Positions 1 to 64,000 of a DNA stretch of 64,000 nucleotides are shown here, in pieces (within the stretch, counting starts at the first letter, position 1; the number at the start of each line of letters is the position of its first letter). This DNA is from an uncultured Verrucomicrobiae bacterium (lineage in GTDB: Bacteria; Verrucomicrobiota; Verrucomicrobiia; Limisphaerales; JAHDYP01). The stretch covers positions 593,202 through 657,201 of the forward strand of contig CAVXWU010000004.1 in assembly GCA_963765535.1 (NCBI GenBank), read 5' to 3'. The notes under the pieces were generated by a model. It was not told the DNA's origin. It worked only from the letters and a program-made list of their open reading frames with translations, and ran no database searches. Made by a program: the position numbers and the translations under genes.

Positions 1-1116
1 GCGATAACTCAGCCCGAGACTGCCCAGGTGGAGATCGGAGTCCGGAACTAACGGAGTAAAGTTCCGGTCCGGACTTGAATTCTCACTGAAGAAGTAACCA
101 CCACTCAAATAGTAACCCCGCCCCAAACTCCGAGTCACTCCAAACTCGTACATCCAACTTGAGCGGTAATTCAGGGGTATGACCTGGTCTCCACCTGGCG
201 CCCCGGTCAACGGGATCGCATTCAAATTATCCCAATCCGTCCAGTCGACGTTCACTTCCAAGTTCCATTTCTCCGTCGGCCGAAACGACACCCCGGCTAC
301 GACGTATTGAGGAAACCGAATCTCCGCCTTCGCGGAACTTGAGAGCGACATCGAGGCGGGAACCAAGAGGTCGATGTCCGCATCGCCCCGGTACTCGATC
401 GTGGTCGAGTATCGATAATTCAGGCCCAAAGCCCATTGGCGGTGCGGTTCCCATCGCACCCCTGCGTTGAAGCCGTAGCCCGTGCCGTCGCCATCGAACT
501 TGAACTGGTCCCCCGGCACCGCAACTCCACGGGTCAGGTTGGCCTGCGAATAATTGATCGTGGGCCCGATGGCGACGGAGAGCTTCGGATGCACGGACCA
601 TGCAACCACCGGATTGACGCAGAGATAGAGGAGCTTCCCATCCTGCACCAGCGTCCGGAAGGGATTGTTGTCACCCCAATCCAAGGCCAGACCGAACGGC
701 ACATAGACGCCCAGCCCAAAAGAAATGGGTACGGACTCCAAGGAATTCACATAATAAAGCTGCGGCGCCGACTGAAGGGAGGAGTCGGTTTTCGCCGTGG
801 CACCGGTCGGCGATTCATAATCAATTCCGGTCGAGAGAAAATAGAGGCCGGCCTGGACATTTTGACCCTTCAACTGGGTAATGCCTGCCGGGTTGTAATA
901 AATCGCGGAAGGATTATCCGCAGTTGCCACAAAGGCGTTCCCACGCGCGATGGCCTCAGGGTCCTGGTTCGGCAACCGCAGGCCAACCGCGCCGGCCTCG
1001 AGAGAAACGAACAGACACCAGCCCAGCTTAAGTAAAAGCCGTTTCTTCCGCTTCACCAAGTCAAGTCCCAACGGCCCACTGCAATGACCACCTGCCAAAT
1101 GTGCGCTTTCGTTCAT
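1..1116 (-). CDS. Outer-membrane transporter of the FadL/OmpP1/TodX family (3' end runs off the window)
   Basis: Absent from the ORF track because no stop lies inside the window. Hand translation of the minus strand from ATG (1116..1114) stays open for all 372 codons down to position 1: MNESAHLAGG..VKRKKRLLLKLGWCLFVSLEAGAVGLRLPNQDPEAIARGNAFVATADNPSAIYYNPAGITQLKGQNVQAGLYF... The ARGNAFVATADNPSAIYYNPAG block is the N-terminal signature of FadL-type barrels. Tyr/Gly/Asn-rich strand-like segments follow. In-frame GTG at 1056 gives a cleaner signal peptide and may be the true start. Confidence 0.8.
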   Translation of the reverse strand, partial: MNESAHLAGGHCSGPLGLDLVKRKKRLLLKLGWCLFVSLEAGAVGLRLPNQDPEAIARGNAFVATADNPSAIYYNPAGITQLKGQNVQAGLYFLSTGIDYESPTGATAKTDSSLQSAPQLYYVNSLESVPISFGLGVYVPFGLALDWGDNNPFRTLVQDGKLLYLCVNPVVAWSVHPKLSVAIGPTINYSQANLTRGVAVPGDQFKFDGDGTGYGFNAGVRWEPHRQWALGLNYRYSTTIEYRGDADIDLLVPASMSLSSSAKAEIRFPQYVVAGVSFRPTEKWNLEVNVDWTDWDNLNAIPLTGAPGGDQVIPLNYRSSWMYEFGVTRSLGRGYYLSGGYFFSENSSPDRNFTPLVPDSDLHLGSLGLSYR

Positions 1117-1258
1117 AATTGAATGACCAAACTCACGTTCTTTGAGGCACCCTCGCTGAGCACGGAGAATGCCACCGACCTGCACCGCTCAGCCGGCGTA
1201 CCGAGAATCCGTTCGAAGTATCCGACGCCGTCGACGCAAAACAACCGCCCCATTTTGC

Positions 1259-1536
1259 TAAGTGGTCTGTTTCATAAATACGGTTACGTTCGCGGCCAGG
1301 GGTTTTTCGGCCAGACGAGGCGCGAGCAACGAGCATACCCGCAGCGGTCTGTAAGGCGCGAGCAACGAAGTCTGGCCGAAAAAGAACGGCCGCCCGGAGG
1401 GTTGCGCCGAATTTGGCCTGGGGCGGCGTTGCCCGGTCGGTCGAGTATCGCAGAGGATACACTCTCGCCCTCGCGCCTTGCCTCAGGCCAAATTGGGCGC
1501 AACGAACGTGACCGTATTTATGAAACAGACCACTTA
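1259..1536. mobile_element. 278-bp MITE-like / nested-palindrome element with 34-bp terminal inverted repeats
   Basis: Left arm 1259..1292 is TAAGTGGTCTGTTTCATAAATACGGTTACGTTCG. The reverse complement of the right arm 1503..1536 is TAAGTGGTCTGTTTCATAAATACGGTCACGTTCG, giving 33/34 matches. Both ends are TA. Two further long internal hairpins are present (about 1293..1393 and about 1401..1504). The element has no coding capacity. It sits in the intergenic gap between the ada-like stop (1544) and the FadL-like start (1116). Confidence 0.5.
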
Positions 1537-1543
1537 ACCGTGT

Positions 1544-2401
1544 CTATGCAGTTGAGGGAAACCACGAATTGGCAACGCGCGCGCTTTCCCATGCCAGCAT
1601 CGCCCGCTTTCGAATGGTTCCCCAATGGTAGTTCCCCACCACTCCGGTCTCCCGGATCACTCGATGACACGGCACCAGGTAGGCCAGCGGATTCTGTCCC
1701 ACCGCGTTCCCCACCGCCCGGGCCGCGCCCGTCATTCCTACCGCCCCAGCCACCGCCCCATAACTCACCACCGTGCCGGGACGCACCTCCAATAATGCCC
1801 GCCACACCCGCACTTGAAACGCGGTCCCTCGGACGAACGCGCGCAAAACCGGCCGGGTGTTTCGAGCCGGACCTCGCTCAAAGATCCTGGTCGCCAACCT
1901 CCGGGCAACGCCATCGTCTCGATGCAGCCGCGCCCGGGGCCAACTCGCCTGAATCTCAGCCAATTGTGCCTCGGCCGCGGGCGTGTCCGCGAACGACAGG
2001 TGACAGACCCCGCGCGGCCCCTCGCCAATGAGGCACTTCCCAAAAGGGCTGTCCGCGAGCCCGGCGGAGATCGTCCAACCCGCGCCGCCGGACTTCAACT
2101 CGCCCGGAGAAGCCGCTTCCATGTTCACGCAAAGATCATGCAATCGCCCGGGGCCTGAAAGCCCTTCGGCCAGGGCGACGTCCAGAACACTCGATCCGTT
2201 TCGGAGCAGGGTTTTCGCATGAGCCACGGTAAGACACTGAAGAAAATCCTTTGGGGTAATCGCAGCCCAGGACGTAAACAGGCGGTGAAAGTGAAATGGA
2301 CTCAGACCGATATGTGCGGCCAACGTAGCCAGATCCGGTTGTTCCGTGCGCGATTGGTCGAGGTATCGAATAACGCGGGCGACCCGTGCATAATCGTTCA
2401 T
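1544..2401 (-). CDS. AraC-type HTH domain fused to methylated-DNA-protein-cysteine methyltransferase (Ada/Ogt-like)
   Basis: Track ORF of 285 aa. The N-terminus is AraC-like (LATLAAHIGLSPFHFHRLFTSWAAITPKDFLQCLTVAHAKTLL). The C-terminus carries the alkyltransferase active-site motif VPCHRVI, preceded by GTVVSYGAVAGAVG..ARAVGNAVGQNPLAYL. Confidence 0.85.
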   Translation of the reverse strand: MNDYARVARVIRYLDQSRTEQPDLATLAAHIGLSPFHFHRLFTSWAAITPKDFLQCLTVAHAKTLLRNGSSVLDVALAEGLSGPGRLHDLCVNMEAASPGELKSGGAGWTISAGLADSPFGKCLIGEGPRGVCHLSFADTPAAEAQLAEIQASWPRARLHRDDGVARRLATRIFERGPARNTRPVLRAFVRGTAFQVRVWRALLEVRPGTVVSYGAVAGAVGMTGAARAVGNAVGQNPLAYLVPCHRVIRETGVVGNYHWGTIRKRAMLAWESARVANSWFPSTA

Positions 2402-2651
2402 GGAACGAAATTGGCATGGAACCGGGCCGGCTCACACCCGATTCTTGCGGACAAAGTAGTCGTTTGTGCCACTGCCGCTTTCACATTGAATAATTAATAC
2501 CATTAAGCCATGTTAGCACCAACGCGAAGAACGAGTGTCCCCCCGGCCGCGTCCCTTCGCCGGCTTCTCTTGAAGAAGTGCGCGGGGTGGCGCATGGGTT
2601 GATGGCGTTCGGCGAGACGCCAATCAATAGTGCCTAACGAAATCATTGACG

Positions 2652-2669
2652 GCCAGCATCGATGCTGGC
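2652..2669. repeat. Perfect 18-bp palindrome GCCAGCATCGATGCTGGC in the ada-like / sensor intergenic region (possible operator)
   Basis: Read directly from the sequence and exactly self-complementary. Function unknown. It lies 250 bp upstream of the ada-like start and 360 bp upstream of the sensor start. Confidence 0.3.
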
Positions 2670-3027
2670 AATCCGACCCTCGCCCCTGCGGCCTCTACAC
2701 CCAAGAATCGTGGAAGCTCGGCCGGACCGCCAACCGGAACCTGCGATTTTCACTTCCCTCGTCGATCTTAAGGCGTAGTCCAGGATTCTCACAGGCGTGC
2801 CCATTTCCGGCTTGCCCATTGCGGACGCTAAAGTTTTCGGACGTCCCAAGGCCTCGACCATCAACCCTTTCGCGATCGGATCTCCACACATCGCGGATCT
2901 TTGGCTGCAAGCTTGCACTGAAAGCGAACCGGCGTCTTATGCTGAACGTGATGGCCATATCGATTCCATTGGGTTCACCCCCATGCGGTCTTTCGAATCG
3001 CGGGGCCCAACAAGGTATCCGCCACCC

Positions 3028-5376
3028 ATGAAGTCGAGCCGCCCGTTATCTCAATCCATCGCTCAGATTGCCGCTGGCTGTGCCCTGAGCGGCGGCTTCT
3101 TGTCCCTGGCTGGAATGCTCTGGTGGTGGTCGGGCCGATGGCACGAGACGGCGTTCACCACGAATCAAGTCCCGATGGCGCCGAGCACCGCGCTCCTGAT
3201 GTTACTCTTGAGCGTTGCCGCATATCTGCGCACAAAGCCACGGGCCAACCGCGGCACTCGGATCGCCGAAGCCGCCTGCGGCCTGGCGGTCATCATGTTC
3301 GCCACGTTACTCGGGTTGTCAGCGTTTGTTGAGTTTGCCGGGCCAGTCGAATCCTGGTTATCGGGGACTTCAGAAACTCTGGGGAAATTTTCCCTGGGCC
3401 GGATGTCGCCCTGGACAGCCGGGACTTTCGTATTGGGCGCTGGAGCCCTTCTCTGCGCTCAAGCATCGGAATCGTTCTGGCGGCCGTTGCGGTCGATGGG
3501 TGGATGGCTGGGTTTGACGGTGTTGTTTGTGGGAGGGGCCGTCGTGGCCGGCTATGTCGCGCGCACGCCATTTTTGTATGGCGGCGCCTACATCCCGATG
3601 GCCAGGCTGACGGGCGGTACTTTCGCATTTCTCGGGGCCGCCATTCTCCTGGGTGGAGGGAGCGAGGCCTGGCCGCTACGGATGGTTCTTCGGGGACCCT
3701 CGGATTCCGATGGGCGGGCGACGTATCAGGTTCAGTGGTCATTATTATTGCTGTTTGTCGGGTTGGCGTCCGGGATCACTGTTGTGGGGTTGTTCTTTTT
3801 GAATCGACGCCAGGCGGAGGCCCGGGATGCGGCCCGCGCGGAGTTGGAGGCCATCGCCGATCTGAAAGCCCAGCAACTGGTAAACTGGCGGCAGGAGCGA
3901 CTGCTCGATGGCCGGTTCTTTTCCCAATCACCATTTGTGGCGCGGGATGTCCTCCGCCTGCTGGACGCTCCATCCGATAAAAGCGTTGTCAGTGAGGTCA
4001 AGCGCTGGCTCACCCTCCTGAAAGCGGATGAACGTTATGAGCGCGTTACGCTCTACGATTCTCAACTAAACCCTCTCGTTTCGGTTCCCGATCGGATCGG
4101 AGCCCTCAGCGCCGCCGAGCGCTCAGAGTTGGCGGGGGCATTGGACGCGGATCACGTCTTATTGAACGATCTGCATCGACACGATCCCAGCACGGGGATC
4201 CATTTGGATCTCTTTGTTCCCATATTTCTACCCGGCGCCTCGAACTCCATCGATGCCAAACTCTTGAATAGAACCGAACCGCCAATCGCAGTTCTTCATC
4301 TCCAGATTAACCCCATCACTTTTCTCTACCCGCTCGTCCAATCCTGGCCAACACCCAGTCCGAGTGCGGAGACGCTACTCATCAGACGTGAGGGAAACTC
4401 GGTCTTGTATCTGAACAATCTACGCCACCAGCCGGGGACGGGCATGATCCTGCGGCGTCCATTGAAGGACCCACGGCTGTTGGAGGCGATCGCCCTGAGG
4501 GAGGAGAATCGAGTTTGCGAAGGCCTCGACTATCGAGGCGTGCCAGTGGTTGCCGCCGTGCGCGCCGTGCCGGACACAACGTGGGTGATGGTGGCAAAAG
4601 TCGACGAGGCGGAGTTGTATGCGCCGGTGCGCCGACAGGCCCTGGCGGCGGGGGCTGTGACGCTCGCGCTGGTCTGCGCGTCGACCCTCGGAGTCACGGC
4701 ACTTTCTCAGCGGCGCAGCGAACAACTCCTGGCTGCCCAGCTCGTCGCGGAGCGCGAGCGCCGGATCTTGGCAGAGCGCTTCGAACATTTGATGAAGCAC
4801 GCGAATGATGCGGTCCTGTTGGTGGACGCACGGGGGCATATCCTCGAAGTCAATGACCGCGCGCTCCAGACTTATGGATGGACCCATGCGGAATTGAAGA
4901 ACTTGACTCTGCCCGACCTGCGCTCGCCCGGGTCCCGTCCAGGCTTTCCCGACCAGGTGCAGACCATGCACGAATGCGGACAGGCCTTGTTCGAAACGGA
5001 GCATCGACGCAAGGACGGGACCTGTTTTCCAGTCGAAGTCAGCGCGAACCTGGTGCACATCGATGGCCATCCGGTTGAACTGGCGATCGTGCGCGACATC
5101 ACCCGGCGCAAGGCCGAGGAAGCCCAACGACGGCAAGCAGAGGAGGCTTTACGGCGACAGGCGGAGGAATTGCGCCTTCGCAACGAGGATTTGACGCGCT
5201 TCAACCGCGCCACAGTTGACCGCGAACTTCGCATGATTGAACTGAAGAAACTGGTGAACGAGCTCTCCCGTCGTCTTCAGCGGCCACCTCCCTTCGCGCT
5301 CGATTTTATCGACGATCCCCCGATGACGCATGATTCGCGTGTTGCACCGGCCGACACCCCTGGAGACCGTTCATGA
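3028..5376 (+). CDS. Polytopic membrane sensor with a single PAS domain and C-terminal coiled coil, no kinase/output domain
   Basis: Track ORF 2797..5376. I moved the start to ATG 3028 (MKSSRPLSQSIAQIAAGCALSGGFLSLAGMLWWW), where the hydrophobic segments begin. About 8 hydrophobic stretches occur in the first 330 aa. The PAS core is HANDAVLLVDARGHILEVNDRALQTYGW...RRKDGTCFPVEVSANLVHIDGHPVELAIVRDITRRK. A coiled coil follows (RQAEEALRRQAEELRLRNEDLTRFNRATVDRELRMIELKKLVNEL). No H-box or ATPase motifs were seen. Confidence 0.75.
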   Translation: MKSSRPLSQSIAQIAAGCALSGGFLSLAGMLWWWSGRWHETAFTTNQVPMAPSTALLMLLLSVAAYLRTKPRANRGTRIAEAACGLAVIMFATLLGLSAFVEFAGPVESWLSGTSETLGKFSLGRMSPWTAGTFVLGAGALLCAQASESFWRPLRSMGGWLGLTVLFVGGAVVAGYVARTPFLYGGAYIPMARLTGGTFAFLGAAILLGGGSEAWPLRMVLRGPSDSDGRATYQVQWSLLLLFVGLASGITVVGLFFLNRRQAEARDAARAELEAIADLKAQQLVNWRQERLLDGRFFSQSPFVARDVLRLLDAPSDKSVVSEVKRWLTLLKADERYERVTLYDSQLNPLVSVPDRIGALSAAERSELAGALDADHVLLNDLHRHDPSTGIHLDLFVPIFLPGASNSIDAKLLNRTEPPIAVLHLQINPITFLYPLVQSWPTPSPSAETLLIRREGNSVLYLNNLRHQPGTGMILRRPLKDPRLLEAIALREENRVCEGLDYRGVPVVAAVRAVPDTTWVMVAKVDEAELYAPVRRQALAAGAVTLALVCASTLGVTALSQRRSEQLLAAQLVAERERRILAERFEHLMKHANDAVLLVDARGHILEVNDRALQTYGWTHAELKNLTLPDLRSPGSRPGFPDQVQTMHECGQALFETEHRRKDGTCFPVEVSANLVHIDGHPVELAIVRDITRRKAEEAQRRQAEEALRRQAEELRLRNEDLTRFNRATVDRELRMIELKKLVNELSRRLQRPPPFALDFIDDPPMTHDSRVAPADTPGDRS

Positions 5377-5457
5377 TCAATAGCCGCACCCCTGAAGTCT
5401 ATCGCATTCGACCCCGGCCGTTTTGCGACTGGTCACTCGACGGCCGAGCGCCTGCAA

Positions 5458-8400
5458 ATGGCTATTAACCTTTCCATTCTAGTGATCGAAAACAGCCCGG
5501 AACAATTCCAGCTGATCGATCAACAACTCGAACAAATCGCCCCCCCTGCCCGACCCCATCGCGTCACCACCCGTGACGAATTGGAAGCGGCCCTTGACCT
5601 GGGGGGCTGGGATGCCGTGGTGTCAAACTATGGCCTGCCCGACTTTGACTTCCCCCAGATTCTCAAGGCGATCCGATCGCATTATCCCGACTTGCCGCTG
5701 GTGCTCGTTTCGGCCCCCATCGGCGAAGAGAACCTGGTTGAATGGCTGAAGTCGGGCTTATCGGATTTTGTGCTTAAGGACCATCTGACCCGACTCGCGT
5801 TCGTCCTCGGTCGCACCCGGCGAGACGCCGCTCAGCGTCATGCCCGCGCCAGCGCGAGTGCGGAGCTCCGCGACTCCCGTATCGCCGCGCTCAACATGAT
5901 GGAGGATGCCGACGAAGCGAGGCGTCACGCGGAGGACGTCAGTGCCCGACTGCGACAGGAAATCGCCGGACATAAAGAAACGGTGCATGCGCTAAGGGAG
6001 CAAGAGCGCCAGATGACCACCCTTTTCAGCAACCTGCCCGGCATGGCGTATCGCTGCAGCAATGGCCCGCAGTGGACCATGGCGTTCGTGAGCGAAGGAT
6101 CGCGGGATTTGACCGGCTATTCTCCCGCCGACCTGGTGGAAAACAGCACGGTTGCCTATGGAAACCTGATTCATGCCGACGATCGGGAGGAGGTGTGGCG
6201 GCAGGTGCAGACCGCCCTGAAGCGGCGGCAACCGTTCCGCATCGGTTACCGGATCTCTACCGCCTGCGGCGAAGAACGCTGGGTGTGGGAACAAGGACGC
6301 GGGGTATTTGACGAGGCCGGGACATTGCTGGGATTGGAGGGATTTGTAACTGACGTCAGCGTCCAACGGCATGCCGAACTGGCATTGCAGCGGAGCCAGG
6401 CCCTGCTTTCCCAGGCGGGGCGGATGGCTCGACTCGGCGCCTGGGAGCTGGACGTCACGCATCTCGAGGCTTCCGATGCGAGCCCATTATGGTGGTCCGA
6501 GGAAGTCTTTCGAATCTTCGGCTATTCATCCAAAGAGGTGGAACCCAGCCGCCAACTCTTCTTCGAGCGGGTTCATCCGGAGGACCGAGGGCGGGTCATG
6601 CAAGCCGTCCAGCGGTCTCTGGACGAACGTCGACCTTACGAAATCGAACACCGCATCATCCGCCCCGACGGGACTGAACGAGTCGTCCTGGAACATGCGG
6701 TCACCGTGTTCGATGACCACGACGGTCCGCTCCGAATGATTGGCGCCGTGCAGGATATCACTGCCCGCAAGGCTGCCGAACAAGCCGTGCGTAACAGCGA
6801 AGCGCGGTACCGTGAGTTGGTGGAAAGCGCCAACAGCGCGATCCTCCGTTTCAAACGCGACGGAACGATTACCTTCTTCAATGAGTTTGCCCAGACCCTC
6901 TTCGGCTATCCGGCAGAGGAAGTTCTCGGCCGAAACGTGGACCTGCTTTTGCCGGAACACGAATCCGAAGACCACGATCTCAGCGGCTTGATCCGAGACA
7001 TCTTCAGTGATCCAGACCGCTTCGCCTTCAACATCAACGAAAACGTCTGCCGCGACGGCCGCCGTGTCTGGATGGCCTGGTCCAATAAGGCCATTCTGGA
7101 CCCCAAAGGCGAGGTCGCGGAAATCCTGGCGGTCGGTAGCGATATTACCGAACAACGGCGAGCGGAGGCAAAAGTCCGGCAGATGTCTGACCGGCTCCAA
7201 TTGGCCGCTCGCGCAGCCGTCGTCGGTGTTTGGGATTACGATTTGGTCCAGAATGAACTTGTGTGGGACGAGGCCATGTACCGCCTCTATGGCGTCTCCC
7301 GCAATGAGTTCGGTTGTGCATACGAGGCCTGGCAAACCTGTCTGCACCCCGAAGATCGCCACCGTACCCTCGAAGAGGTGGAACGAGCCCTCCGCGGCGA
7401 GCAGGAATTTGACACGGAGTTTCGCGTGGTCTGGCCGGACGGATCCATCCACTACATCAAAGCCACGGGTTTGGTCCAACGGGACGCCACGGGTCGGCCC
7501 GTGCGTATGCTGGGTACCAACTGGGACATTACCGAAAGTAAACGGGCGGCAGAGGCCCTCGCACAAAGGACTCGCCACGCATCGCTGGCGGCTGAGGTTG
7601 GTGCGGCGCTCGCCCGCAAAGCCAGCTTGCGCGATGTCCTTCAGGCATGCACCGAAGCGATGGTCCATCACCTGGATGCCGCGTTTGCCCGCATATGGAC
7701 GCTTAACCCGGAAGGAAATATCCTGGAGTTGCAGGCCAGCGCCGGGATGTACACCCACCTCGATGGGCCACATGGGAGGGTGACGATCGGCGATATGAAC
7801 ATCGGCCGCATCGCCGCGGAGAACCGGCCGCATCTCACCAATGACGTCGCCGGTGATCCCCGCATCGAAAACCCGGACTGGGCTCAGCGTGAAGGCATGG
7901 CGGCCTTCGCCGGGTACCCCCTCTGGGTCGAAGGCCAACTTCTCGGGGCGATGGCCCTCTTCACCCAACACCCGCTCTCAGATGCAGCCCTCGACGCCCT
8001 GGGCGCAACTGCCGACACCCTTGCCCTGGGAATCGAGCGGAAACGAATGGAAGAGGCACTCCGCGCGAGCGAGGAGCGGCACCGCATCCTGTTTGAAGAC
8101 TCCCGCGACGCCATCATGGTCGCTACGACTCCCAGCTTTAGATTTATTCGGGCAAATCCCGCGACATTTAAAATGTTCGGCGTAGCCAGCGAGGCCGTGT
8201 TCCAGAGTTTAAGCGCGGCGGAGCTCTCACCGGAATTTCAACCTGATGGTCGTTCTTCGCTTGAAGCGATCCGTGACATGATCGACTCGGCCCTGCGACA
8301 AGGCTCGCATTCGTTTGAATGGATGCATCGCCGCCTCACGGGCGAGCATTTTCCAGCCTCGGTCACCTTCACCCGAATGATACTGAGGGGCCAGACGGTG

Positions 8401-10347
8401 CTGCAGGCGACGGTGCGCGATATCACGGTTCGCAAACGAATCGAGGAGGCCTTCCGACAAAGGATGGAGTTGCAGAACCAGCTCACTCAAATCGCCGCCA
8501 CCGTGCCGGGAACGATTTATTCCTTCCGTCTTAGACCGGATGGAACCATGTGTTTTCCCTACGCCAGCCCGACCTTGCAGAAGATTTTCGGTGTGGCGCC
8601 CGAACAGGTCCGCGACGACGCTACTTCCGCCTTTGCGATGCTTCACCCGGACGATCTCGCCCCAGTGCAAGCGGGCATTGGCGTGTCGGCCCAGACCCTG
8701 AAATCCTGGCGTGCCGAGTTCCGGGTGCGCGGCGCCTGGCAAGGCGATATCTGGGTCGAAGGTCACGCTGTGCCTCAAAGGGAGCCGGACGGGGGCACTT
8801 TGTGGCATGGCTTCCTGCAGGACATCTCCGAGCGCAAACGGTCGGAAGAACAACTCCGCAAGCTCTCGCGCGCGGTCGAGCAAAGCCCAGCTTCGGTCAT
8901 GATCACCAATGCCGCCGGCGACATCGAATACGTCAACCCCAGGTTCGTTCAGGTTACCGGCTATTCCTTCGAGGAGGTCCGCGGCCGGAACCCGCGACTA
9001 CTCAAAGGTGCCGAGACGACTCCGGAAGACTATCGCCGCCTGTGGCGGACGATTACAGCCGGGGGCGCATGGCATGGCGTATTCCACAACCGGCGTAAAG
9101 ACGGCCAGCTCTACTGGGAGTATGCGTCCATTTCTCCGGTCCTGGATGAACAAGGGCGCATCACCCACTTCCTCGGAATCAAGGAGGATATCACGGAACG
9201 CATTCGGCTGCAGAGTGAATTGGCGCACCGGAAAAGAGAATTGGATTCCTTCTTTACCGCCGCGAGCGCCGGGATGGTTTTGTTTGATAAGGACCTGTGC
9301 TTTGTCCGCGTCAATCAGGCCCTGGCCGATATGAATGGATTGTCCATCGAGGCGCACATTGGTAAATCGATTCGCGAAGTCGTGCCCCGGCTCGCGCCGA
9401 TCATCGAGCCGATCCTCCGCGAGGTGCTCGCCACCGGGCAACCGGTCCTGGACGTGGAAGTGGCGGGAGAAACGGCCAGCCAGGCGGGAATTCAGCGGAA
9501 TTGGGTGGAGTCTTTCTTCGCCATCGCGGGTGACTCCGGACTTCCGGTGGGTGTGGGCGCCGTGATCGTGGATATCTCCGAGCTGAAGCGACTGGAACTC
9601 GAACGCGCGGCAATGGAAGTGCAACTGCGCCAACAACAGCGGCTTGAGTCCGTCGGCACCCTCGCCAGCGGCGTGGCCCACGAGATCAATAATCCGATCA
9701 ACGGGATCATGAATTACGCCCAGCTCATCCAAGACCGCTTGCCGTCGGACAGCCCACTCGCCGAGTTCACCGGTGAAATCCTCCACGAAACCCAGCGCGT
9801 GGCCACCATCGTCCGAAATCTTCTCACTTTCTCCCGCACGGACAAACAAAGCCACAGCCCCGCCCGCGTGGTGGACATTGTCGAATCCACCCTTTCCCTC
9901 ATTCGAACCGTTATCCGGCACGATCAGATCACACTGGAGATCGACATCCCCGAGGATCTCCCTGAGCTAAATTGTCGAAGTCAGCAAATCCAACAGGTAT
10001 TGATGAACCTGATGACAAATGCCCGCGACGCACTCAATGAACGCTACCCGGGCCACGACCCCAACAAGATCCTCAAACTCACGGCCGGGCGGTTCGAACG
10101 GGAAGGGCGCCGCTGGGTTCGCATATCGGTCGAGGACCACGGGATGGGCATCAGTCCCAAGGTTCGCGAACGGATGTTCGACCCCTTCTTTACAACCAAA
10201 CCGCGCGACAAAGGGACCGGCTTGGGCCTCTCCATCAGCCATGGCATCTTGAAAGAACATCATGGTGATTTGATCGCTGAAACCGAATTGGACCGGTTCA
10301 CCCGCTTCCATGTCGAGCTTCCGGTCCGTGACGACGGGACATCCTGA
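5458..10347 (+). CDS. Multi-PAS/GAF sensor histidine kinase with a degenerate N-terminal receiver-like domain (1629 aa)
   Basis: Track ORF. The protein contains repeated PAS/PAC modules ending in DIT(A/E/V)RK-type motifs. It has a GAF-like block (LQACTEAMVHHLDAAFARIWTLNPEGNILELQASAGMY...). The H-box is LESVGTLASGVAHEINNPINGI. The ATPase N/G boxes are LMNLMTNARDAL, DHGMGI and GTGLGLSISHGIL. Confidence 0.9.
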   Translation: MAINLSILVIENSPEQFQLIDQQLEQIAPPARPHRVTTRDELEAALDLGGWDAVVSNYGLPDFDFPQILKAIRSHYPDLPLVLVSAPIGEENLVEWLKSGLSDFVLKDHLTRLAFVLGRTRRDAAQRHARASASAELRDSRIAALNMMEDADEARRHAEDVSARLRQEIAGHKETVHALREQERQMTTLFSNLPGMAYRCSNGPQWTMAFVSEGSRDLTGYSPADLVENSTVAYGNLIHADDREEVWRQVQTALKRRQPFRIGYRISTACGEERWVWEQGRGVFDEAGTLLGLEGFVTDVSVQRHAELALQRSQALLSQAGRMARLGAWELDVTHLEASDASPLWWSEEVFRIFGYSSKEVEPSRQLFFERVHPEDRGRVMQAVQRSLDERRPYEIEHRIIRPDGTERVVLEHAVTVFDDHDGPLRMIGAVQDITARKAAEQAVRNSEARYRELVESANSAILRFKRDGTITFFNEFAQTLFGYPAEEVLGRNVDLLLPEHESEDHDLSGLIRDIFSDPDRFAFNINENVCRDGRRVWMAWSNKAILDPKGEVAEILAVGSDITEQRRAEAKVRQMSDRLQLAARAAVVGVWDYDLVQNELVWDEAMYRLYGVSRNEFGCAYEAWQTCLHPEDRHRTLEEVERALRGEQEFDTEFRVVWPDGSIHYIKATGLVQRDATGRPVRMLGTNWDITESKRAAEALAQRTRHASLAAEVGAALARKASLRDVLQACTEAMVHHLDAAFARIWTLNPEGNILELQASAGMYTHLDGPHGRVTIGDMNIGRIAAENRPHLTNDVAGDPRIENPDWAQREGMAAFAGYPLWVEGQLLGAMALFTQHPLSDAALDALGATADTLALGIERKRMEEALRASEERHRILFEDSRDAIMVATTPSFRFIRANPATFKMFGVASEAVFQSLSAAELSPEFQPDGRSSLEAIRDMIDSALRQGSHSFEWMHRRLTGEHFPASVTFTRMILRGQTVLQATVRDITVRKRIEEAFRQRMELQNQLTQIAATVPGTIYSFRLRPDGTMCFPYASPTLQKIFGVAPEQVRDDATSAFAMLHPDDLAPVQAGIGVSAQTLKSWRAEFRVRGAWQGDIWVEGHAVPQREPDGGTLWHGFLQDISERKRSEEQLRKLSRAVEQSPASVMITNAAGDIEYVNPRFVQVTGYSFEEVRGRNPRLLKGAETTPEDYRRLWRTITAGGAWHGVFHNRRKDGQLYWEYASISPVLDEQGRITHFLGIKEDITERIRLQSELAHRKRELDSFFTAASAGMVLFDKDLCFVRVNQALADMNGLSIEAHIGKSIREVVPRLAPIIEPILREVLATGQPVLDVEVAGETASQAGIQRNWVESFFAIAGDSGLPVGVGAVIVDISELKRLELERAAMEVQLRQQQRLESVGTLASGVAHEINNPINGIMNYAQLIQDRLPSDSPLAEFTGEILHETQRVATIVRNLLTFSRTDKQSHSPARVVDIVESTLSLIRTVIRHDQITLEIDIPEDLPELNCRSQQIQQVLMNLMTNARDALNERYPGHDPNKILKLTAGRFEREGRRWVRISVEDHGMGISPKVRERMFDPFFTTKPRDKGTGLGLSISHGILKEHHGDLIAETELDRFTRFHVELPVRDDGTS

Positions 10348-10359
10348 ACTCTTCGACTT

Positions 10360-12756
10360 ATGGCACGTGTTCTTATTGTTGACGACGAGCGGAGCATCCG
10401 GCGAACGCTCGCGGAGTTTCTCCGCAACGACGGTTACGAAGTGGCCGAGGCCGAAGACGCCACCGTCGCGCTTCAGCATCTGGAAGGGGCTCAGTTCGAT
10501 GTTGTCGTGACCGATATCATCCTGCCACGCATCACCGGGGTGGAACTGTTGCGCCGCATTCACGCCACCGACCCCCATGTGCAGGTGGTCATGATGACCG
10601 GTGAACCCAGTGTCGAGACCGCCAGCCAGTCGCTCCGGGCAGGCGCTGCCGACTACCTCTTCAAGCCCATCTCTAAATCAGAAATCCTGCGCACCGTGGC
10701 CGCCGCCGCCCGCATCAAATCTCTCGATGATGCCCGCCGGCGCTTGGAGGCGGAAAATCGCACTTACCGCGAAAACCTCGAACGCCTCGTGCACCAGCGC
10801 ACCGCACAACTCCGGGCCAGTGAGGAACGGGCCCGTGAACTCTCACACTTCAATCAAGCCACCCTCGATGCCCTCACATCGCATATCTGCGTGCTCTCCC
10901 AGGACGGCGCCATTCTCGCCGTCAACCGGGCATGGAGGGATTCCACCAGCGATCCCCCTTTGGCCGCCGAGGCTGGCCTCGGAGAAAATTACCTGGCCGC
11001 ATGTGAGTCGCTGGGCGGAAAGGATCGAGAAGCAGCACAGGAAGTGGCACGCGGGCTGAAAGCCGTGGCGACAGGAGATCTTCCCGATCTTACTCTGGAA
11101 TACGCCTGTCACTCGAACGACGTACCGCGGTGGTTTGTCCTCCATGCAACGCGCTTTGCCGACTCGGGTTCCGCCCGGATCGTCGTTGCCCACGAGAATA
11201 TCACCACCCGCAAGCAGAACGAAGAACGCCTGCGCGAACAGGCCGCCCTGCTGGATGCCGCCAACGACGCCATTCTCGTTCACGACCTCGATGAAACGGT
11301 CTTGTTTTGGAACCGTGCTGCCGAACGACTTTATGGCTGGCCCAACGCCGAAGCCGTGGGCCGAAAAATCTCCGAACTCGTGCCCCAAGACGCCGCCCTC
11401 CAGGTCGCAAAAGCCGCTCTCCTCGATCAAGGCAGTTGGTCCGGCGAACTCCAGCAAACCAACCGGGCCGGCAAATCTTTGATCGTCTTGTCCCGCTGGA
11501 CCCTCCTGCGGAATGGGCAGGGCCAGCCCGGCACCGTCCTCGTCATCAACACCGACGTTTCAGAGAAAAGACAATTGGAAGCCCAGTTCCTCCGCGCTCA
11601 ACGCCTCGAGGGTGTCGGCGCCTTGGCCAGCGGAATCGCCCACGATCTCAACAATATCCTCGCACCCGTGTTGATGACCGCCCCGCTCTTGCGCGAGACG
11701 GCCCAGGACGCCGAGAGTCGCGCGATGCTCGACACCATCGAAAGCTGCGCCCAGCGCGGCGCCGATATCATCAAACAACTTCTCACTTTCGCCCGCGGAA
11801 CCCCCGGCGCCCGCGTGCCCCTACCGGTTCGCCATCTGTTGCGAGATCTGGATAAAATCATCCGCGAAACCTTTCCTCGCGATATCCGCTCCCGGCTGGA
11901 CGCCGCCGAAAATCTCTGGCTCTTGCATGGCGACGCCACCCAGATCCACCAGGCCCTGATGAACCTGTGCGTGAACGCCCGCGATGCCATGGGCGATGGA
12001 GGCATTTTGACCATGGCCGCGCGAAATGTGATGGTTGATCCCGCGTTCGCGGCCATGGCCCCCGACGCCAAACCCGGCCACCACGTCTGTGTCAGTGTCA
12101 GCGATACCGGGACGGGAATCCCGGCGGAGAACCTGGATCGGATCTTCGATCCGTTCTTCACCACCAAGGATATTGGCAAAGGCACCGGCCTCGGGTTGGC
12201 CACGGTCATGGGTATCGTGCGTGGGCATGAAGGCTTTGTCCTGGTCGACAGCCAACCGGGCCGCGGCACGACTTTTGAACTCTACTTCCCGGCATCCCCC
12301 CATGCCCAAGTGCCTCCCAGCGCGCCGCATGTCGCGAAACCGCCCATTGCCCAGGGAGAATTGATACTCGTCGTAGATGACGAAATCGGCGTGCGCGACA
12401 TTCTGCGTCGTCTGCTCGAGTTGCAGGGTTACCGCGCTGTGACCGCTGCCAACGGCGCGGAAGGCTTGGCGGCGTTCTCACTGCACCGCGACGAGGTCCG
12501 CGTGGTTCTTACCGACATGATGATGCCGGTCATGAATGGGCCCGCGATGATCAATGCCCTCCACGCGCTGGATCCGCGCCTCCCCATCCTGGGAATGTCC
12601 GGCCTGCCCGAACGCCAGGGCGTCAAAGGGTTCGAGCAAGTTGAGGTCTCGGCGCTCCTCGCCAAACCATTTTCCGGGGAGCAATTGTTGCGTGTCTTGC
12701 ATTCAACCCTGCACTCGCCCGAGTCCAACGATCCCGCGCAAAGCACGTCTCCCTGA
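10360..12756 (+). CDS. Hybrid histidine kinase: REC - PAS x2 - HisKA/HATPase - REC (798 aa)
   Basis: Track ORF, starting 12 nt after the previous stop. The N-terminal REC is canonical (RVLIVDDE, FDVVVTDIILP, LFKPI). The H-box is LEGVGALASGIAHDLNNIL. The ATPase motifs are NLCVNARDAM, DTGTGI and GTGLGLATVMGIV. The C-terminal REC is canonical (LILVVDDE, VVLTDMMMP, LAKPF). Confidence 0.9.
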   Translation: MARVLIVDDERSIRRTLAEFLRNDGYEVAEAEDATVALQHLEGAQFDVVVTDIILPRITGVELLRRIHATDPHVQVVMMTGEPSVETASQSLRAGAADYLFKPISKSEILRTVAAAARIKSLDDARRRLEAENRTYRENLERLVHQRTAQLRASEERARELSHFNQATLDALTSHICVLSQDGAILAVNRAWRDSTSDPPLAAEAGLGENYLAACESLGGKDREAAQEVARGLKAVATGDLPDLTLEYACHSNDVPRWFVLHATRFADSGSARIVVAHENITTRKQNEERLREQAALLDAANDAILVHDLDETVLFWNRAAERLYGWPNAEAVGRKISELVPQDAALQVAKAALLDQGSWSGELQQTNRAGKSLIVLSRWTLLRNGQGQPGTVLVINTDVSEKRQLEAQFLRAQRLEGVGALASGIAHDLNNILAPVLMTAPLLRETAQDAESRAMLDTIESCAQRGADIIKQLLTFARGTPGARVPLPVRHLLRDLDKIIRETFPRDIRSRLDAAENLWLLHGDATQIHQALMNLCVNARDAMGDGGILTMAARNVMVDPAFAAMAPDAKPGHHVCVSVSDTGTGIPAENLDRIFDPFFTTKDIGKGTGLGLATVMGIVRGHEGFVLVDSQPGRGTTFELYFPASPHAQVPPSAPHVAKPPIAQGELILVVDDEIGVRDILRRLLELQGYRAVTAANGAEGLAAFSLHRDEVRVVLTDMMMPVMNGPAMINALHALDPRLPILGMSGLPERQGVKGFEQVEVSALLAKPFSGEQLLRVLHSTLHSPESNDPAQSTSP

Positions 12757-12767
12757 AAGTTCCGGGA

Positions 12768-13631
12768 TCAGGCCTCAAAGAGCGTCCCGGGATCCTCCCG
12801 GCAACTTAGATTCCGACCGCCGGCAATCACCTCCGCCCACCGCCCTCCCACCCATCGACGCAGTCGATAAAGCGTCGCAAAAACGAAATCGGGCGATGTC
12901 CCACCCTGCCCCCCCACCAACTCGGCGCCGCGCCGGACATTGTCGATCATCCAGGCTGGCAACGAGAGATGGTAGGGGTTTCGGCCCAGCTCGCCCGCAT
13001 GAAATGTCAGGGCTGTGATCAATTCCGTAACCTGCTCCACACTCAACTCGACCATGAGGTTTGGCCGGGACATCGCTCCCCAAAACTCGGTCTCCACGGT
13101 GTAACACGTGAACTCCTCCCCCAGCTGTTTCAGTGCATCCGCCAACAGGTAATGGGTCCCCACATGCGTGCTGTTCCAATCCTGCTCGTGCGGGAACAAA
13201 ATCACTCGCGGCCGATGCTCAAACAGTATTTCCCCAATGCGCGCCACGCACCGGGCCCAGTGCTGCTCGTCGCTTCTCCGCGTCCCGATATTGATCCGTT
13301 CCAGCCCTTGCCCGGCCGTCTGCACAAGGTCAAATCCGATGAATGCGCAGCACTGCTTCAATTCCTCCAGCCGCGCTGCCCGCCGTTCCTGCTTGCTTCC
13401 GAGAGTCACCGCCACATTCCATCCCCTCCACCCCGCTTCACGCATGAGCCGCAAGGCCAGTCCCCCGATGATCACCTCGTCGTCGGGGTGCGGTGAGAAG
13501 ATCATCACCCCCGGCGCTGCCGGGCCTGGTGGTGCACGTTCTGGAGTGGGCAACTGACCCAACCCAATGTGCCGGCCTTCCCGGACTAGGCGCGCATGTT
13601 CGGCAACGAATTCGGAAAAAGGATTTGTCAT
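12768..13631 (-). CDS. PIG-L / LmbE-family N-acetylglucosaminyl deacetylase-like protein
   Basis: Track ORF of 287 aa. It carries the family motif VMIFSPHPDDEVIGG (here SPHPDDEVIIGG) and a downstream His-rich block (HEQDWNSTHVGTH). Convergent with the upstream kinase gene. Confidence 0.75.
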   Translation of the reverse strand: MTNPFSEFVAEHARLVREGRHIGLGQLPTPERAPPGPAAPGVMIFSPHPDDEVIIGGLALRLMREAGWRGWNVAVTLGSKQERRAARLEELKQCCAFIGFDLVQTAGQGLERINIGTRRSDEQHWARCVARIGEILFEHRPRVILFPHEQDWNSTHVGTHYLLADALKQLGEEFTCYTVETEFWGAMSRPNLMVELSVEQVTELITALTFHAGELGRNPYHLSLPAWMIDNVRRGAELVGGQGGTSPDFVFATLYRLRRWVGGRWAEVIAGGRNLSCREDPGTLFEA

Positions 13632-13850
13632 GGAGAGGTAATTTAGCGATCGACCGAAGCCCTTTTAGCGCAGGTCCCGGGCGCGGGTCAAAGCCTGTTG
13701 ATGATCAGGGTTTTGAAAGATCGCTATAATCCGCGACACTACCGGTACTCGACCGTTGACACCCCCCCGACCTTTGTTAGTCTCGCCACTCCATTTCGAT
13801 GGTTTGTTCGACTTACGGAATCCACTGAAGCGAAAACGCAGGACAGTTCT

Positions 13851-16622
13851 ATGGCCAAAGCATCCAAAGCTCACAAACACGTCTATTCATTCGGGAACAA
13901 GAAAGCCGATGGTGACGGTTCCATGAAACCGTTACTCGGCGGCAAAGGCGCCAATCTCGCGGAGATGACCCGCATCGGACTGCCGGTTCCTCCGGGGTTT
14001 ACTATCACGACCGAAGTCTGCACCTGCTACTACGCTAATAAGCGAACCTACCCGAAAGATCTCCAGCCCCAGATCCAGGCCGGCATCGCCAACATGGAAA
14101 AAATCATGGGCACCCGGTTCGGTGACAGAAATGCCATGCCGCTTTTGGTCGCTGTCCGCTCCGGCGCCCGCGATTCCATGCCCGGCATGATGGACACCAT
14201 TTTGAATCTCGGGTTGAATGACGAAACGGTCCTCGCCCTCGTCAAGGCCACCAAAAACGAACGTTTTGCCTGGGACTGCTATCGTCGCTTTATCCAGATG
14301 TACGGCGATGTCGTCATGGGCGTTCAAAAGCTCCCTCACGAAGATCATGAACCATTTGAGGTTGTTATCCATGCCCTGAAACATGAACGTTACCAGTCCG
14401 ACATCGAAGATACGAAGCTCAGCGTGGACGACCTCAAGGAACTCGTCACCCGTTTCAAGGCTCTCGTCAAGGAACGCACCGGTAAGGCGTTCCCCAATAA
14501 CCCATGGGACCAGCTCAATGGCGCCACCGGCGCTGTCTTCGGTTCCTGGATGAACGATCGCGCCATGGTCTATCGCCGCAAATATAACATCCCCACCGAA
14601 TGGGGAACTGCCGTAAACGTTCAGGCCATGGTCTTCGGCAATACGGGCGAACAGTCCGGCTCCGGCGTGGCCTTCACCCGCGACCCCGCCACCGGCGAAA
14701 AGGTCTTTTACGGTGAGTTCCTGATTAATGCCCAGGGCGAAGATGTCGTCGCAGGTGTGCGCACCCCGGAACCGGTGGCCCAACTCAGGAACCACCTGCC
14801 CAAGGCCTACACCGAACTGGATAACATCCGCAGAACTCTCGAAACCCATTTCAAAGATGTCCAGGACTTCGAGTTTACGATCCAGGACGGCAAGGTCTTC
14901 ATGCTCCAGACCCGCAACGGCAAACGAACCGGTCTTGCCGCCGTCCGTTTTGCCATCGAAATGGAGAAGGAAAGACTCATCGATTGGAAGACCGCCATTC
15001 GGCGCGTTCCGGCCGATCAACTCGACCAGGTTCTGGCTCCAGTGTTCGATCGCAAGGCCGTCAAGGCGGCTCAATGCATCGCCAAGGGACTCCCCGCAGG
15101 CCCCGGCGCCGCCAGCGGCAAAATGTACTTCAATGCCGATCGGGCCGAAACTGCAGCCGCCAAAGGTGAAAAGGTCCTCCTCGTTCGCAATGAAACTTCA
15201 CCGGAGGATCTTCGCGGGATGATTGCCGCCGAAGGCATTCTCACCGCCAAAGGCGGCGTCAGTTCTCATGCCGCCCTGGTGGCTCGACAAATGGGCAAGG
15301 TCTGTGTCTGCGGCGCGAGCGCACTCCAAATCGATTACACGGCCAAGACCGTCACAGTTGATGGGGCCACCTACAAGGAAGGCGACGCGCTTTCAATCAA
15401 TGGCACTGCCGGCGAAGTTTATCCAGGCGATATCCAAACCGCCGCCTCCGAAGTCGTCCAGGTCCTGGTCGAGAAATCCCTGGAACCCAAGGAAAGCCCA
15501 ACTTACCAGATGTTCCAGAAGCTCATGAACTGGTGCGGCAAGGTCAGTCGACTCCAGGTTCGCACCAACGCAGATACACCGGAACAGACCGCCAACGCGG
15601 TCGCCTTCGGCGCCTCCGGAATTGGACTCTGCCGCACTGAACATATGTTCTTCGAAGGAAATCGCATCGACGCCATGCGGGAAATGATCCTTGCGGAAAA
15701 GACCGACGACCGCAAAAAGGCGCTCGCCAAATTGCTGCCCTACCAACGTGAGGATTTTATCGGCATCTTTACCGAACTGAAGGGTCTCCCCGCCACCATC
15801 CGGTTTCTCGATCCGCCTTTGCACGAGTTCCTGCCTCATGACCAGGCAGCTCAGAATAATCTCGCGGAGAAACTGGGTGTGTCCGTCGACAAAATATGCC
15901 AGCGCGTCAAGGAACTGCACGAGTTCAATCCCATGCTCGGTTTCCGTGGTTGCCGCCTCGGTATCGGGTATCCGGAAATCTCCGAGATGCAGGCCCGTGC
16001 CGTCTTCGAGGCCGCGGCTGAAGTCCAGAAGAAGGGCATCAAAGTCAAACCGGAAATCATGATCCCGCTCGTCGGTTTTAAAAGGGAACTCGATCTCCAG
16101 GTCGAATTGGTCCATCGCGTCGCCCAGGAAGTCATGAAGGAGAAGAAGGTCAAACTCAGTTACCTGGTCGGCACGATGATCGAAGTCCCCCGCGGCGCGC
16201 TGACCGCGCGGGAAATCGCCGAAACCGCCCAGTTCTTCAGCTTCGGCACGAATGACCTCACCCAAACCTGCCTCGGCATGAGCCGCGACGATTCCGGTTC
16301 GTTCCTCCCTCGCTACCAGGAACTCGAGATCGCCAAACAAAACCCCTTCGCCTCGATCGATCAGACCGGTGTCGGTCAACTCATGGAACTCGCCGTCGAA
16401 CGCGGACGACAGACCCGACCCGACATCAAACTCGGAATCTGCGGCGAACACGGCGGCGATCCGTCTTCGGTAAAATTCTGCCATCGCATTGGGCTCAACT
16501 ATGTGAGTTGCTCACCCTACCGTGTGCCCGTTGCCCGTCTCGCCGCGGCGCAGGCCGCCCTCGAAGATGAGCCCTCGGCCAAATCGTCCAAGCCCGCCCG
16601 GCGATCCGTGAAACGGAAGTAG
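13851..16622 (+). CDS. ppdK: Pyruvate, phosphate dikinase
   Basis: Track ORF 13698..16622. I moved the start to ATG 13851 ([57 protein letters not shown]), which is the canonical PPDK N-terminus. The phospho-histidine swivel motif is [16 protein letters not shown]. The PEP-utilising C-terminus is [11 protein letters not shown]...ICGEHGGDP. Confidence 0.95.
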
Positions 16623-16660
16623 CGCTTGGGCCACAACCGTTCGTCTGCGAAATCAGACCA

Positions 16661-16691
16661 CCCTCTCCGCTCCCAGTGGGAGGGGAGAGGG
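16661..16691 (+). terminator. GC-rich hairpin 39 nt after the ppdK stop (terminator-like or REP-like, no U-tract)
   Basis: CCCTCTCCGCTCCC-AGT-GGGAGGGGAGAGGG forms a 14-bp stem with one mismatch. GACGGGG follows rather than a T-run, so intrinsic-terminator function is uncertain. Confidence 0.3.
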
Positions 16692-16875
16692 ACGGGGCCC
16701 GCCGCGCCGTAGCGAAGCGCAGGCGGGTGAGGTGAGGGGGAAACACCGTCGCTCGAGATTTGAATCAAGCCGGGCAACACCGTGTTCATGCCGCTCCTGC
16801 AGGCGTATGCGTGTCCGCAACGTTTTGTAGTGCGGCCCGCTGAGCGCAGTGTCGACGGCGTGGCAACATCCCAGG

Positions 16876-16963
16876 GTCGCATCGCGTCGTCCGCGAAGCG
16901 GAGCGCGGTTGTGTCCCGTCTGCGGGACCAGCCGCAGCAACGTCCGACGGTCGCATCACGGTT
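16876..16963 (+). repeat. Left-flank module of composite repeat, copy 1
   Basis: ..GGGTCGCATCGCGTCGTCCGCGAAGCGGAGCGCGGTTGTGTCCCGTCTGCGGGACCAGCCGCAGCAACGTCCGACGGTCGCATCACGGTT. It aligns with 32875..32978 of copy 2 apart from one ~14-nt deletion, a 1-nt indel and a few substitutions. Confidence 0.8.
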
Positions 16964-17685
16964 CGAGGACGAGGGAGGAGGACGAGGGACGAGCACGAGG
17001 GACGAGGACGAGCACGAGGACGAGCACGAGGACGAGCACGAGGGACGAGCACGAGGGACGAGCACGAGGGACGAGCACGAGGGACGAGCACGAGGGACGA
17101 GCACGAGGGACGAGCACGAGGGACGAGCACGAGGGACGAGCACGAGGGACGAGCACGAGGGACGAGCACGAGGGACGAGCACGAGGGACGAGCACGAGGG
17201 ACGAGCACGAGGGACGAGCACGAGGGACGAGCACGAGGGACGAGCACGAGGGACGAGCACGAGGGACGAGCACGAGGGACGAGCACGAGGGACGAGCACG
17301 AGGGACGAGGGACGAGGGACGAGCACGAGGGACGAGGACGAGCACGAGGGACGAGGACGAGCACGAGGGACGAGGACGAGCACGAGGGACGAGGACGAGC
17401 ACGAGGGACGAGGACGAGCACGAGGGACGAGGACGAGCACGAGGGACGAGGACGAGGCACGAGGGACGAGGACGAGCACGAGGACGAGCACGAGGGACGA
17501 GGACGAGCACGAGGGACGAGGACGAGCACGAGGGACGAGGACGAGCACGAGGGACGAGGACGAGCACGAGGGACGAGCACGAGGGACGAGCACGAGGGAC
17601 GAGCACGAGGGACGAGCACGAGGGACAGAGCACGAGGGACGAGCACGAGCACGAGGGACGAGGACGAGGACGAGGACGCACGCGC
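16964..17685 (+). repeat. T-free tandem array 1 (13-bp and 19-bp units built from GAGCAC / GAGGGAC / GAGGAC)
   Basis: The last T before the array is at 16963 and the next T is at 17686. Every base between them on the top strand is G, A or C. GGG recurs every 13 nt from 17042 to 17302, which gives 21 units. A 19-bp periodicity follows from 17321. Confidence 0.95.
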
Positions 17686-17692
17686 TGTTCGT

Positions 17693-17898
17693 GTGCGCGT
17701 AGCCGCAGTAATGTACCCCCCGTCACCTGAGATGGGCGCTTTCCTCTTTCGGGGAATTATTCTGCCCAATAATCATTCTGCCACTCCCCCGCCAACCCGG
17801 ATCGCTCACCCCGAAGTGGCAGGATGATGTCGGCAGAATGATGGGAAGCCTACCGTCTCGTTGCCTGGGAACATTCGACCGGCTCGAACCATTCGCGC
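17693..17898 (+). repeat. Right-flank module of composite repeat, copy 1 (contains four-box ATTCTGCC hairpin 17757..17841)
   Basis: GTGCGCGTAGCCGCAGTAATGTACCCCC...GGGCGCTTTCC.CTTTCGGGGAATTATTCTGCCCAATAATCATTCTGCCACTC...GAAGTGGCAGGATGAT.GTCGGCAGAATGAT.GGAAGCCTACCGTCTCGT.GCCTGGGAACATTCGA.CGGCTCG.ACCATTCGCG. It aligns with 33729..33933 at roughly nine positions in ten by eye. Confidence 0.85.
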
Positions 17899-17971
17899 GT
17901 TGCAGCAACAGCCGACGGTCGCTGCGCGTCGGGTTGCGACATTCTTGAATGCCCCGAACCGCGTGCGCGCG

Positions 17972-18028
17972 TTGCTGCGACTGGCGATTCGGGTCGCGCT
18001 CCAGCCAAGCTGCACGTCGTCCGCGTGC
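17972..18028 (+). repeat. Extra partial copy of the left-flank start segment at the 3' end of copy 1
   Basis: TTGCTGCGACTGGCGATTCGGGTCGCGCTCCAGCCAAGCTGCACGTCGTCCGCGTGC matches 32856..32912 (GCTGCTGCGACTGGCGCTTCGGGTCGCGCTCCAGCCAAGCTGCGCGTCGTCCGCGTGC) with 3 mismatches. Confidence 0.8.
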
Positions 18029-18040
18029 CGCGAGCGGGTA

Positions 18041-18068
18041 ACAGAAAAGGCCCGGCGGATGCCGGGCC
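18041..18068 (-). terminator. Intrinsic terminator of the RRM gene
   Basis: On the minus strand, the stem GGCCCGGC-AUCC-GCCGGGCC (18068..18049) is followed by UUUUCUGU (18048..18041). It lies 27 nt downstream of the RRM gene stop. Confidence 0.65.
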
Positions 18069-18094
18069 TGGGTCAAACTTAGATTATCGGGAAA

Positions 18095-18403
18095 TCAATA
18101 GCGTCCACGGTTACCGTATTCACGGCGACCGCCGCCGCCACCACCCGAACGATCTTCGCGTGGCTTGGCAATGTTGACCGTCAATTCGCGGCCGTCGACA
18201 GATTGGCCGCTGAGGGCGCGGATGGCGGCCTGGGCTTCGTCGGCCGTGCTCATGGTGACGAAACCGAACCCGCGGGGGCGGCCGGTCTCGCGATCCATCA
18301 TCAAATTGACTTCGGAGACGACACCGTGAGCGGAGAAGGCATCCCGCAGTTGGGTTTCAGTGGTATTGAAGGAAAGGTTTCCCACAAATAATTTATTACT
18401 CAT
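18095..18403 (-). CDS. Single-RRM RNA-binding protein with Gly/Arg-rich tail
   Basis: Track ORF of 102 aa. RNP-2 is LFVGNL and RNP-1 is RGFGFVTM. The tail is REDRSGGGGGGRREYGNRGRY. This is the architecture of bacterial Rbp-type glycine-rich RNA-binding proteins. Confidence 0.9.
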   Translation of the reverse strand: MSNKLFVGNLSFNTTETQLRDAFSAHGVVSEVNLMMDRETGRPRGFGFVTMSTADEAQAAIRALSGQSVDGRELTVNIAKPREDRSGGGGGGRREYGNRGRY

Positions 18404-18629
18404 ACTTGATGTTTTCTGCCCAGACGAACCGGTTCTTTTGCCAGACTGTTCCCGAACATCGGGTCTAAAATCATCACTGAACTGAGTTCAACTGAGGATT
18501 CACCATGCCTTGAAAGAGACAAGCTATCGCGCAGGACGCGGGACAAACTGACAGGCCGGAGTGGGAAAGCAAGCCTTATCTTTGCCATTGGGAGTCTGCG
18601 ATTCATTGACATGCCCTTTCTCCGGGAGG

Positions 18630-21600
18630 ATGTTGCGACGCATGATTTCCCGGCGGTTGTTGCAATCTTTTCGTTCAGGTTGTCTCCTGGTTTCTCTCTT
18701 CCTCGCCGTTGGAGCGCTCCAGGGACAAGTCATTCTCAGTGAATTCATGGCGGACAATGAATCCACGCTGGCCGATGAGGATGGAACCTATTCCGATTGG
18801 ATTGAGGTTTACAACACCGGGGCCAGCGCGGTGGACCTCGCCGGCTGGGCGTTGACCGGAGATCCATTGCATCAGGCGCTATGGGGGTTTCCTTCCACGA
18901 ACTTGCCGCCCAAGGGTTTCCTTGTCGTTTTTGCATCAGGAAAAAACCGCGCGGTGGCGGGCGCGCCGCTGCACACCGATTTCAGTCTTAAGGCGAGCGG
19001 AGAATACCTGGCGCTGCTCGAACCGGGAGGAGGCGTCGCCACGGAATTTGCGCCGGCGTTTCCGTCACAATATCCCGACGTCTCTTACGGTGTGGTCCAG
19101 GAAGTCACCACGAATGCATTCGTGCCCTCCGGCGCGCCCGTGCGGGTTTGGATCCCCTCGAGCGCACAGGGTTCGACCTGGACGCAGCCCGCGTTTAACG
19201 ATGCCGGCTGGACAAGCGGATCGACCGGCGTGGGGTACGAGATCGCCGTTCCCGGTTTTGCCGCATTATGCTACGTGGCCAACGTAGGGGTCTGCAGCCT
19301 GGGCGCGGCGGAAGGCGTGGTCAACAATCCCGGGCAACAGTTCTCAGTCGCGGCCGAGAACGCCGCAGTGTTGAATTACCTGAACACGGCTGACTCGGCG
19401 CATTACGGCAACGACCGCGCGTTTCCGGGGCTGCCGATCGGTCCCGATCGCGATAATTTCGTGCTCGAGGCCACGGCCACGATCACCATCCCCGCGGCGG
19501 GCAACTGGACTTTCGGCGTCAACAGCGACGACGGTTTCTCGCTGGAGATCGGAAGCTTTTACATGTCCTACCCGGACCCGCGCGGTCCCGCGGACACCCT
19601 CCAAACGTTCAATTTTCCGGCGGCGGGCGACTATCCGCTGCGCCTGCTGTTCTACGAATGCGGCGGGGGTTCGGAAGTTGAATTGTTCGCCGCGGCCGGG
19701 AGTTACGCGGCATGGGACCCGACCCATTTTCATCTGGTGGGTGACATGGCGAATGGAGGATTGTCCGTTTTGTCTCCCGTGATCTCCGGTGGTGAGGGGA
19801 CGGCGAGTTATCGGCCGTTGCTCGCCACAGATGTGGAGTCCCCGATGCTCGGGGTGAACGCCTCGGCCTATCTGCGGCTACCCTTTACCGTGGCGGATCC
19901 GGCGGCGCTCGAGTCGCTCACGTTGCGGATGCGATACGACGATGGTTTTGTCGCCTATCTCAACGGACAGGAAGTTGCCCGTCGCAACGCGCCGGCCGCT
20001 CCTTTATGGAACTCGGCGGCAACTGCGGCTCATCCCAACGATCAGGCGCTGATTTTCGAGGATTTCAATCTGTCCGACCGGCTCAACCTGCTTCAGCCGG
20101 GAAACAACCTGCTGGCGATCCAGGGACTCAACCGTTCGGCCGCCGACACTGATTTCCTGATCATGCCGGAGCTCCTGGAGCTCCAAATCACCGACGCCGA
20201 CACGCAGTACTTCGCCAAAGGATCGCCGGGGGCGCCTAATGGCGCCGGATTTGTGGCCTTTGTGGCGGATACGAAATTCGACCATGACCGCGGTTTTTAC
20301 GACGCTCCTTTTCAACTCTCGATCACGACGGCCACGCCGGGAGCGACCATCGTCTACACGACCGACGGTTCGGTGCCGTCGCTGACCCATGGCACGGTCG
20401 TCAGCGGTCCGATACCGATCAGCGCCACCACCGTCATTCGGGCGTCGGCGTTCAAGGCGGGTTTCGCACCATCCGGAGTGGATACCCAAACCTATCTCTT
20501 CACCGCCGATATCATTCATCAGTCACCCACGGGCCAGCCCCCCCCCGGTTGGCCGGCAAGTTGGGGCGCGAACGTGGTGGATTACGGCATGGACCCGGAT
20601 GTGGTGAACGCTCCGGCCTATGCCGGCGAAATCGAGGACGACCTGAAATCGATTCCGACGTTTTCGATCGTGACCGAGTCCGGCAACCTGTTCGATCCGG
20701 CTACGGGCATTTACGCCAACGCCAGCCAGGATGGCCGGGACTGGGAACGTCCGGCCTCGGTCGAGCTGATTTATCCAGACGGCACTCCCGGTTTTCAAGT
20801 CAATGCCGGCCTTCGGATTCGGGGCGGTTACAGCCGGAGTTCAAACAATCCGAAACACGCCTTTCGACTTTTTTTCCGCCAGGAATACGGGGCGTCGAAG
20901 TTGGATTATCCGATGTTTGAGCATCAGGGCGGCACGGAAACCTTCGACGCCTTCGACTTGCGAACATTTCAGAATTACTCCTGGAGTTTCGAAGGCGATT
21001 ACCGGTTCATCGGCCTGCGCGACCAGTTCTCGCGCGATGCGCAATTGGCCCTCGGCCAACCCGGAGAACGGGGCGACTTCTATCACCTTTACATCAACGG
21101 GCAGTATTGGGGGATCTTCAACACCGCCGAGCGGCCGGAGGCCTCTTTCGGCGCCAGTTATTTCGGAGGGGACAAAGATGATTACGATGTCATCAAGGTG
21201 GATACCGGCGCGGGCTACACCATCTTCGCGACCGATGGGAACATGGATGCCTGGACGCGTCTTTGGCAGGCCGCTACCAATGGGTTCGCCACGGACGCCG
21301 CATATTTTAAAGTGCAGGGGAGAAACACCGACGGCACGCCTAACCCGGCGTTCGAGAATCTACTGGATGTGGACAACCTGATCGACTACATGCTGGTGAT
21401 CTTTTTCACGGGCAACATCGACGCGCCGATCTCGGCCTTCATCGGCAACACGAATCCGAACAACATGTACGCCGTTCGGAATCGCACAGGGCTCTATGGC
21501 GGCTTTCGATTCCTGGCGCACGACTCCGAACACACTCTCCTGCACGAATCGTCGCTTGGGAACAACGACGAACTCCATCGCGATCGCACGGGGCCGTTTG

Positions 21601-24600
21601 CCGCGGGCGATCCCACGCAACAAGGAGCGGCGGGCGCACTGGCCCGGAGCAATCCGCAGTATTTCTTTACCCGGTTGACCGCCAACGCCGAGTTTCGCCT
21701 GCGCGTGGCCGATCACATTCGCAAGGCGTTCTTCGATGGCGGCGTGTTGAGCCCCGAAGGTTGCCGTGCCCTTTTCACGGCGCGCAGCAATGAAGTCTAC
21801 CATGCGATCGCGACCGAGTCGGCCCGCTGGGGCGACTCCAAACGTTCCACCCCCCGCACCCGCAATGAAGACTGGGCTCTCGAAATGAGCCGGGTCTATG
21901 GAGATTATTTCAACCAACGGACCGGGATTGTTCTCGGGCAATTAACAGCCAAAGGACTCTACCCGAACGTCGACGCCCCATCCTTGAATCCCAATGGCGG
22001 CCTCGTGCCGCCCGGATCCACCGTGACGATGGCTGCGCCGGCCGGCACGATCTACTACACCCTCGATGGATCGGATCCGCGGCTGCGCGGTGGCGGGGTG
22101 GCTGCGACCGCGCAGATCTACTCCAGCCCATTGACCTTGTCCCAGAGCGTTCGGATCAAGGCCCGCGCGCTGAGTGGCGGCACCTGGAGCGCGCTGACCG
22201 ACGCGACGATTTACCTCAACCGGGATTTCACAGACCTCCTGGTTACGGAGATCATGTACCATCCTCAGGCGGCGGCGACGTTTGACAGCGAGGCTTTGGA
22301 GTTCCTCGAATTGAAGAACGTCGCGAGCACGAACCTCGAACTCAGCGGTGTGCATTTCACCGATGGGATCCAGTACTCCTTCCCACTCGGCATGCTCCTT
22401 GGTCCGGGCCAGTTCGCGGTGCTGGTTAGTGATCCGGTCGCCTTTGCCAGCCGATACCCCGGGGTGCGCGTCGATGGCGTGTTCACCAATCACCTCTCCA
22501 ACAGCGGCGAACGAGTGATCCTGGCCCACGCCAACGATGTTCCGATCTTTTCCGTGGCATACGAGGCCGCCCTTCCCTGGCCGGTCACGGCCGATGGAAC
22601 GGGATTCTCGCTCGTGCCCCTGAATCCGAATCTTAATCCGGACCCGAGTAGTGCATTGAATTGGCGGAGCAGCGCCTCGATCGGCGGGTCGCCGGGCGCG
22701 GACGATCCGCCCTCGTTCCTTCCCCGGATCCTGGTGAACGAAGCGCTTACGCACACGGACCTGCCGCAACTGGATTCCATCGAGCTCTACAATCCTAATC
22801 TGACGAATGTGGACGTCGGTCATTGGTTCCTGACCGACCAGCGGAATCTCCCCGGCAAGTATGCATTTCCTTCGCCCACCATCATCCCGGCCGGTGGCTT
22901 TTTGGTTCTGACCGAAAACGACTGGAACCCCGATCCGCTTTCGACCAACGGTTTCCGGCTCAATTCTCATGGCGAAGAAATCTATCTCTACTCAGCCGAC
23001 GCCATCGGCCAACTTACCGGTTACAGCGACGGGTTCGCCTTCGGTGCCGCGCAGAACGGGGTGACTTTCGGGCGTTACCTCAATAGCGTGGGCGAAATCC
23101 TCTATCCCGCGCAGACCGCCAACACCCTGGGTGCGCCCAACGCCGGGCCGCGGGTGGGACCGGTAGTCATCAACGAAATCCGTTATCATCCCGCGCCGGG
23201 AGACGAGGAGTTTGTGGAGCTGAAAAACATCACCAACGCGCCCGTGAAGCTTTACGATCCCAATTTTCCCACCAACACGTGGCGCGTCGAAGGATTGGGC
23301 TACCGATTCCCGGAGAACGTCGAGATATCCGCCAATGGACTGCTCCTGCTCGTGGCGGCCGATCCGGCAACGTTTCGGACGAAGTATGGTGTCCCGGCGG
23401 CCGTTCCCATTCTGGGCCCGGTCCCGGGCACGTTGCAGGACAGCGGTGAGTCTCTGGCCCTCCAACGACCCGATACGCCGGACCTGGACACCAATACCGG
23501 CGCGATCTTCATTCCGCAGATCGACGTGGACGTCGTGCGATACAATGACAAGTCCCCCTGGCCCACCAACGCCGATGGCTTCGGTCCGTCCCTCGAACGG
23601 CTCGACGCCCGCGCCTATGGGAACGACCCGGTCAACTGGCGGGCCAGTCCGGGTCCTGCGTCACCCGGCCAAGAAAACACGGGCAACCGTCTGCCGCTGG
23701 TGGAGGCCGGCGCGGATGTGTCACTGACCGCCGCGACGTTTCCGTTGAACGTTCCGCTGGCCGGTTCCGCCCAGGACGACGGTCTCCCGAATCCGCCGGG
23801 CGCATTGACATTGACCTGGAGCCAGGACACCGGCCCGGGCCTCGTCGCGTTCAGCAATGTACACTTGTCGAATCCTTCGGCGAGCTTCCCTGGCGTGGGC
23901 ACGTATGGCCTGCGGCTTACGGCCGACGACGGTGCCCTGCAGGTAAGCGACGTGCTCAGCGTGACGATTGACCGGCTCCCTTCAAATGTGCCGATTGTGA
24001 GCAAAGGCTCGGCCTGGAAATACCTCGACAACGGATCGGACCAGGGATCGGCCTGGACATCGCCTACATTCAACGATGCAAGCTGGCCATCCGGGTCGGC
24101 CCCGCTCGGATACGGAGACGCCGACGGTGTGTTGCCCGTTACGCTGGTGGGCTATGGTCCCGACGCCAACAACAAGTACCTCACCACCTATTTCCGCCAG
24201 ACGTTCAATGTGTCTAATCCGGCCGATGTCACGGCCCTGACACTGAGCGTGCAGCGGGATGACGGAGTTGTGGTTTATCTCAATGGCGCTGCCGTCTTCG
24301 TCGACAACATGCCGGCCGGACCGATCGGATACCTGACCTCCGCCGTCACCGCCGTGGGCGGCGCGGATGAAACAACATTCTATATCCAGTCCATTGATCC
24401 GGCCCTGCTGCGCCAGGGGGCGAATGTCGTGGCCGCTGAAATCCATCAGGCCGGCGGGAACAGCAGCGATATCATCTTCGATCTCGAACTTATCGGACTG
24501 GGATATTCCGCTAACCAGGCGCCCACAGCCAATGCGGGCCCGGACCAGGCCGTGACCCTCCCTGCCACGGCAGAGCTTCACGGTACCGCGAGTGATGATG

Positions 24601-25049
24601 GCCTGCCGATCCCGCCCGGCCTGCTCACCTTCACCTGGTCGAAAGTCAGTGGCCCGGGATCCGTCATTTTTTCAAACCCCTATGCGCTCGAAACCAGCGC
24701 GAGTTTCTCGGCATCGGGTACGTATGTGCTCCGCCTGACGGCTGCCGACGGCGTATTCTCCGTGAACGACGATCTGACGGTTACAGTGAGCGGGCAGACG
24801 CAGTCGCCGCCAGAGTTCGAGTCCGTTGCCTGGGATGCATCCCAACCTCCGGTGTTGCGCCTGACATTCACCGCCGTCGCCGGGCGAACCTATACTGTCC
24901 AATACCGGGATACGCTGGAGCCGGGTTTATGGTCGAAACTGGCGGACATCCCTGGCCAGGTTCAATCCGGTCCGGTGGAGGTGCAGGACTCGAACGTGTC
25001 GGAGAACACCACGCGCTTTTATCGAATTGTCACTCCTCAACAACCATAG
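18630..25049 (+). CDS. Giant secreted Lamin-tail-domain (LTD) / PA14 / CotH-family protein (2139 aa)
   Basis: Track ORF 18561..25049. I moved the start to ATG 18630, which has GGGAGG just upstream and a signal-peptide-like MLRRMISRRLLQSFRSGCLLVSLFLAVGALQGQ. LTD modules include VILSEFMADNES..WIEVYNTGASAVDLAGWAL, LLVTEIMYHPQ, ILVNEALTHTD and VVINEIRYHPAPGDEEFVELKN. A PA14-like block is GNWTFGVNSDDGFSLEIG..YPLRLLFYECGGGSEVELF. The CotH core is HAFRLFFRQEYGASKLDYPMF..FYHLYINGQYWGIFNTAERPE. Two Ig/PKD-like modules are present (..ANAGPDQAVTLP..). A C-terminal RFYR module is also present. Confidence 0.85.
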   Translation: MLRRMISRRLLQSFRSGCLLVSLFLAVGALQGQVILSEFMADNESTLADEDGTYSDWIEVYNTGASAVDLAGWALTGDPLHQALWGFPSTNLPPKGFLVVFASGKNRAVAGAPLHTDFSLKASGEYLALLEPGGGVATEFAPAFPSQYPDVSYGVVQEVTTNAFVPSGAPVRVWIPSSAQGSTWTQPAFNDAGWTSGSTGVGYEIAVPGFAALCYVANVGVCSLGAAEGVVNNPGQQFSVAAENAAVLNYLNTADSAHYGNDRAFPGLPIGPDRDNFVLEATATITIPAAGNWTFGVNSDDGFSLEIGSFYMSYPDPRGPADTLQTFNFPAAGDYPLRLLFYECGGGSEVELFAAAGSYAAWDPTHFHLVGDMANGGLSVLSPVISGGEGTASYRPLLATDVESPMLGVNASAYLRLPFTVADPAALESLTLRMRYDDGFVAYLNGQEVARRNAPAAPLWNSAATAAHPNDQALIFEDFNLSDRLNLLQPGNNLLAIQGLNRSAADTDFLIMPELLELQITDADTQYFAKGSPGAPNGAGFVAFVADTKFDHDRGFYDAPFQLSITTATPGATIVYTTDGSVPSLTHGTVVSGPIPISATTVIRASAFKAGFAPSGVDTQTYLFTADIIHQSPTGQPPPGWPASWGANVVDYGMDPDVVNAPAYAGEIEDDLKSIPTFSIVTESGNLFDPATGIYANASQDGRDWERPASVELIYPDGTPGFQVNAGLRIRGGYSRSSNNPKHAFRLFFRQEYGASKLDYPMFEHQGGTETFDAFDLRTFQNYSWSFEGDYRFIGLRDQFSRDAQLALGQPGERGDFYHLYINGQYWGIFNTAERPEASFGASYFGGDKDDYDVIKVDTGAGYTIFATDGNMDAWTRLWQAATNGFATDAAYFKVQGRNTDGTPNPAFENLLDVDNLIDYMLVIFFTGNIDAPISAFIGNTNPNNMYAVRNRTGLYGGFRFLAHDSEHTLLHESSLGNNDELHRDRTGPFAAGDPTQQGAAGALARSNPQYFFTRLTANAEFRLRVADHIRKAFFDGGVLSPEGCRALFTARSNEVYHAIATESARWGDSKRSTPRTRNEDWALEMSRVYGDYFNQRTGIVLGQLTAKGLYPNVDAPSLNPNGGLVPPGSTVTMAAPAGTIYYTLDGSDPRLRGGGVAATAQIYSSPLTLSQSVRIKARALSGGTWSALTDATIYLNRDFTDLLVTEIMYHPQAAATFDSEALEFLELKNVASTNLELSGVHFTDGIQYSFPLGMLLGPGQFAVLVSDPVAFASRYPGVRVDGVFTNHLSNSGERVILAHANDVPIFSVAYEAALPWPVTADGTGFSLVPLNPNLNPDPSSALNWRSSASIGGSPGADDPPSFLPRILVNEALTHTDLPQLDSIELYNPNLTNVDVGHWFLTDQRNLPGKYAFPSPTIIPAGGFLVLTENDWNPDPLSTNGFRLNSHGEEIYLYSADAIGQLTGYSDGFAFGAAQNGVTFGRYLNSVGEILYPAQTANTLGAPNAGPRVGPVVINEIRYHPAPGDEEFVELKNITNAPVKLYDPNFPTNTWRVEGLGYRFPENVEISANGLLLLVAADPATFRTKYGVPAAVPILGPVPGTLQDSGESLALQRPDTPDLDTNTGAIFIPQIDVDVVRYNDKSPWPTNADGFGPSLERLDARAYGNDPVNWRASPGPASPGQENTGNRLPLVEAGADVSLTAATFPLNVPLAGSAQDDGLPNPPGALTLTWSQDTGPGLVAFSNVHLSNPSASFPGVGTYGLRLTADDGALQVSDVLSVTIDRLPSNVPIVSKGSAWKYLDNGSDQGSAWTSPTFNDASWPSGSAPLGYGDADGVLPVTLVGYGPDANNKYLTTYFRQTFNVSNPADVTALTLSVQRDDGVVVYLNGAAVFVDNMPAGPIGYLTSAVTAVGGADETTFYIQSIDPALLRQGANVVAAEIHQAGGNSSDIIFDLELIGLGYSANQAPTANAGPDQAVTLPATAELHGTASDDGLPIPPGLLTFTWSKVSGPGSVIFSNPYALETSASFSASGTYVLRLTAADGVFSVNDDLTVTVSGQTQSPPEFESVAWDASQPPVLRLTFTAVAGRTYTVQYRDTLEPGLWSKLADIPGQVQSGPVEVQDSNVSENTTRFYRIVTPQQP

Positions 25050-25172
25050 CATGCGAATCCCGCGGTCCACTCATTTGATGGCCTGGCGAAGACCGGGAAT
25101 TTGATCATCATTCATCGGGTCTTTTGGCCCCCCAACCTATTAAATCTGGAGTATGCCAATGCCATCCCTCAT

Positions 25173-28100
25173 ATGCCCATTTTGACTGCAGTCCGATCGC
25201 GCTTCGTCTTGCTGGTTCTGATGCTCTTTGTCTTGGTCTCGGTCCGCGCCCAAAACGTTCTGGTGACCGAGATCATGGTCCATCCACCGGGCACCAATCT
25301 CCTCGAACAGTGGTTTGAACTCCAAAATCGCGGCCCGGCCGCTGTGGATCTTTCCGGTTGGCGAGTGACTCGCGGGGTCGACTATCTCTTTCCCAGCAAT
25401 ACTGTCCTCGCCGCGGGCGGCTACCTCGTGGTGGCCGCGGACCGGCAGACCTTCAGCGGGTTGCACCCGACGGTGACGAATTTCGTTGGCGGCTGGGAGA
25501 GCACGATCGGTCATGCGCTCGAGCTCACCGACCGATCAAACCGCGTGGTGCATGCCGTCGAGTTCTACGACCAGGGGGATTGGGCGGTCCGGCAAATGGG
25601 TCCGCCGCATTTCAACCACACCGGCTGGGAATGGCATGCCGAATTCGATGGACTGGGAGCCTCGCTCGAATTGATCAACCCGGCCTTGCCCGATGGCTAC
25701 GCCCACAATTGGGGTAGCAGCACGGTGATGGGCGGCACCCCCGGACGCCCCAACTCCATCGCCTCCTCGAACAACGCACCGTTAATCGCCGATGTGCATC
25801 ATCGTCCCGTGATCCCACAACCGAGCGATCCCGTCACCGTGACCGCCCGGGTGGTGGACGAGTTGTCCGTCGGCCTCGTGGTTTCTTTGCATTGGCGTGT
25901 GGATGGCGCGGCCAGTTTCAATGTCATCGCCATGGCGGATGACGGCGCGCACGGCGACGGCACGTCGGGCGACGGTCTGTTTGGCGCCATTCTCCCGGCG
26001 CAACCGGATCTGACCGTGGTCGAGTTTTATCTGCAGGCGCAAGACCAGGGAGGCAACCTGAGGACTTACCCCGTCTTCATCCCCCCGACCAATTCGACGC
26101 GCACGGCCAATCTGCTTTACCAGGTGGACAGCGGCGCTTACGCGGGCACCCAGCCGGTCTATCGGATCATCATGCGCGGAGTGGAGCGGGCAGAGCTCTT
26201 CGACCTCGGCCGCCAGTTCCCGGACGCCGACAGCGACGCCCAGATGAACGCGACCTGGATTTCCTCAGACGGCGTGGTGAGTGGCGGGTCGACCACCCAG
26301 ATCCGTTACAACTGCGGCGTGCGCAACCGCGGGCACGGCACGCGCGTCGCTAATCCGAACAACTACCACGTGAACATCCCGTCCGATCGCCTTTGGAAAG
26401 GCCAGGCCGGAATTAACCTCAACGCCCACTATGCTTATTCGCAGGTCCTGGGCAGCGCCGTCTTTCGCCGGCTGGGCGTGCCGATGGCCGATTCCCGCGC
26501 CGTGCAAGTGCGCGTCAATGGGATCGATCTCATGGCTTCGGTCGGCGGCGACTCCTTCGGTTCCTACGCCGCCAACGAACAATACAACAAGGATTTCGTC
26601 CAACGCTCCTGGCCGATCGATCCCGGCGGCAATGCGTATCGCGGTATCCGGGGCCCAACCGAGACCGGACCGCAAATCGAAGCGGATCTCACCTGGCACG
26701 GGCCGGACTTCTTCGTCAGCGGGTCCTACACGAACGCCTATTTCAAACAAAACAACTTTGTCCAAAACGATTACTCCGATCTCCTGGAACTCCTCGGTGT
26801 GCTCAACGAGATCCCCGGTTATTCGAGCTCGGCCGCCTATGTGACCGACGTCAACCGCGTGATCGATGTCGAGGCCTGGATGCGGTACATGGCCATCAAC
26901 ACTCTCCTGGCCAACGGCGAAACCTGCCTGGCCAATGGGGTGGGAGACGACTACGCCCTCTATCGCGGGACGCTCGACACCCGCTTTGAAGTGCTCCCTT
27001 ACGATCTGGATACCGTGATGGGGCGGGGCCTGACCCCCACCAGCCCGCGCAACGGACTCTGGCGCATGACCAACTTGCCGGTCATGGACCGGTTCATGAA
27101 GACGCCCGAGTTCGCCCCTGTCTATTACCGCCAACTCAAGACGCTCGCCGACACGGCATTTTCCACGGCGCAGATGGATCCGCTGCTTGATCAACTGTTT
27201 CAGGGCTACGTGCCGCAGGAGACGATTGACACGATGAAGGCCTTCAATGCGAGCCATGTGGCTTACGTGCTCTCCCAGATCCCAAACACTCTGGTCGTCA
27301 GCAACAACCTCCCGATTCTCAACGGCTATCCCCACACCACTGTTCCCATCATTGCCTTGACCGGCGCCGCCAATGCCTTGAACACCCGCACAGTCCTCGT
27401 GGGCGGTGGCGCGGCCACCTATTCCGCCTGGGAGGGTACGTGGTCGATCAACGGAATCGTTCTATATCCCGGCATCAATCGACTCCTGGTTCAGGCCCTC
27501 GATGCCGACGGTCAAGAAGTGGGCCGCGCCACCGATGACGTGTGGTATGACGACGGTGCTGCCCAGTCCGCGGGCGGGACTCTCCAAACGGACACCACCT
27601 GGACGGCAGCGGCCGGGCCGTTCGACATCACCTCCACCCTCACCGTCGCCGCCGGCGTCACGCTCACACTCGAACCCGGCCTTACAGTTTATCTCGGGCC
27701 GGGCGTCAACCTCGTGGTCGCCAATGGCGGACGGCTCCTCGCCGAGGGCACTGAGACCGCGCCCATTCGATTCACCAGGCTCCCCGGCGCCACCACCGCG
27801 TGGGGCGGAATCACGATCAATGGGGGGATCGGTTCGCCCGAGACCCGCATTACCCACGCCCATCTGGAGTTCAACGGTTCGACGGCCATCCACTCCTCGG
27901 GCGGCACAGTATTCCTGGACCATCTCACGTTTGGTTCGACCGACCACCAATACATTTCACTCGACGGTTCCTCTTTTGTGGTCAGCCATAGTGATTTCCC
28001 AACCCCCACGGCGGGTTTTGAACTTCTCCATGGCACCGGCGGGATCAAGGCCGGCGGATACGGCATCTTTTACCGGAACTTTGTTGGTGCCCCCAACGGC

Positions 28101-31100
28101 TACAACGACGCGATCGACTTCACCGGGGGCAATCGCCCGGGACAACCTCTCGTCCATTTCCTCGAAAACGTGTTTGTCGGGAGCGGCGACGATCTGCTCG
28201 ATTTGGACGGCACGGACGCCTGGGTGGAAGGCAATATCTTCATGCATTGCCACAAGAATGGATCGCCGGATTCGTCCAGTGCCGTGAGCGGCGGCGACGA
28301 CGGCAACGCGACTTCCGAGATCACCATCGTGGGCAACTTGTTTTATGATTGCGATCACGCGGCCACGGCCAAGCAGGGCAATTTTTATACGCTGCTCAAC
28401 AACACGATCGTCCATCAAATACACGAGGGCGGCACCGACACGGCCGGAGCGCTCATGAATTTTGCGGATGCCGGCACCACCGAAGGCGCGGGGGCCTATC
28501 TCGAAGGCAATATCGTGGTGGATGCCGAGGCCCTCGTCCGCGACCAGAACGCCGCTATTGTCACGTTTACCAATAACCTCCTGCCGTTCCCATGGTCCGG
28601 ACCCGGGGGGGCCAATTCCACCGCCGATCCGCGACTGAAGTATATTCCGCAACTCGCGGAAACCACCCAGTTCAGCAGTTGGGAAGAAGCTCAGGTGCTG
28701 CGCGATTGGTTCAGCCTGATGCCCGGGTCGCCTGCCATCGGCACGGGACCGAATCATCTGGATAAAGGTGGAGTTGTGCCGATGGGCGCCTCGGTCAGTG
28801 GCGAACCGTCCGGCACGAACAACCTGACCAGCGCCACACTCGAGGTAGGCTTTAACCGCGCGGGCAGCGGAATTCCCGTCGCCGGGTTCCCCGAGGGTTC
28901 CGGCTATGTTGCCTACCGCTACCGTCTGGACGGGGCCGCGTGGAGTACCGAACGGGACATTCATATGCCTATCAGTCTCGTCAATCTCTCCAGCGGCCCG
29001 CATCGCGTCGAAGTCTCAGGTAAACGCGACACGGGCCCTTTCCAGGACGACCCGGTGTTTGGCGATGCGGCATTAGTCAGCACTTCGCGAACCTGGACAG
29101 TCGATCCCGGCGCCGTTCCTTCCAATCTCCCAACCGTGCGCTTGAACGAAGTGCTGGCGTCGAATCGATCCGTGCTCACCAATGGCGCCGCGACGCCCGA
29201 CATCGTCGAGCTTTTCAATTTCGGCAGCGCATCGGTCGACCTGTCCGGAATGGGGCTCACCGATAACGCGGATTTGCCCTACAAATTCACCTTCGCCGCA
29301 GGCACTCAGCTCGCCGGCGGCGCGTTCCTGGTTCTATATGGCGACAACGATTTCACCGCGCCCGGCGTTCACCTCGGATTCTCGATTAAAGCCTCGGGCG
29401 ATAATGTCTTGCTCCACGCCGCCGCGGCGAAAGGCGGTCAACCCCTGGACCAAGTCGTGTTCGGCTTGCAGATCGCCGATTATTCCATCGGACGTGTGCC
29501 CGACGGCACCTGGACGCTCTGCGAACCCACCTTCGGTTCTCCCAACGTGACCGCCGGCCTCGGGCGCTACTGGGACCTGAAGATCAATGAGTGGCTCGCC
29601 GACGCCCAGTTCGCGGCCAACAACGATTTTGTCGAACTCTACAACCCGGAACCTCAGCCGGTCCCGCTCGGTGGATTATACCTGTCCGACGCGGCCGGCG
29701 CGCCCGACCGGCATCCGATCGCACCGCTGAGCTTCATCTCCGGCGCCGGCTACACCCCGTTCATTGCTGATAGCCAGCCGAACCAGGGCGCGGACCACTT
29801 GAATTTCAAGCTGTCGCCGGACGTGGGGCTACTGCTCCTCTCGGCGCCCGATCTGACTTTGATTGACGCCATTAACTACGGCCCGCAACAGACCGATGTG
29901 TCGCAGGGTCGCAGCCCGGACGGAAGTGAAACGCTTGCGGATTTCACGCAACCTTCCGACGGTGGACCCAATCCGGGCCTGGGCGGGGTCATCTCGGTGA
30001 CCAATGTCACTCAGACCATCGAGCCGCTGCTCGAGGTCACAACATCCGCGTGGCGATTTGATTCTTCGGGGATCGACTATGGGACGGGCTGGCGTCTCCC
30101 GGGTTTCGACGACTCCGGTTGGAACAGTGGTTTCGGCCTGTTCGGCCGCGAAACCACGCCGCAGGTCTATCCTTATCCCTTCCAGACCGCCATCCCGGCG
30201 CCGAGCCAGTCGGGCGGGCACATCACGGTATACTACCGAACTCACTTTTCCTGGACCGAAGCCCTGGCCGAGTTCCAATTGATCGCCACGAATTACGTCG
30301 ATGACGGGGCGGTCTTTTACCTCAACGGGGTCGAGGTGGGCCGGCTCCGCGTCTCAGCCGACCCGGTGCTTTATGCGAGCACGGCCTCCAACCAGGACAA
30401 CGAGGGCGCGCCCGAGCGATTAGTCTTTCCCACGAACAGCCTCGTTCGAGGTGACAACGTAATTGGAGCCGAAGTCCACCAGGCCAACAGCGGGAGCAGT
30501 GACGACGTGTTCGGCGTGTCGCTCGCGGCGATCCAATTCACCACAAACATCGTGACCCAGACCTTTGGAGTGCCGGTGCTGCTCAATGAGGTGCTTGCTC
30601 GGAACCAGACTCTTACGAATCACCTGGGCCATACTGCCGACTACGTCGAGCTGTTTAATCCTTCCACCAACACCGTGGACCTCTCCGGGCTGAGCCTGAG
30701 CACCGACCCCAACGATTCCCGCCGCTGGGTCTTCCCCGCTAATCGCAGTCTCGCGCCTTCGGCCTACACGGTGATCTACCTGGACGACGCCGCGCCCGCC
30801 TCACCCACCAACACCGGCTTTGCCCTGGGTGCCAACGGCGACGTGCTTTATTTCTTTAACCGTCCGCTGGGCGGCGGAGCTCTGGTCGATTCCATCCGGT
30901 TTGGCCGGCAAACGCCGGACTTCTCGATCGGGCGCACACCCGATGCCGCCGGTCATTGGACACTCAATCTTCCCACTCCCGGCGGTCCGAACAGCTCGGC
31001 TGGCCTGGCGAACATTTCCGCCCTCCGGATCAATGAATGGATGGCCGATCCCTCGAAGGGCAGCGATTGGCTCGAGCTCGCGAATTCCGCCGGCCAACCC

Positions 31101-32822
31101 GTCGCGCTTGATGGCCTGTTCCTGACCGATGATCTGTCGGATCCGAACAAGTCACCGATTCCACCCCTCAGTTTCATCGGGACTGGCGGCGACGCCTGGG
31201 CGGTGTTCATTGCCGATAGCAGGCCCGGCGACGGAGCGGATCATGTGGACTTCTCGTTGAGCAAATCCGGCGAAGCCCTCGGGTTGTTCTCGCCCGCGGG
31301 AGTTATGATCGACGGCGTGACCTTTGGTCCCCAGCCCCTGGATGTGGCGCAGGGGCGCCTGCCTGACGGTTTCCCGACGATCGTGAATTTCGCCAGCACC
31401 GCCTCGCCCGGAACATCCAATTTTCTGCCGTTGCCCGGCGTGGTCATCAACGAGGTGCTGACGCATACCGACCCGCCGCTGGAGGACGCCGTGGAGTTCT
31501 TCAACCTCACTCCCGTCGGCGTCAACGTGGGAGGCTGGTACCTCAGCAACTCAAGGGATGACTTCAAGAAATACCGGATCCCCGATGGAACCATCCTCCC
31601 CGCCAACGCCTTCCTCGTCCTCTACGAAGGCCAGTTCAATGCCGGCGCAACCCCATTCACGTTCAATTCCGCCCACGGCAATCGGGCCATCCTCTCCCAG
31701 GCCGACGCCCAGGGCAACCTCACCGGCTACCGCGCCGAGATGGAGTTCGGCGCCGCCGCTAATGGCGTCTCATTCGGTCGCATCCCTACCAGTGTCGGCT
31801 TCGACTTCACCGCCGTGAGCGCGACTTCCTTCGGGGCCGATCAGGCCGTCACTGTGGATGAGTTTCGCATGGGCGCCGGTCTACCCAACACCGAAGCCAA
31901 GGTCGGTCCCGTGGTGCTCAGCGAAATGCTCTACTATTCGGCCACCGGCGGCCTGGAAAACGACGAAGACGAGTTCATCGAACTGGAGAACATCAGCGGC
32001 GCCCCGGTGCGGCTCTATGATCCCGGTTATCCCACGAACACCTGGAGTCTGCGGAGCGCCGTCGACTTCGTATTTCCGAGCAACGTCATGCTCGATGCCG
32101 GAGGCCGGCTGTTGGTCGTCGGTTTTCCACCCACCGATCCCCAACTGCTGGCACAGTTCCGCGCCAGGTTCAGTGTGCCCGCCGCTGTTCCTGTTTTCGG
32201 CCCATGGAGCGGACATCTCGCCAACGACAGCGACAGCGTGGAACTCTACCGCCCCGATACCGTGCAGTTGCCGCCTCATCCGGATGCCGGTTTCGTGCCC
32301 CAGATCCTGGTGGACAAGGCGGACTATGCCGCGGTTGCACCGTGGCCCGCTGCCGCGGCCGGTGGCGGCAATTCCCTGCAGCGCCTGAACCTTTCCCGCT
32401 ACGGCAATGACCCGGCCAATTGGTCGGCCGCCATACCTACCGCGGGCCGAGCGAATATGGCCGATCCTACCGACACCGATCATGACGGTCTGCCCGACGT
32501 GTGGGAACTCACCTACTTCGGCACCCTTGATCGCGACGGCACCGACGACCTGGATGGCGATGGCATCACCGACTTCGGAGAGTATTTGGCCGGCACCTCG
32601 CCAATCGGGGATTTCCGTTTCCTCTCCGTATCCCTGGGGACGGTGGTTTCCTTGGAGTTCGTGTCTCAGTTCGGCCGGCCCACAACCGTCGAATACCTCG
32701 ACAACCTGGGCGGCCTATGGCAAACGCTCACCAACGTGCCCGCGCCGGCGCAAACGACCCGAATCATGGTGACCGACGCCTACCCGACCGGGACGCGCTT
32801 TTATCGTCTGGTCGCCCCGTGA
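25173..32822 (+). CDS. Giant secreted LTD / CotH / beta-helix protein, paralogue of the upstream gene (2549 aa)
   Basis: Track ORF 25101..32822 starts at a TTG. I moved the start to ATG 25173 (MPILTAVRSRFVLLVLMLFVLVSVRAQN). LTD modules include VLVTEIMVHPP, VRLNEVLASNRS, LKINEWLADAQ, VLLNEVLARNQ, LRINEWMADPS, VVINEVLTHTD and VVLSEMLYYSA. The CotH core is YNCGVRNRGHGTRVANPNNYHVNIPSD..INLNAHYAYSQVLGSAVFRRLGVP. A parallel beta-helix region is GVTLTLEPGLTVYLGPGVNLVVANGGRLLAEGT... Acidic Ca-binding-type repeats are DTDHDGLPDVWE..DLDGDGITDFGE. The C-terminus ends TRFYRLVAP. Confidence 0.85.
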   Translation: MPILTAVRSRFVLLVLMLFVLVSVRAQNVLVTEIMVHPPGTNLLEQWFELQNRGPAAVDLSGWRVTRGVDYLFPSNTVLAAGGYLVVAADRQTFSGLHPTVTNFVGGWESTIGHALELTDRSNRVVHAVEFYDQGDWAVRQMGPPHFNHTGWEWHAEFDGLGASLELINPALPDGYAHNWGSSTVMGGTPGRPNSIASSNNAPLIADVHHRPVIPQPSDPVTVTARVVDELSVGLVVSLHWRVDGAASFNVIAMADDGAHGDGTSGDGLFGAILPAQPDLTVVEFYLQAQDQGGNLRTYPVFIPPTNSTRTANLLYQVDSGAYAGTQPVYRIIMRGVERAELFDLGRQFPDADSDAQMNATWISSDGVVSGGSTTQIRYNCGVRNRGHGTRVANPNNYHVNIPSDRLWKGQAGINLNAHYAYSQVLGSAVFRRLGVPMADSRAVQVRVNGIDLMASVGGDSFGSYAANEQYNKDFVQRSWPIDPGGNAYRGIRGPTETGPQIEADLTWHGPDFFVSGSYTNAYFKQNNFVQNDYSDLLELLGVLNEIPGYSSSAAYVTDVNRVIDVEAWMRYMAINTLLANGETCLANGVGDDYALYRGTLDTRFEVLPYDLDTVMGRGLTPTSPRNGLWRMTNLPVMDRFMKTPEFAPVYYRQLKTLADTAFSTAQMDPLLDQLFQGYVPQETIDTMKAFNASHVAYVLSQIPNTLVVSNNLPILNGYPHTTVPIIALTGAANALNTRTVLVGGGAATYSAWEGTWSINGIVLYPGINRLLVQALDADGQEVGRATDDVWYDDGAAQSAGGTLQTDTTWTAAAGPFDITSTLTVAAGVTLTLEPGLTVYLGPGVNLVVANGGRLLAEGTETAPIRFTRLPGATTAWGGITINGGIGSPETRITHAHLEFNGSTAIHSSGGTVFLDHLTFGSTDHQYISLDGSSFVVSHSDFPTPTAGFELLHGTGGIKAGGYGIFYRNFVGAPNGYNDAIDFTGGNRPGQPLVHFLENVFVGSGDDLLDLDGTDAWVEGNIFMHCHKNGSPDSSSAVSGGDDGNATSEITIVGNLFYDCDHAATAKQGNFYTLLNNTIVHQIHEGGTDTAGALMNFADAGTTEGAGAYLEGNIVVDAEALVRDQNAAIVTFTNNLLPFPWSGPGGANSTADPRLKYIPQLAETTQFSSWEEAQVLRDWFSLMPGSPAIGTGPNHLDKGGVVPMGASVSGEPSGTNNLTSATLEVGFNRAGSGIPVAGFPEGSGYVAYRYRLDGAAWSTERDIHMPISLVNLSSGPHRVEVSGKRDTGPFQDDPVFGDAALVSTSRTWTVDPGAVPSNLPTVRLNEVLASNRSVLTNGAATPDIVELFNFGSASVDLSGMGLTDNADLPYKFTFAAGTQLAGGAFLVLYGDNDFTAPGVHLGFSIKASGDNVLLHAAAAKGGQPLDQVVFGLQIADYSIGRVPDGTWTLCEPTFGSPNVTAGLGRYWDLKINEWLADAQFAANNDFVELYNPEPQPVPLGGLYLSDAAGAPDRHPIAPLSFISGAGYTPFIADSQPNQGADHLNFKLSPDVGLLLLSAPDLTLIDAINYGPQQTDVSQGRSPDGSETLADFTQPSDGGPNPGLGGVISVTNVTQTIEPLLEVTTSAWRFDSSGIDYGTGWRLPGFDDSGWNSGFGLFGRETTPQVYPYPFQTAIPAPSQSGGHITVYYRTHFSWTEALAEFQLIATNYVDDGAVFYLNGVEVGRLRVSADPVLYASTASNQDNEGAPERLVFPTNSLVRGDNVIGAEVHQANSGSSDDVFGVSLAAIQFTTNIVTQTFGVPVLLNEVLARNQTLTNHLGHTADYVELFNPSTNTVDLSGLSLSTDPNDSRRWVFPANRSLAPSAYTVIYLDDAAPASPTNTGFALGANGDVLYFFNRPLGGGALVDSIRFGRQTPDFSIGRTPDAAGHWTLNLPTPGGPNSSAGLANISALRINEWMADPSKGSDWLELANSAGQPVALDGLFLTDDLSDPNKSPIPPLSFIGTGGDAWAVFIADSRPGDGADHVDFSLSKSGEALGLFSPAGVMIDGVTFGPQPLDVAQGRLPDGFPTIVNFASTASPGTSNFLPLPGVVINEVLTHTDPPLEDAVEFFNLTPVGVNVGGWYLSNSRDDFKKYRIPDGTILPANAFLVLYEGQFNAGATPFTFNSAHGNRAILSQADAQGNLTGYRAEMEFGAAANGVSFGRIPTSVGFDFTAVSATSFGADQAVTVDEFRMGAGLPNTEAKVGPVVLSEMLYYSATGGLENDEDEFIELENISGAPVRLYDPGYPTNTWSLRSAVDFVFPSNVMLDAGGRLLVVGFPPTDPQLLAQFRARFSVPAAVPVFGPWSGHLANDSDSVELYRPDTVQLPPHPDAGFVPQILVDKADYAAVAPWPAAAAGGGNSLQRLNLSRYGNDPANWSAAIPTAGRANMADPTDTDHDGLPDVWELTYFGTLDRDGTDDLDGDGITDFGEYLAGTSPIGDFRFLSVSLGTVVSLEFVSQFGRPTTVEYLDNLGGLWQTLTNVPAPAQTTRIMVTDAYPTGTRFYRLVAP

Positions 32823-32855
32823 CCGGCGAGAAACACTGATTCAAACCCTTCGCAC

Positions 32856-32978
32856 GCTGCTGCGACTGGCGCTTCGGGTCGCGCTCCAGCCAAGCTGCGC
32901 GTCGTCCGCGTGCGGAGCGCGGCTGTGTTCCGTCTGCGGGACCAGCCGCAGCAACACCCCGACGGTCGCATCACGGTT
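32856..32978 (+). repeat. Left-flank module of composite repeat, copy 2
   Basis: It starts 34 nt after the stop of the 2549-aa gene. See copy 1 (16876..16963 and 17972..18028) for the aligned sequence. Confidence 0.85.
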
Positions 32979-33721
32979 CGAGGACGAGCACGAGGAGGAG
33001 GACGAGCACGAGGAGGAGGACGAGCACGAGGAGGAGGACGAGCACGAGGAGGAGGACGAGCACGAGGAGGAGGACGAGCACGAGGAGGAGGACGAGCACG
33101 AGGAGGAGGACGAGCACGAGGAGGAGGACGAGCACGAGGAGGAGGACGAGCACGAGGAGGAGGACGAGCACGAGGAGGAGGACGAGCACGAGGAGGAGGA
33201 CGAGCACGAGGAGGAGGACGAGCACGAGGAGGAGGACGAGCACGAGGAGGAGGACGAGCACGAGGAGGAGGACGAGCACGAGGAGGAGGACGAGCACGAG
33301 GAGGAGGACGAGCACGAGGAGGAGGACGAGCACGAGGAGGAGGACGAGCACGAGGAGGAGGACGAGCACGAGGAGGAGGACGAGCACGAGGAGGAGGACG
33401 AGCACGAGGAGGAGGACGAGCACGAGGAGGAGAACGAGCACGAGGAGGAGAACGAGCACGAGGAGGAGAACGAGCACGAGGAGGAGGACGAGCACGAGGA
33501 GGAGGACGAGCACGAGGAGGAGAACGAGCACGAGGAGGAGGACGAGCACGAGGAGGAGGACGAGCACGAGGAGGAGAACGAGCACGAGGAGGAGAACGAG
33601 CACGAGGAGGAGAACGAGCACGAGGAGGAGGACGAGCACGAGGAGGAGAACGAGCACGAGGAGGAGAACGAGCACGAGGAGGAGAACGAGCACGAGGAGG
33701 AGGACGAGCACGAGGAGGAGC
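32979..33721 (+). repeat. T-free tandem array 2: 41 x 18-bp units GACGAGCACGAGGAGGAG (10 units with AAC instead of GAC)
   Basis: The last T before the array is at 32978 and the next T is at 33722. Units start at 32983 + 18k for k = 0..40. Units 0-24 begin GAC. The AAC variants are units 25, 26, 27, 30, 33, 34, 35, 37, 38 and 39 (hand count). Confidence 0.95.
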
Positions 33722-33728
33722 TCTTCGA

Positions 33729-33933
33729 GTGCGCGTAGCCGCAGTAATGTACCCCCGTCGCCCGACATGGGCGCTTTCCGCTTTCGGGGAATTATTCTGC
33801 CCAATAATCATTCTGCCACTCACCCGCTAACCCGGATCGCTCACCCCGAAGTGGCAGGATGATTGTCGGCAGAATGATTGGAAGCCTACCGTCTCGTCGC
33901 CTGGGAACATTCGAGCGGCTCGGACCATTCGCG
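33729..33933 (+). repeat. Right-flank module of composite repeat, copy 2 (four-box hairpin 33792..33877)
   Basis: It aligns with 17693..17898. A degenerate copy of the left-flank start follows at 33934..33975 (GCTGCTGCGGCTGGCGCTTCGCGCACAGTCGCGCTCC). Confidence 0.85.
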
Positions 33934-34043
33934 TGCTGCTGCGGCTGGCGCTTCGCGCACAGTCGCGCTCCGGCAATCGCCGGAGCAGCTTGACAAACGG
34001 CAGCAGCAGCAGAGCATAGCCTCGAGTTTATCTGCTCCGTCCT

Positions 34044-34820
34044 ATGCTCAAGCGTTCCAGGATTCTTGTAGATTGGCCTTTGCGGAAGCCGGGGGCGGCG
34101 AGGCCGGGTTTCACCCTGATTGAATTGCTGGTGGTGATCGCCATCATTGCCATCCTCGCCGGGCTATTGCTTCCCGCATTGGCCAACGCCAAGGAGAAAG
34201 GCTCACGGATCGTATGCGTGAACAACAACAAGCAAATCGCACTGGCGATGATCATGTACACGGACGACAACGGCGAGCGGATGCCTTGGCCCAATTGGGG
34301 CAACGATTACGGCCCGGGTTGGTTGTATCAACCGGTGGGCGGGCGCGCCCCGGACCCGATGAACACCAACGAATGGCCCTCCATCGAACAAGGACTCTAC
34401 TGGCCGTTCTTGCGCGAACGCCGCACCTACAATTGCCCCCTGGACCGGACCAATGATGTCTCGTGGGCCCAACGCCGACAACGGATCTCCAGCTATATCA
34501 TGAACGGCGCCGTGTGCAGCTTCGGCCGGCTCAGTGATGGCCGAACGCACAAAATCAGCGCCTTCAACCCGATGGCCTATGTGCACTGGGAACCTGACAT
34601 CAAGAATTGGGGCGGGGTGTGGGGCGCCAACCCGGGCCACGACGCCAGCCAGTTCCCGAACGAGTTGGAGGGGATTGGTCGCCGCCATAAACTCGGCGCA
34701 ATCATCACCGCCTTCGACGGCCACGTGCATTTCATTCGTTACGAGGATTTCCAGGACCAGCAACAATCGCAAAAGCCCGGCCTGCTCTGGTGTGTGCCGG
34801 ACACTCCGACCGGCGAATAA
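34044..34820 (+). CDS. Prepilin-type N-terminal cleavage/methylation-domain protein (DUF1559-like pseudopilin)
   Basis: Track ORF of 258 aa. The class-III signal is [34 protein letters not shown], followed by [24 protein letters not shown]. This matches the abundant PVC-type pseudopilin-like family. Confidence 0.85.
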
Positions 34821-35153
34821 GCCGGGGCTGTGGCCCGGCCTCTCCGTCGAGCAACCGGCTGTAGACTCGATGGAACCCGGTATTCGAAAAATGAATATGT
34901 GGGGCAAAACTTGCCGAATACAGCGGGATCCGGAAACGGCTTGACGCGTTCCGTTGGCCTGCCAGACTCCGCAAGCATAACGCGATTTCATGCGATTTCT
35001 CCCTCCATGACAGGAACCTCCGGCCATGCCTCTTTCTGGGTTTCCTGGCCGCGGAAGACTCGCCTGAGTCACGAATCACAGAATGGACAACTGGGGTAGG
35101 GCGCGGTCGGCATGGGTAAACGACCGACCCGATCCCGCAATCTAACAACTCGA

Positions 35154-37928
35154 ATGACACCACTCAAACTGCGTTTCACGACGGCCCTGGGAGCGATGGT
35201 TGTAGCGACGACCGTTGCGGCTCAGGAAGTCACTCCGATCTGGCTCCAGGACGTCAATCAGCTGGTCAACGTGACGGCGGAAGACAAAATCCCAGTTCTG
35301 GTCAAGGCCGGGGGATCGGGAGACGATACCTACGGATTCAGCGGACGCGACGTCATCGACAGTTACGTGAATTTCCTGAAATACAATGACGCGCTTTACC
35401 TCCTTGGCATCCGCGAGAATGGTATTAACGAAGACGATCCCAACCTCTCCCAGGAGCTCCGGGACATCGCGATCGCCTATCCGGATCGTTCGATTATTTG
35501 GATCGATGCCGCGACAGCCAAACCGCTGGGTGTTGCGCTGCGGACCGAAATACTTCCTGTGACTTTGGCAGCGCCGGATCAGAGCCCGACGTACGCCTGG
35601 TGGAAATGGGGAATTCAGGACGGCGAGGACGGTCAACGCGCCATCTATACCGGCTACAAATACAAAATCCTGCGCTATGCCCCCGATGCCGTCGTGCAGG
35701 ATCCCAATTTCCCAAATGGCCGCGCGACCTGGTCCGCCACCCCCACTGAGGCCTGGATCGAACCGGTCCCCGGGGAGCCTTCGGGAGACGGCAGCAGCGG
35801 AGGCGATGGCAGTGCGAGTTGGCGCTGGAAGGCGTTCCGGGTCTGGGGCAGCGGCAATGACACGCGGATCTGGGCGGGTGGCGGCACCTGGCGTTCGAGC
35901 ATGCAGCCGCAGGAATTCGCTACGACCGACAACGGACTTACCTTCTCCCCAATCGCGCGCATGGACGACCGCGACAGCGGAGGCGCCAAGGGCGCCTATT
36001 CCCTGGGCGGCCAACCCAGCACGATCGTGAGCTATCCCGACGACCCGACGCGGCCGGGATTGCGCGTTTCTTACCAGGCGCATTACCCGGGGTCAGGCTG
36101 GGAAGCGCGACCGGATCGCTACGCCCTAAATCCTCAGGGAGACGGTACCCCGGCCAGGTCGGGCGGCACCGGCCGGACGGATTTCTACGATCGGGATGAA
36201 ACCAACGGACTGCCGGACTTTGTTTGGGAGGCGGCCGGCAAGGATGGCCGCCCCATCGATCACGCCGTCGATGGAGTGGAACATTACGACGGGAATTGGG
36301 TGATGACGCTCGACACCCAAGAAGGGCTGGATTATATCGTCACCTATTCGATCCCGAGCTGGAATCAGCAGTTTGGCAACGTGGGTTCCGCTGATGCCAT
36401 CTTCAAACCGGGCTGGATCGGAGTGCACACACTCGATGGCAAAATCGCGTCGGGCGACGGCGCCTACAAAATTCCGGTCTACGAAACCGATGAACCCATC
36501 GTCGATCCGAATGGCAATGGCGGCACCGGCCATGATTACGCCTATGATGGCGATATCGCCGTATACAAAGATCCGGCGGCCCCGGCCAATTCCGGTCGTT
36601 CGCTCGTCCTATGGGCTGGCGGAAGCTATGGTTTCGGTGTTTTCCAGGTGCAGAATGTTCCCGCGGTGATCACGCAGGATCTGACCGATGTCACCGCGGA
36701 GGAAGGCCACACGCTGACCCTGGCGGTGACGGCAACCGGCAGCCCGAACACTTACCAGTGGTTCAAGGACGACCAGGAAATCGAAGACGCGGCGACGTCC
36801 AGCTACACCATCGATACGCTCGCGCTGACGGACGCCGGCCAATACCGGGTGCGCGTGATCAATCCGCTTGGGAACGTAGATTCGCAGACAGCCATGTTGA
36901 CGGTGATCACCGATGAATCGCCGCCCACCATTACCTCAGTCGCCGCCCGCATGACGCAAAGCCAGGTGTGTTACGTCGTCGTAACCTATTCGGAACCCGT
37001 GGACGCTTCGTCGGCCGGCGCCCCCGCCAACTATCAAATCACCGGTGGATTGACGATCAGCGGCGTCACGATCGAGGACGATCATACCGTCGTCCTCGCT
37101 ACCAGCGTGCACACTCCCGGCGCCGAATACACGGTCACGGTGAACAACGTCCGGGATCTGGCGGCCGGCGGTGGTAACGTCATCGCTGCGAATAGCCAGG
37201 CGACGTTCAAGTCCTGGGCTTTGACAACCGGATTGTTGGCTTGGGAATACTTCCCGGGCATCAACGGAACCACCACGGCGGATCTATTGACCTCACCCAA
37301 CTGGCCCGATTATCCCGCGCAAGTGAGACATCTGACGAGCTTCGATACGATCCCGGCACTGGGCGGAGATTTTGCCGAGCAGTTCGGCGGGAAACTCTCG
37401 GGCTGGCTTACGCCCACGGAGTCCGGCACTTACCGGTTCTTCATCCGGAGCGACGACGCCTCGGATTTGTTGTTCAGCGAGACCGGGCAACCCGGCGTTG
37501 CCGAAGTCATCGCCTGGGAGTCGACCTGCTGTGGCGCGTTTGAAGAACCCGCGGATATCACAACGGAGACATCGCTGCCCATCGTTCTGACCGCCGGCAA
37601 CAAGTACTACATCTCGGCCGAGTACAAGGAAGGTGGCGGTGGCGATTACGTCCAGGTGGCTTGGCGCAAAGAAGGTGATGCCACGCCCGCAGCCGATCTC
37701 ACCCCAATCCCCGGTGCGCTCTTCGAATCCTACGCCCCGGCTGAACCCCCGAAGTTTGATCAGCCCACGGTCGCCGACGGCACAGTGACGATCACCTGGA
37801 CGGGCACAGGAACGCTCCAGGAATCGTCCAACCTTGCGGATTGGTCGAATGTGCCAGGCAACCCGGGCAGCGGTTACCAAGTGACCCCGAACCCCGGCGA
37901 ATCGAAGGCCTATCGCCTGCGACAATAG
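35154..37928 (+). CDS. Secreted multidomain protein: unknown N-terminal region + Ig (I-set-like) + Ig-like/SbsA-type + PA14 + C-terminal RFYR-type module (924 aa)
   Basis: Track ORF 35112..37928. I moved the start to ATG 35154 (MTPLKLRFTTALGAMVVATTVAAQ). The Ig module is VITQDLTDVTAEEGHTLTLAVTATGSPNTYQWFKDDQEI..AGQYRVRVINPLGNVDSQTAMLTV. The second Ig-like module is PPTITSV..VVVTYSEPVD..ANYQITGG..YTVTVNNVRDLAG. The PA14 block is FGGKLSGWLTPTESGTYRFFIRSDDASDLLFS..YYISAEYKEGGGGDYVQVAWR. The protein ends SKAYRLRQ. Confidence 0.8.
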   Translation: MTPLKLRFTTALGAMVVATTVAAQEVTPIWLQDVNQLVNVTAEDKIPVLVKAGGSGDDTYGFSGRDVIDSYVNFLKYNDALYLLGIRENGINEDDPNLSQELRDIAIAYPDRSIIWIDAATAKPLGVALRTEILPVTLAAPDQSPTYAWWKWGIQDGEDGQRAIYTGYKYKILRYAPDAVVQDPNFPNGRATWSATPTEAWIEPVPGEPSGDGSSGGDGSASWRWKAFRVWGSGNDTRIWAGGGTWRSSMQPQEFATTDNGLTFSPIARMDDRDSGGAKGAYSLGGQPSTIVSYPDDPTRPGLRVSYQAHYPGSGWEARPDRYALNPQGDGTPARSGGTGRTDFYDRDETNGLPDFVWEAAGKDGRPIDHAVDGVEHYDGNWVMTLDTQEGLDYIVTYSIPSWNQQFGNVGSADAIFKPGWIGVHTLDGKIASGDGAYKIPVYETDEPIVDPNGNGGTGHDYAYDGDIAVYKDPAAPANSGRSLVLWAGGSYGFGVFQVQNVPAVITQDLTDVTAEEGHTLTLAVTATGSPNTYQWFKDDQEIEDAATSSYTIDTLALTDAGQYRVRVINPLGNVDSQTAMLTVITDESPPTITSVAARMTQSQVCYVVVTYSEPVDASSAGAPANYQITGGLTISGVTIEDDHTVVLATSVHTPGAEYTVTVNNVRDLAAGGGNVIAANSQATFKSWALTTGLLAWEYFPGINGTTTADLLTSPNWPDYPAQVRHLTSFDTIPALGGDFAEQFGGKLSGWLTPTESGTYRFFIRSDDASDLLFSETGQPGVAEVIAWESTCCGAFEEPADITTETSLPIVLTAGNKYYISAEYKEGGGGDYVQVAWRKEGDATPAADLTPIPGALFESYAPAEPPKFDQPTVADGTVTITWTGTGTLQESSNLADWSNVPGNPGSGYQVTPNPGESKAYRLRQ

Positions 37929-37954
37929 ATCCATCGCCTTCTGCTGAGACGAAG

Positions 37955-37979
37955 GGAGACCGGCCTTGCGCCGGTCTCC
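37955..37979 (+). terminator. Hairpin 27 nt after the stop of the Ig/PA14 gene
   Basis: GGAGACCGGC-CTTGC-GCCGGTCTCC forms a perfect 10-bp stem. TTGCTCC follows, which is only a weak U-tract. Confidence 0.45.
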
Positions 37980-38127
37980 TTGCTCCCGAACGCCACCGTC
38001 GCTTTGAACCATCGGCGTCTCGCGGGAATGATGGTTCGCCCGGCACCCTGGTGCCTGGAAAGTACCGTCACGCGCGTGCGCTTGGTTGCGTGAGTGTTTT
38101 GCGGCCGGAAAGGCACTGCTCCCGAAC

Positions 38128-41100
38128 ATGAGGGTTCTCAGCGACCACTCTGCCAGCTATTCTGTCGCGGTGATTCACTCGCTTGGGATCGTCCGGATCA
38201 AAGGCGTTCCTGACTTGCTCCGCATCGTCCGGCAGACCGTCCACGGGCTCTGCCTCAGCGTTCTTCTATCGGCCCTCGGCGATGAATTCAAATGGCAAGC
38301 CGCGGACGGCTATCGTTCCGCCGTCCTGCGCGTGCCGGCCGCAGGCCGAAGTGGATTCGAATTGCGGTCGCCGGAATCGACGGGCATTCGGTTCACGAAT
38401 CACCTGGCTGAATCGCGTTCGCTGACCAACCATATTCTGTTGAATGGTTCGGGAGTGGCCGCCGGTGACGTGGACGGTGATGGAAGGTGCGATCTCTACT
38501 TCTGCGGCTTGGACGGTCCCAACGCGCTCTTCAGGAATCTCGGCGACTGGAAATTCGTGGAGATCACCGACCAAGCCGGGGTTGCCTGCGCCGATCTCGA
38601 TGCCACGGGCGCTGTTTTCGCCGACATCGATGGCGATGGCGATCTGGATCTCCTGGTCAGCTCCGTCCGCCATGGCCTATCCGCCTTCCTCAACGATGGT
38701 GTTGGCCGTTTTCGCGATGTGACTGCGGAGCGTGGCCTCGGCTCCACGGCGTCGGGCACCTCGATGGCGCTCGCCGACGTCGATGGCGATGGCGATCTGG
38801 ATCTTTACGCCGTCAATTACCGGTCGACCACCATGCGCGACACGTTCAGCATGCGCCTTCGCATTAATCAGGTTGACGGGCGCCCCGTCATTACCCGCGT
38901 CAACGAGCGACCCGTCACCGAACCCGACCTGGTCGGCCGGTTTGCGATCGACGATCGCGGCAACATCATCGAGAACGGCGAAGCGGACCATTTTTATCTT
39001 AACGACGGCAGCGGACATTTCCGGCGCGAATCGTTCGTCGGCGGCCGTTTCACCGACGAAGCCGGACACCCCTTGCGAAGCCCCCCTTACGACTGGGGTT
39101 TGACCGCCATGTTCCGGGACCTGAACGGCGACGGCGCGCCGGATCTCTATGTCTGCAATGATCTCGGGTCCACGGATCGTATCTGGATCAACGACGGCAA
39201 CGGTTGGTTTCATGCCGTGCGTCGGCTTGCCTTTCGCAAGTCCAGCTGGTTTTCGATGGGCCTCGATTGCGGCGATCTGAACCGGGACGGGTTCGACGAA
39301 ATCCTGGTGACGGACATGGTCAGTCGCGGTCACGTCGACCACCAAGTCCAAATCAGCGATCATCAGATGGTGCTCTCGCCGGTCGGCGCAATCGACAATC
39401 GCCCGCGCACGCCGCGCAACACCCTCTTTCTGAATCGGGGCGACGGCGATTACTCCGAGATCGCGTACTTCAGCGGGTTGGACGCCTCCGAATGGTCATG
39501 GGCACCCGTTTTCCTGGATGTTGACCTGGACGGCTATGAAGATGTGCTGATCGTCACCGGCTTCGAGCGCGATGTGCAGGACATTGACGTCGCCAATCGC
39601 CTCGAATCCACCCGCCGCGCCCGCAATCTCCCCGACGCCGAAGCCCTTGCCATGCGACGGGCTTTCCCACGGCTGGCCCTTCCCAATCTGGCCTTCCGCA
39701 ACCGCGGGGACCTGACGTTTGAAGAGATGGGAGCGACCTGGGGATTCAACGGCGTGGGAATTTCCCAAGGCATGGCGTTAGCGGATCTGGACAATGACGG
39801 AGACCTCGATGTGATCCTAAATAACATGAACGCCGCCGCCGGATTGTATTGCAATGTCTCCCCAGCCCCACGGGTGGCCGTCCGGCTTCGCGGTGAACCC
39901 GGAAACACGCGAGGCGTGGGCGCCAAAATCACGATCCATGGGGGCCCGATCTCCAACCAAAGCCAGGAAATGATCGCCGGCGGGCGTTATCTTTCGAGCG
40001 GCGACTACCTGCGCGTGTTCGCCGCCGGATCGCTGCCGTTGCAAATCGAGGTGGCGTGGCGAAGCGGCAAACGAAGCAACATCGACGGAGCAAGCGCGAA
40101 TCGGATTTACGAGATCGAGGAGCGGTCCGCCCAACCTGGAAAACAAACCTCGCCCCAGCCAAAGCCGCTTTTCATCGATGTCAGTCAACAGTTGGACCAC
40201 ACCCACGCCGATGAACCATTCGATGATTTTGCCCGACAACCACTGCTGCCCCGAAAACTCAGCCAACTCGGACCCGGCGTGGCATGGGCCGATCTGGATG
40301 GAGATGGTCGCGAGGACCTGATCATTGGTGGCGGCAAAGGCGGGCGCCTCGCGGCGTTTCACAACGATGGGAACGGCGGGTTCCAACGGCTGACCAACGC
40401 GCCGTTCTCCCGTACGCTCACCCGGGACCAAACGGGCATCCTCGGATGGCCTCAAACCGACGGCCATGCCTTGATCCTCGCGGGTTGTGCCAACTACGAG
40501 GATGGTCTGCCGCTGGGGATTGGCCTGACCTCGTTCGATCCGCGGAGCGGGCATACAGACGAGTTCTGGCCCTCGCAGGCCTGGAGCATCGGTCCGCTCG
40601 CACTCGCCGACATGGACGGTGACGGGGACCTGGATTTGTTCGTGGGCGGGCGCGTGCTGCCGGGTCGGTATCCGGAGGCGGCGTCCTCGCGAATGTTCCG
40701 AAATGATGAAGGAAGATGGCTCGAGGATTCGGAGAATAATCCGCAGCTGGAAACCGTGGGGATGGTCAGCAGCGCGGTGTTCAGCGACCTGGATGGTGAT
40801 GGATTCCCCGAACTGATCCTTGCCTGCGAATGGGGTCCCATCCGGGTTTTCCAGCGCGGCAATCGCGGGCGTTATGTCGAGATCACTCAGGCGCTGGGCC
40901 TCGATCACTATCTGGGCTGGTGGAACGGCGTCGCCACCGGCGACATGGATGGGGACGGACGGATGGACATCCTCGCTTCCAACTGGGGACGGAACACCAA
41001 GTACGAGCGGCACCGCCAGAAACCGATACAGCTGTTCTATGGAGATTTTAATTCCGTCGGGGGCGTCGGAATGCTCGAGGCCCATTACGAAGCTTCCATG

Positions 41101-41913
41101 GATCGAATCGTGCCTTACCCGCACTGGGGCCGCGTGGCCTCGGCTCTTCCTTACCTTGTGCCGCGCTTCGATAGCTTCCGACAATTCGCCGAGGCAAGCA
41201 TCGATGAGATTTTGGAAGATCGACGCGAGGCGACCCATGAGCTTCAAGTGAACGATCTTGAAACCACGCTGTTTCTGAATCGCGGCGATCGGTTCGATGC
41301 CCGACCGTTGCCGGCGCCTGCGCAATGGTCGCCCGCATTCGCCTTGTGCGTCTGCGACGTCGATGGCGACGGACACGAAGACCTTTTCCTGAGCCAGAAT
41401 TTCTTCGCCACAGAGCCCGAGACCGGTCGCTATGACAGCGGACGCGGACTCTGGCTCCGCGGAGACGGGAGCGGGAAGCTGGAGCCGATATCGGGCGGCA
41501 TGAGCGGAGTTAAAGTATACGGAGAACAACGCGGCGCGGCCGTGTGCGACTACGACGCCGACGGTCGAGTGGACCTGGTGGTCACGCAGAACGGTGCGCG
41601 AACCGCCCTCTTCCGTAATCAAGGTGCGCGTCCAGGGCTTCGAGTCCGCCTTCGTGGACCTCCTGGAAACCCGACGGCGGTAGGGGCCGCAATTCGGATC
41701 AAGTTCGGCCAGCGCCTCGGACCGGTTCGGGAAATCCAGGCGGGTTCCGGATACTGGTCACAGAACAGTTCGGTCCAGGTGTTCGGCACTCCCGAAACTC
41801 CGACTGAAATTCAAGTGCGCTGGCCGGGCGGCAAGGTCTCGGCGGCCGCCATTCCGCCGGGATCGACCGGCATCGAAATGGACATGAGCGGTCGGGTCGA
41901 GACGATGCCCTGA
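38128..41913 (+). CDS. FG-GAP/VCBS repeat protein with ASPIC/UnbV C-terminal domains (CRTAC1-family-like)
   Basis: Track ORF 38086..41913 starts at a TTG. The first ATG is at 38128, and the start is uncertain. It has many FG-GAP units (AAGDVDGDGRCDLYF, VFADIDGDGDLDLLV, ALADVDGDGDLDLYA, ALADLDNDGDLDVIL, ...). Two ASPIC/UnbV-type blocks are present (RGVGAKITIHGG..QSQEMIAGGRYLSSGD and AVGAAIRIKFGQ..REIQAGSGYWSQNS). Confidence 0.85.
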   Translation: MRVLSDHSASYSVAVIHSLGIVRIKGVPDLLRIVRQTVHGLCLSVLLSALGDEFKWQAADGYRSAVLRVPAAGRSGFELRSPESTGIRFTNHLAESRSLTNHILLNGSGVAAGDVDGDGRCDLYFCGLDGPNALFRNLGDWKFVEITDQAGVACADLDATGAVFADIDGDGDLDLLVSSVRHGLSAFLNDGVGRFRDVTAERGLGSTASGTSMALADVDGDGDLDLYAVNYRSTTMRDTFSMRLRINQVDGRPVITRVNERPVTEPDLVGRFAIDDRGNIIENGEADHFYLNDGSGHFRRESFVGGRFTDEAGHPLRSPPYDWGLTAMFRDLNGDGAPDLYVCNDLGSTDRIWINDGNGWFHAVRRLAFRKSSWFSMGLDCGDLNRDGFDEILVTDMVSRGHVDHQVQISDHQMVLSPVGAIDNRPRTPRNTLFLNRGDGDYSEIAYFSGLDASEWSWAPVFLDVDLDGYEDVLIVTGFERDVQDIDVANRLESTRRARNLPDAEALAMRRAFPRLALPNLAFRNRGDLTFEEMGATWGFNGVGISQGMALADLDNDGDLDVILNNMNAAAGLYCNVSPAPRVAVRLRGEPGNTRGVGAKITIHGGPISNQSQEMIAGGRYLSSGDYLRVFAAGSLPLQIEVAWRSGKRSNIDGASANRIYEIEERSAQPGKQTSPQPKPLFIDVSQQLDHTHADEPFDDFARQPLLPRKLSQLGPGVAWADLDGDGREDLIIGGGKGGRLAAFHNDGNGGFQRLTNAPFSRTLTRDQTGILGWPQTDGHALILAGCANYEDGLPLGIGLTSFDPRSGHTDEFWPSQAWSIGPLALADMDGDGDLDLFVGGRVLPGRYPEAASSRMFRNDEGRWLEDSENNPQLETVGMVSSAVFSDLDGDGFPELILACEWGPIRVFQRGNRGRYVEITQALGLDHYLGWWNGVATGDMDGDGRMDILASNWGRNTKYERHRQKPIQLFYGDFNSVGGVGMLEAHYEASMDRIVPYPHWGRVASALPYLVPRFDSFRQFAEASIDEILEDRREATHELQVNDLETTLFLNRGDRFDARPLPAPAQWSPAFALCVCDVDGDGHEDLFLSQNFFATEPETGRYDSGRGLWLRGDGSGKLEPISGGMSGVKVYGEQRGAAVCDYDADGRVDLVVTQNGARTALFRNQGARPGLRVRLRGPPGNPTAVGAAIRIKFGQRLGPVREIQAGSGYWSQNSSVQVFGTPETPTEIQVRWPGGKVSAAAIPPGSTGIEMDMSGRVETMP

Positions 41914-41919
41914 CGAAAC

Positions 41920-44900
41920 CTACTTATCCCCGATCGTGAACTTAAGGACGTAAGCGTGTTGGCAGGGCGGTGATTTCACCGCGGAAGGCGGCAGACTTAC
42001 AAGTGTCATCCCCCGGTCATCCAGAGTCCACGACGACTGATCCCTCGAACCGAGCAGTTGCAGGTCTGAGCCGGCCGCCGGCTTGAGCCCGGCAAACTCG
42101 ATTTGTGCGGGCAAACCATCCTGTTCACCGGTTGCCAGCCAGATCGCGTATGCTCTCCTCCCTTTCCGGGTGAACACCACGTTGCCTTGCTTGTAAGGTG
42201 CAATGGGCCGCGTCCCGTAGATCGCTTCGCCGTTCACCTGCAGCCAACGCCCGATTTCTTTCAAACGTTCCAGCGCCACGGGGGGCAGTTCACCGTCGGG
42301 CCGCGGACCGACGTTCAACAGGAAATTGCCGCCTTTGCCCACAATATCCACCAGGAGATGGATCAGTTGGCGGGTCGACTTGTAACGGTCATTGGGTTTA
42401 AACGACCACTGGTCACCCATGGTCATGCAGGTCTCCCAGACGTAGGGCAAAGGCTGGTCCGGCACTTCCTGCTCCGGGGTTCGATAGTTCTCGTAACGTC
42501 CGCCCACGGTGCGATCCACCATGATGAGCCGTGGCTGGAGTTGTCGGGCCATGGCGGCGATCCGATCCATCCGGATGTCTTGGTGAGGGGGGCGCACCTG
42601 GCCGGCGTCGAGCCAGAGAATATCGATGGGCCCATAACCGGTCATCAGTTCCTGGATTTGCCCATAGGTGTAATCGACGAAGCGGCGCCATTTCTCCGGC
42701 TGGACGAGCGGATCGTAGTTCGGGTTGCGCGTGCGGGCCGGGGCCGACGGATCCCAGTAATCAGGGCTGTGCCAGTCAGCCTTGGAAAAGTAAGCGCCGA
42801 TGGCGGACCCTTCATTCCGGAAAGCGTCAAACACCTCGCGGACGACGTTGGACCGGGCATTGGTATGGAAAGGGACGTCGGGGGCGGTGATCCGGTAATC
42901 GCTGAGTCGCGTATCGAACATGGCGAACCCGTCGTGGTGTTTGGTCGTGAACACGACGTATTTCATGCCGGCAGCCTTCGCGGCGTCGGCCCACTTGCGC
43001 GGATCGAATTTCACCGGATTGAACGTCTTCGGCAGCGCCCAATAATCGCGCGTGAACCTCGCCATGTCTTTGCCACGCTCGGTCCAGGCCGGGAGGTCGT
43101 CCGGCCGACCCCAGGCGTCCTCCTCGACCAACGGCCACGACTCGATGCAACCCCATTGGCTGTAGGCGCCCCAGTGCATCATGAAACCAAACTTGAAATC
43201 CTGAAAGGTCTCGAGTCGCGCGGCCAGCCACGGCTCGGTGTCGGCCGGCACCGTGCCCTTCCATAATCGAAGACTGGTTCCCTTGGCTGGCGGTTGGGCA
43301 AAGGGACCCGCCATGACGCGCGCGCTGTTGCGCTCGATCCCGAAGAAATCGCGCTGCGCCGCTTCCAGGAAGGCACCCATCCCCTCGGAGTCCAAGTCGA
43401 CCCCGATTTCGAGTTCGAAAGTCTCCGGATCGAGCCGGATGCCGTCGGCCAGCGCGACCAGATTTGTGATGATGCTCGGTTCGCCGCGAAACTCGTCCGG
43501 CTTGGCATTGTCGACGATGAGATTGTTCGCTACGTAATGGTCTCCGTACGTCATCGGCGCACCGCCCACCTGGCGGTCGGTGATTTTGCCGTGCAGATGG
43601 AAGGCCGCGCCGGTGCTGTGGCCGACGAGATTATGCGCGAAGATCTGACGCCGGGAATCGTGTTCGTAGATCCCATGGCCAGTGGTATCCCACACGATGT
43701 TATCGTCGACGAGGTTGGGCACGGTCGAGGCCTCGACGAAGATGGCGCCGTTCCGGGTGTGGCTGCCGAGGACAACGTTTTGACAGCAACGCGAGTTGCG
43801 ATTGTCCCAATCCATCCAGATACCCGAGCCGTGCCACGTGTTCGCTACCACGTTTCCCCGAATCAGACAGCGCACGTTGCAATGCGTCTTGATGCCGCCC
43901 GTTTCCCAAAGCAATTCCGCGTCGTGCCAGGCATTACGCATCACGACGTTGTCCTCGATCAAGAGACCGAACTCGCGCCCGCCGCCGGGGCCGAGCCCGC
44001 AGATCCCGCAAATCCCGCAGTCGGTGACCACGTTGTGTCGGACGATATGGAAGCCGATTTGGGGCGGTTGGGGCCAGCGCGGATGTTGAATGCCCAGGTC
44101 CAGGCCCACGCCATTCACCTGTCGCACGGCACAATCTTCAATGATCCAATGATGCCCGCGAGTCGTGGAGATCGCGCCCACCTGCTCCCACGGGAACGGT
44201 CCCGCCGCGTGCTCGACCACGAATCCTTTGACTCGGATGAACCCCAAACCGGGGTCATCCGGCGCAAAGATGGTCTCCTGAGTCGTCACCTCGATCAGCG
44301 AGCGCCCAGGTTCGGAGTTATTGAAAAAATGGGCGCGAACAACCAGGTTCGATCGGTCGACCCAGTAGGCGCCGGAGGTGGCGGTCAGTGCCTCCTCATC
44401 GCCCAACTGCGTCAGCCGTTGGCCGTCCTGGAATATCAACCCACGGGCGAGCGTGAATGGAATCTTGCCGCGTTGTGGCTGGGCCCACTCCATCGACTCA
44501 AACTGCTCCTCGGTCACGTTCGGCAGCCGAAACGGTTGGTAGCCGTCGAAAAGGCTCTCATCCAGGCGCGCCTCCCAGACTTCGGATCCTGCGGCCGGGT
44601 TGCGCGTCCAGGTCCCGGCAAACACCCGTGACCCGCGCAATATCACCTGCGCACCGGGCTCAACTTCGTAGCTGATCAATTGCATTGGGCTGGTTCCGCC
44701 ACGCGCCGGACGAATGCGTTCGCGATAAATGCCCGGCGCAACCACGACGCGTTCTCCCGGTTGCAGCACCTGCGCCGCATGATTGATCGTCGCGAACGGG
44801 AGGGTTTCCGTTCCTGGATTGTCATCGGAGGCGCGGGGATGCGAAGCATTGACATAGTAGGTGCGGCTGAACTGGAGGACGGGTGCTTCCCATTTCGTGA

Positions 44901-45102
44901 AGTCGCTCCCATCCGGGAGTTGCACCGAGGGATTGAGGGAGGATTGGGACCGTGGGTCCACGTCCTTTTGGCTGATGGCATTTCGATCCGCCGGCGCGGC
45001 GTCTTGCGCCGCGAGGCAAGGTAACGCGAGGGTGACCCCGCCGGCCAAGAGGACCATGCATAGATCGAACCGAAGCTTCAACTGGGATTGGCTGGGTTTC
45101 AC
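41920..45102 (-). CDS. Fusion protein: right-handed beta-helix domain + GH29 alpha-L-fucosidase domain
   Basis: Track ORF 41920..45234. The likely start is GTG 45102 (VKPSQSQLKLRFDLCMVLLAGGVTLALPCLAAQD) or ATG 45057. The N-terminal half looks like a beta-helix (IIEDCAVRQVNGVGLDLG..VRHNVVTDCGICGICGLG..IEDNVVMRNAW..IRGNVVANTWHGSGIWMD). The C-terminal half is GH29 (FKFGFMMHWGAYSQWG..KYVVFTTKHHDGFAMFDT..). Confidence 0.8.
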   Translation of the reverse strand: MKPSQSQLKLRFDLCMVLLAGGVTLALPCLAAQDAAPADRNAISQKDVDPRSQSSLNPSVQLPDGSDFTKWEAPVLQFSRTYYVNASHPRASDDNPGTETLPFATINHAAQVLQPGERVVVAPGIYRERIRPARGGTSPMQLISYEVEPGAQVILRGSRVFAGTWTRNPAAGSEVWEARLDESLFDGYQPFRLPNVTEEQFESMEWAQPQRGKIPFTLARGLIFQDGQRLTQLGDEEALTATSGAYWVDRSNLVVRAHFFNNSEPGRSLIEVTTQETIFAPDDPGLGFIRVKGFVVEHAAGPFPWEQVGAISTTRGHHWIIEDCAVRQVNGVGLDLGIQHPRWPQPPQIGFHIVRHNVVTDCGICGICGLGPGGGREFGLLIEDNVVMRNAWHDAELLWETGGIKTHCNVRCLIRGNVVANTWHGSGIWMDWDNRNSRCCQNVVLGSHTRNGAIFVEASTVPNLVDDNIVWDTTGHGIYEHDSRRQIFAHNLVGHSTGAAFHLHGKITDRQVGGAPMTYGDHYVANNLIVDNAKPDEFRGEPSIITNLVALADGIRLDPETFELEIGVDLDSEGMGAFLEAAQRDFFGIERNSARVMAGPFAQPPAKGTSLRLWKGTVPADTEPWLAARLETFQDFKFGFMMHWGAYSQWGCIESWPLVEEDAWGRPDDLPAWTERGKDMARFTRDYWALPKTFNPVKFDPRKWADAAKAAGMKYVVFTTKHHDGFAMFDTRLSDYRITAPDVPFHTNARSNVVREVFDAFRNEGSAIGAYFSKADWHSPDYWDPSAPARTRNPNYDPLVQPEKWRRFVDYTYGQIQELMTGYGPIDILWLDAGQVRPPHQDIRMDRIAAMARQLQPRLIMVDRTVGGRYENYRTPEQEVPDQPLPYVWETCMTMGDQWSFKPNDRYKSTRQLIHLLVDIVGKGGNFLLNVGPRPDGELPPVALERLKEIGRWLQVNGEAIYGTRPIAPYKQGNVVFTRKGRRAYAIWLATGEQDGLPAQIEFAGLKPAAGSDLQLLGSRDQSSWTLDDRGMTLVSLPPSAVKSPPCQHAYVLKFTIGDK

Positions 45103-45238
45103 GATGATCGACTTTGAACTCGGAGGTCCGGTGATGTCAGCGAAAAACCACCGGCAACTGCTCCCGAAGGTTCCCGCGCACCTTCGCGCGCAGCCGTTGG
45201 GCAAATGTCTCGCTCCCCAGCACCACCGCACCAATCAG

Positions 45239-45571
45239 TCAATCCCACGGCCGCTCCGGCAGTCCCTCCCGCACCGCTTCCTCGGTGTATTCCCGCAGGG
45301 CGGCCTGACGCTCTTTGAGATTCCTGCCACCACACAACGATCCCAAAAGCTCGCAGTTCAACCAGGGCGACACCACCGCCTAACCGGCATAAGCCGGGTA
45401 AGAACTCCACTTCCAACTGCGCAGAGTCGCAAGGCGTGAGTTTGTTCGCCATACAGGCCGCACATCCTCCGGATCCCCGAAGAATCCGCACCCTGCACCG
45501 CCCTCAAGGTGGGTCATGTTGAAACCTGTCATTTCGACCCTGGGTGGGAGAGTTTGAGTGACCGCTGGCAT
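45239..45571 (-). pseudogene. C-terminal remnant of an IS200/RayT-like (COG1943-type) transposase, with an in-frame TAG
   Basis: The minus-strand frame reads ..DVRPVWRTNSRLATLRSWKWSSYPAYAG*AVVSPWLNCELLGSLCGGRNLKERQAALREYTEEAVREGLPERPWD*. The pattern W.WSSY.AY.G....PWL....LL......A...Y..F/AV.EG matches the conserved tail of this family as I remember it. The catalytic N-terminal part (HUH and Tyr motifs) is absent. Confidence 0.55.
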
Positions 45572-45755
45572 TACGCGCGACTGAGTGCACCCACGCCGAG
45601 CGAAGGGCAGTCAATTCACGGCGGCGCTCAACCGGCGTTGAGTGACACGAGTGGTTCGCCATACGTTTCATTTGACCTTGTAGTGCCTAACTGGGTCGCT
45701 CCTCACTCGGTAGCAAGCTCAGGAAGCCCCCGCTCGCGGTACAGTCGAAGCCACT

Positions 45756-46715
45756 TCACTTACCAACAATTCTCTCAAAGTCTGCTTGCGCTCGTGCATC
45801 GTCTGCAGCCCGCCTCTCTTCCGGTGACATATGCCAATAAACCATTTTGTCATAAGCCTCCTGAGCCTTGTCCGTATAGTATTCTTCAAGCAGCTCAATG
45901 TACTCCTCCGAAATGCCGGATGTGACCGCAGAATCGAGCAGCGAATTGGCTTTGTCCACGAGCACGTTGTACTCAGGTTCTAACGCTTCGATCAAGAAAC
46001 TCCCTGCGATGGGCCTGGGAAGCGGGTCATAGGGACCATCCCAAGTAACCGTGGTGGTCGCTCCAGCATCACGCATCAGGTCGATGAACACATGTGCCTG
46101 CGCCGAATCGAGTGACCAGCCGCGCTTCTCGATCGCATATTGCCGCAGCATCTCATACTCCCGCAGCGCTGGTTTGGAGGCCTCGAACAGACGGTACCGC
46201 TCGTAAGCATCTTCCCCGAGAAGCGACCGCATTTGGTTATCGTACTCGGCACGTGCGATGGCCAGTTGCCCCATCGGTTCGCCCGCCGTATCTGCCTTCT
46301 TATGGAGCTCAACCAAGTTCGATCGCACCTGGGTTATTGCTTCAGGCGTAAGACCCAGCTCTTGCAACACCGGCTCATACAGTTCCGCATCCTCCGCAGC
46401 TTTTCGTGCCAGTGCCGCCTCGATACCTCGCCGGATTACCTCGCGCTTGATCTTCTCACGTTGTTGTTCTTCAGAAAGCTCTGCCTCGGTGCTTTCGGGG
46501 CTGACAGGTTGGATGAGAGCGCGGGGGATATGAAACCTCCTATACGACTTCGTCCGAGCGAGCTTCGCTTGGTTAAGCTCGGCTTGGAGCCTCGCAACTT
46601 CATCTCGAAGGTCAGGAACTGAAACCCACGCCTTGCCCACCAAAAATCCAAGCCCCGACCCAATGAATGCGCAGATAAGCGCCAGGCCGAAACTGAGACA
46701 TGAGAGTGGTCTCAT
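45756..46715 (-). CDS. Hypothetical membrane-anchored, largely helical protein (319 aa)
   Basis: Track ORF. It has an N-terminal hydrophobic anchor (MRPLSCLSFGLALICAFIGSGLGFLVG), followed by a coiled-coil/charged sequence. I recognise no family. It lies in the AT-richer islet. Confidence 0.6.
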   Translation of the reverse strand: MRPLSCLSFGLALICAFIGSGLGFLVGKAWVSVPDLRDEVARLQAELNQAKLARTKSYRRFHIPRALIQPVSPESTEAELSEEQQREKIKREVIRRGIEAALARKAAEDAELYEPVLQELGLTPEAITQVRSNLVELHKKADTAGEPMGQLAIARAEYDNQMRSLLGEDAYERYRLFEASKPALREYEMLRQYAIEKRGWSLDSAQAHVFIDLMRDAGATTTVTWDGPYDPLPRPIAGSFLIEALEPEYNVLVDKANSLLDSAVTSGISEEYIELLEEYYTDKAQEAYDKMVYWHMSPEERRAADDARAQADFERIVGK

Positions 46716-46848
46716 ACGTCTTCAAGGTGCCGTTGCTGCGAACGATCACCATCACCGATAAGCGGAATGCGAGGGCTCGTGATTTTCAAATCGTGCTTCC
46801 GGCCACTCATTCGGTGCATGGTGTAGTTTATCTGACCTTGTTTCAGGA

Positions 46849-47727
46849 TTAATACCTGGTCAAGCTCTCTGGCGGCTTCCGCAGCCCGGTCGCACCACTG
46901 ATGCTCGTGACCCTGCCCTTTGCCGTCAGGGCCAGTTCCCATACGTTCGTTCCCATGTATTTCGAATCGGGCAGGAATGCTGGACGATATTGAGCTAGGC
47001 AAAACTCAAGTGGGAACTCCCAGCCGAGCATGTTGGTCGATGAGGTTACCCAGTACTGGAATACAGGCTTGCTGTCGGACGTGTAGAGTTTCACGCTCTT
47101 CGGCAGACCAAAAGCGTCCTGGAAGACTAGCGTTTGGTCGGAGAAACCCGAGGGAGCGCAGATCAACTCCTTCCATTCGTCCCGAGGTGGGAAAATTAAC
47201 CGCCCTTCGCGCTTGAGACACGGTCCGGAACAAAAAGCCAACCAAGCAATCCGCCCCAGCTCGCAAAGGCGATCCGGCCCAAACTCCAACCGCCTTCCGT
47301 TAGGTCCACAAGCCGACAGGGTTCCTGGATTTCCGTCAAGCGATTCGCACACCCGATTGACCTCCCTCCCAACCGGAGCACCGTCCGGGACGATTTTGTT
47401 GACGATGCTGTGTTCAATGATGTTCGTGCCCGTGAACCAATAAGTGGTTTGAGAATTCGAGCTAAAATCGCCATCCATTTGCCAACTGTTTGTTCCGACT
47501 ACACATTGAACGTTCCAGAAGTAAGGCATGGCTGCTTGTCTTCCCCAATAGGTGACCTCAATCGACGCCGTCACAGTTACGAATTGAGCCCTTGCCGGTA
47601 TTTCCTCTGCCGTAACCGCATCCAACCCATTGCCAGTTCTGGCGAATGTCAAAAGAGCCAGCACAGTTGCGATGGCTGCCAAAGCGGTGCTGTTGGCACG
47701 ACTCTCGGTCCGAAACTGCGTGATCAT
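46849..47727 (-). CDS. Hypothetical exported protein (292 aa), probably the former C-terminal domain of a BlaR1/M56-type sensor
   Basis: Track ORF 46849..47814. ATG 47727 is preceded by AGGAG and gives MITQFRTESRANSTALAAIATVLALLTFA. The same frame stays open upstream into the M56 remnant (47806..47940), so this may be the surviving tail of a larger gene rather than an independent gene. Confidence 0.5.
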   Translation of the reverse strand: MITQFRTESRANSTALAAIATVLALLTFARTGNGLDAVTAEEIPARAQFVTVTASIEVTYWGRQAAMPYFWNVQCVVGTNSWQMDGDFSSNSQTTYWFTGTNIIEHSIVNKIVPDGAPVGREVNRVCESLDGNPGTLSACGPNGRRLEFGPDRLCELGRIAWLAFCSGPCLKREGRLIFPPRDEWKELICAPSGFSDQTLVFQDAFGLPKSVKLYTSDSKPVFQYWVTSSTNMLGWEFPLEFCLAQYRPAFLPDSKYMGTNVWELALTAKGRVTSISGATGLRKPPESLTRY

Positions 47728-48166
47728 GATAATTCTCCTGGTTATCTGACTGCGACGGTTGACGACCGGTATGAAGCTTGGGCAGGGAGCACTAGCGGAG
47801 AATACCTCCGACAACTTGAGCAGCGTCTCGCCGTAGGTGGGTCTCTCCTGTACATCGAGGTGTCGTAGGACCTGGGAATCGCGGAGGATCTCCCGATCCT
47901 GCCGAAGGCGCCGTAATGCGAGCCAGGCAACAGGGTTGAACGTACTCGCGTCCGTGTTCCTCGAAACGAGCCGCCTTTTTGTCCACCAAACGACGCAGGA
48001 GCGTCTGGATGGTTCTGGGTTTCCACCGCATACATGAGCTGAGGGCTTTCACGACGGCGTTGGCAGTCGCGGAGGATTGTGCCCAAAGCACGCGCATGAC
48101 AAGGAGCTCAGCGTCGGAAATGCGGGGGAATCCGGAGTTCATCTGAAGCTGAGAAGGCTTTTTCAC
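47728..48166 (-). pseudogene. BlaI/MecI-type repressor N-terminus joined out of frame to the middle of a BlaR1-type M56 peptidase gene (deletion remnant)
   Basis: Track ORF 47792..48166 begins like BlaI: ISDAELLVMRVLWAQSSATANAVVKALSSCMRWKPRTIQTLLRRLVDKKAARFEEHGREYV. It then turns into non-BlaI sequence. The +1 frame from 47940 reads FNPVAWLALRRLRQDREILRDSQVLRHLDVQERPTYGETLLKLSE. That matches the M56 block WFNP..W...RRLR..RE.ACD..VL......YA.TLL found downstream of HEXXH. No HEXXH segment is present. Confidence 0.6.
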
Positions 48167-48524
48167 AGACTTTATCCGACGACTGTAAGAACTCTATCCT
48201 ACATGTGTGGGATGGGAAGTAATTTCTTCCTCCCACCGGCACTGCCGGGTTAGCCCCCTCACCACCCCGCCAATCGGCTGGGCCGTCCCGCTATTCGGCG
48301 TCGGACCTGAGCAATCCATTCTGCAAGAACCCTTTGTCCAAATCGTTAACGATACAAGGAGTGCTTACGGCGCATCCCAAGCGGGATCCTGGCAAGGTGC
48401 GCATCGCGCGGTTGCTAGTTGACGCGCGGGAAGCCCAATGGAACGAGAGCAGAACAATTGGGAGCCGATTGTCGATAGGGTATGGCGGCTTGCCATGTGC
48501 CTTTCGCCGGCACTAAGCTCGCGT

Positions 48525-49211
48525 ATGCACATTCCGACTTGGCTTCGATCTGGTTTCGTCGTCACTGCCCTCCTGGCCGCAAACGTTTCAACCCGAGCCG
48601 CCGCAGCCGAAACTGAAAGCGCGTTGGAGTCTGAACCCCAGGGTTGGGAGGATATCCTGCCCGGGGTCGACCTGGAGGGCTGGTATCGTGTGCCGGTACC
48701 CCCGGGCGGCAAGCTGGGACGCGAACAGTGGCACGTGGATCGCCAGAAGAAATTGTTGATCTGCGATGGCGATGGGGGCCATGACATGCTCCTGTTCGAC
48801 CGGGAATTCGGTGATGCCATTTTCCATCTCGAGTTCTGCTATACCAAAATTGAGGGGAAGACCGGCTACAACAGCGGCGCCTATGTCCGAAACTCGCGGG
48901 ATGGCGCGATCTGGCACCAGGCTCAGTTCGGTGATGGCAAAGACGGATACCTGTTCGGTGAAACGCCCACGCCGGATGGCAAGAAGAAGTTCTTCATCAC
49001 CAAAAAGGAAGTCGCGGACGGACGGGTAAAGCCTGCTGGAGAATGGAACACGCTTGAAATCACGGCCTCCGGAAAGGTGATTACGCTCTGGGTAAACGGG
49101 GCGATAACCTGCCGGATTGAAGATTGCGGCCTCGCCAAAGGTTACCTCGGCCTGGAAGGCGAAGGCTACCGGATCGAGTTCCGGAATCTTAAAGTGAAAC
49201 CGATCCGCTGA
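48525..49211 (+). CDS. DUF1080 (3-keto-disaccharide hydrolase-like) family protein
   Basis: Track ORF 48438..49211. I moved the start to ATG 48525 (MHIPTWLRSGFVVTALLAANVSTRAAAA). Family-typical blocks are GWEDILPG..LEGW, FGDAIFHLEFCY, YNSGAYVRN, EWNTLEITASGKVITLWVNG and GYLGLEGEGYRIEFRNLKVKPI. Confidence 0.8.
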   Translation: MHIPTWLRSGFVVTALLAANVSTRAAAAETESALESEPQGWEDILPGVDLEGWYRVPVPPGGKLGREQWHVDRQKKLLICDGDGGHDMLLFDREFGDAIFHLEFCYTKIEGKTGYNSGAYVRNSRDGAIWHQAQFGDGKDGYLFGETPTPDGKKKFFITKKEVADGRVKPAGEWNTLEITASGKVITLWVNGAITCRIEDCGLAKGYLGLEGEGYRIEFRNLKVKPIR

Positions 49212-49246
49212 AAAACCGCTTAGCACTACTTCAGATCTGAAAACTC

Positions 49247-50845
49247 ATGAATGCTGCCCATCATCATCATCATCGCCGGCTGGCTCCAATGATCATTGCC
49301 GCGTTTGCGACCCTGGCCATGGTGCACGCCGCCAGCCCGCCCGAACTCAACCTCCCGGTGGCCGACGGTCCCTTTCAGGCTTCGCTCCGTTCGCTCGCGG
49401 ACTACCAATGCCCGGATTGGTTCCGTGATGCCAAGTTCGGCATTTGGGCGCATTGGGGACCGCAGGCCGTGCCGATGGACGGCGACTGGTACGCCCGGGG
49501 GATGTACGAACCGGGGAACAAACACTACACCTATCACACCAACCATTACGGGCATCCGTCGGAATTCGGTTACAAAGACATCATTCCGCTTTGGAAGGCG
49601 GAGAAGTGGGATCCCGACCGTCTGATGCAGCTCTATCAGCGGGCGGGCGCGAAGTACTTTGTCAGCATGGGATCGCACCACGACAATTTCTTCCTCTGGA
49701 ATTCGAAGCTCCACCGTTGGAACTCGGTCAACATGGGCCCGAAACGCGATGTGGTGGGCGAATGGCAGCAGGCCGCCCGGAAATACGGCCTGAAGTTCGG
49801 GGTGTCGGAACATCTCGGCGCCAGTTTCACCTGGTTCCAGAGCAGTCACCGGTCGGATCCGACCGGGCCCAAGGCGGGTGTCCCGTATGACGGGGCCAAC
49901 TCAAACAACTGGGATCTCTATCACTTCCCGGCGGAACCGGGCGACACCGGATGGTACAGCACAAACCCCAGGTGGCAACAGCAGTGGTACGATGAAATCC
50001 GCGAGTTGGTGGACAATTATCATCCCGATCTGTTGTACACCGATGGCGGTGTCGCGTTCGGTCCGGAACACCGGGTCGGCTTGAGCATGATCGCCCATTT
50101 CTACAATCAGGACGCGGTCCGGCACGGTGGGCAGGTGCAAGCCGTGTATACCTGCAAACAGAAATCGGGCGGCCGTTGGATCGAAGACCTCGAACGGGGC
50201 ATCATGCCGGCGATCGATCCACATCCGTGGCAGACCGACACGTCGATTGGCGATTGGTATTACAACCGCAACTGGAAGTTCCGCCCGGTGAGCTGGGTCA
50301 TCCACATGCTCGTGGATAACGTCAGCAAGAACGGCAATCTCCTGCTGAACGTCGTGCAGCGTCCCGATGGTTCGCTCGATGCCGAGGTCGAAGAGATGCT
50401 GAAGCAATTGGCCGACTGGAATGCCACTCAAGGTGAAGCCATCTTCGGCACCCGGCCCTGGCTCGTTTACGGAGAAAGCGCCGTGCGAGTCAAGGGCGGG
50501 AGTTTCAAAGAGGATTTCAAGTATGATGCCCGCGAGATTCGCTTCACCACCAAAGATTCCACGCTCTACGCCATCGCCTTGGGTTGGCCCGAGGACCACC
50601 AATTGATCGTCCACTCACTGGCCAAACCCGCCAACGACGATGTCAACAACATCACCGGCATTCAACTGCTTGGCTACGACGGCAACCTCGAATGGAAGCA
50701 GACCCCCGATGCCCTCGTCGTCACCCTGCCGGACACGAAGGTTTCCGATTACACCGCCTCGCTCAAGATTACGGGGAACAACCTCCGAAACATGCCGTTT
50801 GAAATCGCCGTCCCCGCTATCGTACCGGACGCCCAGGTCGAGTGA
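49247..50845 (+). CDS. GH29 alpha-L-fucosidase
   Basis: Track ORF of 532 aa. Motifs are DWFRDAKFGIWAHWGPQAV, AGAKYFVSMGSHHDNFFLWNS and DLLYTDGG. The N-terminus MNAAHHHHHRRLAPMIIAAFATLAMVHA suggests ATG 49289 as an alternative start. Confidence 0.9.
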   Translation: MNAAHHHHHRRLAPMIIAAFATLAMVHAASPPELNLPVADGPFQASLRSLADYQCPDWFRDAKFGIWAHWGPQAVPMDGDWYARGMYEPGNKHYTYHTNHYGHPSEFGYKDIIPLWKAEKWDPDRLMQLYQRAGAKYFVSMGSHHDNFFLWNSKLHRWNSVNMGPKRDVVGEWQQAARKYGLKFGVSEHLGASFTWFQSSHRSDPTGPKAGVPYDGANSNNWDLYHFPAEPGDTGWYSTNPRWQQQWYDEIRELVDNYHPDLLYTDGGVAFGPEHRVGLSMIAHFYNQDAVRHGGQVQAVYTCKQKSGGRWIEDLERGIMPAIDPHPWQTDTSIGDWYYNRNWKFRPVSWVIHMLVDNVSKNGNLLLNVVQRPDGSLDAEVEEMLKQLADWNATQGEAIFGTRPWLVYGESAVRVKGGSFKEDFKYDAREIRFTTKDSTLYAIALGWPEDHQLIVHSLAKPANDDVNNITGIQLLGYDGNLEWKQTPDALVVTLPDTKVSDYTASLKITGNNLRNMPFEIAVPAIVPDAQVE

Positions 50846-50977
50846 CGGCGTCTTCATAATGCACTGGCTTCTATGTCGTTGATTTGCAGGGCGAGTTGAT
50901 TTTGGTTCTTTGAGCTGGACCATCGGGCAGTAGGGCGCCGTTCGCCAGCACGCCGGGCAGCGTTGCCGCATCAAGGC

Positions 50978-53425
50978 TCAGTCGGTCAACCGGGCGCGGT
51001 AAAACTTCTGGTCCACATCGGCCGTATCGTCGTGAAAATCAATCCCGCCCGCGACGTTCGTAAGGTTGGTCCTCACCAGCCAGGTCTCGAGGTTTTGGGA
51101 CATTTCCACCCGGTACGTCCGGCCGGTTTCGCCGAGCAACGTCGCCATGAAGACCCCTCCGGTCAGGCGCGGGGTTTGCCAGGCGGGTTCAACCACGCTC
51201 TCCAAACGTCCGGCCAGATCTTCGCGTAACTCCGGCAGAGGCAGGGTCAACAGCGCACCGTCGCTGGTTCCCACCGTTTCGCCCAGGCGTTCCGCGGTTT
51301 GGGGCTGGTGCCACAAAGCGCGGTACCGGCCGGCGGGCAGGGACTTGATGCGCAGGGCATCGCCGTCGAACGGCTCGATGACCGCGTTGGTGGCGTTGGC
51401 CGGATAGCTGACTCGCGGGTTTACCACGTAGAGGATGCTATCGCGGCTGCCGCGCAATCCCACCACCACCGGCGACGGACGCCAGTCGTTCGCATAACGC
51501 GCCGGCAGGACGGCCTCGAGTCGGATCCAGTCGAGATAAAACCAGTCACCACCCGCATTCCGGATCTCGACCAAATGCCGGCCCGCCGGCAGGTCCACGA
51601 CGATGTCTTCATTGTATTCATTGTTCACCTGCCACTGGCCGTCCTTGTTTGGCAGGCTGCGTTGGAAGATCTCACTCCGATCCACGAACACCGAGAGGAC
51701 GGCGCCGTCGGACACGGAGTTCACGTGCATGATCAGGCGGGCGGCGTTGGTGAACCAGGCGTCCAATCGAAACGGTGTTCTCAGATCGGGATGGCCCGTG
51801 CCGTGCACGAACGCATTCAAGGCGCTCGCCGACCGGCTCGCGGCGTCGGCATTGGCGACCGCTACTTGGCCATCGAGTTTCGAGCCCCAGTTGCCGTCCA
51901 AAGTCAGAGTCACTATGAACGGCTGGCCTTCGGGCAGCGGGTCGCCCACCTCTACCGGGGGATCGCCGCTGGTCAGGAACTCGAGCGGCTGCCACTCTCC
52001 GTTGCCCCATCCCGACGGCACGAGGAAGTCGCGCAGCGCGCGGTAGGCGGGATACAGGTTGTCCGCGTGGATGTCCTCCCAGAACCACGACATCGAGGTG
52101 CCCACCGATCCGCTGAGGGCGCCCGCCCAGATCCCCTGCCGCCAACCGCGCAAGAAGGGATCCTGTTCGCGCCGCCACCCGCGCCAGTCGGTGCCGAATT
52201 CACCGATCATCATCGGCTTGGCATAGTCCCTCAGAAACCGGCGGGCGATGTCCGGCAACGCTACGGCCGGCTGGGCTTGCGAATAGGAATGGTACATCGC
52301 GAACTCCATCTGCGGCATTTGCCAGATTTCGGGCCGGTCGCTGCTGCCGGTCAGGCTGGTGGTGACCAGGTGGCGCCAGGGATCATTCGTCTTCAACCAG
52401 CCGCCCATTGCCGCGTGCCAGGCCGCGACGTCGGCCGGCTGAAGATAGGAATAGACGTTGTCGATTTCGTTGAAGAACTCCCACGCCAGCAGATTGGGGC
52501 TGTGGCCGTATCGGGCGATGAGGTAGCGCAAGCGTTTCCGGTACATCGCGCGGGCCTCGGGCTTGGTGAAGAATTCGTTCTGGCTCGCGCAGGGGCCGCC
52601 GTTGGCGGCGTTGTACGGGTTGATTTTCCAGTTGTCGTTCCCGCCCCAGTAATCGGGCGTCGTCTCGAACATGCCGTGATAGTCGAAACACAACATGAGG
52701 TAGATGCCGTGCTGCTCGGCGAGACGAAACACGTGGTCCAACTGCCACGCGCGGTCCAGCCGGTAATTCAGGCCGGTGTTGGCCTCGGCCTCGATGCCAA
52801 AGGCCCACGGCGACATCCAGAGCCGGGCGTAGTTCTCGCCCGCCGCCGCCATCGCCGCAAACCAGTCATCGAAATCAAACGTGCCTCGCCCATGATGCCA
52901 GCAGACGCAATGGCCGATCAGCGGCAGCGCCGCGCCGTCCCCCGTCTCAAAATACCAGTTGTTCGACGCAATGCGCACCACCCCCCTCCGCGCCGGCGAA
53001 TCCGGATTTGCGTCCACCACGAAGTCCAGGTTGACCGGCGAGCCTGCGGGCTGGCCGTTCGTGAATATGGTTGCCGTGAGGCGATGCGGGCCGATCTCAG
53101 TCGGTCGAAGGCGGACCCGCCATTCCCCCGGGCTCGCGGTGCTGAGCCTCTCGTCGTCGCCGACCAGGCTGCGGGTGTATTCGCGAAACCAAAACCCCGG
53201 AACCTGCTGCTGGCTTCCCGAGGGCGCATGCAACACTGCATCCACACGAATGATCTCCGGGTCGAACGGATTGCCCACCGCCGGAACGCCGGTTACCGCG
53301 ACCTCGACGAGGTTCCACTGATCTGAGCCGCTGAGCAGCGACAGTTCCGCGGCGGATCCCTTCACGGCACCCGCAAGGTTCGATGCGAGCCACAGCGCCA
53401 TCGGAGAAAGCCACAAACATCTCAT
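50978..53425 (-). CDS. Clan GH-A glycoside hydrolase (GH5-like) with N-terminal DUF5060-like beta-sandwich and C-terminal RFYR-type module
   Basis: Track ORF 50978..53524. I moved the start to ATG 53425 (MRCLWLSPMALWLASNLAGAVKG). The acid/base motif is LLAWEFFNEIDN and the nucleophile motif is PMMIGEFGTDW. The protein ends ..GRTYRVEMSQNLETW...DQKFYRARLTD. Confidence 0.75.
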   Translation of the reverse strand: MRCLWLSPMALWLASNLAGAVKGSAAELSLLSGSDQWNLVEVAVTGVPAVGNPFDPEIIRVDAVLHAPSGSQQQVPGFWFREYTRSLVGDDERLSTASPGEWRVRLRPTEIGPHRLTATIFTNGQPAGSPVNLDFVVDANPDSPARRGVVRIASNNWYFETGDGAALPLIGHCVCWHHGRGTFDFDDWFAAMAAAGENYARLWMSPWAFGIEAEANTGLNYRLDRAWQLDHVFRLAEQHGIYLMLCFDYHGMFETTPDYWGGNDNWKINPYNAANGGPCASQNEFFTKPEARAMYRKRLRYLIARYGHSPNLLAWEFFNEIDNVYSYLQPADVAAWHAAMGGWLKTNDPWRHLVTTSLTGSSDRPEIWQMPQMEFAMYHSYSQAQPAVALPDIARRFLRDYAKPMMIGEFGTDWRGWRREQDPFLRGWRQGIWAGALSGSVGTSMSWFWEDIHADNLYPAYRALRDFLVPSGWGNGEWQPLEFLTSGDPPVEVGDPLPEGQPFIVTLTLDGNWGSKLDGQVAVANADAASRSASALNAFVHGTGHPDLRTPFRLDAWFTNAARLIMHVNSVSDGAVLSVFVDRSEIFQRSLPNKDGQWQVNNEYNEDIVVDLPAGRHLVEIRNAGGDWFYLDWIRLEAVLPARYANDWRPSPVVVGLRGSRDSILYVVNPRVSYPANATNAVIEPFDGDALRIKSLPAGRYRALWHQPQTAERLGETVGTSDGALLTLPLPELREDLAGRLESVVEPAWQTPRLTGGVFMATLLGETGRTYRVEMSQNLETWLVRTNLTNVAGGIDFHDDTADVDQKFYRARLTD

Positions 53426-53618
53426 CGCGCACCAGGGTGCGGATTTGCCGGCGCGCCGGCAAGTCCGCGCTGCATTGCAAGTTGCGTGATCGTCTAGAAT
53501 CCTTGATCGCTCAAACATGTTCACGTGTGAAATTTCCGGGCCGGCATCGAGTTTCTCGTGAAAGGTTTTTCCGTTCTGTCGGTTTTCGTAAGTGGCATCG
53601 CGAACGGTTAACTGAACT

Positions 53619-56600
53619 ATGAACCGAGCTTACGATTTTGGAGTCTTGATTACCAAGCTGTTCCGGATTGCGGCAACGAAGTTCGTCCCGGGGGCATGGT
53701 TCGGCGCGTCTATGCTGGGCGTCACATGCCTGGGGGCGACGTTCGATGGGCGACTGAGCCTGGTCGAGACGCCGGACGGCGTGGACGTGGCCTGGACTTC
53801 GACCTCGCTGACGCCGGCAGAACCGTTCCTCCACTACGAGTATCAGGTCCAGCATAGCCTCGACCTGGTCGCCTGGGAAGACTCGACGACGTTCATTCCC
53901 GGCGGTTTTCTCGGATCCGCCTCGCTGCCGCACACGTTTCCTCTACTCACGACCGCCACTCACGATTTCGTTCGCTTGAGTTACCGGCTGAACATGCCGG
54001 GAGCCGATCTCAGCGGGCTGGACCTGAGCGGCGCGGATTTGCGGGACGCGAATCTCGCCGGAGCCAACCTTTCGGGAAGCGTCTTTGACGGTGCCTTATT
54101 GGCCGGCGCGGACTTGACCGGCGCAACGCTCGATGGGGCGACGTTCAACGGGGCCAATCTGGACGATGTGAACCTGGATGGTTTCGATCTGACCGACCTC
54201 GACCTGAGCACCATTGAAGGCACTCCGCTGCTGACTCAAGTGACGGCGGACCCGGCGGGGGAAGCAGGGGCGGGGGTGCCGCATCTGCCTTACAATGCCG
54301 ATCCGGGAGACCTGGTGGCGAACGATCCGAATCTGCCGGGTGTTCTATCCACACGGAACGCGATGGTGATGCTGAGGACCAACGCCACAGTGGGTCAGTT
54401 GAACGCCCTGTTGGCCGCGCACGGCGCGTCGATCGTCGCGAGCAGTCCGTCAGATAAGACGTTGCCGAATGCTGTTTTGATGATGCGATTTCCCACGACC
54501 AACGCCCAGGATCTCTATGACCTCACCGTTGCACTGAACGACGATCCGATCGTCGAAGCCGCGGCGCCCGATGTGTTGTTAGGATTGACGGTCATCCCGG
54601 ACGACGCGTCGGCTGCGCCAGGCTGGCTTTGGGATCCAGCCGGGTCATTCACGGGCGGCAACTGGGGGCTAGAGAAAGCGCGGGTGCCGCAGATGTGGAA
54701 CATCTACGAGGCGCTGCAGAATCGAGGGGCAGCGCGCGTGCCCACGTGCATCATCGACATTTATTTCGACCCCGGCCACGAAGATTTGCAGTTTAGCGCT
54801 GTGCTGGGTTCCACGCCCCTGGAGGTCCACGATCACGGGAACCATGTGGCGGGCATCGCGGGGGCGACGTATAACAATCGCAAGGGAATCGACGGGGTCA
54901 ACCCGCTGGCGGATCTGATCGGCTACACGTTTCGGGCGACGCTCTATGACGTTCCCCTGCCCACTGACCCGTACGCATTTCTCAGCACCGGGCACCAGAT
55001 CAACGCGTTCAGCATGGTGGATGACATACGCGGTGTGCTCCGCGACGCGCCGCAGACCAGGATCATCAACATGAGCCTGGGCTACAATTGGTACCTCTGG
55101 ACGAATTCCTTCCGTCCCAACATCACCGATCCGTTCACGACACCGCAACTGGCGGTGATCGAGTACATCGCGCAGAAATACGGACTGCTGATGACCGCCG
55201 CGTCGCTTCGCGCGAGTTCCAAGTTGATCGTCTGCGCCGCGGGCAATGATTTCGGCCTCGTTACCGCCCGGGTAGCCAGTCCGATGTGCACGGCGGCCCT
55301 GCAATATGGTGCGCCGAACATCCTGGTCGTGGGATCCCATGGCATTCAAGGCTTGCCCAGTCTGTTCTCCAATCCTGGCGGCCACGTGGCCGCACCGGGG
55401 GAGGACATCCTGTCAGCTCAGGGCTTCGGCACCGGGTATACGAACTATCAGGGCACCTCGATGGCAGCGCCGTTCGTTTCGGGCGTCGCCGGGTTTCTGC
55501 TGGCGGTGGAGCCTCAACTCGATCCCGCCACGGTCATCGGTCTCCTCCAGGCGGGCGGGCCGAACGTGGACGCCTACACGAGCCTCCTTTCCCTCGATGA
55601 GCTGACGGGCTCTGACCACAAGGTGATGACCATGCTGCTAGACATCGACGATGGCAGCCTTGACGGCTCCCGGCGGGTGGACACTCCACAAGCTGCGCTG
55701 GGTAACGATCGCGTTTTCGAGGAAATCACCGGGCCGGACGTCGACAACAACAACCTCGTCCCGGGCGACGGCACGATCGACATGTCTGACTTCCGGCGCT
55801 GGCGCGATTGGTTGTTATTCGGCGTGGGGAACCACGACATGAACGGATCAACTACGCATCTGAAGTTCGATGGCAACGCCAACGGCACGGCGCATCCGAA
55901 CGACGACATGTTGTTCCACCCGCGCGGGGACTTCAACGGTGATGGCAAGCTGGACGAAAACTCAGTGCGTTTCGTGCCGGGCTTCAGCCAGGCCCTTACG
56001 GATCTCGAAGTCCTTGTCTTCAGCGAGCTCGATGACGTGTGGGAAGATCCGGATTACGACGATGCCTCCGTGCTCTTCGACCTCGTCGACTCGGTCGACC
56101 TCCATGTCTCGGCCACGAACTTCTACTACCGCCACACCGACATTGATGCCGAGGTAGACGTCTCCGTCTACGACGTGGAGACCGACGCGCCCGTGGAAGA
56201 CGGCGCCGCGATCCCCTTTGCACCGAATTCATCCGAACACGTCTTCACCGTCCCGACAGGCAAGGAGTATTTCGTGGCCAGCGATCCCATCGAGATCGGC
56301 GAAGGCACCCATGCCGTGATGCGCTCGATCGGCGAGAAGGAATTCCTCGACTCTCAGCGTGGCGCGGATTTCGCCGTGGACCTCGCCCTCTGGGAGATGA
56401 CCGCGGTGGCGAAGATGCTCAATCCCGAAACCAACCTCATCGATTCCCGCGCGCTGGCCAAGTACGTCGAGGCCTATATTCCGGCCGGAGGCGGCACATC
56501 GAGTGGCGGACAGTTGGAGGAGGAGGAAACCGTAGGCGCCCGGGCGTGGGCGACCAACACCGGCACATTCTACGCCATGGCCCGCGCCGGATCGCTTCCG

Positions 56601-59600
56601 TTCCCGGCGACCAACGTCAATTTCGGGACGACCTGGTCGAGTACCGTGCGGTGGGAGCGGAGTTTCATCAAGGACGCAAACAAAAAGGATCCAAAGTTCC
56701 TGGTCAAACCGATGCGACTCAAGCTGGGAGGCAGTGGGCCCAACGCAACGGAACTTCATGCCCTCGCAGAGATTGTCGTGGAAATGAGGTCCTATGACAT
56801 CTCGCCGGCCTGGCAACCGGTGTTCTTTTACCGCGCGGAGATTGCCGGCAAAGCGGCCTCGGGGGGTAATCCACACACCTTCAGAATTGTGGAGCAACTC
56901 GGCGACCTTCCCGACAAGGTGCTCCAACTGGATGGCACATTCAGCGCCGAGTATGTCCAGGAGAGGCGCCGGGGCCGGATCAATCTTGAGGATGTGCCGG
57001 ACGGCCATTCTTTCGAAGTCCGTTACCACCTCTACGCCGAGATTCTGGGCCAGGCCAACGACAACGAAACGCTGGCCTACGTGGGTGACCCGCTCGACTA
57101 CGGCAGTGGCACGCGGATGGTTTACGGTGAGTTCGGCGATCTGCCGGAAATCGACACGGTGACCATCGATCAACAGGGTAACGGTGTCATTTCGTACTAC
57201 TCCCACACCAACTTCTACTATCGCCTCTATCGGGGCGCCGACGCGGACACCACCGGTTTGCCCATCGCGATGAAACTCGGCATCGAAGGGCCGGACATGC
57301 TGATCGACCCGACACCGCTTCCCGGCGCCACACCCGACGATTACACCCTGGAGAATCAGCCTATCGGCCAACCGCTCGATCTGGATGGCGACGGGATCGA
57401 CGACGTCTATGAGCTGCAACACCCAGCCATCCTCGATCCTCTTGATCCGGCCGACTCATTCCTCGATCCGGATGGCGACGGTCGCTCGAATCTCCGTGAG
57501 TATGAGGATGGAACCGATCCGGAGGTGGCCGATGATCCGCCCTCCAGTCCCACGCTCAATTTCCCGGGATTGCTGGTTCCAAGCTATCCCGGTGGCGAGC
57601 TCATCGACATCAACAATGACGGCATCCTGGATTCTGCGATTCAGAACCTGAACATTGCCCTCGGTCACTTGGGCGGAACCTTCGCTGAGCCGGTCTTGTC
57701 TCCTCTGACAGGGATGCGCACCGTGGGCGGCGCGACTTTACATCCATCTCGACGGCGATGCATTCCCCGATGCGGTGCTGACGGATTCGCTGACCAACGT
57801 CGTGTTCCTGTTCCGCGGCGTCGGTGACGGGACGTTTACGGCACTTGACAAATCACCCGGCGATTAGTGGCGCGACAAAGATCGTGCCCTGCAATCTCAA
57901 CGGCGACGCTTTGACCGACGTGGCCCTGATGGGCAGGAACGTCGCGGCGCCGACCTGCACGTGAACAACAGCGACGGCACGCTAGCGCCGTTCGCTACGG
58001 TGACGACGAACACCTTCGGTGTCGCACAAGGACTGGCCATGGGCGACTTGAACGGTGATGCGCAGGATGACGTCGTCGTCGGATACGGGGTTAACTCGTT
58101 GTCTTTCTCAGCCAGCCCGGACGGGAGCTATGCCGATGGCCAGCCCTATCTTGTCGCGATCCGGACTCCGAGATCTGTCGAGATCGCCGATGTGAACCGG
58201 GACGGCTTGCTGGACGTGGTGGCGGCGAATCGTTCTCGGACAATCTTTCCGTTCTCCTGGCGCACCGGGGGCGGGGCGTTGCTCGCCCAAGTGACCTATG
58301 AAACCGGTGAATTGCCAATGGTCCTGCGTCTCGCCGATGTCAACGAGGATACGCACTTCGATGCAGTCGTCACGCTGGGTCGCCGGATGTCCAGGCAATC
58401 CTCCTGGGAGTGGGTGATGGCACGTTCGACACGGCTCTACACCGTGCCGATAGGCACGACCATGCAGGCCATTCACGACTGGGACGGCGACGGCCACCTC
58501 GACTTGGTCAGCACCATCGGCGCGTCCGGCGGCCTGATCATCCTGGGCAACGGGGATGGGTCGTTCAGAACCCGGCTTCACATCGTGCCTGAGGATGGGC
58601 CGCAGACCGATGTCAGCCCGGTCGATCTGGACGGCAACGGGGAACTGGAGCTGATCGGCCTGAATACGCAGGCGAATGCGATCGACGTGTGGGAACACGC
58701 CGCGGTCACCGGCACGAGCCGGCTGCTCAGTTCAACCGAGGTAGGCGAGTTCGTGACGGCCTTCGCGCCCGGGGATTTCAACGGGGACCGCTTGCAGGAC
58801 GTCGCCGTGGCGACTGAAGCCTTATCGTTCAACGCGAGCAGCAGCAACCAGGTCGTGATCCTGATCAACCAGGGCAACGCCACCTTCCAGGATGCGGGCC
58901 ATTACCCGATGAGCGTGCGACCCACCCTCATCGTGTCCGGTGATTTCAACGGGGACGGCGACCTTGATCTGGCGGTTCACATCGGCGGCGGAACGCTTTT
59001 CGGCGGCAGCCAACTCGTCTCTCTTCTTGGGGACGGTTCCGGCGGATTCCAGACCGGCACTCCGGTGGTCGTCGGCACCGTCGTCTCCTTCATGGCGGCG
59101 GCCGATTCGGATGGCGACCTTGCGTCCGAGGTCCTCATCTACGGTTTCGGTCCCAGCGGCAGTGGATCAGGCGGCTCGTTCCTCGACGTTTTCGCGGTGG
59201 ATGGGAGTGGCGGCTGGACGACTCAGCAATCCCTCGCCTACACCAGCAATCCCGTCTCACTGCAGATCCTGTCGGCGAATGGCGACGATTATCCCGATCT
59301 GGTGGTGACGCAGACTGATCCATCCTCCGGTGAGAATTCCCTTCGAATGTTCCCGGGAAGCTCCGCTGGCTTTGGCGTGGAGGAGATCCTGGAGAATGAC
59401 GTCCCATTCACGTCCTTCACTCGATTGGCGGATTTGAACGGCGATGGTCTACTTGACGCAGCCAGCTTCAACACCCTCTACGTCGCCGATCCCAATGGCG
59501 GCTTCCATCCGGGCCAGAGCATTTGGATCGGTTCACAGGGCGTGCAGGGCGTGGCGGATTTCAACCGGGACGGCCAACCCGACCTGCTCAACGGCTTGAG

Positions 59601-59619
59601 CATTCTGTTGCAGGAGTAA
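53619..59619 (+). pseudogene. ~2000-aa pentapeptide-repeat / subtilisin (S8) / acidic Ca-binding repeat / FG-GAP protein gene, interrupted by frameshifts
   Basis: It is assembled from track ORFs 53619..57827 and 57961..59619. Pentapeptide repeats are ADLSGLDLSGADLRDANLAGANLSGSVFDGALLAGADLTGATLDGATFNGANL. The S8 triad contexts are CIIDIYFDPGH, HGNHVAGIAG and GTSMAAPFVSGVAGF. FG-GAP units continue through 57700..57960, but in three different frames (details in findings). Confidence 0.7.
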
Positions 59620-59645
59620 CCCGGCGGACCACCGATCCTGCGTGG

Positions 59646-59670
59646 GCCGCGGACGCCCTGCGTCTGCGGC
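59646..59670. terminator. Hairpin between convergent genes (possible bidirectional terminator)
   Basis: GCCGCGGACGC-CCT-GCGTCTGCGGC forms an 11-bp stem with one mismatch. It lies between the stop at 59619 (+) and the stop at 59672 (-). There is no U-tract. Confidence 0.25.
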
Positions 59671-59671
59671 A

Positions 59672-62080
59672 TCAGGGATTACCGTCTTGGCCCCTTCCTT
59701 GTCGTTGCTCCCACTCATCGACTGCGGCGCGAACTTCGCGCTGCCATTGCCGATACGCCGGCGTCCGGCGGAACTTTTCGTACGGCGCGCCCTCGCCCAC
59801 GTGACCCGGATCGAAATTGGACTGTGCGGGCATCAAGTTGACGGCCTCCCGATCAAGGTCGCTGGCGCTCATCGTCTGGCACGAACGGACACAGATTTCA
59901 GGAAAAGCCTGTGGCTCGACAAGTTGATGACTGTTCGCGCTCAACCGCAGCAAGCGGTTCCAGTCGGCTTCGCGAATCACCGACTCGTCGCCGGCTGTCG
60001 CGAATCCGCCTTGCCCGGCATACAAGACGCCCGACTCCTTCCAGTCGAGCGCGGCGGGGCTCGCACCGTCCTCAAGCCTCGCCAAGCGTAACAAGGTGCC
60101 CTGCCCGCGATCGAGGATCGAGTGTTGCCAGGAGATCGTGATCCTTTCCAGGCTCGGCGGACGTGCCAGGTCGAGCAGCGCACTCGTGACAAACACGCTC
60201 CGGGCCGCGCTGAGGCGCACGCCGGTTTCGGCCTCGGGGTTGAGGTAAAAGCCGCGGTCGACGACGAAGAGGCTGTTGTCGATCTCGACGCGCGTCGGCA
60301 ACTCCGCGGAAGCCCGCATCTCGATGCCGCTGGCCACGGTCCCGGCGACGACACAGTTTCGTAAGTATCCAATGCTGCCGTGCTGGAAGCCGAGCAACGC
60401 GCGATAACGCTGTGAATCGTTGGTGGCGGATAGCCGGAGCCGACCATAGACCAGCACGTTCTGGCCCTGGTGCACGCTGCGCAGGATGCGGCAGTTCAGC
60501 AAGTGTAACGGCGCATTCTCCGTCGAGATCAGCAGGGCGAAATTGGCTATGCGGCCACGTCGCCACAGCGTCAGGCCCTCGAGTGCCAGGGGCGCATCGG
60601 CCGTGATCAACGGCTGGGCATTGTTGGTCGCCAGAAGAATCGGCCTGAATCCTGGAGCGCTACGGATGGTCAGCGGCTTCCCGCCCACGCGAAAGGATTC
60701 CGTCAAGCGCTCGCCCGAGAATCGCACCTCGATCACGTCGTGCGGGCGGGCGGCGGCCACGGCATCGGAGAGCCGGGCGTAGGCGCCGAAGCGTCCTCGG
60801 AGGTAGAAGGCTTTTCCGGTTTGCTGAGATAGGAGGGTATTGACGACGGCCGTGCGCCCGCTCCAATCCAACGCTGCGATGACGGAGCTGATTGTCAGAC
60901 CCAACAGCAGCACAACCGCCGGCCATTTCACTCGGCGCCGCTCCGAATCCACCGGCTGCACGAACCGTTCGAGGGCCGCGGCAACATCGGCCGCGGTCTG
61001 AAACCGGTCGTCGGGCCGTTTGGCCACCAACCGGTCAATGATCGTCGCCAACTTTGGTGGAACGTCGGGAGCGACTGCCCGCGTGGGTTGATGATCGCAA
61101 CACGCAGCGGCGCTCAACACCCGCGCGGATGACTCTCCCGGAAAGAGCGGTCGCCCGGCCGCCATCTCAAACATCACCGCGCCCAGACTGAACAGGTCGC
61201 TGCGTCCATCCACCGCTTCACCCCGGGCCTGCTCGGGCGACATGTATTGCGGTGTGCCGGCAACGCACCGGTCGCCGCGGGCAGTCGGGGAAACCACGAG
61301 GTGTTGGGCCCGGGCCAGGCCGAAGTCGGCTAGACGCACGCGATCGCCGTTGTCTTCGAGCAGCACATTGGACGGTTTGATATCGCGGTGCAGGATCCCG
61401 CGCGCGTGTGTGGCGGCGAGCGCTTGCGCCAATTGCAGACCCACCCGCGCCACGTGCATCGGCCCGAGCCCCGGTCGGTGCACCATCCGCCGTTCGAGAG
61501 TGCCCTCGGTATGATAAGGCATCACGAGGTAGGGCAGATCTTTGGCCATCCCTGCGTGGTGGATCACGACGATATGATCGTGCTGCAAGGCCGCCACGGC
61601 GCGCGCCTCCTCCAGAAAACCCGCCGTGGAACGTTCGCCGGTTTCCCGCGGGACGATAACCTTCATGGCGACGATGCGATTGAGGGTCCGATCCCGCGCC
61701 TTGAAGATCACCCCCATGCCGCCGCGCCCGGCGATCGCCAGAATGTCATACCCGGCGAACGTACCCAGCGCGTCGTCCGCCGCCGGCGCGTCAAGCACCT
61801 CCAGGATCCGATCGAGTTCGATGGCACCCGCATGCCCAATGCCCTCCCCCGCCTCGAGCATGACGCGCTCGAGTGCCGGGTTGGGACCGGACGCCAACGC
61901 CGGGCTCAACGGAAGATCGCCGATGAGAACCTCCAACTGCGCGCGGGTCATTGTTTCGACCTCCTCGGCGCACTCGAGGCAGTGCAGCAAATGCGCCTCG
62001 AGGCCGTGGCGTTCGCGATCGGGAAGGTCCGCCGAAGCGAACGCCTCCAGGACGGCGGGCGTAGGACATCGTTCAGCCAT
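59672..62080 (-). CDS. Ser/Thr protein kinase with N-terminal HxxxCxxC (zf-HC2, anti-sigma-like) segment, one TM helix and a beta-helix-like extracytoplasmic domain
   Basis: Track ORF 59672..62101. ATG 62080 (MAERCPTPAVLEAF..) overlaps the sigma stop. The zinc motif is HLLHCLEC. The kinase motifs are GRGGMGVIFKA, VAMKVI, HRDIKPSNVLL, DFGLA and GTPQYMSPEQ. The TM helix is WPAVVLLLGLTISSVIAAL. Confidence 0.85.
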   Translation of the reverse strand: MAERCPTPAVLEAFASADLPDRERHGLEAHLLHCLECAEEVETMTRAQLEVLIGDLPLSPALASGPNPALERVMLEAGEGIGHAGAIELDRILEVLDAPAADDALGTFAGYDILAIAGRGGMGVIFKARDRTLNRIVAMKVIVPRETGERSTAGFLEEARAVAALQHDHIVVIHHAGMAKDLPYLVMPYHTEGTLERRMVHRPGLGPMHVARVGLQLAQALAATHARGILHRDIKPSNVLLEDNGDRVRLADFGLARAQHLVVSPTARGDRCVAGTPQYMSPEQARGEAVDGRSDLFSLGAVMFEMAAGRPLFPGESSARVLSAAACCDHQPTRAVAPDVPPKLATIIDRLVAKRPDDRFQTAADVAAALERFVQPVDSERRRVKWPAVVLLLGLTISSVIAALDWSGRTAVVNTLLSQQTGKAFYLRGRFGAYARLSDAVAAARPHDVIEVRFSGERLTESFRVGGKPLTIRSAPGFRPILLATNNAQPLITADAPLALEGLTLWRRGRIANFALLISTENAPLHLLNCRILRSVHQGQNVLVYGRLRLSATNDSQRYRALLGFQHGSIGYLRNCVVAGTVASGIEMRASAELPTRVEIDNSLFVVDRGFYLNPEAETGVRLSAARSVFVTSALLDLARPPSLERITISWQHSILDRGQGTLLRLARLEDGASPAALDWKESGVLYAGQGGFATAGDESVIREADWNRLLRLSANSHQLVEPQAFPEICVRSCQTMSASDLDREAVNLMPAQSNFDPGHVGEGAPYEKFRRTPAYRQWQREVRAAVDEWEQRQGRGQDGNP

Positions 62081-62702
62081 GGGCGATTTCCTCGAACACA
62101 CCGGCCCCGTCCTCGAGCGTCTCGATCGTCGCGACCGTCTGCTTGAGGCGGTTTGTGATCCTCGATCGAGCGATGTAGAGCGCGTTCAGCGTGAGGCCAA
62201 GTTCTCCCGCCACCGTATCCGCCGCCTCCCCCAGAATCGCGGTGCGCCAGAAAGCATTCCAGGTCTGCTCCTTGAATTCGGCCTGGATCTGTTTCGCGGC
62301 GCGGGAAACCAGACTGGCCTGATAATCCCGCTGCCAGCTATCTTCGAGTTCTCGATCCGGCTCGTTCTCGGAGTACTTCTCGAGCGTCGTGTCCCCGACC
62401 GGGCGCGGCTGTCTTGCCTGCACGGCGAAAAAGTTGTTGAGCTTGCTCCGGACCACGGTGAAAAGCCAGTTCCTGAACGAGCTGCGCTGCCGATCGTAGC
62501 GGAACCGCGCGATCGCGCCGGCCACCGCCCTGAGGACGTCCTGGGTCACATCGCCGGCGTCCGCCTCCGTCAGGCCGCGGTTGCGGCAGAATCCGAAGAT
62601 CAGCGGGGTGTAGATGGCGACGAATTGCGACCACGCCTCGTGGTCGTCCTTGTCACGCAACCGGACCAACAACGAAGGGCGTGTCGTCAAATGCCCAGTC
62701 AT
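62073..62702 (-). CDS. ECF-type sigma-70 family RNA polymerase sigma factor
   Basis: Track ORF of 209 aa. Region 2 is AWSQFVAIYTPLIFGFCRNRGLTEADAGDVTQDVLRAV..FRNWLF. Region 4 is ILGEAADTVAGELGLTLNALYIARSRITNRLK. Its stop overlaps the kinase start by 8 nt (ATGGCTGA). Confidence 0.85.
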   Translation of the reverse strand: MTGHLTTRPSLLVRLRDKDDHEAWSQFVAIYTPLIFGFCRNRGLTEADAGDVTQDVLRAVAGAIARFRYDRQRSSFRNWLFTVVRSKLNNFFAVQARQPRPVGDTTLEKYSENEPDRELEDSWQRDYQASLVSRAAKQIQAEFKEQTWNAFWRTAILGEAADTVAGELGLTLNALYIARSRITNRLKQTVATIETLEDGAGVFEEIAHG

Positions 62703-63114
62703 AGCCAGATTGATAGGCCCACGGATGCCAGCCGGAAAGCCAAATCACTCGGTGGGGTGAAGGTCCCCCCCAGGAGGAGATCGACGCCAATCTCAACGTT
62801 CTTGCCGGCGATGCCACCTGCACCCTGGAAAACCGGGCGCTGCTGGCGGAGCACTCGGCCAGACTGTTTGACACCGACGCGATCAAGAAGCTGAAAGTCG
62901 AGCAACGGCGCATCGCCAAGTTGGCGGCGCGGGCGGGCGCCCGGTGAGGGCACCGGGCCTCCAGGCAAGAAGCCGTTCTCCTTGATAGGCCGCGTGCCCC
63001 CACGCGGCGGACGATGCAGAGCCACGGACAATCCTGAAGGCACCGGTTGAGGAATCGGAATCGACATGAATCTTGAAGCCGAACGCCAAAGCTGTCTCAA
63101 TCCACGCTCATTCT

Positions 63115-64000
63115 ATGAAAGCAAGAATCCTCACGGTCCAGTGCGCGCTTTGCCTCGCCGCCGGCGCTTCGGACTCCTGGCCGCAATTCCGCGGCCCGAA
63201 TGGGGCCGGCGTGAGCGGGAGCGCGGATCTGCCGGACCATTGGTCGGCCACTGAGAACGTGGCGTGGAAAACCGATCTTCCGGGACGCAGTTGGTCTTCG
63301 CCGATTGTCTGGGGCGACCGGGTATTCCTCACCGCCGTGGTGAACCTCGGGGAATCCGAGTCGCCCAGGAAGGGTCTTTATCTGGGAGGGAATCGCCCTG
63401 AGCCGCCCAAGGCCGAACATCAATGGAAAGTGATTTGTCTGGATCTGGCCTCGGGCCGAATCGAGTGGGAGAGGACCGTTCACCAAGGCGCGCCACAGTC
63501 TTCCATCCACCTCAAGAACAGTTTTGGGGCCGAGACACCAGTGACGGATGGCGAACGGGTCTACACGTTGTTTGGCAATGTGGGCGTGTTCGCCTTGACC
63601 TCGGATGGCCATGAGGTGTGGTCCAAACGATTCGAGGCGCGCGCCACACGTTACGGTTGGGGCACGGCCGCCTCTCCGGCATTGCACGATGGGCGTTTGT
63701 TCATCGTGAGCGATAACGATGACCGGGCCGAGCTGTTCGCGCTTGATGCCAATACCGGCAAGGAACTTTGGCGTGTGGACCGTGACGAGAAAAGCAATTG
63801 GGCCACACCGTTCGTTTGGAAAAACAATCTCCGCACGGAACTCGTCACGTCAGGCAGCCGCGCGGTGCGCAGCTACGACCTCGACGGCAAACTGCTTTGG
63901 TCGTTCCATGGCATGTCCAGCATCGTCATCCCGACACCGCTGGCTGGGTACGGCTTGCTCTTCGTCACGTCCGGTTACGTGGGGGACAAGCTGCGTCCGC
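63115..64000 (+). CDS. PQQ-like / BamB-like beta-propeller repeat protein (3' end runs off the window)
   Basis: Absent from the ORF track because there is no stop in the window. Hand translation from ATG 63115 is open to the window end: MKARILTVQCALCLAAGASDSWPQFRGPNGAGVSGSADLPDHWSATENVAWKTDLPGRSWSSPIVWGDRVFLT..DGERVYTLFGNVGVFALTSDGHEVW..HDGRLFIVSDNDDRAELFALDANTGKELWRVDR... This is the typical W-P-x-F-R-G and SSP-x-V/(V/I)-x-D-G repeat pattern. Confidence 0.8.
   Translation, partial: MKARILTVQCALCLAAGASDSWPQFRGPNGAGVSGSADLPDHWSATENVAWKTDLPGRSWSSPIVWGDRVFLTAVVNLGESESPRKGLYLGGNRPEPPKAEHQWKVICLDLASGRIEWERTVHQGAPQSSIHLKNSFGAETPVTDGERVYTLFGNVGVFALTSDGHEVWSKRFEARATRYGWGTAASPALHDGRLFIVSDNDDRAELFALDANTGKELWRVDRDEKSNWATPFVWKNNLRTELVTSGSRAVRSYDLDGKLLWSFHGMSSIVIPTPLAGYGLLFVTSGYVGDKLRP

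Follow-up and report, generated by a model that had tools for sequence, protein, structure and literature searches.

The two composite repeats that flank a block of three genes in the window (the whole 64-kb stretch of DNA analysed) are on balance best regarded as paralogous copies of a lineage-specific, non-coding foldback repeat family of the REP/BIME, ERIC or MITE kind. Two same-strand composites about 16 kb apart, each framing a T-free array with conserved flanks, had been reported in a preliminary description, and their coordinates and anatomy were confirmed to the base, the T-free runs extending exactly over 16964-17685 and 32979-33721, with the lengths claimed there (722 and 743 nt). 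The direct repeats of the flanks pair at offsets of 16,014-16,036 nt, the left flanks being 95% identical over 44 nt and the right flanks matching in segments of 37 nt (95%), 112 nt (95%) and 79 nt (91%). Conservation of the flanks, also proposed earlier, is thus borne out at 90-95% identity with two 1-nt indels in the right-flank alignment, and so is a further partial copy of the start of the left flank, 17966-18037 pairing with 32851-32922 at 90%. This segment (X) proved to be, in addition, the inverted-repeat partner of the left arm (L), a foldback that the preliminary description had not seen, as it had missed the array-less version in a relative and the sharing of the right-flank hairpin core with dispersed repeats in other phyla.

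Exact 26-mers of both flanks occurred only at these two sites of the window, with 0 matches in 100 shuffles. Profiles of L, X and the right flank (R) matched the two composite copies in the 64-kb window and, across about 110 kb of DNA from relatives, a single short copy, with no other L, X or R match in either. The earlier statement that no named RNA family fits was upheld by Rfam scans, which gave 0 matches at gathering score in the window and chance-level ones only at E<=10 over both copies. BLAST against plasmid and phage records, with the right flank of copy 1 and X1 as query, gave no match, and a literature search with sequence strings returned unrelated primers only.

Anatomy of the two copies

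The arms, arrays and right flanks of the two copies are given on the + strand. Copy 1 lies downstream of ppdK (13851-16622, +; an ORF 94-95% identical to pyruvate, phosphate dikinases, with Pfam PPDK_N/PEP-utilizers matches), the 3' end of which is 342 nt from array 1. It is preceded by x0 (16876-16897, GGTCGCATCGCGTCGTCCGCGAAG), a degenerate X-arm remnant just 5' of L1 that was recognised by alignment and gave a weak nhmmer match at 16860-16885. The left arm L1 (16897-16963; nhmmer L profile E=8e-22; direct repeat D10, 95%; inverted repeat I1 with 17970-17984) includes a small hairpin, GTCCCG-TCTG-CGGGAC, at 16913-16928 and the segment CCAGCCGCAGCAACG at 16928-16942. Array 1 (16964-17685; TRF and direct repeats) is followed by the right flank R1 (17686-17905), which opens with the L-like GTAGCCGCAG and is supported by the nhmmer R profile (E=3e-81), direct repeats D6, D7 and D12 and the R1/R2 alignment. 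A second, truncated L-type arm, L* (17893-17922, GCAGCAACAGCCGACGGTCGC; 0 mismatches to the L pattern; inverted repeat I2 with 17971-17987), forms an array-less foldback adjoining copy 1 together with the right arm X1 (17962-18037; D8; nhmmer X profile E=1e-15; I1, I2), which is the inverted partner of both L1 and L*. X1, a direct copy of X2 at 90%, is followed by about 12 nt of another truncated L start and abutted by the intrinsic terminator (18048-18069, -) of an RRM_1 RNA-binding protein gene (18095-18403, -; PF00076, E=3.6e-23) that is convergent with ppdK.

Beyond the RRM gene come two giant exoprotein genes, of the LTD/CotH/PA14 type (18561-25049, +) and the LTD/CotH type (25101-32822, +), the stop codon of the second being 28 nt ahead of X2. 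In copy 2, X2 (32848-32913; D8; alignment; nhmmer E=2.4e-15), an X arm 5' of L2 and a direct copy of X1, leads into the left arm L2 (32911-32979; nhmmer E=5.8e-22; inverted repeats I1 and I5 with 33923-33972), array 2 (32979-33721), the right flank R2 (33722-33939) and the right arm x3 (33923-33988), the inverted partner of L2 in blocks of 26 nt (81%) and 15 nt (93%). A gene for a prepilin-type N-terminal methylation/DUF1559 protein (34044-34820, +) lies 3' of this copy.

Since inverted arms, L against X, bound both copies, each copy is a foldback element. The arms pair as 16928-16942 with 17970-17984 (15 nt, 93%) in copy 1, and as 32913-32927 with 33958-33972 (15 nt, 93%) and 32942-32967 with 33923-33948 (26 nt, 81%) in copy 2; the L profile finds X and the X profile finds L in reverse (nhmmer). 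The left arm reads ..GGAGCGCGGCTGTG..CCAGCCGCAGCAAC.. and the right arm ..GTTGCTGCGRCTGG..CACAGTCGCGCTCC.., and the basic unit would be a pair of such inverted arms of roughly 45-55 nt each. With the order x0|L1-array-R1|L*-spacer-X1|L-start at the first site and X2|L2-array-R2-x3 at the second, L and X arms alternate at both sites in the patchwork manner of REP/BIME clusters.

The nearest relative found (locus L053), with a ppdK 95% identical, carries a 125-nt element (13855-13979 of its locus) that has L and X and is without array and right flank. Its arms of 47 nt are 72% identical and 31 nt apart, it sits about 1.1 kb 3' of ppdK, flanked by convergent genes, and it is predicted to fold into one long hairpin (z = -2.5). 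Compared with x3 and the arm of L053, X1 and X2 each lack 5 nt; among the X variants, x3 comes nearest to the L053 arm. Because the derived 5-nt deletion is shared and the identity is 90%, X1 and X2 are copies of each other, and the pair arose most likely when an X-L-array-R unit was duplicated locally or inserted.

T-free arrays

Array 1 has periods of 13 and 19 nt (TRF), its commonest unit, CGAGCACGAGGGA (13 nt), being accompanied by 19-nt and 12-nt variants in blocks. Array 2 comprises 41 units of 18 nt, CGAGCACGAGGAGGAGGA (TRF, 41.2 copies, 98% matches), with a G>A variant (..GAGAA) in 10 units of its distal part. Both begin with ..ACGGTTCGAGGA and have the T-free core CGAGCACGAG in common; they differ in unit length, and each carries variants in blocks. 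Because the flanks are conserved while the unit differs, the arrays turn over faster than their frame, in agreement with the preliminary description. Part of the space between the arms may be described as a purine-rich minisatellite grown out of the sequence after ..ACGGTTCGAG and reshaped continually by replication slippage or unequal exchange, with the unit length diverging and the flanks remaining about 93% alike; slippage is the turnover mechanism that we infer.

The strand asymmetry is extreme, with 0 T in more than 720 nt and about 80% purine, the antisense strand having 47-48% C, 17-22% G and almost no A; the longest other T-free run in the window is 48 nt. The T-free state is nevertheless less remarkable than it looks, since it follows from amplification of the common T-free core, and the chance that a unit of 13-18 nt lacks T is a few percent by arithmetic from a GC content of 0.61. 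Whichever strand is transcribed, the array RNA is predicted to have hardly any structure (-11 to -35 kcal/mol per 150 nt).

It is very unlikely that the arrays are assembly artefacts or that their length or unit structure was mis-assembled. Arrays of 720-740 nt with 12-19-nt units are longer than short reads, a single G in a G-run separates the 12- and 13-nt variants of array 1, a typical long-read error class, and the contigs of two relatives end no more than 98 and 265 nt past the ppdK stop. However, the source contig of 1.13 Mb is taken as a sign of long reads or of a high-quality assembly, the variant patterns are ordered and block-wise with unique flanks on both sides, the same junctions are found at two independent sites, and 12-nt units share identical contexts with 13-nt ones, which speaks against an error of purely systematic kind.

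The right-flank hairpin and its double motif

The remaining space between the arms would belong to a second, nested palindromic module, R, which is predicted to fold into a strong hairpin (z = -3.0 and -5.5 in the two copies) with a stem that carries a 28-nt double motif, ATTCTGCC-N8-ATTCTGCC, its two sites 16 nt apart. The core hairpin of R1 (17756-17842; inverted repeats I3, I4 and I6, predicted fold and motif matches) is built as ATTATTCTGCC-CAATA-ATCATTCTGCCACT, a 29-nt loop and AGTGGCAGGATGAT-GTC-GGCAGAATGAT, with the double motif at 17759-17782; the corresponding positions in R2 are 33790-33879 and 33794-33817.

Dispersed hairpin repeats in genomes of KSB1 and Lentisphaerales contain the same double motif and lie nearly always on the 3' side of genes, and the 28-nt duplex with two ATTCTGCC sites was met in Verrucomicrobiota, Lentisphaerales, KSB1 and low-GC contigs. 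Motif hairpins elsewhere fell in divergent intergenic regions in one of the 32 cases that could be scored by crude ORF calling, and REPs have the same bias of placement 3' of genes (PMC3733652). The ATTCTGCC arm comes first in the window hairpin and second in the KSB1-type repeats, and because of this difference in arm order the relation may be one of a shared binding site rather than of shared descent. The 32 KSB1-type hairpins yielded no covariation, their sequences being too alike. Among 52 other motif loci, the motif was found together with a base-free array at one only (L002). ORFs between neighbouring motif copies at two loci (L013, L033) look like housekeeping genes from their translations, as read rather than scanned for families. 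Rfam gave 0 matches at gathering score in 10 motif loci, and in viral contigs the two motif scans and the scan for the array core found 0 matches; four matches to the L pattern in those contigs all lay in coding sequence and were set aside as chance. To our knowledge none of the look-alikes considered for the ATTCTGCC motif (sigma-54, Fur, IHF, LexA, dif, DUS) fits. This hairpin core shared across phyla is the more interesting loose end.

Coding capacity and possible RNA function

The elements are non-coding. An encoded repetitive protein, either acidic, (EDEHEE)n, or RGG-like, (RGRARGGG)n, is an exceedingly improbable alternative: all six frames of the arrays are open, which follows from the composition itself, since a T-free strand with an A-free complement has no stop codons. 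The 18-nt unit of array 2, with A at every third base, and a GTG at 32910 that opens the RGG-like frame would suit a coding array, but from the upstream stop to the array of copy 2 the acidic frame offers neither ATG nor GTG nor TTG as a start. In copy 1, moreover, the 13- and 19-nt units shift the frame at each unit, the 13-nt units rotating through all frames, and the peptide is unrelated; the 1-nt indels in both flanks place homologous starts and ends in different frames, and both giant genes end with a homologous ..TRFYR[IL]V.P motif ahead of the element.

If the elements have a function, it is probably that of REP, BIME and Correia repeats, the hairpins ending, stabilising or processing the transcripts of ppdK and giant gene 2; any role in transcript ends is inferred and would amount at most to that of a 3'-end hairpin or insulator. 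No terminator-like site was found on the + strand between the stop of ppdK or of giant gene 2 and the R module. The R hairpin is without a following T-run, only a weak 6-bp hairpin and then TTATTCTG being predicted, and such weak terminator features count against a role in transcript ends. Transcribed in antisense, the array would be an unstructured, C-rich, G-poor and A-free stretch of the composition on which Rho loads, and Rho loading would block antisense read-through, for instance from the convergent RRM gene.

It is tempting to go further and to regard the composite as a functional RNA module rather than as selfish or neutral DNA, a proposal that we consider unlikely. It would be either a one-way Rho-dependent insulator or a protein or 30S landing pad, the latter as a long 3'-UTR or ncRNA in which the array, being U-free, unstructured and rich in purines (with many SD-like GGA and GAGG sequences), is capped by the hairpins of L and R and serves as landing pad or sponge for the adjacent RRM protein, for CsrA- or Hfq-type proteins or for 30S subunits. 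Both arrays are in sense orientation directly 3' of + strand genes and lack an earlier terminator-like site, the array RNA is predicted to be unstructured and R to form its strong hairpin, the RRM gene adjoins, and both arrays are still T-free despite their diverged units. On the other hand, no Rfam family matches, the two near-identical copies are too few for covariation, the differences between R1 and R2 are by reading not compensatory, and neither the unit sequence nor the periodicity of the putative binding motif is conserved between the copies. The nearest relative lacks array and R at its homologous element, the shared orientation may stem from duplication alone, and because the arrays have undergone few independent mutational events, their lack of T says little in favour of selection.

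Nature of the element

The reading as a non-coding foldback family agrees with placement by gene 3' ends, copy 1 lying between the convergent ppdK and RRM genes, copy 2 after giant gene 2 and the L053 element between convergent genes; with three sites only, a bias is not demonstrated. Terminal inverted repeats, as in MITEs, are present in copy 1, copy 2 and, over 47 nt at 72%, L053. Against a REP- or MITE-like assignment stands the small number of copies in the DNA examined, such families being defined by many dispersed ones (for REPs, tens to hundreds in each genome), and against a dispersed family the clustering of the window's only two copies 16 kb from each other, where random dispersal predicts otherwise. 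A target-site duplication was not seen by reading at copy 2, and the sole candidate at L053, an offset GCATC or CAT, fails to convince.

The search for a cognate transposase or RAYT gave no transposase-like Pfam match in 25 window ORFs, of which 6 match no family, and an autonomous IS with the same ends was not found in the window, the loci of relatives or the viral contigs. As to the short (20-40 bp), imperfect palindromes of REPs, which bear GTAG or CGTC at one end, the arms here are 45-55 nt long and pair with a distant partner rather than with themselves; where R starts, a GTAG (17700-17703 and 33735-33738) stands ahead of CCGCAG, and CGTC lies within L1. An integron attC site was considered and rejected, as L (CAGCAAC) and X (GTTGCTG) misfit the RYYYAAC/GTTRRRY cores; the 25 window ORFs scanned contained no match to an integrase family.

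The gene block between the copies

The two copies, or the 85-nt duplication of X plus L start (17962-18049 and 32848-32925), might be thought to bound a 14.8-kb cassette, made up of the RRM gene and the two giant exoprotein genes, that enters or leaves by homologous or transposase-mediated recombination. This idea, which goes back to the deletable or circularising cassette of the preliminary description, is decidedly improbable, and nothing found shows that the copies move the 15-kb block between them; recombination between any direct repeats is possible in principle and is not evidence. In its favour, X1 and X2 are 90% identical over 72 nt with their common derived 5-nt deletion, they abut the block closely (at the RRM terminator on one side and 28 nt past the stop of giant gene 2 on the other), and the only two copies in 64 kb bracket it. 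The gene order 3' of ppdK and 5' of the 938-aa gene differs in every relative examined, and L053 has another bracketed block, of 1.7 kb with an HNH gene between direct heptamer arrays, which is absent from the window.

The window, however, contains no recombinase or transposase (25 large ORFs scanned, 6 without Pfam match) and no tRNA, and the GC content of the block equals that of its surroundings. Neither an empty site nor another location of the block was found in the relatives examined, the synteny search with relatives of ppdK, the giant-gene C-terminus and the 938-aa gene having recovered no array and no empty site. The copies are 5-10% diverged, so that any such event was not recent, and REP-like elements collect independently at gene 3' ends, a habit that would likewise put them on both sides of a gene block.

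Implications

If the reading as a foldback family is right, a verrucomicrobial family joins the catalogue of REP/MITE-like intergenic hairpin repeats, and such elements can host large, fast-evolving and strand-asymmetric minisatellites. For annotation, every one of the six frames of the arrays will yield spurious ORFs to gene callers; for assembly quality control, the contigs of two relatives end soon after ppdK, with the repeat as a possible cause only; for strain typing, the arrays are potential markers. If one factor recognises the ATTCTGCC-N8-ATTCTGCC core across phyla, it would be a new one, and if the core was spread by an element, the host range of that element would be unusually broad. 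A more far-reaching proposal, which we hold to be quite unlikely, combines these threads into a functional module built on a cross-phylum recognition element. The ATTCTGCC duplex would be bound or processed by a conserved factor, or else by a mobilising enzyme that has been transferred broadly. The U-free array would serve as a tunable landing pad through which the genes on either side are insulated or regulated, and X1 and X2 would be the means by which the RRM and giant-exoprotein block comes and goes as a unit.

Comparison with known systems

Rho prefers C-rich, G-poor, unstructured RNA, and BIMEs can attenuate transcription in a Rho-dependent manner. The antisense strand of the arrays resembles such sites, in composition only, over more than 700 nt that are C-rich, G-poor and unstructured, whereas natural rut sites measure about 70-80 nt and are not tandemly repetitive. 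With bacterial minisatellites or VNTRs the arrays share head-to-tail units of 12-19 nt, which vary in length and number between the paralogous copies compared here (rather than between strains), and variants in blocks as slippage or unequal exchange predicts; they differ in being fixed within a conserved foldback frame that was itself duplicated, and in their extreme strand asymmetry.

ERIC (IRU) and Correia (NEMIS) elements are foldback, MITE-like repeats of 100-160 bp, to which the 125-nt array-less form of L053 is similar in its long inverted arms and single hairpin. Larger ERIC variants arise by insertions at internal sites, and the long duplexes into which Correia and ERIC transcripts fold undergo processing and affect the stability of neighbouring mRNA. 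The present sequences show no similarity to these families and lack a TA or any other clear target duplication, and internal tandem arrays of such a size are not known as a feature of either.

From REPs the present elements differ in their longer arms (45-55 nt as against 20-40 nt), in the two or three copies in the DNA examined, in the lack of a RAYT gene in it and, compared with REP dimers, in a spacer made of a 0.7-kb minisatellite and a 220-nt module instead of 20-100 nt. The likeness to REPs, BIMEs and REPINs consists in non-coding palindromes just 3' of genes, between co-directional or convergent genes, in an orientation that alternates within the cluster (X|L...X|L) with variable spacers, and in hairpins thought to act on transcript ends (for the REP properties, PMC3733652). 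It extends to a GTAG, which stands at the start of R and, in the KSB1-type repeat, beside a small GCGGC-N4-GCCGC hairpin.

Structure of the composite repeats

The preliminary description claimed two composite units on the same strand, and this was borne out by reading both sites and by the repeat tools; the finding is real and was well described. Copy 1 lies at about 16876-18037 and copy 2 at about 32848-33988. A direct-repeat search of the window paired the flanks at an offset of 16,014-16,036 nt, with 95% identity over 44 nt between the left flanks and 95% over 37 nt, 95% over 112 nt and 91% over 79 nt between the right flanks, where the alignment also contains the two 1-nt indels originally noted. 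The segment 17966-18037 matches 32851-32922 with 90% identity. Exact 26-mers of either flank have no further site in the window and no match in any of 100 shuffles.

Each copy is a foldback element. The right arm (X) had been described as repeating part of the left arm (L); the direct likeness exists, but this account is incomplete, since inverted repeats and profiles showed that X and L are also reverse-complement partners, the L profile finding X and the X profile finding L on the opposite strand. The inverted pairs are 32913-32927 with 33958-33972 (93%) and 32942-32967 with 33923-33948 (81%) in copy 2, and 16928-16942 with 17970-17984 (93%) in copy 1. Both sites are patchworks of arms. With R denoting the right-flank module, x0, X1, X2 and x3 the right arms and L* a truncated left arm, the order is x0 / L1-array1-R1 / L*-61 nt-X1 / about 12 nt of further L at site 1, and X2 / L2-array2-R2-x3 at site 2. 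X1 and X2 are 90% identical, and in the alignment each is 5 nt shorter than x3, which indicates that they are copies of each other. The start of R, GTAGCCGCAG, resembles CCAGCCGCAG of L.

The T-free arrays

The arrays are, as first reported, exact T-free runs of 722 nt (16964-17685) and 743 nt (32979-33721), the longest in the window, the third-longest being 48 nt; that they are an assembly artefact is quite unlikely. Array 1, which consists of 13-, 19- and 12-nt units in blocks, was assigned periods of 13 and 19 nt by TRF, and array 2 was resolved into 41 copies of an 18-nt unit (98% matches), a G>A variant being present in 10 of the 41 units, in the distal part. The common start point ..ACGGTTCGAGGA and the common core CGAGCACGAG imply that both arrays come from one ancestral array, reshaped since, presumably by slippage. 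Their unit lengths differ while the flanks have diverged by just 5-10%, in agreement with the earlier view that the arrays turn over faster than their frame. The lack of T can be attributed to amplification of a T-free core; the independent variants are few and also T-free, which is weak evidence for selection at best.

A coding reading of the arrays was rejected on start codons, frame rotation and flank indels, and it is even more improbable than an artefact. The six open frames follow from the absence of T (of A on the other strand) alone. In copy 2 the acidic (EDEHEE)n frame lacks an ATG, GTG or TTG from the upstream stop to the array, the 13-nt unit of copy 1 rotates through all frames, and the 1-nt indels place homologous flank sequences in different frames in the two copies. 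Both giant LTD/CotH exoprotein genes are closed by a homologous ..TRFYR[IL]V.P ahead of the element.

An array-less relative

L053, the contig whose ppdK comes closest to that of the window, carries a 125-nt element about 1.1 kb downstream of that gene, with convergent genes on either side. Its arms of 47 nt, with 31 nt between them, fold into a single hairpin (z = -2.5); the left arm is 87.5% identical to L1 over 40 nt and the right arm 83% identical to x3. Neither array nor R is present, so that the inverted-arm frame is the basic unit of the repeat family, array and R having been either gained in the lineage of the window or lost in L053. Profile searches found no further copies elsewhere in the window or in some 110 kb of DNA of relatives.

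That the repeat is a functional RNA, a sponge or an insulator module we consider doubtful. Its orientation would fit, as would the nearly unstructured array RNA (-11 to -35 kcal/mol per 150 nt on both strands), but the unit is not conserved, the array is missing in the nearest relative and no family is matched. The Rfam search returned 0 matches at gathering score and chance-level ones only at E<=10, and the earlier statement that the flanks are not recognisable as a named RNA family was upheld. Nothing similar to R+X was found among plasmid and phage records.

The R hairpin and the double motif

R folds as a long interrupted hairpin, the 5' arm of which contains the double motif ATTCTGCC-N8-ATTCTGCC, located in the window at 17759-17782 and 33794-33817. 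Elsewhere the double motif was found in L001 (7293-7482), L002 (5328-5579) and the loci L003-L052. The exact 24-mer is present in one KSB1 MAG and one Lentisphaerales MAG, and the slightly degenerate pattern in 50 metagenome contigs (GC 0.40-0.58), which come mostly from a single sample; the pattern, of 24-28 nt, reads AAT[TC]ATTCTGCC[CAG]AATAATCATTCTGCC. No viral contig carries the double motif, no Rfam family matches it, and no mention of it was found in the literature.

In most of the 50 contigs the motif forms the 3' arm of a hairpin of about 60 nt that is near-perfect, GGCAGAATAATGGTTCGGCAGAATGATT-AAAAA-ATTATTCTGCCAAATAATCATTCTGCC, usually lies 3' of genes, and is followed by TTTT and by a small hairpin, GCGGC-N4-GCCGC, with ..GCTA(C/G) at its end. 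The copies of the 60-nt hairpin are near-identical and show no covariation. Compared with it, the R of the window has the arm order reversed and a loop of 29 nt. In the remaining contigs the motif lacks an inverted partner or is otherwise arranged. Loci where it stands without such a partner are L002, L039 (three tandem copies) and L044 (four direct copies). By crude ORF calling, 1 of 32 scorable motif copies lies between divergent genes, against about 8 expected at random (P about 0.001), and the same bias against divergent intergenic regions is known for REPs (PMC3733652).

Motif repeats and base-free arrays are not linked, save in L002, where other short arrays adjoin the motif. The intergenic stack of this Lentisphaerales contig (5128-5582) comprises the array (GGGTATCGGGTAAAC)x6, the hairpin GTCCCGAC..GTCGGGAC and a 122-nt unit present about 2.4 times. 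Each unit is made of (CCTGCTC)n and the ATTCTGCC motif, which the two complete copies carry in double form and the third in single form; the stack is another mosaic of short arrays and motif. In a related verrucomicrobium (L055, 8152-8193, intergenic) there are three direct copies of CATGATTCTGTCC with a period of 15 nt, a variant of the periodic ATTCTGCC motif. The KSB1-type contig L011 contains, at 12063-13022, a repeat of period 71 nt that looks like a CRISPR array, with variable spacers and a constant stretch, GTGATCACGAACCCCAAAGCACGAAGTGCATTGAAAC, some 37 nt long.

Gene context

The source is a verrucomicrobium. The metagenomic proteins nearest to its ppdK share 94-95% identity with it, and the named matches are Verrucomicrobiae/Verrucomicrobiota MAGs. 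Copy 1 is enclosed by the convergent ppdK (+) and RRM_1 (-) genes, the latter with an intrinsic terminator of its own; copy 2 begins 28 nt past the point where the second giant LTD/CotH gene stops and is followed by a prepilin-type/DUF1559 gene. Upstream of PIG-L and ppdK (2797-12756), the three consecutive large PAS/GAF/HisKA/HATPase/receiver genes of 859, 1629 and 798 aa are ordinary hybrid sensor kinases.

If the repeat has any effect, it is probably on transcript ends. No terminator-like site occurs on the + strand from the stop of ppdK, or from that of the second giant gene, to R. The sense strand of the array is about 80% purine; the antisense strand, with 47-48% C, 17-22% G and almost no A, resembles a Rho loading site in composition, and read-through from the convergent RRM gene would stop there.

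Forty nucleotides past the ppdK stop lies a strong GC palindrome without a T-run, CCCTCTCC..GGGGAGAGGG (16660-16692); relatives have a classical terminator of hairpin and T-run at the same place (L053, about 12810-12850). Two contigs of relatives, L064 (12860-12985) and L054 (end 12861), break off no more than 98 and 265 nt past the ppdK stop; the last part of L064 is a purine-rich repeat, about 52 nt long, that includes GGTTCGAG. In this group, repeats may be common downstream of ppdK.

A 1.7-kb insertion in L053 (8148-9836), between PIG-L and ppdK, contains an HNH gene of 136 aa together with three small ORFs and lies between two direct arrays of a heptamer, (AATCCCC)x3 and (AATCC[C/T]C)x5. 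The heptamer equals the cyanobacterial STRR1 repeat. The window has the same flanks at 13631-13851, where the site is uninterrupted.

It had also been proposed that the two copies bound a mobile block, namely the 14.8 kb with the RRM gene and both giant genes. This L053 block within direct (AATCCCC)n arrays, missing from the window, offers a parallel; the pair are the sole copies in 64 kb, and the tight abutment of X1 and X2 on the block adds a little. Against this, no recombinase was found (0 of 25 large window ORFs match integrase or transposase families, 6 of the 25 being without any Pfam family), GC content is even throughout the block, and no empty site was recovered in any relative examined, since gene order differs on both sides in every one of them. 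Mobility of the block is improbable. The window contains no tRNA genes.

Relation to known repeats

The explanation we favour, by a modest degree, is a lineage-specific foldback repeat of the REP/BIME or ERIC/MITE kind, probably duplicated locally, with a nested palindromic module and a minisatellite presumably driven by slippage inside it. REP clusters (BIMEs) likewise place arms of alternating orientation at the 3' ends of genes, as seen at both sites of the window, and the element is best classed as a new form of this known type of intergenic repeat.

Follow-up and report, generated by a model that had tools for sequence, protein, structure and literature searches.

The question raised by this locus is what kind of element can occupy 722 consecutive nucleotides of a bacterial chromosome without a single T, and whether it carries a message beyond its own repetition. 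In the window, by which we mean the whole 64-kb (64,000-nt) stretch of DNA that was analysed, the top strand between the T at 16963 and the T at 17686 comprises 224 A, 160 C and 338 G, in agreement with the first-pass annotation, which had reported T to be absent there; purines make up 77.8% of this strand. With both T-free arrays listed in Table 1 set aside, the longest T-free run elsewhere in the window measures 48 nt, and, taking T at roughly 20% (estimated from the GC content of the window), a run of 722 nt cannot be due to chance.

Table 1. Coordinates of the two arrays, their flanking elements and the neighbouring gene, numbered from the first letter of the window.
Feature	Position	Strand	Basis
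Array 1, T-free, read here as a compound minisatellite	16964-17685 (722 nt)	+	TRF, exact counts, word census
Block of 21 perfect 13-mers, GAGCACGAGGGAC	17034-17306	+	Exact count
19-mer block, GAGCACGAGGGACGAGGAC	17321-17561	+	Word census, exact count
Second 13-mer block, 5 perfect units	17562-17626	+	Exact count
Array 2, no T	32979-33721 (743 nt)	+	TRF, exact counts, word census
5′ flank, module 1	16883-16963	+	91.5% identical to 32898-32978, two 1-nt indels
3′ flank, module 1, long imperfect foldback	17686-17906	+	92.3% identical to 33722-33942, two 1-nt indels
REP-like unit (TGCTGCGACTGGCGATTCGGGTCGCGCTCC...), module 1	17966-18037	+	90% identical to 32851-32922; alignment, pattern count
Module 2 upstream part: REP-like unit (32851-32922) overlapping 5′ flank (32898-32978)	32851-32978	+	Alignment, pattern count
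Module 2 3′ foldback (33722-33942; core 33790-33879), then REP-like unit (about 33925-33975)	33722-33975	+	Alignment, fold, inverted repeats, pattern count
rbp gene, 102-aa RRM-domain RNA-binding protein	18095-18403; with terminator 18048-18403	-	Pfam RRM_1, E = 3.6e-23; ORF

Tandem Repeats Finder (TRF), which had been suggested as a check on array 1, recovered a period of 13 (CGAGCACGAGGGA; 54.8 copies, 89% match) and, over 16964-17675, also a period of 19. The tract is written in the words GAGGGAC (43 occurrences), GAGCAC (43) and GAGGAC (19), together with four variant tokens, and its previously described blocks could all be reproduced: the 21 consecutive 13-mers and the five later ones are perfect by exact count, and the intervening 19-mer block, said to contain variant words, resolves into seven perfect units (17321-17453) and four more (17486-17561), separated by a GAGGCAC variant unit and a 12-mer. 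With short units standing head to tail at high identity, and 21 of them perfect in succession, the tract is a tandem repeat. Variant words lie at both array edges, where they are older, and the interiors are block-structured; one such word at the 5′ edge of array 1, GAGGGAGGAGGAC, resembles the word of a second array.

This second T-free array, overlooked in the first pass, is built from a single 18-nt unit, GAGGACGAGCACGAGGAG (41 copies, 98% match in TRF). Both arrays consist of one 11-nt core, CGAGCACGAGG, joined by differing purine-rich linkers, and the period is 13, 19 or 18 nt because the linker in use sets the spacing of the core: in array 1, GA gives the 13-nt period, GACGAGGA the 19-nt period and A a 12-nt period, and in array 2, where the spacing is strictly 18 nt, the linkers are AGGAGGA (30 times) and AGGAGAA (10 times). 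Despite this complete linker turnover and a flank divergence of ~8%, the arrays are nearly equal in core number (42 and 41 copies) and in length (722 and 743 nt).

By alignment, the arrays belong to two paralogous copies of one ~1.05-kb intergenic module. Its parts, in order, are a GC-rich 5′ hairpin, the T-free array, a 3′ foldback of ~220 nt in which the ATTCTGCC box occurs four times, and a REP-like unit. The nested GC-rich hairpin of module 1 (16903-16938, GCGCGGTTGTGTCCCGTCTGCGGGACCAGCCGCAGC) stands in a flank that ends ...CATCACGGTTC at the array border, that of module 2 lies at 32917-32952, and the hairpin is predicted in both copies, also when full modules are folded. Downstream of array 1, the foldback has a folding energy of -91.2 kcal/mol (z = -3.3), and its core (17756-17842) holds the four ATTCTGCC/GGCAGAAT boxes; inverted repeats were found in the 3′ flanks of both modules, and the foldback pattern can be written ATYATTCTGCC N5 ATCATTCTGCC ... 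GGCAGRATGAT. Nine box matches occur in the window against 1.4 expected, eight of them inside the two foldbacks. The 3′ flank of module 1 also contains a weak terminator-like hairpin on the + strand (17741-17756) and a promoter-like site on the - strand (17784 to 17756). A 31-codon ORF in the 3′ flank (MGAF..IILPNNHSA..) was considered and set aside, all three differences between the copies being non-synonymous. In the REP-like segment of module 1, the unit itself gives way to a further 5′ flank, of which the first ~25 nt are present before it is cut off ahead of the rbp terminator; three exact copies of the REP-like pattern occur in the window, every one beside the modules, and no RAYT transposase is encoded within its 64 kb. 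Searches outside the window returned no Rfam match, whether at gathering thresholds or with the cut-off relaxed to E<=5, no relevant paper for the box sequences, no metagenome match for a 23-mer from the 5′ flank and no relevant match to the element in viral, plasmid and phage collections, and a 21-mer from the foldback matched only a ~30-nt double box in three other phyla.

The two modules differ in their surroundings. Array 1 sits between the convergent 3′ ends of the gene for PPDK (pyruvate-phosphate dikinase), whose stop codon lies 340 nt upstream, and of rbp, whose intrinsic terminator runs from 18069 to 18048 on the - strand. The RRM-protein neighbour is present at module 1 only, no convergent gene follows module 2, and the sequence that precedes module 1 is unrelated to the one that precedes module 2. 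The modules are direct repeats with 15 kb between them, and the genes of the region include two giant LTD/CotH genes.

Long open reading frames cross array 1 in all six frames, which the first-pass annotation ascribed to the lack of T on the top strand and of A below; this explanation holds, all three + frames being stop-free over the array (open at 16844-17827, 16764-17702 and 16831-17730) and the three - frames giving ORFs of 256-358 aa. A genuine protein might nevertheless be sought here, with the arrays encoding an acidic, His-rich or other low-complexity product and array 2 possibly being reached by a frameshift from the giant gene upstream. The 18-nt unit of array 2 indeed reads EDEHEE with 100% GC3, in a frame that is open from 32773 to 33738 and overlaps the last 50 nt of that gene, and 49 of 65 metagenome matches to the core have 15- or 18-nt periods, many of them in long open frames with an acidic or His-rich (DEHE-type) reading; the one viral-contig match that was inspected was confirmed as coding. 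However, the EDEHEE frame contains no ATG, GTG or TTG, the 13- and 19-nt periods of array 1 are not multiples of three, and 1-nt indels in both flanks mean that no frame is kept into the arrays. Further stops lie between the PPDK stop codon and array 1, none of seven array ORFs has a Pfam match, and an array ORF found no homologue among 5.8 billion proteins. The triplet unit, start codon and frame conserved between copies that mark a low-complexity coding repeat are thus not combined here, and a protein search with a composite six-frame translation of the flanks revealed no spurious ORFs elsewhere. The protein-coding reading is largely refuted already and we give it next to no weight; as the first pass had concluded, array 1 appears to be non-coding and probably yields no protein. 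For annotation, this carries a warning, in that six stop-free frames produce phantom ORFs of 250-360 aa.

The strand bias of the repeat had also led to the proposal that it adopts an unusual DNA structure. A G-rich non-template strand could form R-loops, long-loop G-quadruplexes (G4) or triplexes, with effects on replication, transcription or recombination, and the top strands of both arrays, with 47-49% G and 78-83% purine, have the general composition for it. The H-DNA candidate nevertheless fails, since an intramolecular triplex calls for a long uninterrupted mirror homopurine tract, and here C interrupts the purines every 6-7 nt and no mirror homopurine tract exists. Purine runs reach at most 12 nt in array 1, where those in the body stop at 6 nt, and at most 11 nt in array 2. 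A G4 is expected from at least four G-runs of at least three, separated by loops of 1-7 nt, or from a G4Hunter score above about 1.2-1.5. The GGG runs of array 1 are split by loops of 10 or 16 nt, outside the canonical range, and G4Hunter, the scoring suggested in the first pass, gives means of 0.68 for array 1 and 0.62 for array 2; the best 25-nt window reaches 1.24 in array 1, which makes the G4 candidate marginal at most, and 0.88 in array 2. R-loop predictors such as QmRLFS use a G-cluster initiation pattern (G3+ N1-10 G3+ N1-10 G3+), required here to be followed by at least 40% G. The 13-mer blocks, with a GGG every 13 nt (G3-N10-G3-N10-G3, 47% G), fit this pattern and are candidates for R-loop formation, unlike the 19-mer block, with its 16-nt gaps, and array 2, which contains no GGG at all. 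Neither a G4 nor G-cluster R-loop initiation is therefore common to both arrays, and the R-loop pattern, restricted to the 13-mer blocks, cannot be a conserved property of them. On balance, a role as a non-B DNA or R-loop element seems unlikely. A CRISPR array was likewise rejected, the words being contiguous and without unique spacers.

The history of the locus is better approached through its relatives. Seven contigs from related genomes carry a PPDK orthologue (94-95% identical in protein, 83-85% in nucleotides), and none of them has the array or the foldback; six reach past PPDK, and synteny is lost right after the gene. On this comparison the array is lineage-specific. In one relative (L005), the outer stem of the 5′ hairpin and a diverged REP-like unit are present ~25 nt apart, against ~940 nt (array plus foldback) in the window, an arrangement that is the "empty" hairpin-plus-REP version of the module. 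The core also recurs, at non-triplet periods, in short arrays on 16 metagenome contigs that are unrelated and whose array flanks are unrelated as well, and CACGAG-type words are therefore recurrently prone to slippage.

Taken together, these observations lead us to read array 1, at a probability of roughly 0.55, as a genuine non-coding compound minisatellite in a Verrucomicrobiota-type chromosome, one of two paralogous modules, which was grown and homogenised by slippage, recombination or conversion. The array would have started as a short seed of the CGAG/CAC type within a hairpin-REP element that already existed, and its lack of T would go back to founder words that had none by chance. Recurrent replication slippage, together with unequal recombination and gene conversion, would keep re-homogenising it, which would explain why each whole block has a single linker and why the two paralogues have nevertheless become completely different. 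The dynamic, slippage-type behaviour anticipated in the first pass thus gains indirect support from a sister array whose unit is wholly different although its flanks are 91-92% identical, and further from the absence of the array in those relatives' contigs that extend beyond PPDK; slippage itself is inferred from such comparisons. Mis-assembly of low-complexity reads, which might have created the arrays or set their lengths, is a very improbable alternative. Long perfect repeats are difficult to assemble, and the window has no match in the searched collections; yet two independent arrays with homologous flanks ~8% diverged share precise junctions, their blocks are ordered and their variant words structured, and similar short arrays recur in independent metagenomes.

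Some features fit the minisatellite reading less comfortably. Near-equal core number and length are not what unconstrained slippage predicts, although this is a single comparison; the flanks are strongly structured; and the extreme properties common to both arrays (no T, no CC, weak folding) could reflect selection and not descent. The array sequence is exceptionally unstructured and strand-asymmetric. For its + strand RNA the predicted folding energy per nt lies between -0.08 and -0.13 kcal/mol, 5-6 SD weaker than the background (-0.36 +/- 0.045), and with neither T nor CC this RNA contains no YC dinucleotide, the background being 15.9 +/- 2.0 per 100 nt. The - strand RNA, with a predicted -0.17 to -0.24 kcal/mol per nt (background -0.36), has a C/G ratio of 2.1-2.9 and 40-43 YC per 100 nt; in the background this density never exceeds 21.9.

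These + strand properties invite the idea of a functional RNA. Transcribed either independently or by extension of the upstream gene's 3′ end, the module could form a scaffold or sponge in which flank hairpins protect a ~730-nt single-stranded tract for a protein that binds single-stranded RNA, for example the RRM protein encoded next to module 1 or one resembling CsrA. The tract, without U, YC, start or stop codons, would offer such a protein an 11-nt site repeated identically ~42 times, together with 67-113 GGA motifs, and the missing U would blunt cleavage by RNase E, as the missing YC would blunt Rho loading. In favour of this idea are the near-absence of structure in the + array RNA between structured flanks on both sides, the zero YC count, the conserved core counts and a weak terminator-like hairpin with a T-rich tail 55-70 nt past the end of both arrays. 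In the 5′ hairpin, both substitutions between the copies (2/2) change C-G to U-G and so preserve pairing on the + strand, whereas the - strand would have A-C mismatches. Bacterial RRM-1 proteins bind single-stranded RNA regions (PMC11697453), and an RRM-protein gene adjoins module 1. Against it, that gene is found at module 1 only, no sigma-70-like + promoter was detected within the conserved 5′ flank or ahead of it, the modules being preceded by unrelated sequence, and the element is absent from related genomes. Rfam, including its CsrB/Rsm families, gives no match, and the abundant GGA motifs lie outside hairpin loops in an unstructured RNA, which is not how CsrB/Rsm sponges present them. 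Covariation in the 3′ foldback, for which we make no claim, is not robust, with three compensatory pairs in RNAalifold on the two copies but three pairs kept and five broken in a single-copy structure test. A scaffold or sponge function is therefore doubtful, and it is improbable that the module specifies a bacterial non-coding RNA of a new type, with two terminal hairpins and a ~730-nt U-free and YC-free tract whose ~42 sites of 11 nt serve as a multivalent scaffold or sponge (for the RRM protein, for example), the number of sites being selected and the linkers free. A Shine-Dalgarno sponge was also considered, array 2 having 71 GGAGG, and was dropped, the window genes showing no obvious upstream SD.

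The opposite strand suggests a polar transcription insulator, in which read-through RNA from the - strand (720 nt, unstructured, A-free, C-rich and YC-dense) would be an ideal loading site for Rho, stopping antisense transcription before it reaches the upstream gene, and the + transcript would remain invisible to Rho. Published predictors of Rho-dependent termination are an uninterrupted excess of C over G for at least ~80 nt, weak structure and a spacing of 9-13 nt between YC dimers (PMC6144790), and the - strand transcript would carry such rut features; on the + strand, G exceeds C. Array 1 lies directly behind the convergent rbp terminator and ahead of PPDK, and both arrays have the same polarity relative to the upstream + genes. 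This polarity, however, is an automatic result of the words used, no convergent gene lies downstream of module 2, and Rho dependence here is predicted from sequence features. Moreover, ~80 nt of C-rich RNA is enough for Rho, which leaves 720 nt and the repeat structure unexplained, and we regard the insulator as a long shot.

Most likely, then, the array is a young, lineage-specific and fast-evolving minisatellite, unusually long and strand-asymmetric, and in this ordinary reading the locus offers a clean natural example of a bacterial minisatellite that swaps its unit fast while its flanks barely change. If core number (42 and 41) and strand polarity proved to be selected, the modules would instead represent a new design principle, either a three-letter single-stranded RNA tract that evades nucleases and Rho or a one-way transcription insulator, in a phylum whose post-transcriptional regulators are almost unknown.

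Several known systems share individual features with these modules. Immunoglobulin class-switch regions, which are eukaryotic, AID-targeted, R-loop-forming G-rich repeats with denser G clusters, resemble them in being kilobase-scale tandem repeats with a G-rich non-template strand, on which G clusters recur periodically and GAGC-type words occur; array 2, by contrast, does without GGG altogether. The sponge RNAs CsrB, RsmY and RsmZ similarly display one short motif multivalently, and the 67 and 113 GGA motifs of the two arrays occur in a local context, CGAGGACG, one mismatch from the CsrA-type binding consensus, CANGGANG. The tract here is 2-3 times longer, its GGA motifs are not in hairpin loops, it lacks an Rfam match, and no promoter was identified for it. 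REP/BIME elements are short, imperfect GC-rich palindromes scattered through extragenic DNA and often found in clusters, and the flanks contain a candidate of this type, a dispersed, ~45-60-nt GC-rich palindromic unit (GCGAC...GTCGC), present in 3-4 copies beside the modules, on one strand and at gene 3′ ends, with one more in L005; the array itself is neither palindromic nor a REP, and the window lacks a RAYT transposase. The predicted - strand transcript is comparable to rut regions and C>G bubbles (PMC6144790) in its uninterrupted C>G skew, YC density and weak structure, but natural rut sites are ~80 nt long, non-repetitive and diffuse, unlike a 720-nt tandem repeat. Another comparison is with the perfect tandem repeats of Borgs, extrachromosomal elements of Methanoperedens, which are young and near-perfect, mostly have intergenic units not divisible by three, are T-depleted on the gene-carrying strand and are missing or different in close relatives (PMC9879509). 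The arrays described here are likewise near-perfect, T-free and missing in relatives, and the 13- and 19-nt units of array 1 are not divisible by three. Borg repeats, however, are A-rich, and the archaeal element that carries them is AT-rich and has short, unique arrays by the hundred; the present arrays are only two, long and written in G, A and C, belong to a bacterial chromosome that is GC-rich, and have one core and homologous flanks in common. Bacterial intergenic minisatellites, or VNTRs, such as the MIRU-type loci used for strain typing, provide a further parallel, being head-to-tail, non-coding intergenic repeats with a homogenised interior, degenerate edges and fast paralogue turnover, consistent with slippage and unequal recombination. 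Compared with MIRU-type loci, the present units are much shorter (12-19 nt) and their copy number much higher (~42), and the arrays combine a strict three-letter alphabet with a constant 11-nt core and interchangeable linkers; each is enclosed by flanks that fold and are conserved, and the two copies have almost equal numbers of cores.

The two T-free arrays of this window are probably bacterial minisatellites, and the best-supported reading is that they represent a young, lineage-specific, non-coding compound minisatellite. As the first-pass annotation had described, array 1 (16964-17685) comprises 722 nt without T and has a T at either border; its composition is A 224, C 160, G 338, T 0, and a chance origin of its T-freeness is excluded because T-free runs outside both arrays reach only 48 nt in the 64-kb window. 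TRF returned periods of 13 (CGAGCACGAGGGA) and 19, and exact matching recovered the 13-mer and 19-mer blocks noted earlier as runs of perfect units (see the table). When cut at C|GAG, array 1 resolves into GAGGGAC (43), GAGCAC (43), GAGGAC (19), and four variant tokens. Its sister, array 2 (32979-33721; 743 nt, T 0), which the first-pass annotation had overlooked, consists of 41 copies of the 18-nt unit GAGGACGAGCACGAGGAG with a 98% match. Both are built from an 11-nt core, CGAGCACGAGG, plus a purine-rich linker: the 42 cores of array 1 are joined by GA (24, 13-nt period), GACGAGGA (11, 19-nt period), A (3), or odd linkers (3), and the 41 cores of array 2, in strict 18-nt spacing, by AGGAGGA (30) or AGGAGAA (10). 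The core occurs nowhere else on either strand of the window. With one shared core and swappable linkers, the "three words, two periods" of array 1 are thus reducible to core plus linker choice. The edges of array 1 retain older variants, including GAGGGAGGAGGAC, which is similar to the array-2 word, a pattern typical of arrays homogenised from inside.

Coordinates of the mapped features, in window positions
Feature	Position	Strand	Basis or remark
Pyruvate-phosphate dikinase (PPDK)	13698-16622	+	
Nested GC-rich hairpin, 5′ flank	16903-16938	+	fold prediction
13-mer block, 21 perfect units	17034-17306	+	exact matching
19-mer block, 7 perfect units	17321-17453	+	exact matching
19-mer block, 4 perfect units	17486-17561	+	exact matching
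Second 13-mer block, 5 perfect units	17562-17626	+	exact matching
Foldback core, four ATYATTCTGCC/GGCAGRATGAT boxes	17756-17842; module 2, 33790-33879		
Strong intrinsic terminator of RRM_1 gene	18069 to 18048	-	
RRM_1 RNA-binding protein, 102 aa, glycine/arginine-rich tail	18095-18403	-	convergent on module 1
Giant LTD/CotH protein	18561-25049	+	
Giant LTD/CotH protein, 2573 aa	25101-32822	+	
DUF1559/N-methyl protein	34044-34820	+	

In a self-comparison, 16883-17906 aligns to 32898-33942, and both arrays therefore lie within one module of ~1.05 kb, composed of a 5′ hairpin, the array, a 3′ foldback, and a REP-like unit. Between the two modules, identity is 91.5% over the 5′ flanks (81 nt) and 92.3% over the 3′ flanks (221 nt), with two 1-nt indels in each flank pair, and the array junctions are precise in both, starting after ...CATCACGGTTC and ending before T(G/C)TTCG(T/A)GTGCGCGTAGCCGCAGTAATG. 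A different repeat unit between such similar flanks indirectly supports the dynamic behaviour proposed for the array from its sequence. Two substitutions separate the 5′ hairpin copies, and both change C-G to U-G on the + strand, a weak hint that this strand may fold. The 3′ flank of module 1 is predicted to form a long imperfect hairpin (-91 kcal/mol, z = -3.3), and comparison of the two foldbacks gave no robust covariation signal. The REP-like unit (TGCTGCGRCTGGCGNTTCG...GTCGCGCTCC), a GC-rich palindrome, follows each module and also precedes module 2 (17973, 32858, and 33937), is confined within the window to these positions beside the modules, and has a diverged copy in the related genome L005 (13925-14000).

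The double box of the foldback, ATYATTCTGCC-N5-ATCATTCTGCC, recurs with 21-30 nt of identity in contigs L001 (7293-7490), L002 (5322-5590), and L003 (1363-1383), labelled KSB1, Lentisphaerales, and 'proteobacterium'; candidate identities are a protein-binding site and the end of a MITE. In L001, a ~200-nt palindromic element has the box as its two ends; the L002 copy lies next to (CCTGCTC)n, which on the opposite strand is (GAGCAGG)n, a GAG-word repeat lacking one base. The 12-mer TTCTGCCCAGAC, adjacent to the box in L002, is also present in the 5′ leader of the RRM_1 gene.

All six frames of array 1 are free of stop codons, which accounts for the long ORFs seen in the first-pass annotation, and its non-coding status is upheld by the sequence: periods of 13 and 19 rotate the frame, none of the seven array ORFs had a Pfam match, and neither an array ORF nor a six-frame composite of the flanks found a homologue among 5.8 billion proteins. 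No frame is conserved from the flanks into the arrays, because the flank copies differ by 1-nt indels. In array 2, the GC3-rich frame reading EDEHEE stays open over 32773-33738 and contains no ATG, GTG, or TTG; it opens 50 nt ahead of the stop codon that ends the giant gene of 2573 aa. A frameshift near the end of that gene would append a ~300-aa acidic, His-rich tail, for which array 1 offers no counterpart. A 31-codon ORF spanning the boxes, MGAF(L/R)FRGIILPNNHSAT... (17732-17827 and 33767-33862), was rejected, all three differences between its copies being non-synonymous; its IILPNNHSA segment is just the box in translation, and ORFs of this kind might wrongly be annotated as small proteins. 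Rfam yielded no family match at gathering thresholds; relaxing the cut-off to E<=5 added only noise resembling terminators.

Array 1 lies between convergent gene ends, since PPDK (+) and the RRM_1 gene (-) flank it, and array 2 directly follows the second giant LTD/CotH gene. The modules form ~1-kb direct repeats around ~15 kb carrying the RRM_1 gene and both giant genes, a segment that might be lost or amplified through homologous recombination between the modules. The sequences 5′ of the two modules are unrelated, and no + strand promoter was found within or ahead of the conserved 5′ flank in either. Both foldbacks contain a predicted - strand promoter-like site (GTGGCA-17-AATAAT) directed into the array, and a weak terminator-like hairpin with a T-rich tail is predicted on the + strand 55-70 nt past each array. 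The PPDK protein has its best matches (94-95% identity) in metagenome bins, and named matches at 85-87% are mostly Verrucomicrobiae/Verrucomicrobiota MAGs, with a few labelled otherwise, e.g., Limnocylindrales and Binatia; the DUF1559, FG-GAP/ASPIC, and LTD/CotH gene content would fit a PVC bacterium.

Neither the array nor the foldback was found in any of seven relatives' contigs whose PPDK gene is 83-85% identical at the nucleotide level. Synteny with the window is lost immediately after PPDK in all six contigs reaching beyond it, and gene order 3′ of PPDK varies among them and from the window, placing the module at a synteny breakpoint. In L005, the 5′ hairpin, its outer stem conserved, is followed ~25 nt on by a REP-like unit; array plus foldback occupy ~940 nt at this place in the window, and the L005 arrangement resembles an unoccupied form of the module site.

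Three CGAGCACGAGG cores, searched with gaps, matched 65 metagenome contigs. In 49, the period is 15 or 18 nt, many lying in long open frames with an acidic/His-rich (DEHE-type) reading and being putatively coding; the other 16 have periods of 13, 14, 16, 17, or 19 nt in T-free arrays of 38-145 nt, and the five inspected are all intergenic and come from unrelated genomes. Short loci of this type include L043, L051, L058, and L066; L010 carries a 158-nt period-18 array that is likewise intergenic and immediately past a stop codon. All of the 65 matches are <=158 nt, although several reach contig ends and may truly be longer. Since such cores recur in unrelated contigs, CACGAG-type words constitute a recurrent slippage-prone substrate. 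None of the 65 shares the module flanks, and among the matches elsewhere the length, module, and duplication seen in the window have no counterpart. In the unrelated contig L050 (75% GC), 615-860 holds a T-free (GAGCACGAGGGAC)n array and, ~60 nt on, an (GTGTCCCC/GGTTCCCC)n array that lacks A. The two make up a partial inverted pair and lie upstream of a divergent gene.

The analysis shows the anatomy of the arrays, their paralogy, their non-coding status, their absence from relatives, and the recurrence of similar short arrays in other contigs; for the minisatellite, we infer a slippage mechanism and an absence of function. Expansion would have occurred inside a hairpin-REP intergenic element, the expanded array would then have been duplicated together with its flanks, and slippage, unequal exchange, and conversion would maintain internal uniformity. 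On this reading, founder words without T account for the T-freeness and for the six open frames. Two features resist a purely neutral account: the near-equal core number and length (42 vs 41; 722 vs 743 nt) despite complete linker turnover, and the extreme, polar, unstructured composition kept in both arrays between strongly folded flanks. Three functional rivals therefore stay in play.

The first is that the arrays may act as a scaffold or sponge RNA, perhaps one for the neighbouring RRM protein, since binding to single-stranded regions is described for bacterial RRM-1 proteins (PMC11697453). Predicted folding per nt is -0.08 to -0.13 kcal/mol for the + strand arrays and -0.17 to -0.24 for the - strand, against a background of -0.36 +/- 0.045, and only 7-8 of the 16 dinucleotides are present. 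A ribosome sponge acting through the 71 GGAGG of array 2 is disfavoured: no obvious Shine-Dalgarno sequence precedes the window genes in the 30 nt ahead of 21 ORF starts, which suggests that initiation in this organism may be largely SD-independent. Secondly, the arrays may serve as a one-way Rho insulator. Rho-dependent terminators are described by C>G skew, weak structure, and regularly spaced YC (PMC6144790); the + strand arrays have 0 YC (background 15.9 +/- 2.0 per 100 nt), because neither U nor CC is present, and the - strand has 40-43 per 100 nt with a C/G ratio of 2.1-2.9. By these descriptors, Rho would have an extreme substrate in the - strand transcript and none in the + strand transcript. 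The third candidate, an R-loop element, had been raised by the first-pass annotation along with other non-B DNA and may hold in part only, as array 2 contains no GGG. The G-quadruplex proposal failed for the same reason and on G4Hunter scores (means 0.68 and 0.62, best 25-nt windows 1.24 and 0.88, for arrays 1 and 2); H-DNA/triplex did not hold either, with longest purine runs of 12 and 11 nt. In behaviour, the closest published analogue of the minisatellite is found in the intergenic tandem repeats of Borg elements, which are likewise T-depleted, non-triplet, and rapidly arising (PMC9879509).

Follow-up and report, generated by a model that had tools for sequence, protein, structure and literature searches.

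A four-box hairpin from a Verrucomicrobiae bacterium belongs to an apparently undescribed intergenic repeat family of Planctomycetota, Verrucomicrobiota and neighbouring phyla

Extragenic palindromic repeats have been much studied in Proteobacteria. REP sequences are species- or genus-specific; the DUS of Neisseria, the Correia elements and the TRIT motif of Mycobacterium are each limited to one genus or family. DUS are also found singly throughout coding DNA, and Correia elements are marked by TA duplications and by terminal repeats of a defined kind; TRIT is reportedly a terminator motif, described in the RNIE paper. The BOX elements of pneumococci, again of a single genus, have sequences different from those reported here and are composed of modules of 45–59 nt as against boxes of 11 nt. 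For the PVC group, no four-box repeat of the kind analysed below was found described in the literature searched; published papers on GTAG/CGTC-tagged REP and on HUH endonucleases treat other elements. The family is apparently undescribed, and it is widespread between genes in Planctomycetota, Verrucomicrobiota and neighbouring phyla.

The window, the whole stretch of 64,000 nucleotides analysed from an uncultured Verrucomicrobiae bacterium (contig CAVXWU010000004.1), holds two copies of the hairpin (Table 1), whose full 11-nt boxes were located by allowing two mismatches to the 11-mer ATCATTCTGCC. A first-pass annotation had given coordinates for the boxes of both copies, all of which were correct: the 8-mer ATTCTGCC occurs in copy 1 at 17759 and 17775 (+) and at 17832 (-, as GGCAGAAT), and in copy 2 at 33794 and 33810 (+) and at 33868 (-), with GGCAGGAT at 17818 and 33853. 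The same annotation had proposed an imperfect hairpin of ~85 nt, with a protein-binding palindrome of four half-sites as the alternative, and both copies did fold in two parts. RNA folding of the + strand gave -40.7 kcal/mol for copy 1 (z -3.1) and -48.5 kcal/mol for copy 2 (z -6.1), and DNA folding gave -19.9 (z -3.2) and -23.0 (z -5.0) respectively. The outer helix has 11 bp including one U-G and the inner helix 14 bp including one G-U, as had been anticipated in the claim that the inner arms pair save for a single G-U; the outermost 3 nt on each side of the terminal region of copy 1 (ACT/AGT) lengthen the inner helix. Between the helices lies an internal loop, 5x3 in copy 1, which a 1-nt indel between the right-hand boxes, correctly noted beforehand, makes smaller in copy 2; further differences between the copies are two loop substitutions and a third immediately past the outer box. 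The minus strand of copy 1 prefers a shifted pairing register in both RNA and DNA folding, which is expected since each arm has two identical boxes.

Table 1. Coordinates of the hairpins, of the repeat units that hold them in the window, and of two motifs recorded at other loci
Feature	Position	Strand	Remark
Four-box hairpin copy 1, whole element	17756..17842	.	Boxes and fold; 87 bases
Box 1 (outer left) ATTATTCTGCC	17756..17766	+	Partner is box 4, U-G at N position
Box 2 (inner left) ATCATTCTGCC	17772..17782	+	Partner is box 3
Variable terminal region, copy 1	17783..17817	.	35 nt, between boxes 2 and 3
Box 3 (inner right) GGCAGGATGAT (ATCATCCTGCC on minus strand)	17818..17828	-	
Box 4 (outer right) GGCAGAATGAT	17832..17842	-	
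Four-box hairpin copy 2	33791..33878	.	Boxes 33791-33801, 33807-33817, 33853-33863, 33868-33878
Conserved left flank, unit 1	16880..16965	.	Matches 32898-32980
T-free tandem array, unit 1	16964..17675	+	Period 13/19; context, outside hairpin
Conserved right flank, unit 1, holding hairpin	17685..17905	.	~94% identical to 33724-33933
T-free tandem array, unit 2	32980..33720	+	Period 18; context, outside hairpin
Conserved right flank, unit 2	33724..33933	.	~94% identical to 17685-17905
TTG[TC]GGCTCCGCC motif			Loci L020, L022, L029, L034, L038, L074, L078, L085, L087, L090, L097, L103, L105
Acido-Lenti-1 (RF01687)	L001 1-46; L097 4603-4648; L103 7894-7939		

The 8-mer ATTCTGCC is found eight times in the window compared with 1.9 expected, a count reached in none of 100 shuffles; six of the eight fall within the two hairpins, so that the within-window excess amounts to one duplicated event. 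Box matches elsewhere in the window are isolated, and one of these, at 10516, lies in an ORF where it reads D-I-I-L-P. Searches of the window against Rfam gave no matches at the gathering threshold and, at E<=1, nothing on the hairpin; across 22 loci from other genomes, gathering and permissive searches likewise gave nothing for the hairpin, with eight loci having sub-threshold miRNA-like matches only.

Both hairpins sit in a duplicated unit of ~1 kb that consists of a left flank, a T-free tandem array and a right flank, and the hairpin was copied passively along with this unit. The right flank is conserved over a larger stretch than had been stated. With the copies 94% identical inside a duplicated unit, the window alone cannot tell conservation from recent duplication. 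The arrays, of ~0.7 kb each, are built from the units CGAGCACGAGGGA and GAGGACGAGCACGAGGAG and have no T on the + strand; their open frames result from this absence, as a T-free strand cannot hold stop codons. A protein-coding reading was rejected on this ground, on the period of 13, which is not a multiple of 3, and on the lack of an ATG, GTG or TTG start in the acidic frame of copy 2, and the two arrays are probably non-coding. Sigma-70-like matches directed into the array were seen on the minus strand at 17784-17756 and 33819-33791. The two units are separated by adjacent giant ORFs (18561-25049 and 25101-32822; 2162 and 2573 aa). Exactly two copies of a 26-nt motif, CTGCGACTGGCGNTTCGGGTCGCGCT, are present, one downstream of unit 1 (17975-18000) and one upstream of unit 2 (32860-32885), and a related sequence also closes unit 2 (~33915-33965); direct repeats may bound the ~1-kb units.

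Copy 1 is flanked by the gene for pyruvate phosphate dikinase (PPDK) and by a convergent gene for an RRM protein, absent from the records, which has its own terminator-like site at 18069-18048. Copy 2 is flanked by one of the giant ORFs and by a gene whose product has a prepilin-type N-terminal motif, both on the + strand. No tRNA genes were found within the window. The window PPDK is 95% identical to metagenome proteins, the named matches being from Verrucomicrobiae or Verrucomicrobiia. PPDK relatives at 86-95% identity are followed by different DNA, with no hairpin, and close relatives (95%) lack the array as well. One of the 95% relatives (L111, 13850-13990) keeps a left-flank homologue, 21 nt of which match exactly, but neither array nor hairpin; the array region evolves fast. 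A metagenome scan with the left arm of the window element yielded a single match, from an unrelated low-GC organism and with the box order reversed (<< >>), and no further copies of the window's unit.

As the two window copies are in themselves weak evidence, the element was followed in public genomes by running the pattern ATTCTGCC-N4-14-ATYCTGCC-N20-50-GGCAGRAT over 185,579 species genomes, which gave at least 110 matching stretches. A locus was counted as canonical if a stretch of up to 130 nt contained three or more full 11-mer boxes, with both orientations represented; at least 66 such loci were present among the 110 matches listed. By the taxon in each genome record, 61 of the 66 canonical loci listed belong to Planctomycetota, Verrucomicrobiota, Kiritimatiellales or the 'PVC group', and the other five to KSB1 (two), Zhuqueibacterota, Chitinophagaceae and a short contig binned as Blastochloridaceae. 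The earlier statement that GGCAGAATGAT-type motifs recur in intergenic repeats of PVC genomes was therefore borne out, and confinement to the two window copies, the outcome that had been named as refuting the hairpin, was not observed. The other 44 listed matches (~40%) were degenerate PVC copies, low-complexity repeats and coding-sequence or chance matches, so a rough expectation of ~6 random-sequence matches is too low for real genomes. In 2.9 million viral contigs the same pattern gave two matches, neither of which had an AT-N-AT prefix or a fourth box; a plasmid collection gave no match.

Three metagenome-assembled genomes (MAGs) have at least 11 loci each, and so display the many extragenic copies per genome that are expected of REP; two of the three hold mostly near-identical units. 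Most copies in the Verrucomicrobiia MAG JADGRT and the Planctomyces MAG JAYVSP lie within near-identical units that run on past the hairpin by 90-130 nt in either direction and show neither terminal inverted repeats nor target duplications; copies in the Pirellulaceae MAG JADYZV have shorter flanks in common, and the Planctomycetia MAGs JBJXEX and JAYVQJ carry a bare hairpin of ~55-60 nt at unrelated loci. Stieleria and Rhodopirellula share elements at orthologous sites, some individual boxes having decayed. The window hairpin is a member of a large, mostly PVC family that is multi-copy and intergenic, often inside longer genome-specific repeat units.

The building block of the family is AT-N-ATTCTGCC, usually arranged as a direct pair of boxes with a period of 14-16 nt, then a loop that varies, then an inverted pair. 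Among 299 distinct clustered boxes (from 325 instances), 87% have A at -3 and 87% have T at -2; no base is fixed at -1 (C 44%, G 31%, T 18%) and the bases upstream are C-rich. Both of these A and T preferences, the fourth box and the spacers of 1-5 nt lie outside what the scan pattern demanded. The pattern did demand three boxes, so that ascertainment accounts in part for the invariant 8-mer core. The canonical layout, taken from 39 strict elements of 19 genomes, has a spacer of 1-5 nt (usually 3-5) and a loop of 8-49 nt that in the elements of other genomes is unrelated in sequence; the absence of a preferred spacing, which was to count against the element, is not what was found. Other layouts were also encountered, at frequencies that are not comparable given the bias of the scan pattern toward >> <<: the order is reversed (<< >>) in L094 and L118, and boxes overlap head-to-head as a perfect 17-bp palindrome, GGCAGAAT-S-ATTCTGCC, in L037, L067 and L069, as arrays of 21-nt period in L037 (3074-3259) and L067 (5236-5456) and singly in L069. 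The palindrome arrays of L037 and L067 adjoin genes for Chitinophagaceae and Verrucomicrobiae proteins that have a common C-terminal domain (BLASTP E 8e-13) and no Pfam match.

Covariation was analysed with one element from each of 19 genomes, which are related to one another, using the boxes and their immediate neighbours. Pairing is maintained beyond the invariant boxes in this set of related genomes: four box-flanking positions are complementary in 13-15 of the 19, with CG, GC, AU and UA all used, and the covariation score was 0.186 compared with 0.099 +/- 0.013 in shuffles, none of 500 reaching 0.186, contrary to the prior condition that covariation be absent if the hairpin were spurious. 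Sliding the partners by 1-3 columns reduced the score to 0.03-0.08, and 50 cells were changed on both sides as against 28.9 in shuffles (0/500). By comparison the N position pairs in 10-14 of the 19 genomes, not significantly above shuffles, and the middle of the spacer is near chance; a separate script gave the same outcome for pairing beside the boxes, with the N position and spacer middle not significant. The folded form therefore consists of two helices of ~13 bp, a small internal loop and a variable terminal cap. This unevenness of pairing argues against a recent inverted duplication, as neutral decay should erode all positions alike, although arm-to-arm complementarity could derive in part from DNA-level template switching rather than selection. 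Since the N position is not fixed and frequently fails to pair, the box sequence is kept independently of pairing, which points to sequence-specific recognition besides folding. A test of G-U against A-C mismatches for the strand that folds was mixed, with few informative elements: six of the nine with at least two transition mismatches mix both types on one strand. Taken together, these results support the overall interpretation of the first-pass annotation.

Copies are intergenic, and canonical elements are faced by the 3' ends of 57 genes and the 5' ends of 42; by crude gene calls, the intergenic contexts of all matches listed are 31 tandem, 13 convergent and 11 divergent. Pfam analysis of 99 flanking ORFs, together with clustering of 317 ORFs within 2.5 kb, identified no common function and no trans-acting factor, the neighbouring families being the usual expanded ones of PVC genomes (sulfatases, DUF1501, DUF1559, ECF sigma factors, ABC/efflux). 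No RAYT (Y1 HUH) gene was found among the 99 flanking ORFs in 8-kb windows, and one IS200-type TnpA gene lies 386 nt from an element.

Several established classes were considered. A canonical intrinsic terminator does not fit, since a T-run (>=6 T in 10 nt) was present in only 5 of 78 outward flanks, which are G-rich; the window copies run on into GGGAAGCC and TGGAAGCC. Membership of a regulon of operators was dismissed on the 8-49 nt distance between arms and on the functionally unrelated flanking genes. REP sequences are defined by an unpaired 5' GTAG or CGTC tetranucleotide at the foot of the palindrome (PMC3733652), and the outward flanks here read GGGG, GTGG or GGA, with no tag. An integron attC site was likewise rejected, as the boxes read ATNATTCTGCC/GGCAGAATNAT and each arm has them as direct repeats, and no cassette-like arrays were seen. 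With regard to MITEs, the arms could serve as terminal inverted repeats; no target-site duplication is visible.

Hairpins of related construction but with other boxes were also observed. Arms of tandem CCTCGTCC/GGACGAGG boxes form hairpins in other Verrucomicrobiota (L023 602-668, L044 218-301, L088 4278-4359), where they are the short unit of the window's arrays in inverted form. In a close relative of the window organism (L113, 7908-7972) the four boxes of a hairpin have another sequence, ATCTTTTACC, with spacers ACCC/CGGG, and at 8152-8193 the same locus has three direct ATGATTCTGTC boxes with a 15-nt period. No tandem-box hairpins were found in ~0.3 Mb of shuffled controls. A second short motif, TTG[TC]GGCTCCGCC (loci in Table 1), is common to repeat units of a Verrucomicrobiia MAG and of Planctomycetota MAGs and forms a small stem, in which T:A in the one corresponds to C:G in the other. 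Rfam Acido-Lenti-1 scored above gathering at ~130-270 nt from four-box units in one Verrucomicrobiia MAG.

The reading that we favour, and to which we would give an even chance, is that the hairpin is a REP/BIME-like extragenic palindromic repeat that acts as a folded single strand, with its box kept by a putative sequence-specific factor. Two direct boxes, the variable loop and two inverted boxes fold within one strand, whose active form may be RNA, single-stranded DNA or a cruciform; a conserved factor may recognise the box duplexes, on the folded or the duplex element, and so keep the box identical across phyla; and any effect on neighbouring genes would presumably be structural, as a barrier to exonucleases or polymerase or an insulator between transcription units. 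So conceived, the element would act neither as a canonical U-tract terminator nor as a gene-specific operator. An RNA element, acting as a terminator independent of a U-tract or as a 3'-end stabiliser of the upstream transcript, is possible but unlikely. Its long bipartite stem would halt RNA polymerase or 3'-5' exonucleases, or be cleaved by RNase III, and would suit the strong RNA fold, the compensatory changes in the stems, the G-U nature of both window mismatches on the + strand (that of the upstream genes), the convergent genes around copy 1 and the slight preponderance of gene 3' ends. T-runs are rare in the G-rich flanks, however, there is no clear depletion of any context among divergent, convergent and tandem gene pairs, the mixing of G-U with A-C in six of nine informative elements favours neither strand consistently, and the RRM gene downstream of copy 1 already has a terminator-like site; nor does plain structure explain an invariant 10-nt sequence across phyla. 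The specificity of one transposase would account for that same identity if the hairpin were a MITE or foldback element, its arm a terminal inverted repeat with two transposase-binding direct repeats (IR-DR), mobilised in trans by an enzyme spread over PVC and FCB bacteria through horizontal transfer. Short near-identical hairpins at unrelated loci of one genome, genome-specific loop variants and ~11 of the 66 canonical loci listed in which the element is no more than 300 nt from a contig end, where multi-copy repeats that break assemblies are expected to lie, are all in keeping with mobility. We nevertheless regard it as quite unlikely, because target-site duplications are not visible, the units of two MAGs run 90-130 nt past the arms and have ends of their own without terminal inverted repeats, no transposase lies between inverted double boxes in ~0.8 Mb of loci, the only such genes nearby are the IS200-like one (386 nt off) and an IS91-like fragment, and plasmids and viral contigs have no matches beyond two chance viral ones.

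The head-to-head palindromes of L037, L067 and L069 raise the prospect of a cluster of duplex-DNA operators, in which the boxes are half-sites of the 17-bp palindrome GGCAGAAT-N-ATTCTGCC and are bound by a dimeric regulator of adjacent genes; the free N position is as at the centre of a dimer site, and the central AAT-N-ATT resembles the 7-1-7 boxes of the Fur family. Such an arrangement is very unlikely, as arm distances of 8-49 nt are ill-suited to a fixed protein complex, protein binding does not need complementarity at variable positions beside the boxes, the flanking genes have no common function, and gene 3' ends are as frequent beside elements as 5' ends. Absence of function is highly improbable. 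A recently duplicated, fast-evolving intergenic repeat whose palindromy arose by replication slippage and template switching would account for the 94% identity of the whole flank, which makes box identity between the window copies uninformative, for the lack of array and hairpin at this locus in close relatives (95% PPDK identity) and for tandem-box hairpins of unrelated boxes in the same genomes; it is largely refuted because 19 or more genomes, from several phyla, share the 11-mer box, its period and the inverted layout and show compensatory changes. Scarcely tenable is a pair of back-to-back, outward sigma-70-type promoters, with T(T)GGCA of the inner box as -35 and AATSAT of the outer box as -10. 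The left arm of each copy does contain GTGGCA-17-AATAAT on the minus strand, and the box period of 15-16 nt would give a spacer of 16-17 nt, yet divergent gene pairs are not enriched, the remainder of the box is conserved where it should vary freely, and the right arm in the window fits the consensus poorly.

What is surprising about the REP/BIME-like repeat that we favour is that 10 specified bases, the period and the folded layout are alike in several phyla and over a wide range of GC content. This cross-phylum identity implies a putative conserved reader, and its identification would account for a common trait of planctomycete and verrucomicrobial intergenic DNA. In a bolder form of the proposal, which we hold tentatively and consider unlikely, the AT-N-ATTCTGCC hairpin would be the substrate of a putative protein passed on by vertical descent throughout the PVC and FCB superphyla. 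This protein might be a domesticated transposase, or a structure-specific nuclease or recombinase able to read a tandem pair of box duplexes on the folded single strand. If true, this would amount to a REPIN-RAYT-like or attC-like system at superphylum scale, of whose repeat ecosystem the GGACGAGG hairpins, TTGYGGCTCCGCC and Acido-Lenti-1 would also be part. At a practical level, four-box repeats break assemblies, yield spurious small ORFs and could mark PVC contigs.

The four-box element can finally be set against the systems it most resembles. Like the attC sites of integrons, it has four boxes, two per arm, with an unpaired central spacer and a variable terminal structure, and its layout can be likened to that of attC in that attC function needs the folded single strand and is indifferent to loop sequence; unlike attC, it has no RYYYAAC/GTTRRRY core, its boxes are direct rather than inverted within each arm, it forms no cassette arrays and no integron integrase was seen near it. 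With inverted pairs of Neisseria DUS, Correia elements and Mycobacterium TRIT it has in common that it is an intergenic hairpin of conserved stem sequence in many copies, but its boxes are not scattered singly through coding DNA as DUS are. Pneumococcal BOX elements are similar in being modular repeats (boxA, boxB, boxC) in variable combinations that are predicted to fold. The element also resembles REP, BIME and REPIN sequences (E. coli PU, Pseudomonas REPINs), which are also short multi-copy extragenic palindromes able to form hairpins, combine with other short motifs into mosaics and persist at orthologous sites. In contrast to REP, the four-box element has no GTAG/CGTC tag, each arm is made of two direct 11-nt boxes and not of one imperfect palindrome, no RAYT was seen beside its copies, and its box is identical in several phyla; we know of no precedent among REP/REPIN systems for the identity of a 10-nt box across phyla. 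As the tag is lacking and no RAYT was seen in the flanking 8-kb windows, we place the element outside the REP family and describe it as REP/BIME-like in behaviour.

Follow-up and report, generated by a model that had tools for sequence, protein, structure and literature searches.

Introduction

Positions 32979-33721 of the 64-kb window (the whole stretch of DNA analyzed here) are occupied by a tandem repeat that displays the Shine-Dalgarno (SD) hexamer AGGAGG many times over. The locus raises the question of whether such an array works through its motifs, as an RNA sponge for ribosomes or RNA-binding proteins, or whether the motifs simply came along with the repeat that was amplified. A sponge was the speculation of a sequence-only reading of this DNA. 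The computational follow-up described below compares the array (array 2) with a second one in the same window (array 1), with contigs from relatives, and with known families of bacterial repeats. It suggests that array 2 is probably a non-coding minisatellite of the VNTR type, driven by slippage and forming the hypervariable middle module of a composite intergenic repeat of about 1.1 kb that is REP/BIME/BOX-like, with the SD look-alikes as a by-product.

According to a survey of satellites, it is uncommon in prokaryotes for the non-coding ones to form dispersed families; with repeats above 30 nt, the survey detected such families only in Leptospira interrogans and Methanocella conradii, while it lists species-restricted families of short repeats in Burkholderia, Chloroflexus and Mesorhizobium (PMC6749651). 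Against this background, a two-copy family whose arrays exceed 700 bp is somewhat unusual without being a new kind of element.

Sequence Organization of the Two Arrays

A script that parsed array 2 unit by unit resolves 32983-33720 into 41 abutting units of 18 bp, 31 of which are GACGAGCACGAGGAGGAG and 10 of which are AACGAGCACGAGGAGGAG. Units 1-25 are all alike, and the last 16 mix GAC and AAC forms in blocks of the AAAG type; read by its first bases, the array runs G x25, then AAAGGAGGAAAGAAAG. The unit number, the opening run of 25 and the order of the G and A variants agree exactly with what had been read from the letters. Tandem Repeats Finder assigns the array a period of 18, 41.2 copies and 98% matches with a score of 1412, far above chance for a head-to-tail repeat in the 10-100-bp range of minisatellite units. 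A CRISPR array was considered and rejected, as the units abut with no spacers between them.

The + strand of array 2 contains 361 G, 257 A, 125 C and not a single T, and is 83% purine. By script, the interval 32979-33721 holds 71 AGGAGG hexamers and 113 GGA triplets, in line with an earlier hand count of 71 and of more than 100. The number of hexamers follows directly from the unit: each copy supplies one AGGAGG, and another arises wherever the next unit begins with G (41 + 30), because the amplified unit ends in GAGGAGGAG. Across the + strand of the entire 64-kb window there are 82 AGGAGG hexamers, 71 of them inside array 2. Strong G-quadruplex or triplex structures are not expected, since the GG runs come in threes with a 10-nt spacer and the purine runs extend to about 11 nt.

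Array 1 is likewise devoid of T (335 G, 222 A and 155 C) and consists of units of 12 and 13 nt, GACGAGCACGAG(G), and of 19 nt, GACGAGCACGAGGGACGAG. Both arrays draw on the hexamer blocks GACGAG, CACGAG and GAGGAG, but organize them quite differently. Array 2 amounts to the array-1 core with a GAGGAG hexamer added, and repeat comparison agrees with the earlier description of its unit as the core GACGAGCACGAGG plus AGGAG. The common hexamers, along with homologous flanks, uphold the proposed relationship between the arrays. A further point of resemblance is the polarity that had been noticed in array 2, where the homogeneous units adjoin the left flank and the mixed ones are distal. In array 1, 21 consecutive identical 13-mers are located towards the 5' end and the left flank, and the mixed units lie 3' of this block. 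With the homogeneous block on the left-flank side in both cases, the 5'-to-3' polarity is real and shared, and stretches of identical units this long, present in each array, point to very recent expansion. Where the arrays part ways is in the SD hexamer, which occurs once in the 712 nt of array 1 against 71 times in array 2 and is therefore not something that the element conserves. That two separately organized arrays, each over 700 nt long, have no T whatever could reflect a constraint, and not just descent from T-free hexamers.

A Composite Intergenic Element

Within the 64-kb window, arrays 1 and 2 lie inside two copies of one composite intergenic element of about 1.1 kb, the parts of which are listed in Table 1. 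The flanks of the two copies are about 91-92% identical with gaps counted. Alignment of the left flanks (16885-16972 and 32899-32987) gives 82 matches, 5 mismatches and 3 gap columns, and alignment of the right flanks (17684-17906 and 33720-33942) gives 207 matches, 15 mismatches and 2 single-base indels, the indels showing that the right flank is non-coding. A 72-nt segment, designated X, precedes copy 2 at 32851-32922 and follows copy 1, its two occurrences being 90% identical. The comparison shows a duplicated non-coding composite in which the flanks evolve slowly and the array evolves fast.

Table 1. Features of the two element copies and of the neighboring RRM gene, in window coordinates.
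Feature	Positions	Strand	Basis
Copy 1, left flank with H1 (16905-16935)	16885..16963	+	Repeat families, alignment
Copy 1, array 1; T-free, units of 12, 13 and 19 nt	16964..17675	+	Tandem Repeats Finder and unit parse
Copy 1, right flank with ATTCTGCC hairpin (17745-17850)	17684..17906	+	Repeat families, alignment, fold
Copy 1, segment X with H2 (17975-17999), just ahead of the RRM-gene terminator	17966..18037	+	Repeat family, H2 pattern
Canonical terminator of the RRM gene	18048-18069	-	Terminator scan
RRM gene, convergent with ppdK	18095-18403	-	Pfam
Copy 2, H2-type GC-rich stem-loop GCGAC...GTCGC in segment X, 38 nt past the stop of the 2573-aa gene	32860..32884	+	Fold; same type in contigs L027, L032 and L033
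Copy 2, left flank with nested H1 (32919-32949, GCGGCTG...CAGCCGC) and linker AGCAAC..CCGACGGTCGCATCACGGTTC	32899..32979	+	Alignment to copy 1; fold
Copy 2, array 2; 41 x 18-bp units, T-free	32980..33720	+	Script parse and Tandem Repeats Finder
Copy 2, right flank	33721..33942	+	Alignment to copy 1
Copy 2, small terminator-like hairpin TTTCCGCTTTCGGGGA then ATTATTCT, 55 nt past array 2, weak stem	33775..33790	+	Consensus scan
Copy 2, long imperfect hairpin with two (TC)ATTCTGCC(AC) units per arm	33780..33885	+	Fold
Copy 2, second H2-type stem-loop TGCGGCTG...CAGTCGCG, closing the backbone	33938..33972	+	Aligns with H2 of L027, L032 and L033; H2 pattern with 2 mismatches

Several hairpins punctuate the element. 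The window has two sites for H1, a hairpin that encloses a second stem, and three for H2, and both recur in three unlinked contigs from relatives, as is characteristic of the short (20-40 nt) imperfect palindromes of REP elements. Neither H1 nor H2 bears a GTAG or CGTC tag that is consistent across the five aligned copies. In the right flank of copy 2, the arms of the long hairpin extend over approximately 33790-33819 and 33851-33881. Its fold is clearly better on the + strand (-47.7 kcal/mol, z = -5.9) than on the - strand (z = -2.3), whereas copy 1 shows no such clear preference. The 12-mer motif of this hairpin has five matches in the window against 0.28 expected. The small terminator-like hairpin has a counterpart in copy 1 at 17741-17756 by the same consensus scan. 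A sigma-54 promoter reading of TGGCAG..TTGTC within the hairpin was set aside on inspection by eye, as the -12 GC is absent and the spacing differs between the copies. A plasmid BLAST search with the right flank returned no match, and a tRNA/tmRNA scan found none.

The Element in Related Genomes

The source organism belongs to the Verrucomicrobiota. The best matches to its PpdK, encoded ahead of copy 1, are metagenomic sequences of 94-95% identity, and the named matches are from Verrucomicrobiae. Five contigs encoding such a 94-95% identical PpdK, about 70 kb in all, served as the sample of relatives. In all five the element is absent downstream of ppdK, where gene order is not conserved, and no comparable tandem array occurs anywhere in their approximately 70 kb. 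One of the five, L027, has an array-less backbone at about 13850-13990 consisting of H1, the linker AGCAAC..CCG.ACGGT, some 45 nt and H2. The same array-less backbone, with H1 and its linker, is present in L032 and L033, two metagenome contigs retrieved with a left-flank pattern search. Alignment of these three contigs with the window copies from which the array and right-flank segment had been removed places a module of about 940 nt between ...ACGGTTC and CGGACCATTCG... of a two-hairpin backbone (H1 ... H2) of about 130 nt. The module is made up of the T-free purine-rich array followed by a segment of about 200 nt with the long ATTCTGCC hairpin.

In related Verrucomicrobia, then, the backbone occurs on its own. 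Because the nearest relatives are without the element after ppdK, the arrays look recent; together with the backbones that have no array, this argues for a recent and dispensable feature. The arrays look like a lineage-specific addition, made recently to a small dispersed hairpin element. Exact-protein look-ups of two genes neighboring the arrays found no sister strain.

Gene Context and Transcription

The ORF upstream of array 2 (25101-32822, 2573 aa) has a Lamin Tail Domain (LTD) and a CotH kinase domain by Pfam. With its stop at 32822 and the array beginning at 32980, the 157-nt gap given previously is correct. The accompanying statement that no obvious terminator lies in this gap holds insofar as there is no hairpin followed by a T-run, but it overlooks two GC-rich stem-loops (32860-32884 and 32919-32949) that recur in related contigs. 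Since no canonical terminator precedes the array and a hairpin cluster comes after it, transcription of array 2 is probably passive, running on from the upstream gene; co-transcription as the 3' UTR of this + strand gene is possible. For both arrays, the purine-rich strand is the sense strand of the upstream gene and the same conserved hairpin cluster then follows, and on account of this shared arrangement the arrays may have a role at the transcript level. The RRM gene that had been pointed out as a neighbor does adjoin copy 1; however, it adjoins copy 1 only, is convergent with the gene ahead of that copy and has a canonical terminator of its own.

A Model for the Origin of the Arrays

In the explanation considered probable here, the arrays would grow and homogenize by replication slippage or by unequal recombination among the 12-19-nt units. 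The latest expansion would have taken place at the left-flank side, which would account for the runs of 25 and 21 identical units. The composite as a whole would have spread by duplication or transposition, and the array would be a passive passenger in the 3' UTR that follows the upstream gene. The AGGAGG content would then be set by which hexamer happened to be amplified, with no dedicated role in titrating ribosomes or proteins implied. The explanation is drawn from two copies of the element in one 64-kb window, and VNTRs are operationally defined by copy-number polymorphism between strains. Seen in this light, array 2 alone is of little import, being a young non-coding tandem repeat with incidental SD-like motifs. 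It may be of use as a hypervariable typing marker, and it offers a warning for annotation in that the long ORFs crossing T-free arrays, which reach about 360 aa, are spurious.

Competing Explanations

As an RNA sponge, array 2 would be transcribed as a purine-rich 3' UTR or as a separate RNA, and 30S subunits or a GGA/purine-binding protein would be sequestered by its 71 SD hexamers or 113 GGA triplets. In another version of the idea, an antisense transcript rich in CCUCCU would mask SD sites. The motif density is genuine, the gap between gene and array is free of a canonical terminator, and the gene for an RRM protein lies near copy 1. The RNA is also predicted to be single-stranded and accessible, as 20 units (360 nt) fold with -30 kcal/mol, z = +0.41 versus shuffles, and an almost unpaired centroid. 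The same prediction, however, sets the array apart from CsrB, RsmY and RsmZ, which it resembles in having many GGA motifs on one RNA. These sponges display GGA in the loops of short hairpins and possess their own promoter and terminator, whereas the fold predicted for array 2 has no repeated short hairpins with GGA in their loops. No CsrB/Rsm match was found with Rfam, either in the whole window at the gathering score, which returned nothing, or in 32700-34100 at E values up to 10, where only a chance microRNA match appeared. A Pfam scan of the 22 window ORFs found no csrA, rho, transposase (Y1/RAYT included) or reverse transcriptase. As for ribosomes, an SD 5-mer precedes the first start codon in 0 of 20 large window ORFs and any candidate start within the first 80 codons in 3 of 20, and there is no SD motif at the well-defined RRM and DUF1559 genes. 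With SD motifs this rare, there is little sign of SD-dependent initiation for a sponge to modulate. Array 1 has a single AGGAGG despite belonging to the same element, the nearest relatives lack the element downstream of ppdK, and the RRM gene, convergent and separately terminated, has no counterpart at copy 2. On this evidence the sponge speculation is not supported, and such a function is very unlikely.

Translation of the array was also weighed. The product would be an acidic (DEHEEE)n tail that the giant gene gains by frameshifting, or else a protein of the RGG-like (GRARGG)n or proline/arginine-rich kind made from a long ORF across the array. None of the six frames is interrupted, and the ORFs that run across array 2 measure 306, 340 and 277 aa. 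In addition, a viral contig (L035) encodes DDEHED repeats from very similar DNA in an apparent protein-coding region. The open frames, however, are a trivial outcome of a T-free strand: a stop codon must contain T when read on the top strand and A when read on the bottom strand, and the array supplies neither. The one + strand ORF to span the array uses the GRARGG frame. Upstream in the DEHEEE frame, 70 codons are open as far as a TGA at 32770, and none of them is ATG, GTG or TTG, in keeping with the sequence-only reading, which had found no ATG/GTG/TTG-initiated ORF of at least 60 aa listed in that frame. The periods of 12, 13 and 19 nt in array 1 mean that the two copies would encode unrelated proteins and, together with the 1-nt indels in the conserved flanks, that no reading frame is conserved. 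For the 306-aa ORF, no credible homologue was found among 5.8 billion proteins, the lone match being an unrelated glycine-rich sequence, although this negative carries little weight because low-complexity queries are penalized by the scoring. Array 2 thus lacks a frame that has a start codon, is conserved between the copies and has homologues, as a coding repeat would, and is non-coding as a minisatellite should be. The view that it is not a translated DEHEEE gene is borne out; translation is largely refuted and scarcely credible. Concerning the viral contig, it was the single match when viral contigs were scanned with the array core, and consists of DDEHED x3 with no array. Somewhat less far-fetched, yet still highly improbable, is an assembly artefact in which the length and homogeneity of the first 25 units stem from collapse, expansion or consensus polishing. 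Short-read assembly cannot size perfect arrays longer than a read. On the other hand, a single contiguous stretch of 64 kb contains both arrays, each exceeding 700 bp and each with unique flanks and internal variants in order, as long reads would be expected to yield. That the array exists is beyond doubt, and only its exact copy number is open to artefact.

The main functional rival to a neutral reading, unlikely but not negligible, is that the arrays act as a strand-specific barrier to transcription. Hybrids of purine RNA with pyrimidine DNA have unusual stability, and Rho prefers C-rich, G-poor RNA. In the sense direction, the G-rich non-template strand would favor R-loops and thereby end or insulate transcription; in the antisense direction, the RNA (49% C, 35% U, 17% G and no A for array 2) would be a Rho loading site that blocks antisense entry into the upstream gene. 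The extreme strand composition of both arrays fits such a role, as do their location at gene 3' ends in the same orientation and the placement of copy 1 between convergent genes. Arrays that lie beside the same hairpin motif in Planctomycetota are C-rich and G-poor as well (CCCCATCATTCTGCCA, CTCCGCCACTCCTCCT), but there the C-rich strand has no consistent orientation to the genes, and some of the loci are between divergent genes. Moreover, the relatives manage without the element, and since a co-directional gene follows copy 2, there is no obvious antisense threat at that site.

Comparison with Known Repeat Systems

The composite element resembles several established repeat systems in structure and function without being a sequence homologue of BOX, REP/BIME or VNTRs. 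BOX elements of Streptococcus pneumoniae, which follow the layout boxA - boxB(n) - boxC, are also dispersed, intergenic, non-coding and hairpin-rich, with conserved ends and a variable tandem middle. They differ in that boxB is 45 bp long and present in few copies, whereas the units here are 12-19 nt in about 40-55 copies, and the sequences are unrelated. BOX elements also number more than 100 per genome, compared to the two copies counted here in the 64-kb window only.

REP/BIME elements are similar in consisting of short GC-rich palindromes, like H1 and H2, located just after genes in mosaics with variable spacers and sometimes in tandem. Those described in PMC3733652 include GTAG/CGTC-tagged REPs in Planctomycetes and in the Verrucomicrobium Opitutus terrae. 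H1 and H2, by comparison, have no assignable GTAG/CGTC tag, and the window has no RAYT transposase. REP clusters are also normally free of a T-free minisatellite of 700 bp such as the one found here. Bacterial minisatellites or VNTRs, of which the MIRU loci of Mycobacterium are an example, share the head-to-tail arrangement of 10-100-bp intergenic repeats, and their runs of identical units likewise point to slippage or unequal exchange. The MIRU unit is longer, however, and array 2 is nested in a larger repeated element.

The Hairpin Motif in Planctomycetota

One hairpin motif, often tandemly amplified, ties the Verrucomicrobial element to many intergenic regions of Planctomycetota. A longer pattern that contains the ATTCTGCC motif was found at 26 loci in other genomes, nearly all of them Planctomycetota. 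The hosts include Stieleria, Rhodopirellula, a MAG labelled Phycisphaera, and Tautonia. An Rfam search of 12 related loci gave nothing relevant, and literature searches yielded no description of the hairpin motif or of such repeats in the PVC (Planctomycetes-Verrucomicrobia-Chlamydiae) group. These motif clusters are a more interesting lead than array 2. Should the motif turn out to be the mark of a mechanism common to PVC bacteria, for amplifying repeats or punctuating transcription, it would merit a separate study.

A broader proposal is that T-free arrays and double-unit ATTCTGCC hairpins together make up one undescribed, PVC-wide class of intergenic element in which short strand-asymmetric units, C-rich and G-poor on one strand, are actively amplified beside a conserved hairpin. 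Members of this class might serve as transcription boundaries (through R-loops or Rho loading) or be spread by a dedicated enzyme, and the arrays of Stieleria, Rhodopirellula and Tautonia would have their Verrucomicrobial counterpart in arrays 1 and 2. At present, this proposal is best regarded as an unlikely one. Given that amplification takes place beside the motif whatever the direction of the flanking genes, a repeat dynamic at the DNA level fits better than a specific RNA function.

A short gap separating long ORFs is the usual setting of the Planctomycetota clusters, whether the genes are arranged in tandem, convergently or divergently. The amplified unit there is the 16-nt CCCCATCATTCTGCCA, in roughly 2-12 tandem copies, and at around half of the loci the CCCCATCATTCTGCCA units are faced by copies of the motif in inverted orientation. 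A second array of 14-nt units (CCCCATCGTTTTGC) often adjoins the CCCCATCATTCTGCCA array. In Tautonia, other strand-asymmetric arrays are found nearby, with 16-nt units of GCAGAGTTGCAGGGAC and CTCCGCCACTCCTCCT.

Hairpin motifs beyond the window

The long imperfect hairpins to the right of arrays 1 and 2 (window 17745-17850 and 33780-33885) carry a motif, (TC)ATTCTGCC(AC), that is common to 26 loci in other genomes, almost all of them from Planctomycetota. At these loci a 16-nt unit, CCCCATCATTCTGCCA, has been amplified in tandem to about 2-12 copies. Inverted copies of the motif lie opposite it in around half of the cases, and 14-nt units of the CCCCATCGTTTTGC type often make up another array directly alongside. 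The clusters mostly occupy short gaps separating long ORFs, and the flanking genes may be convergent, divergent or tandem. No Rfam family matched the clusters, and the literature searches turned up no description of them.

A strand-asymmetric array adjoins the hairpin motif both in the window element and in a Tautonia sociabilis locus (L004), and in this respect the two resemble each other. The Tautonia region holds, in order, 11 copies of the purine-rich GCAGAGTTGCAGGGAC, 12 copies of the pyrimidine-rich CTCCGCCACTCCTCCT, whose complement contains AGGAGG, and 8/16-nt units of the ATTCTGCC type. In a contig from a close relative (L029; PpdK 94% identical), two copies of GGTAAAAGATCG stand opposite two of CATCTTTTACC, with three copies of CATGATTCTGTCC nearby. 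This contig shows the architecture with different units, which suggests that double-unit hairpins form a family in which both arms change together.

The two-hairpin backbone also recurs as an array-less element of about 130 nt at unlinked loci in related Verrucomicrobia. Its order is H1 (GCGGCTGTGTCGCAGACCAGCCGC), a linker (AGCAAC..CCGCACGGTC) and H2 (CTGCGRCTG..CAGTCGCG), with one H2 pair being A-T in some copies but G-T in others on the strand shown.

Positions of genes and repeat features
Feature	Sequence	Position	Strand	Remarks
Giant gene, 2162 aa	window	18561-25049		several Lamin Tail Domains, CotH kinase domain
Giant gene, 2573 aa	window	25101-32822		several Lamin Tail Domains, CotH kinase domain
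278-bp segment between inverted repeats	window	1259-1536
Array-less two-hairpin element	L027	13850-13990
Array-less two-hairpin element	L032	1590-1740	-
Array-less two-hairpin element	L033	1165-1320	-
Hairpin-motif cluster	L001	7357-7616
Hairpin-motif cluster	L005	4227-4380
Hairpin-motif cluster	L014	802-980
Hairpin-motif cluster	L016	3949-4280
Hairpin-motif cluster	L020	2388-2835
Hairpin-motif cluster	L022	1644-1819
Three successive arrays, single intergenic region	L004	2533-3106		Tautonia sociabilis
Double-unit hairpin architecture	L029	7900-8200		same architecture, other unit sequences

Coding context and translation starts

DNA near-identical to the array sequence can be genuine coding sequence elsewhere: in a viral contig (L035, IMGVR_UViG_3300045256_000188), three copies of GACGACGAGCACGAG at 12090-12150 fall in an apparent protein-coding region, where they would give a threefold DDEHED repeat.

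The two giant genes of the window are adjacent, and with the FG-GAP/ASPIC, PA14 and DUF1559/prepilin-type proteins encoded nearby they make up a cluster of large proteins between the arrays, probably secreted or located at the surface. Shine-Dalgarno motifs are almost missing 5' of the start codons of 20 large window ORFs, none of which has a 5-mer match before its first start codon, which suggests that initiation in this organism is largely Shine-Dalgarno-independent.

Near the window's left end, ORF 1123-2031, which has no Pfam match, encloses a segment bounded by 34-nt inverted repeats (TAAGTGGTCTGTTTCATAAATACGGTTACGTTCG, 97% complementary). By eye, the arms are AT-richer than the surrounding DNA, and the segment looks like a miniature inverted-repeat element.
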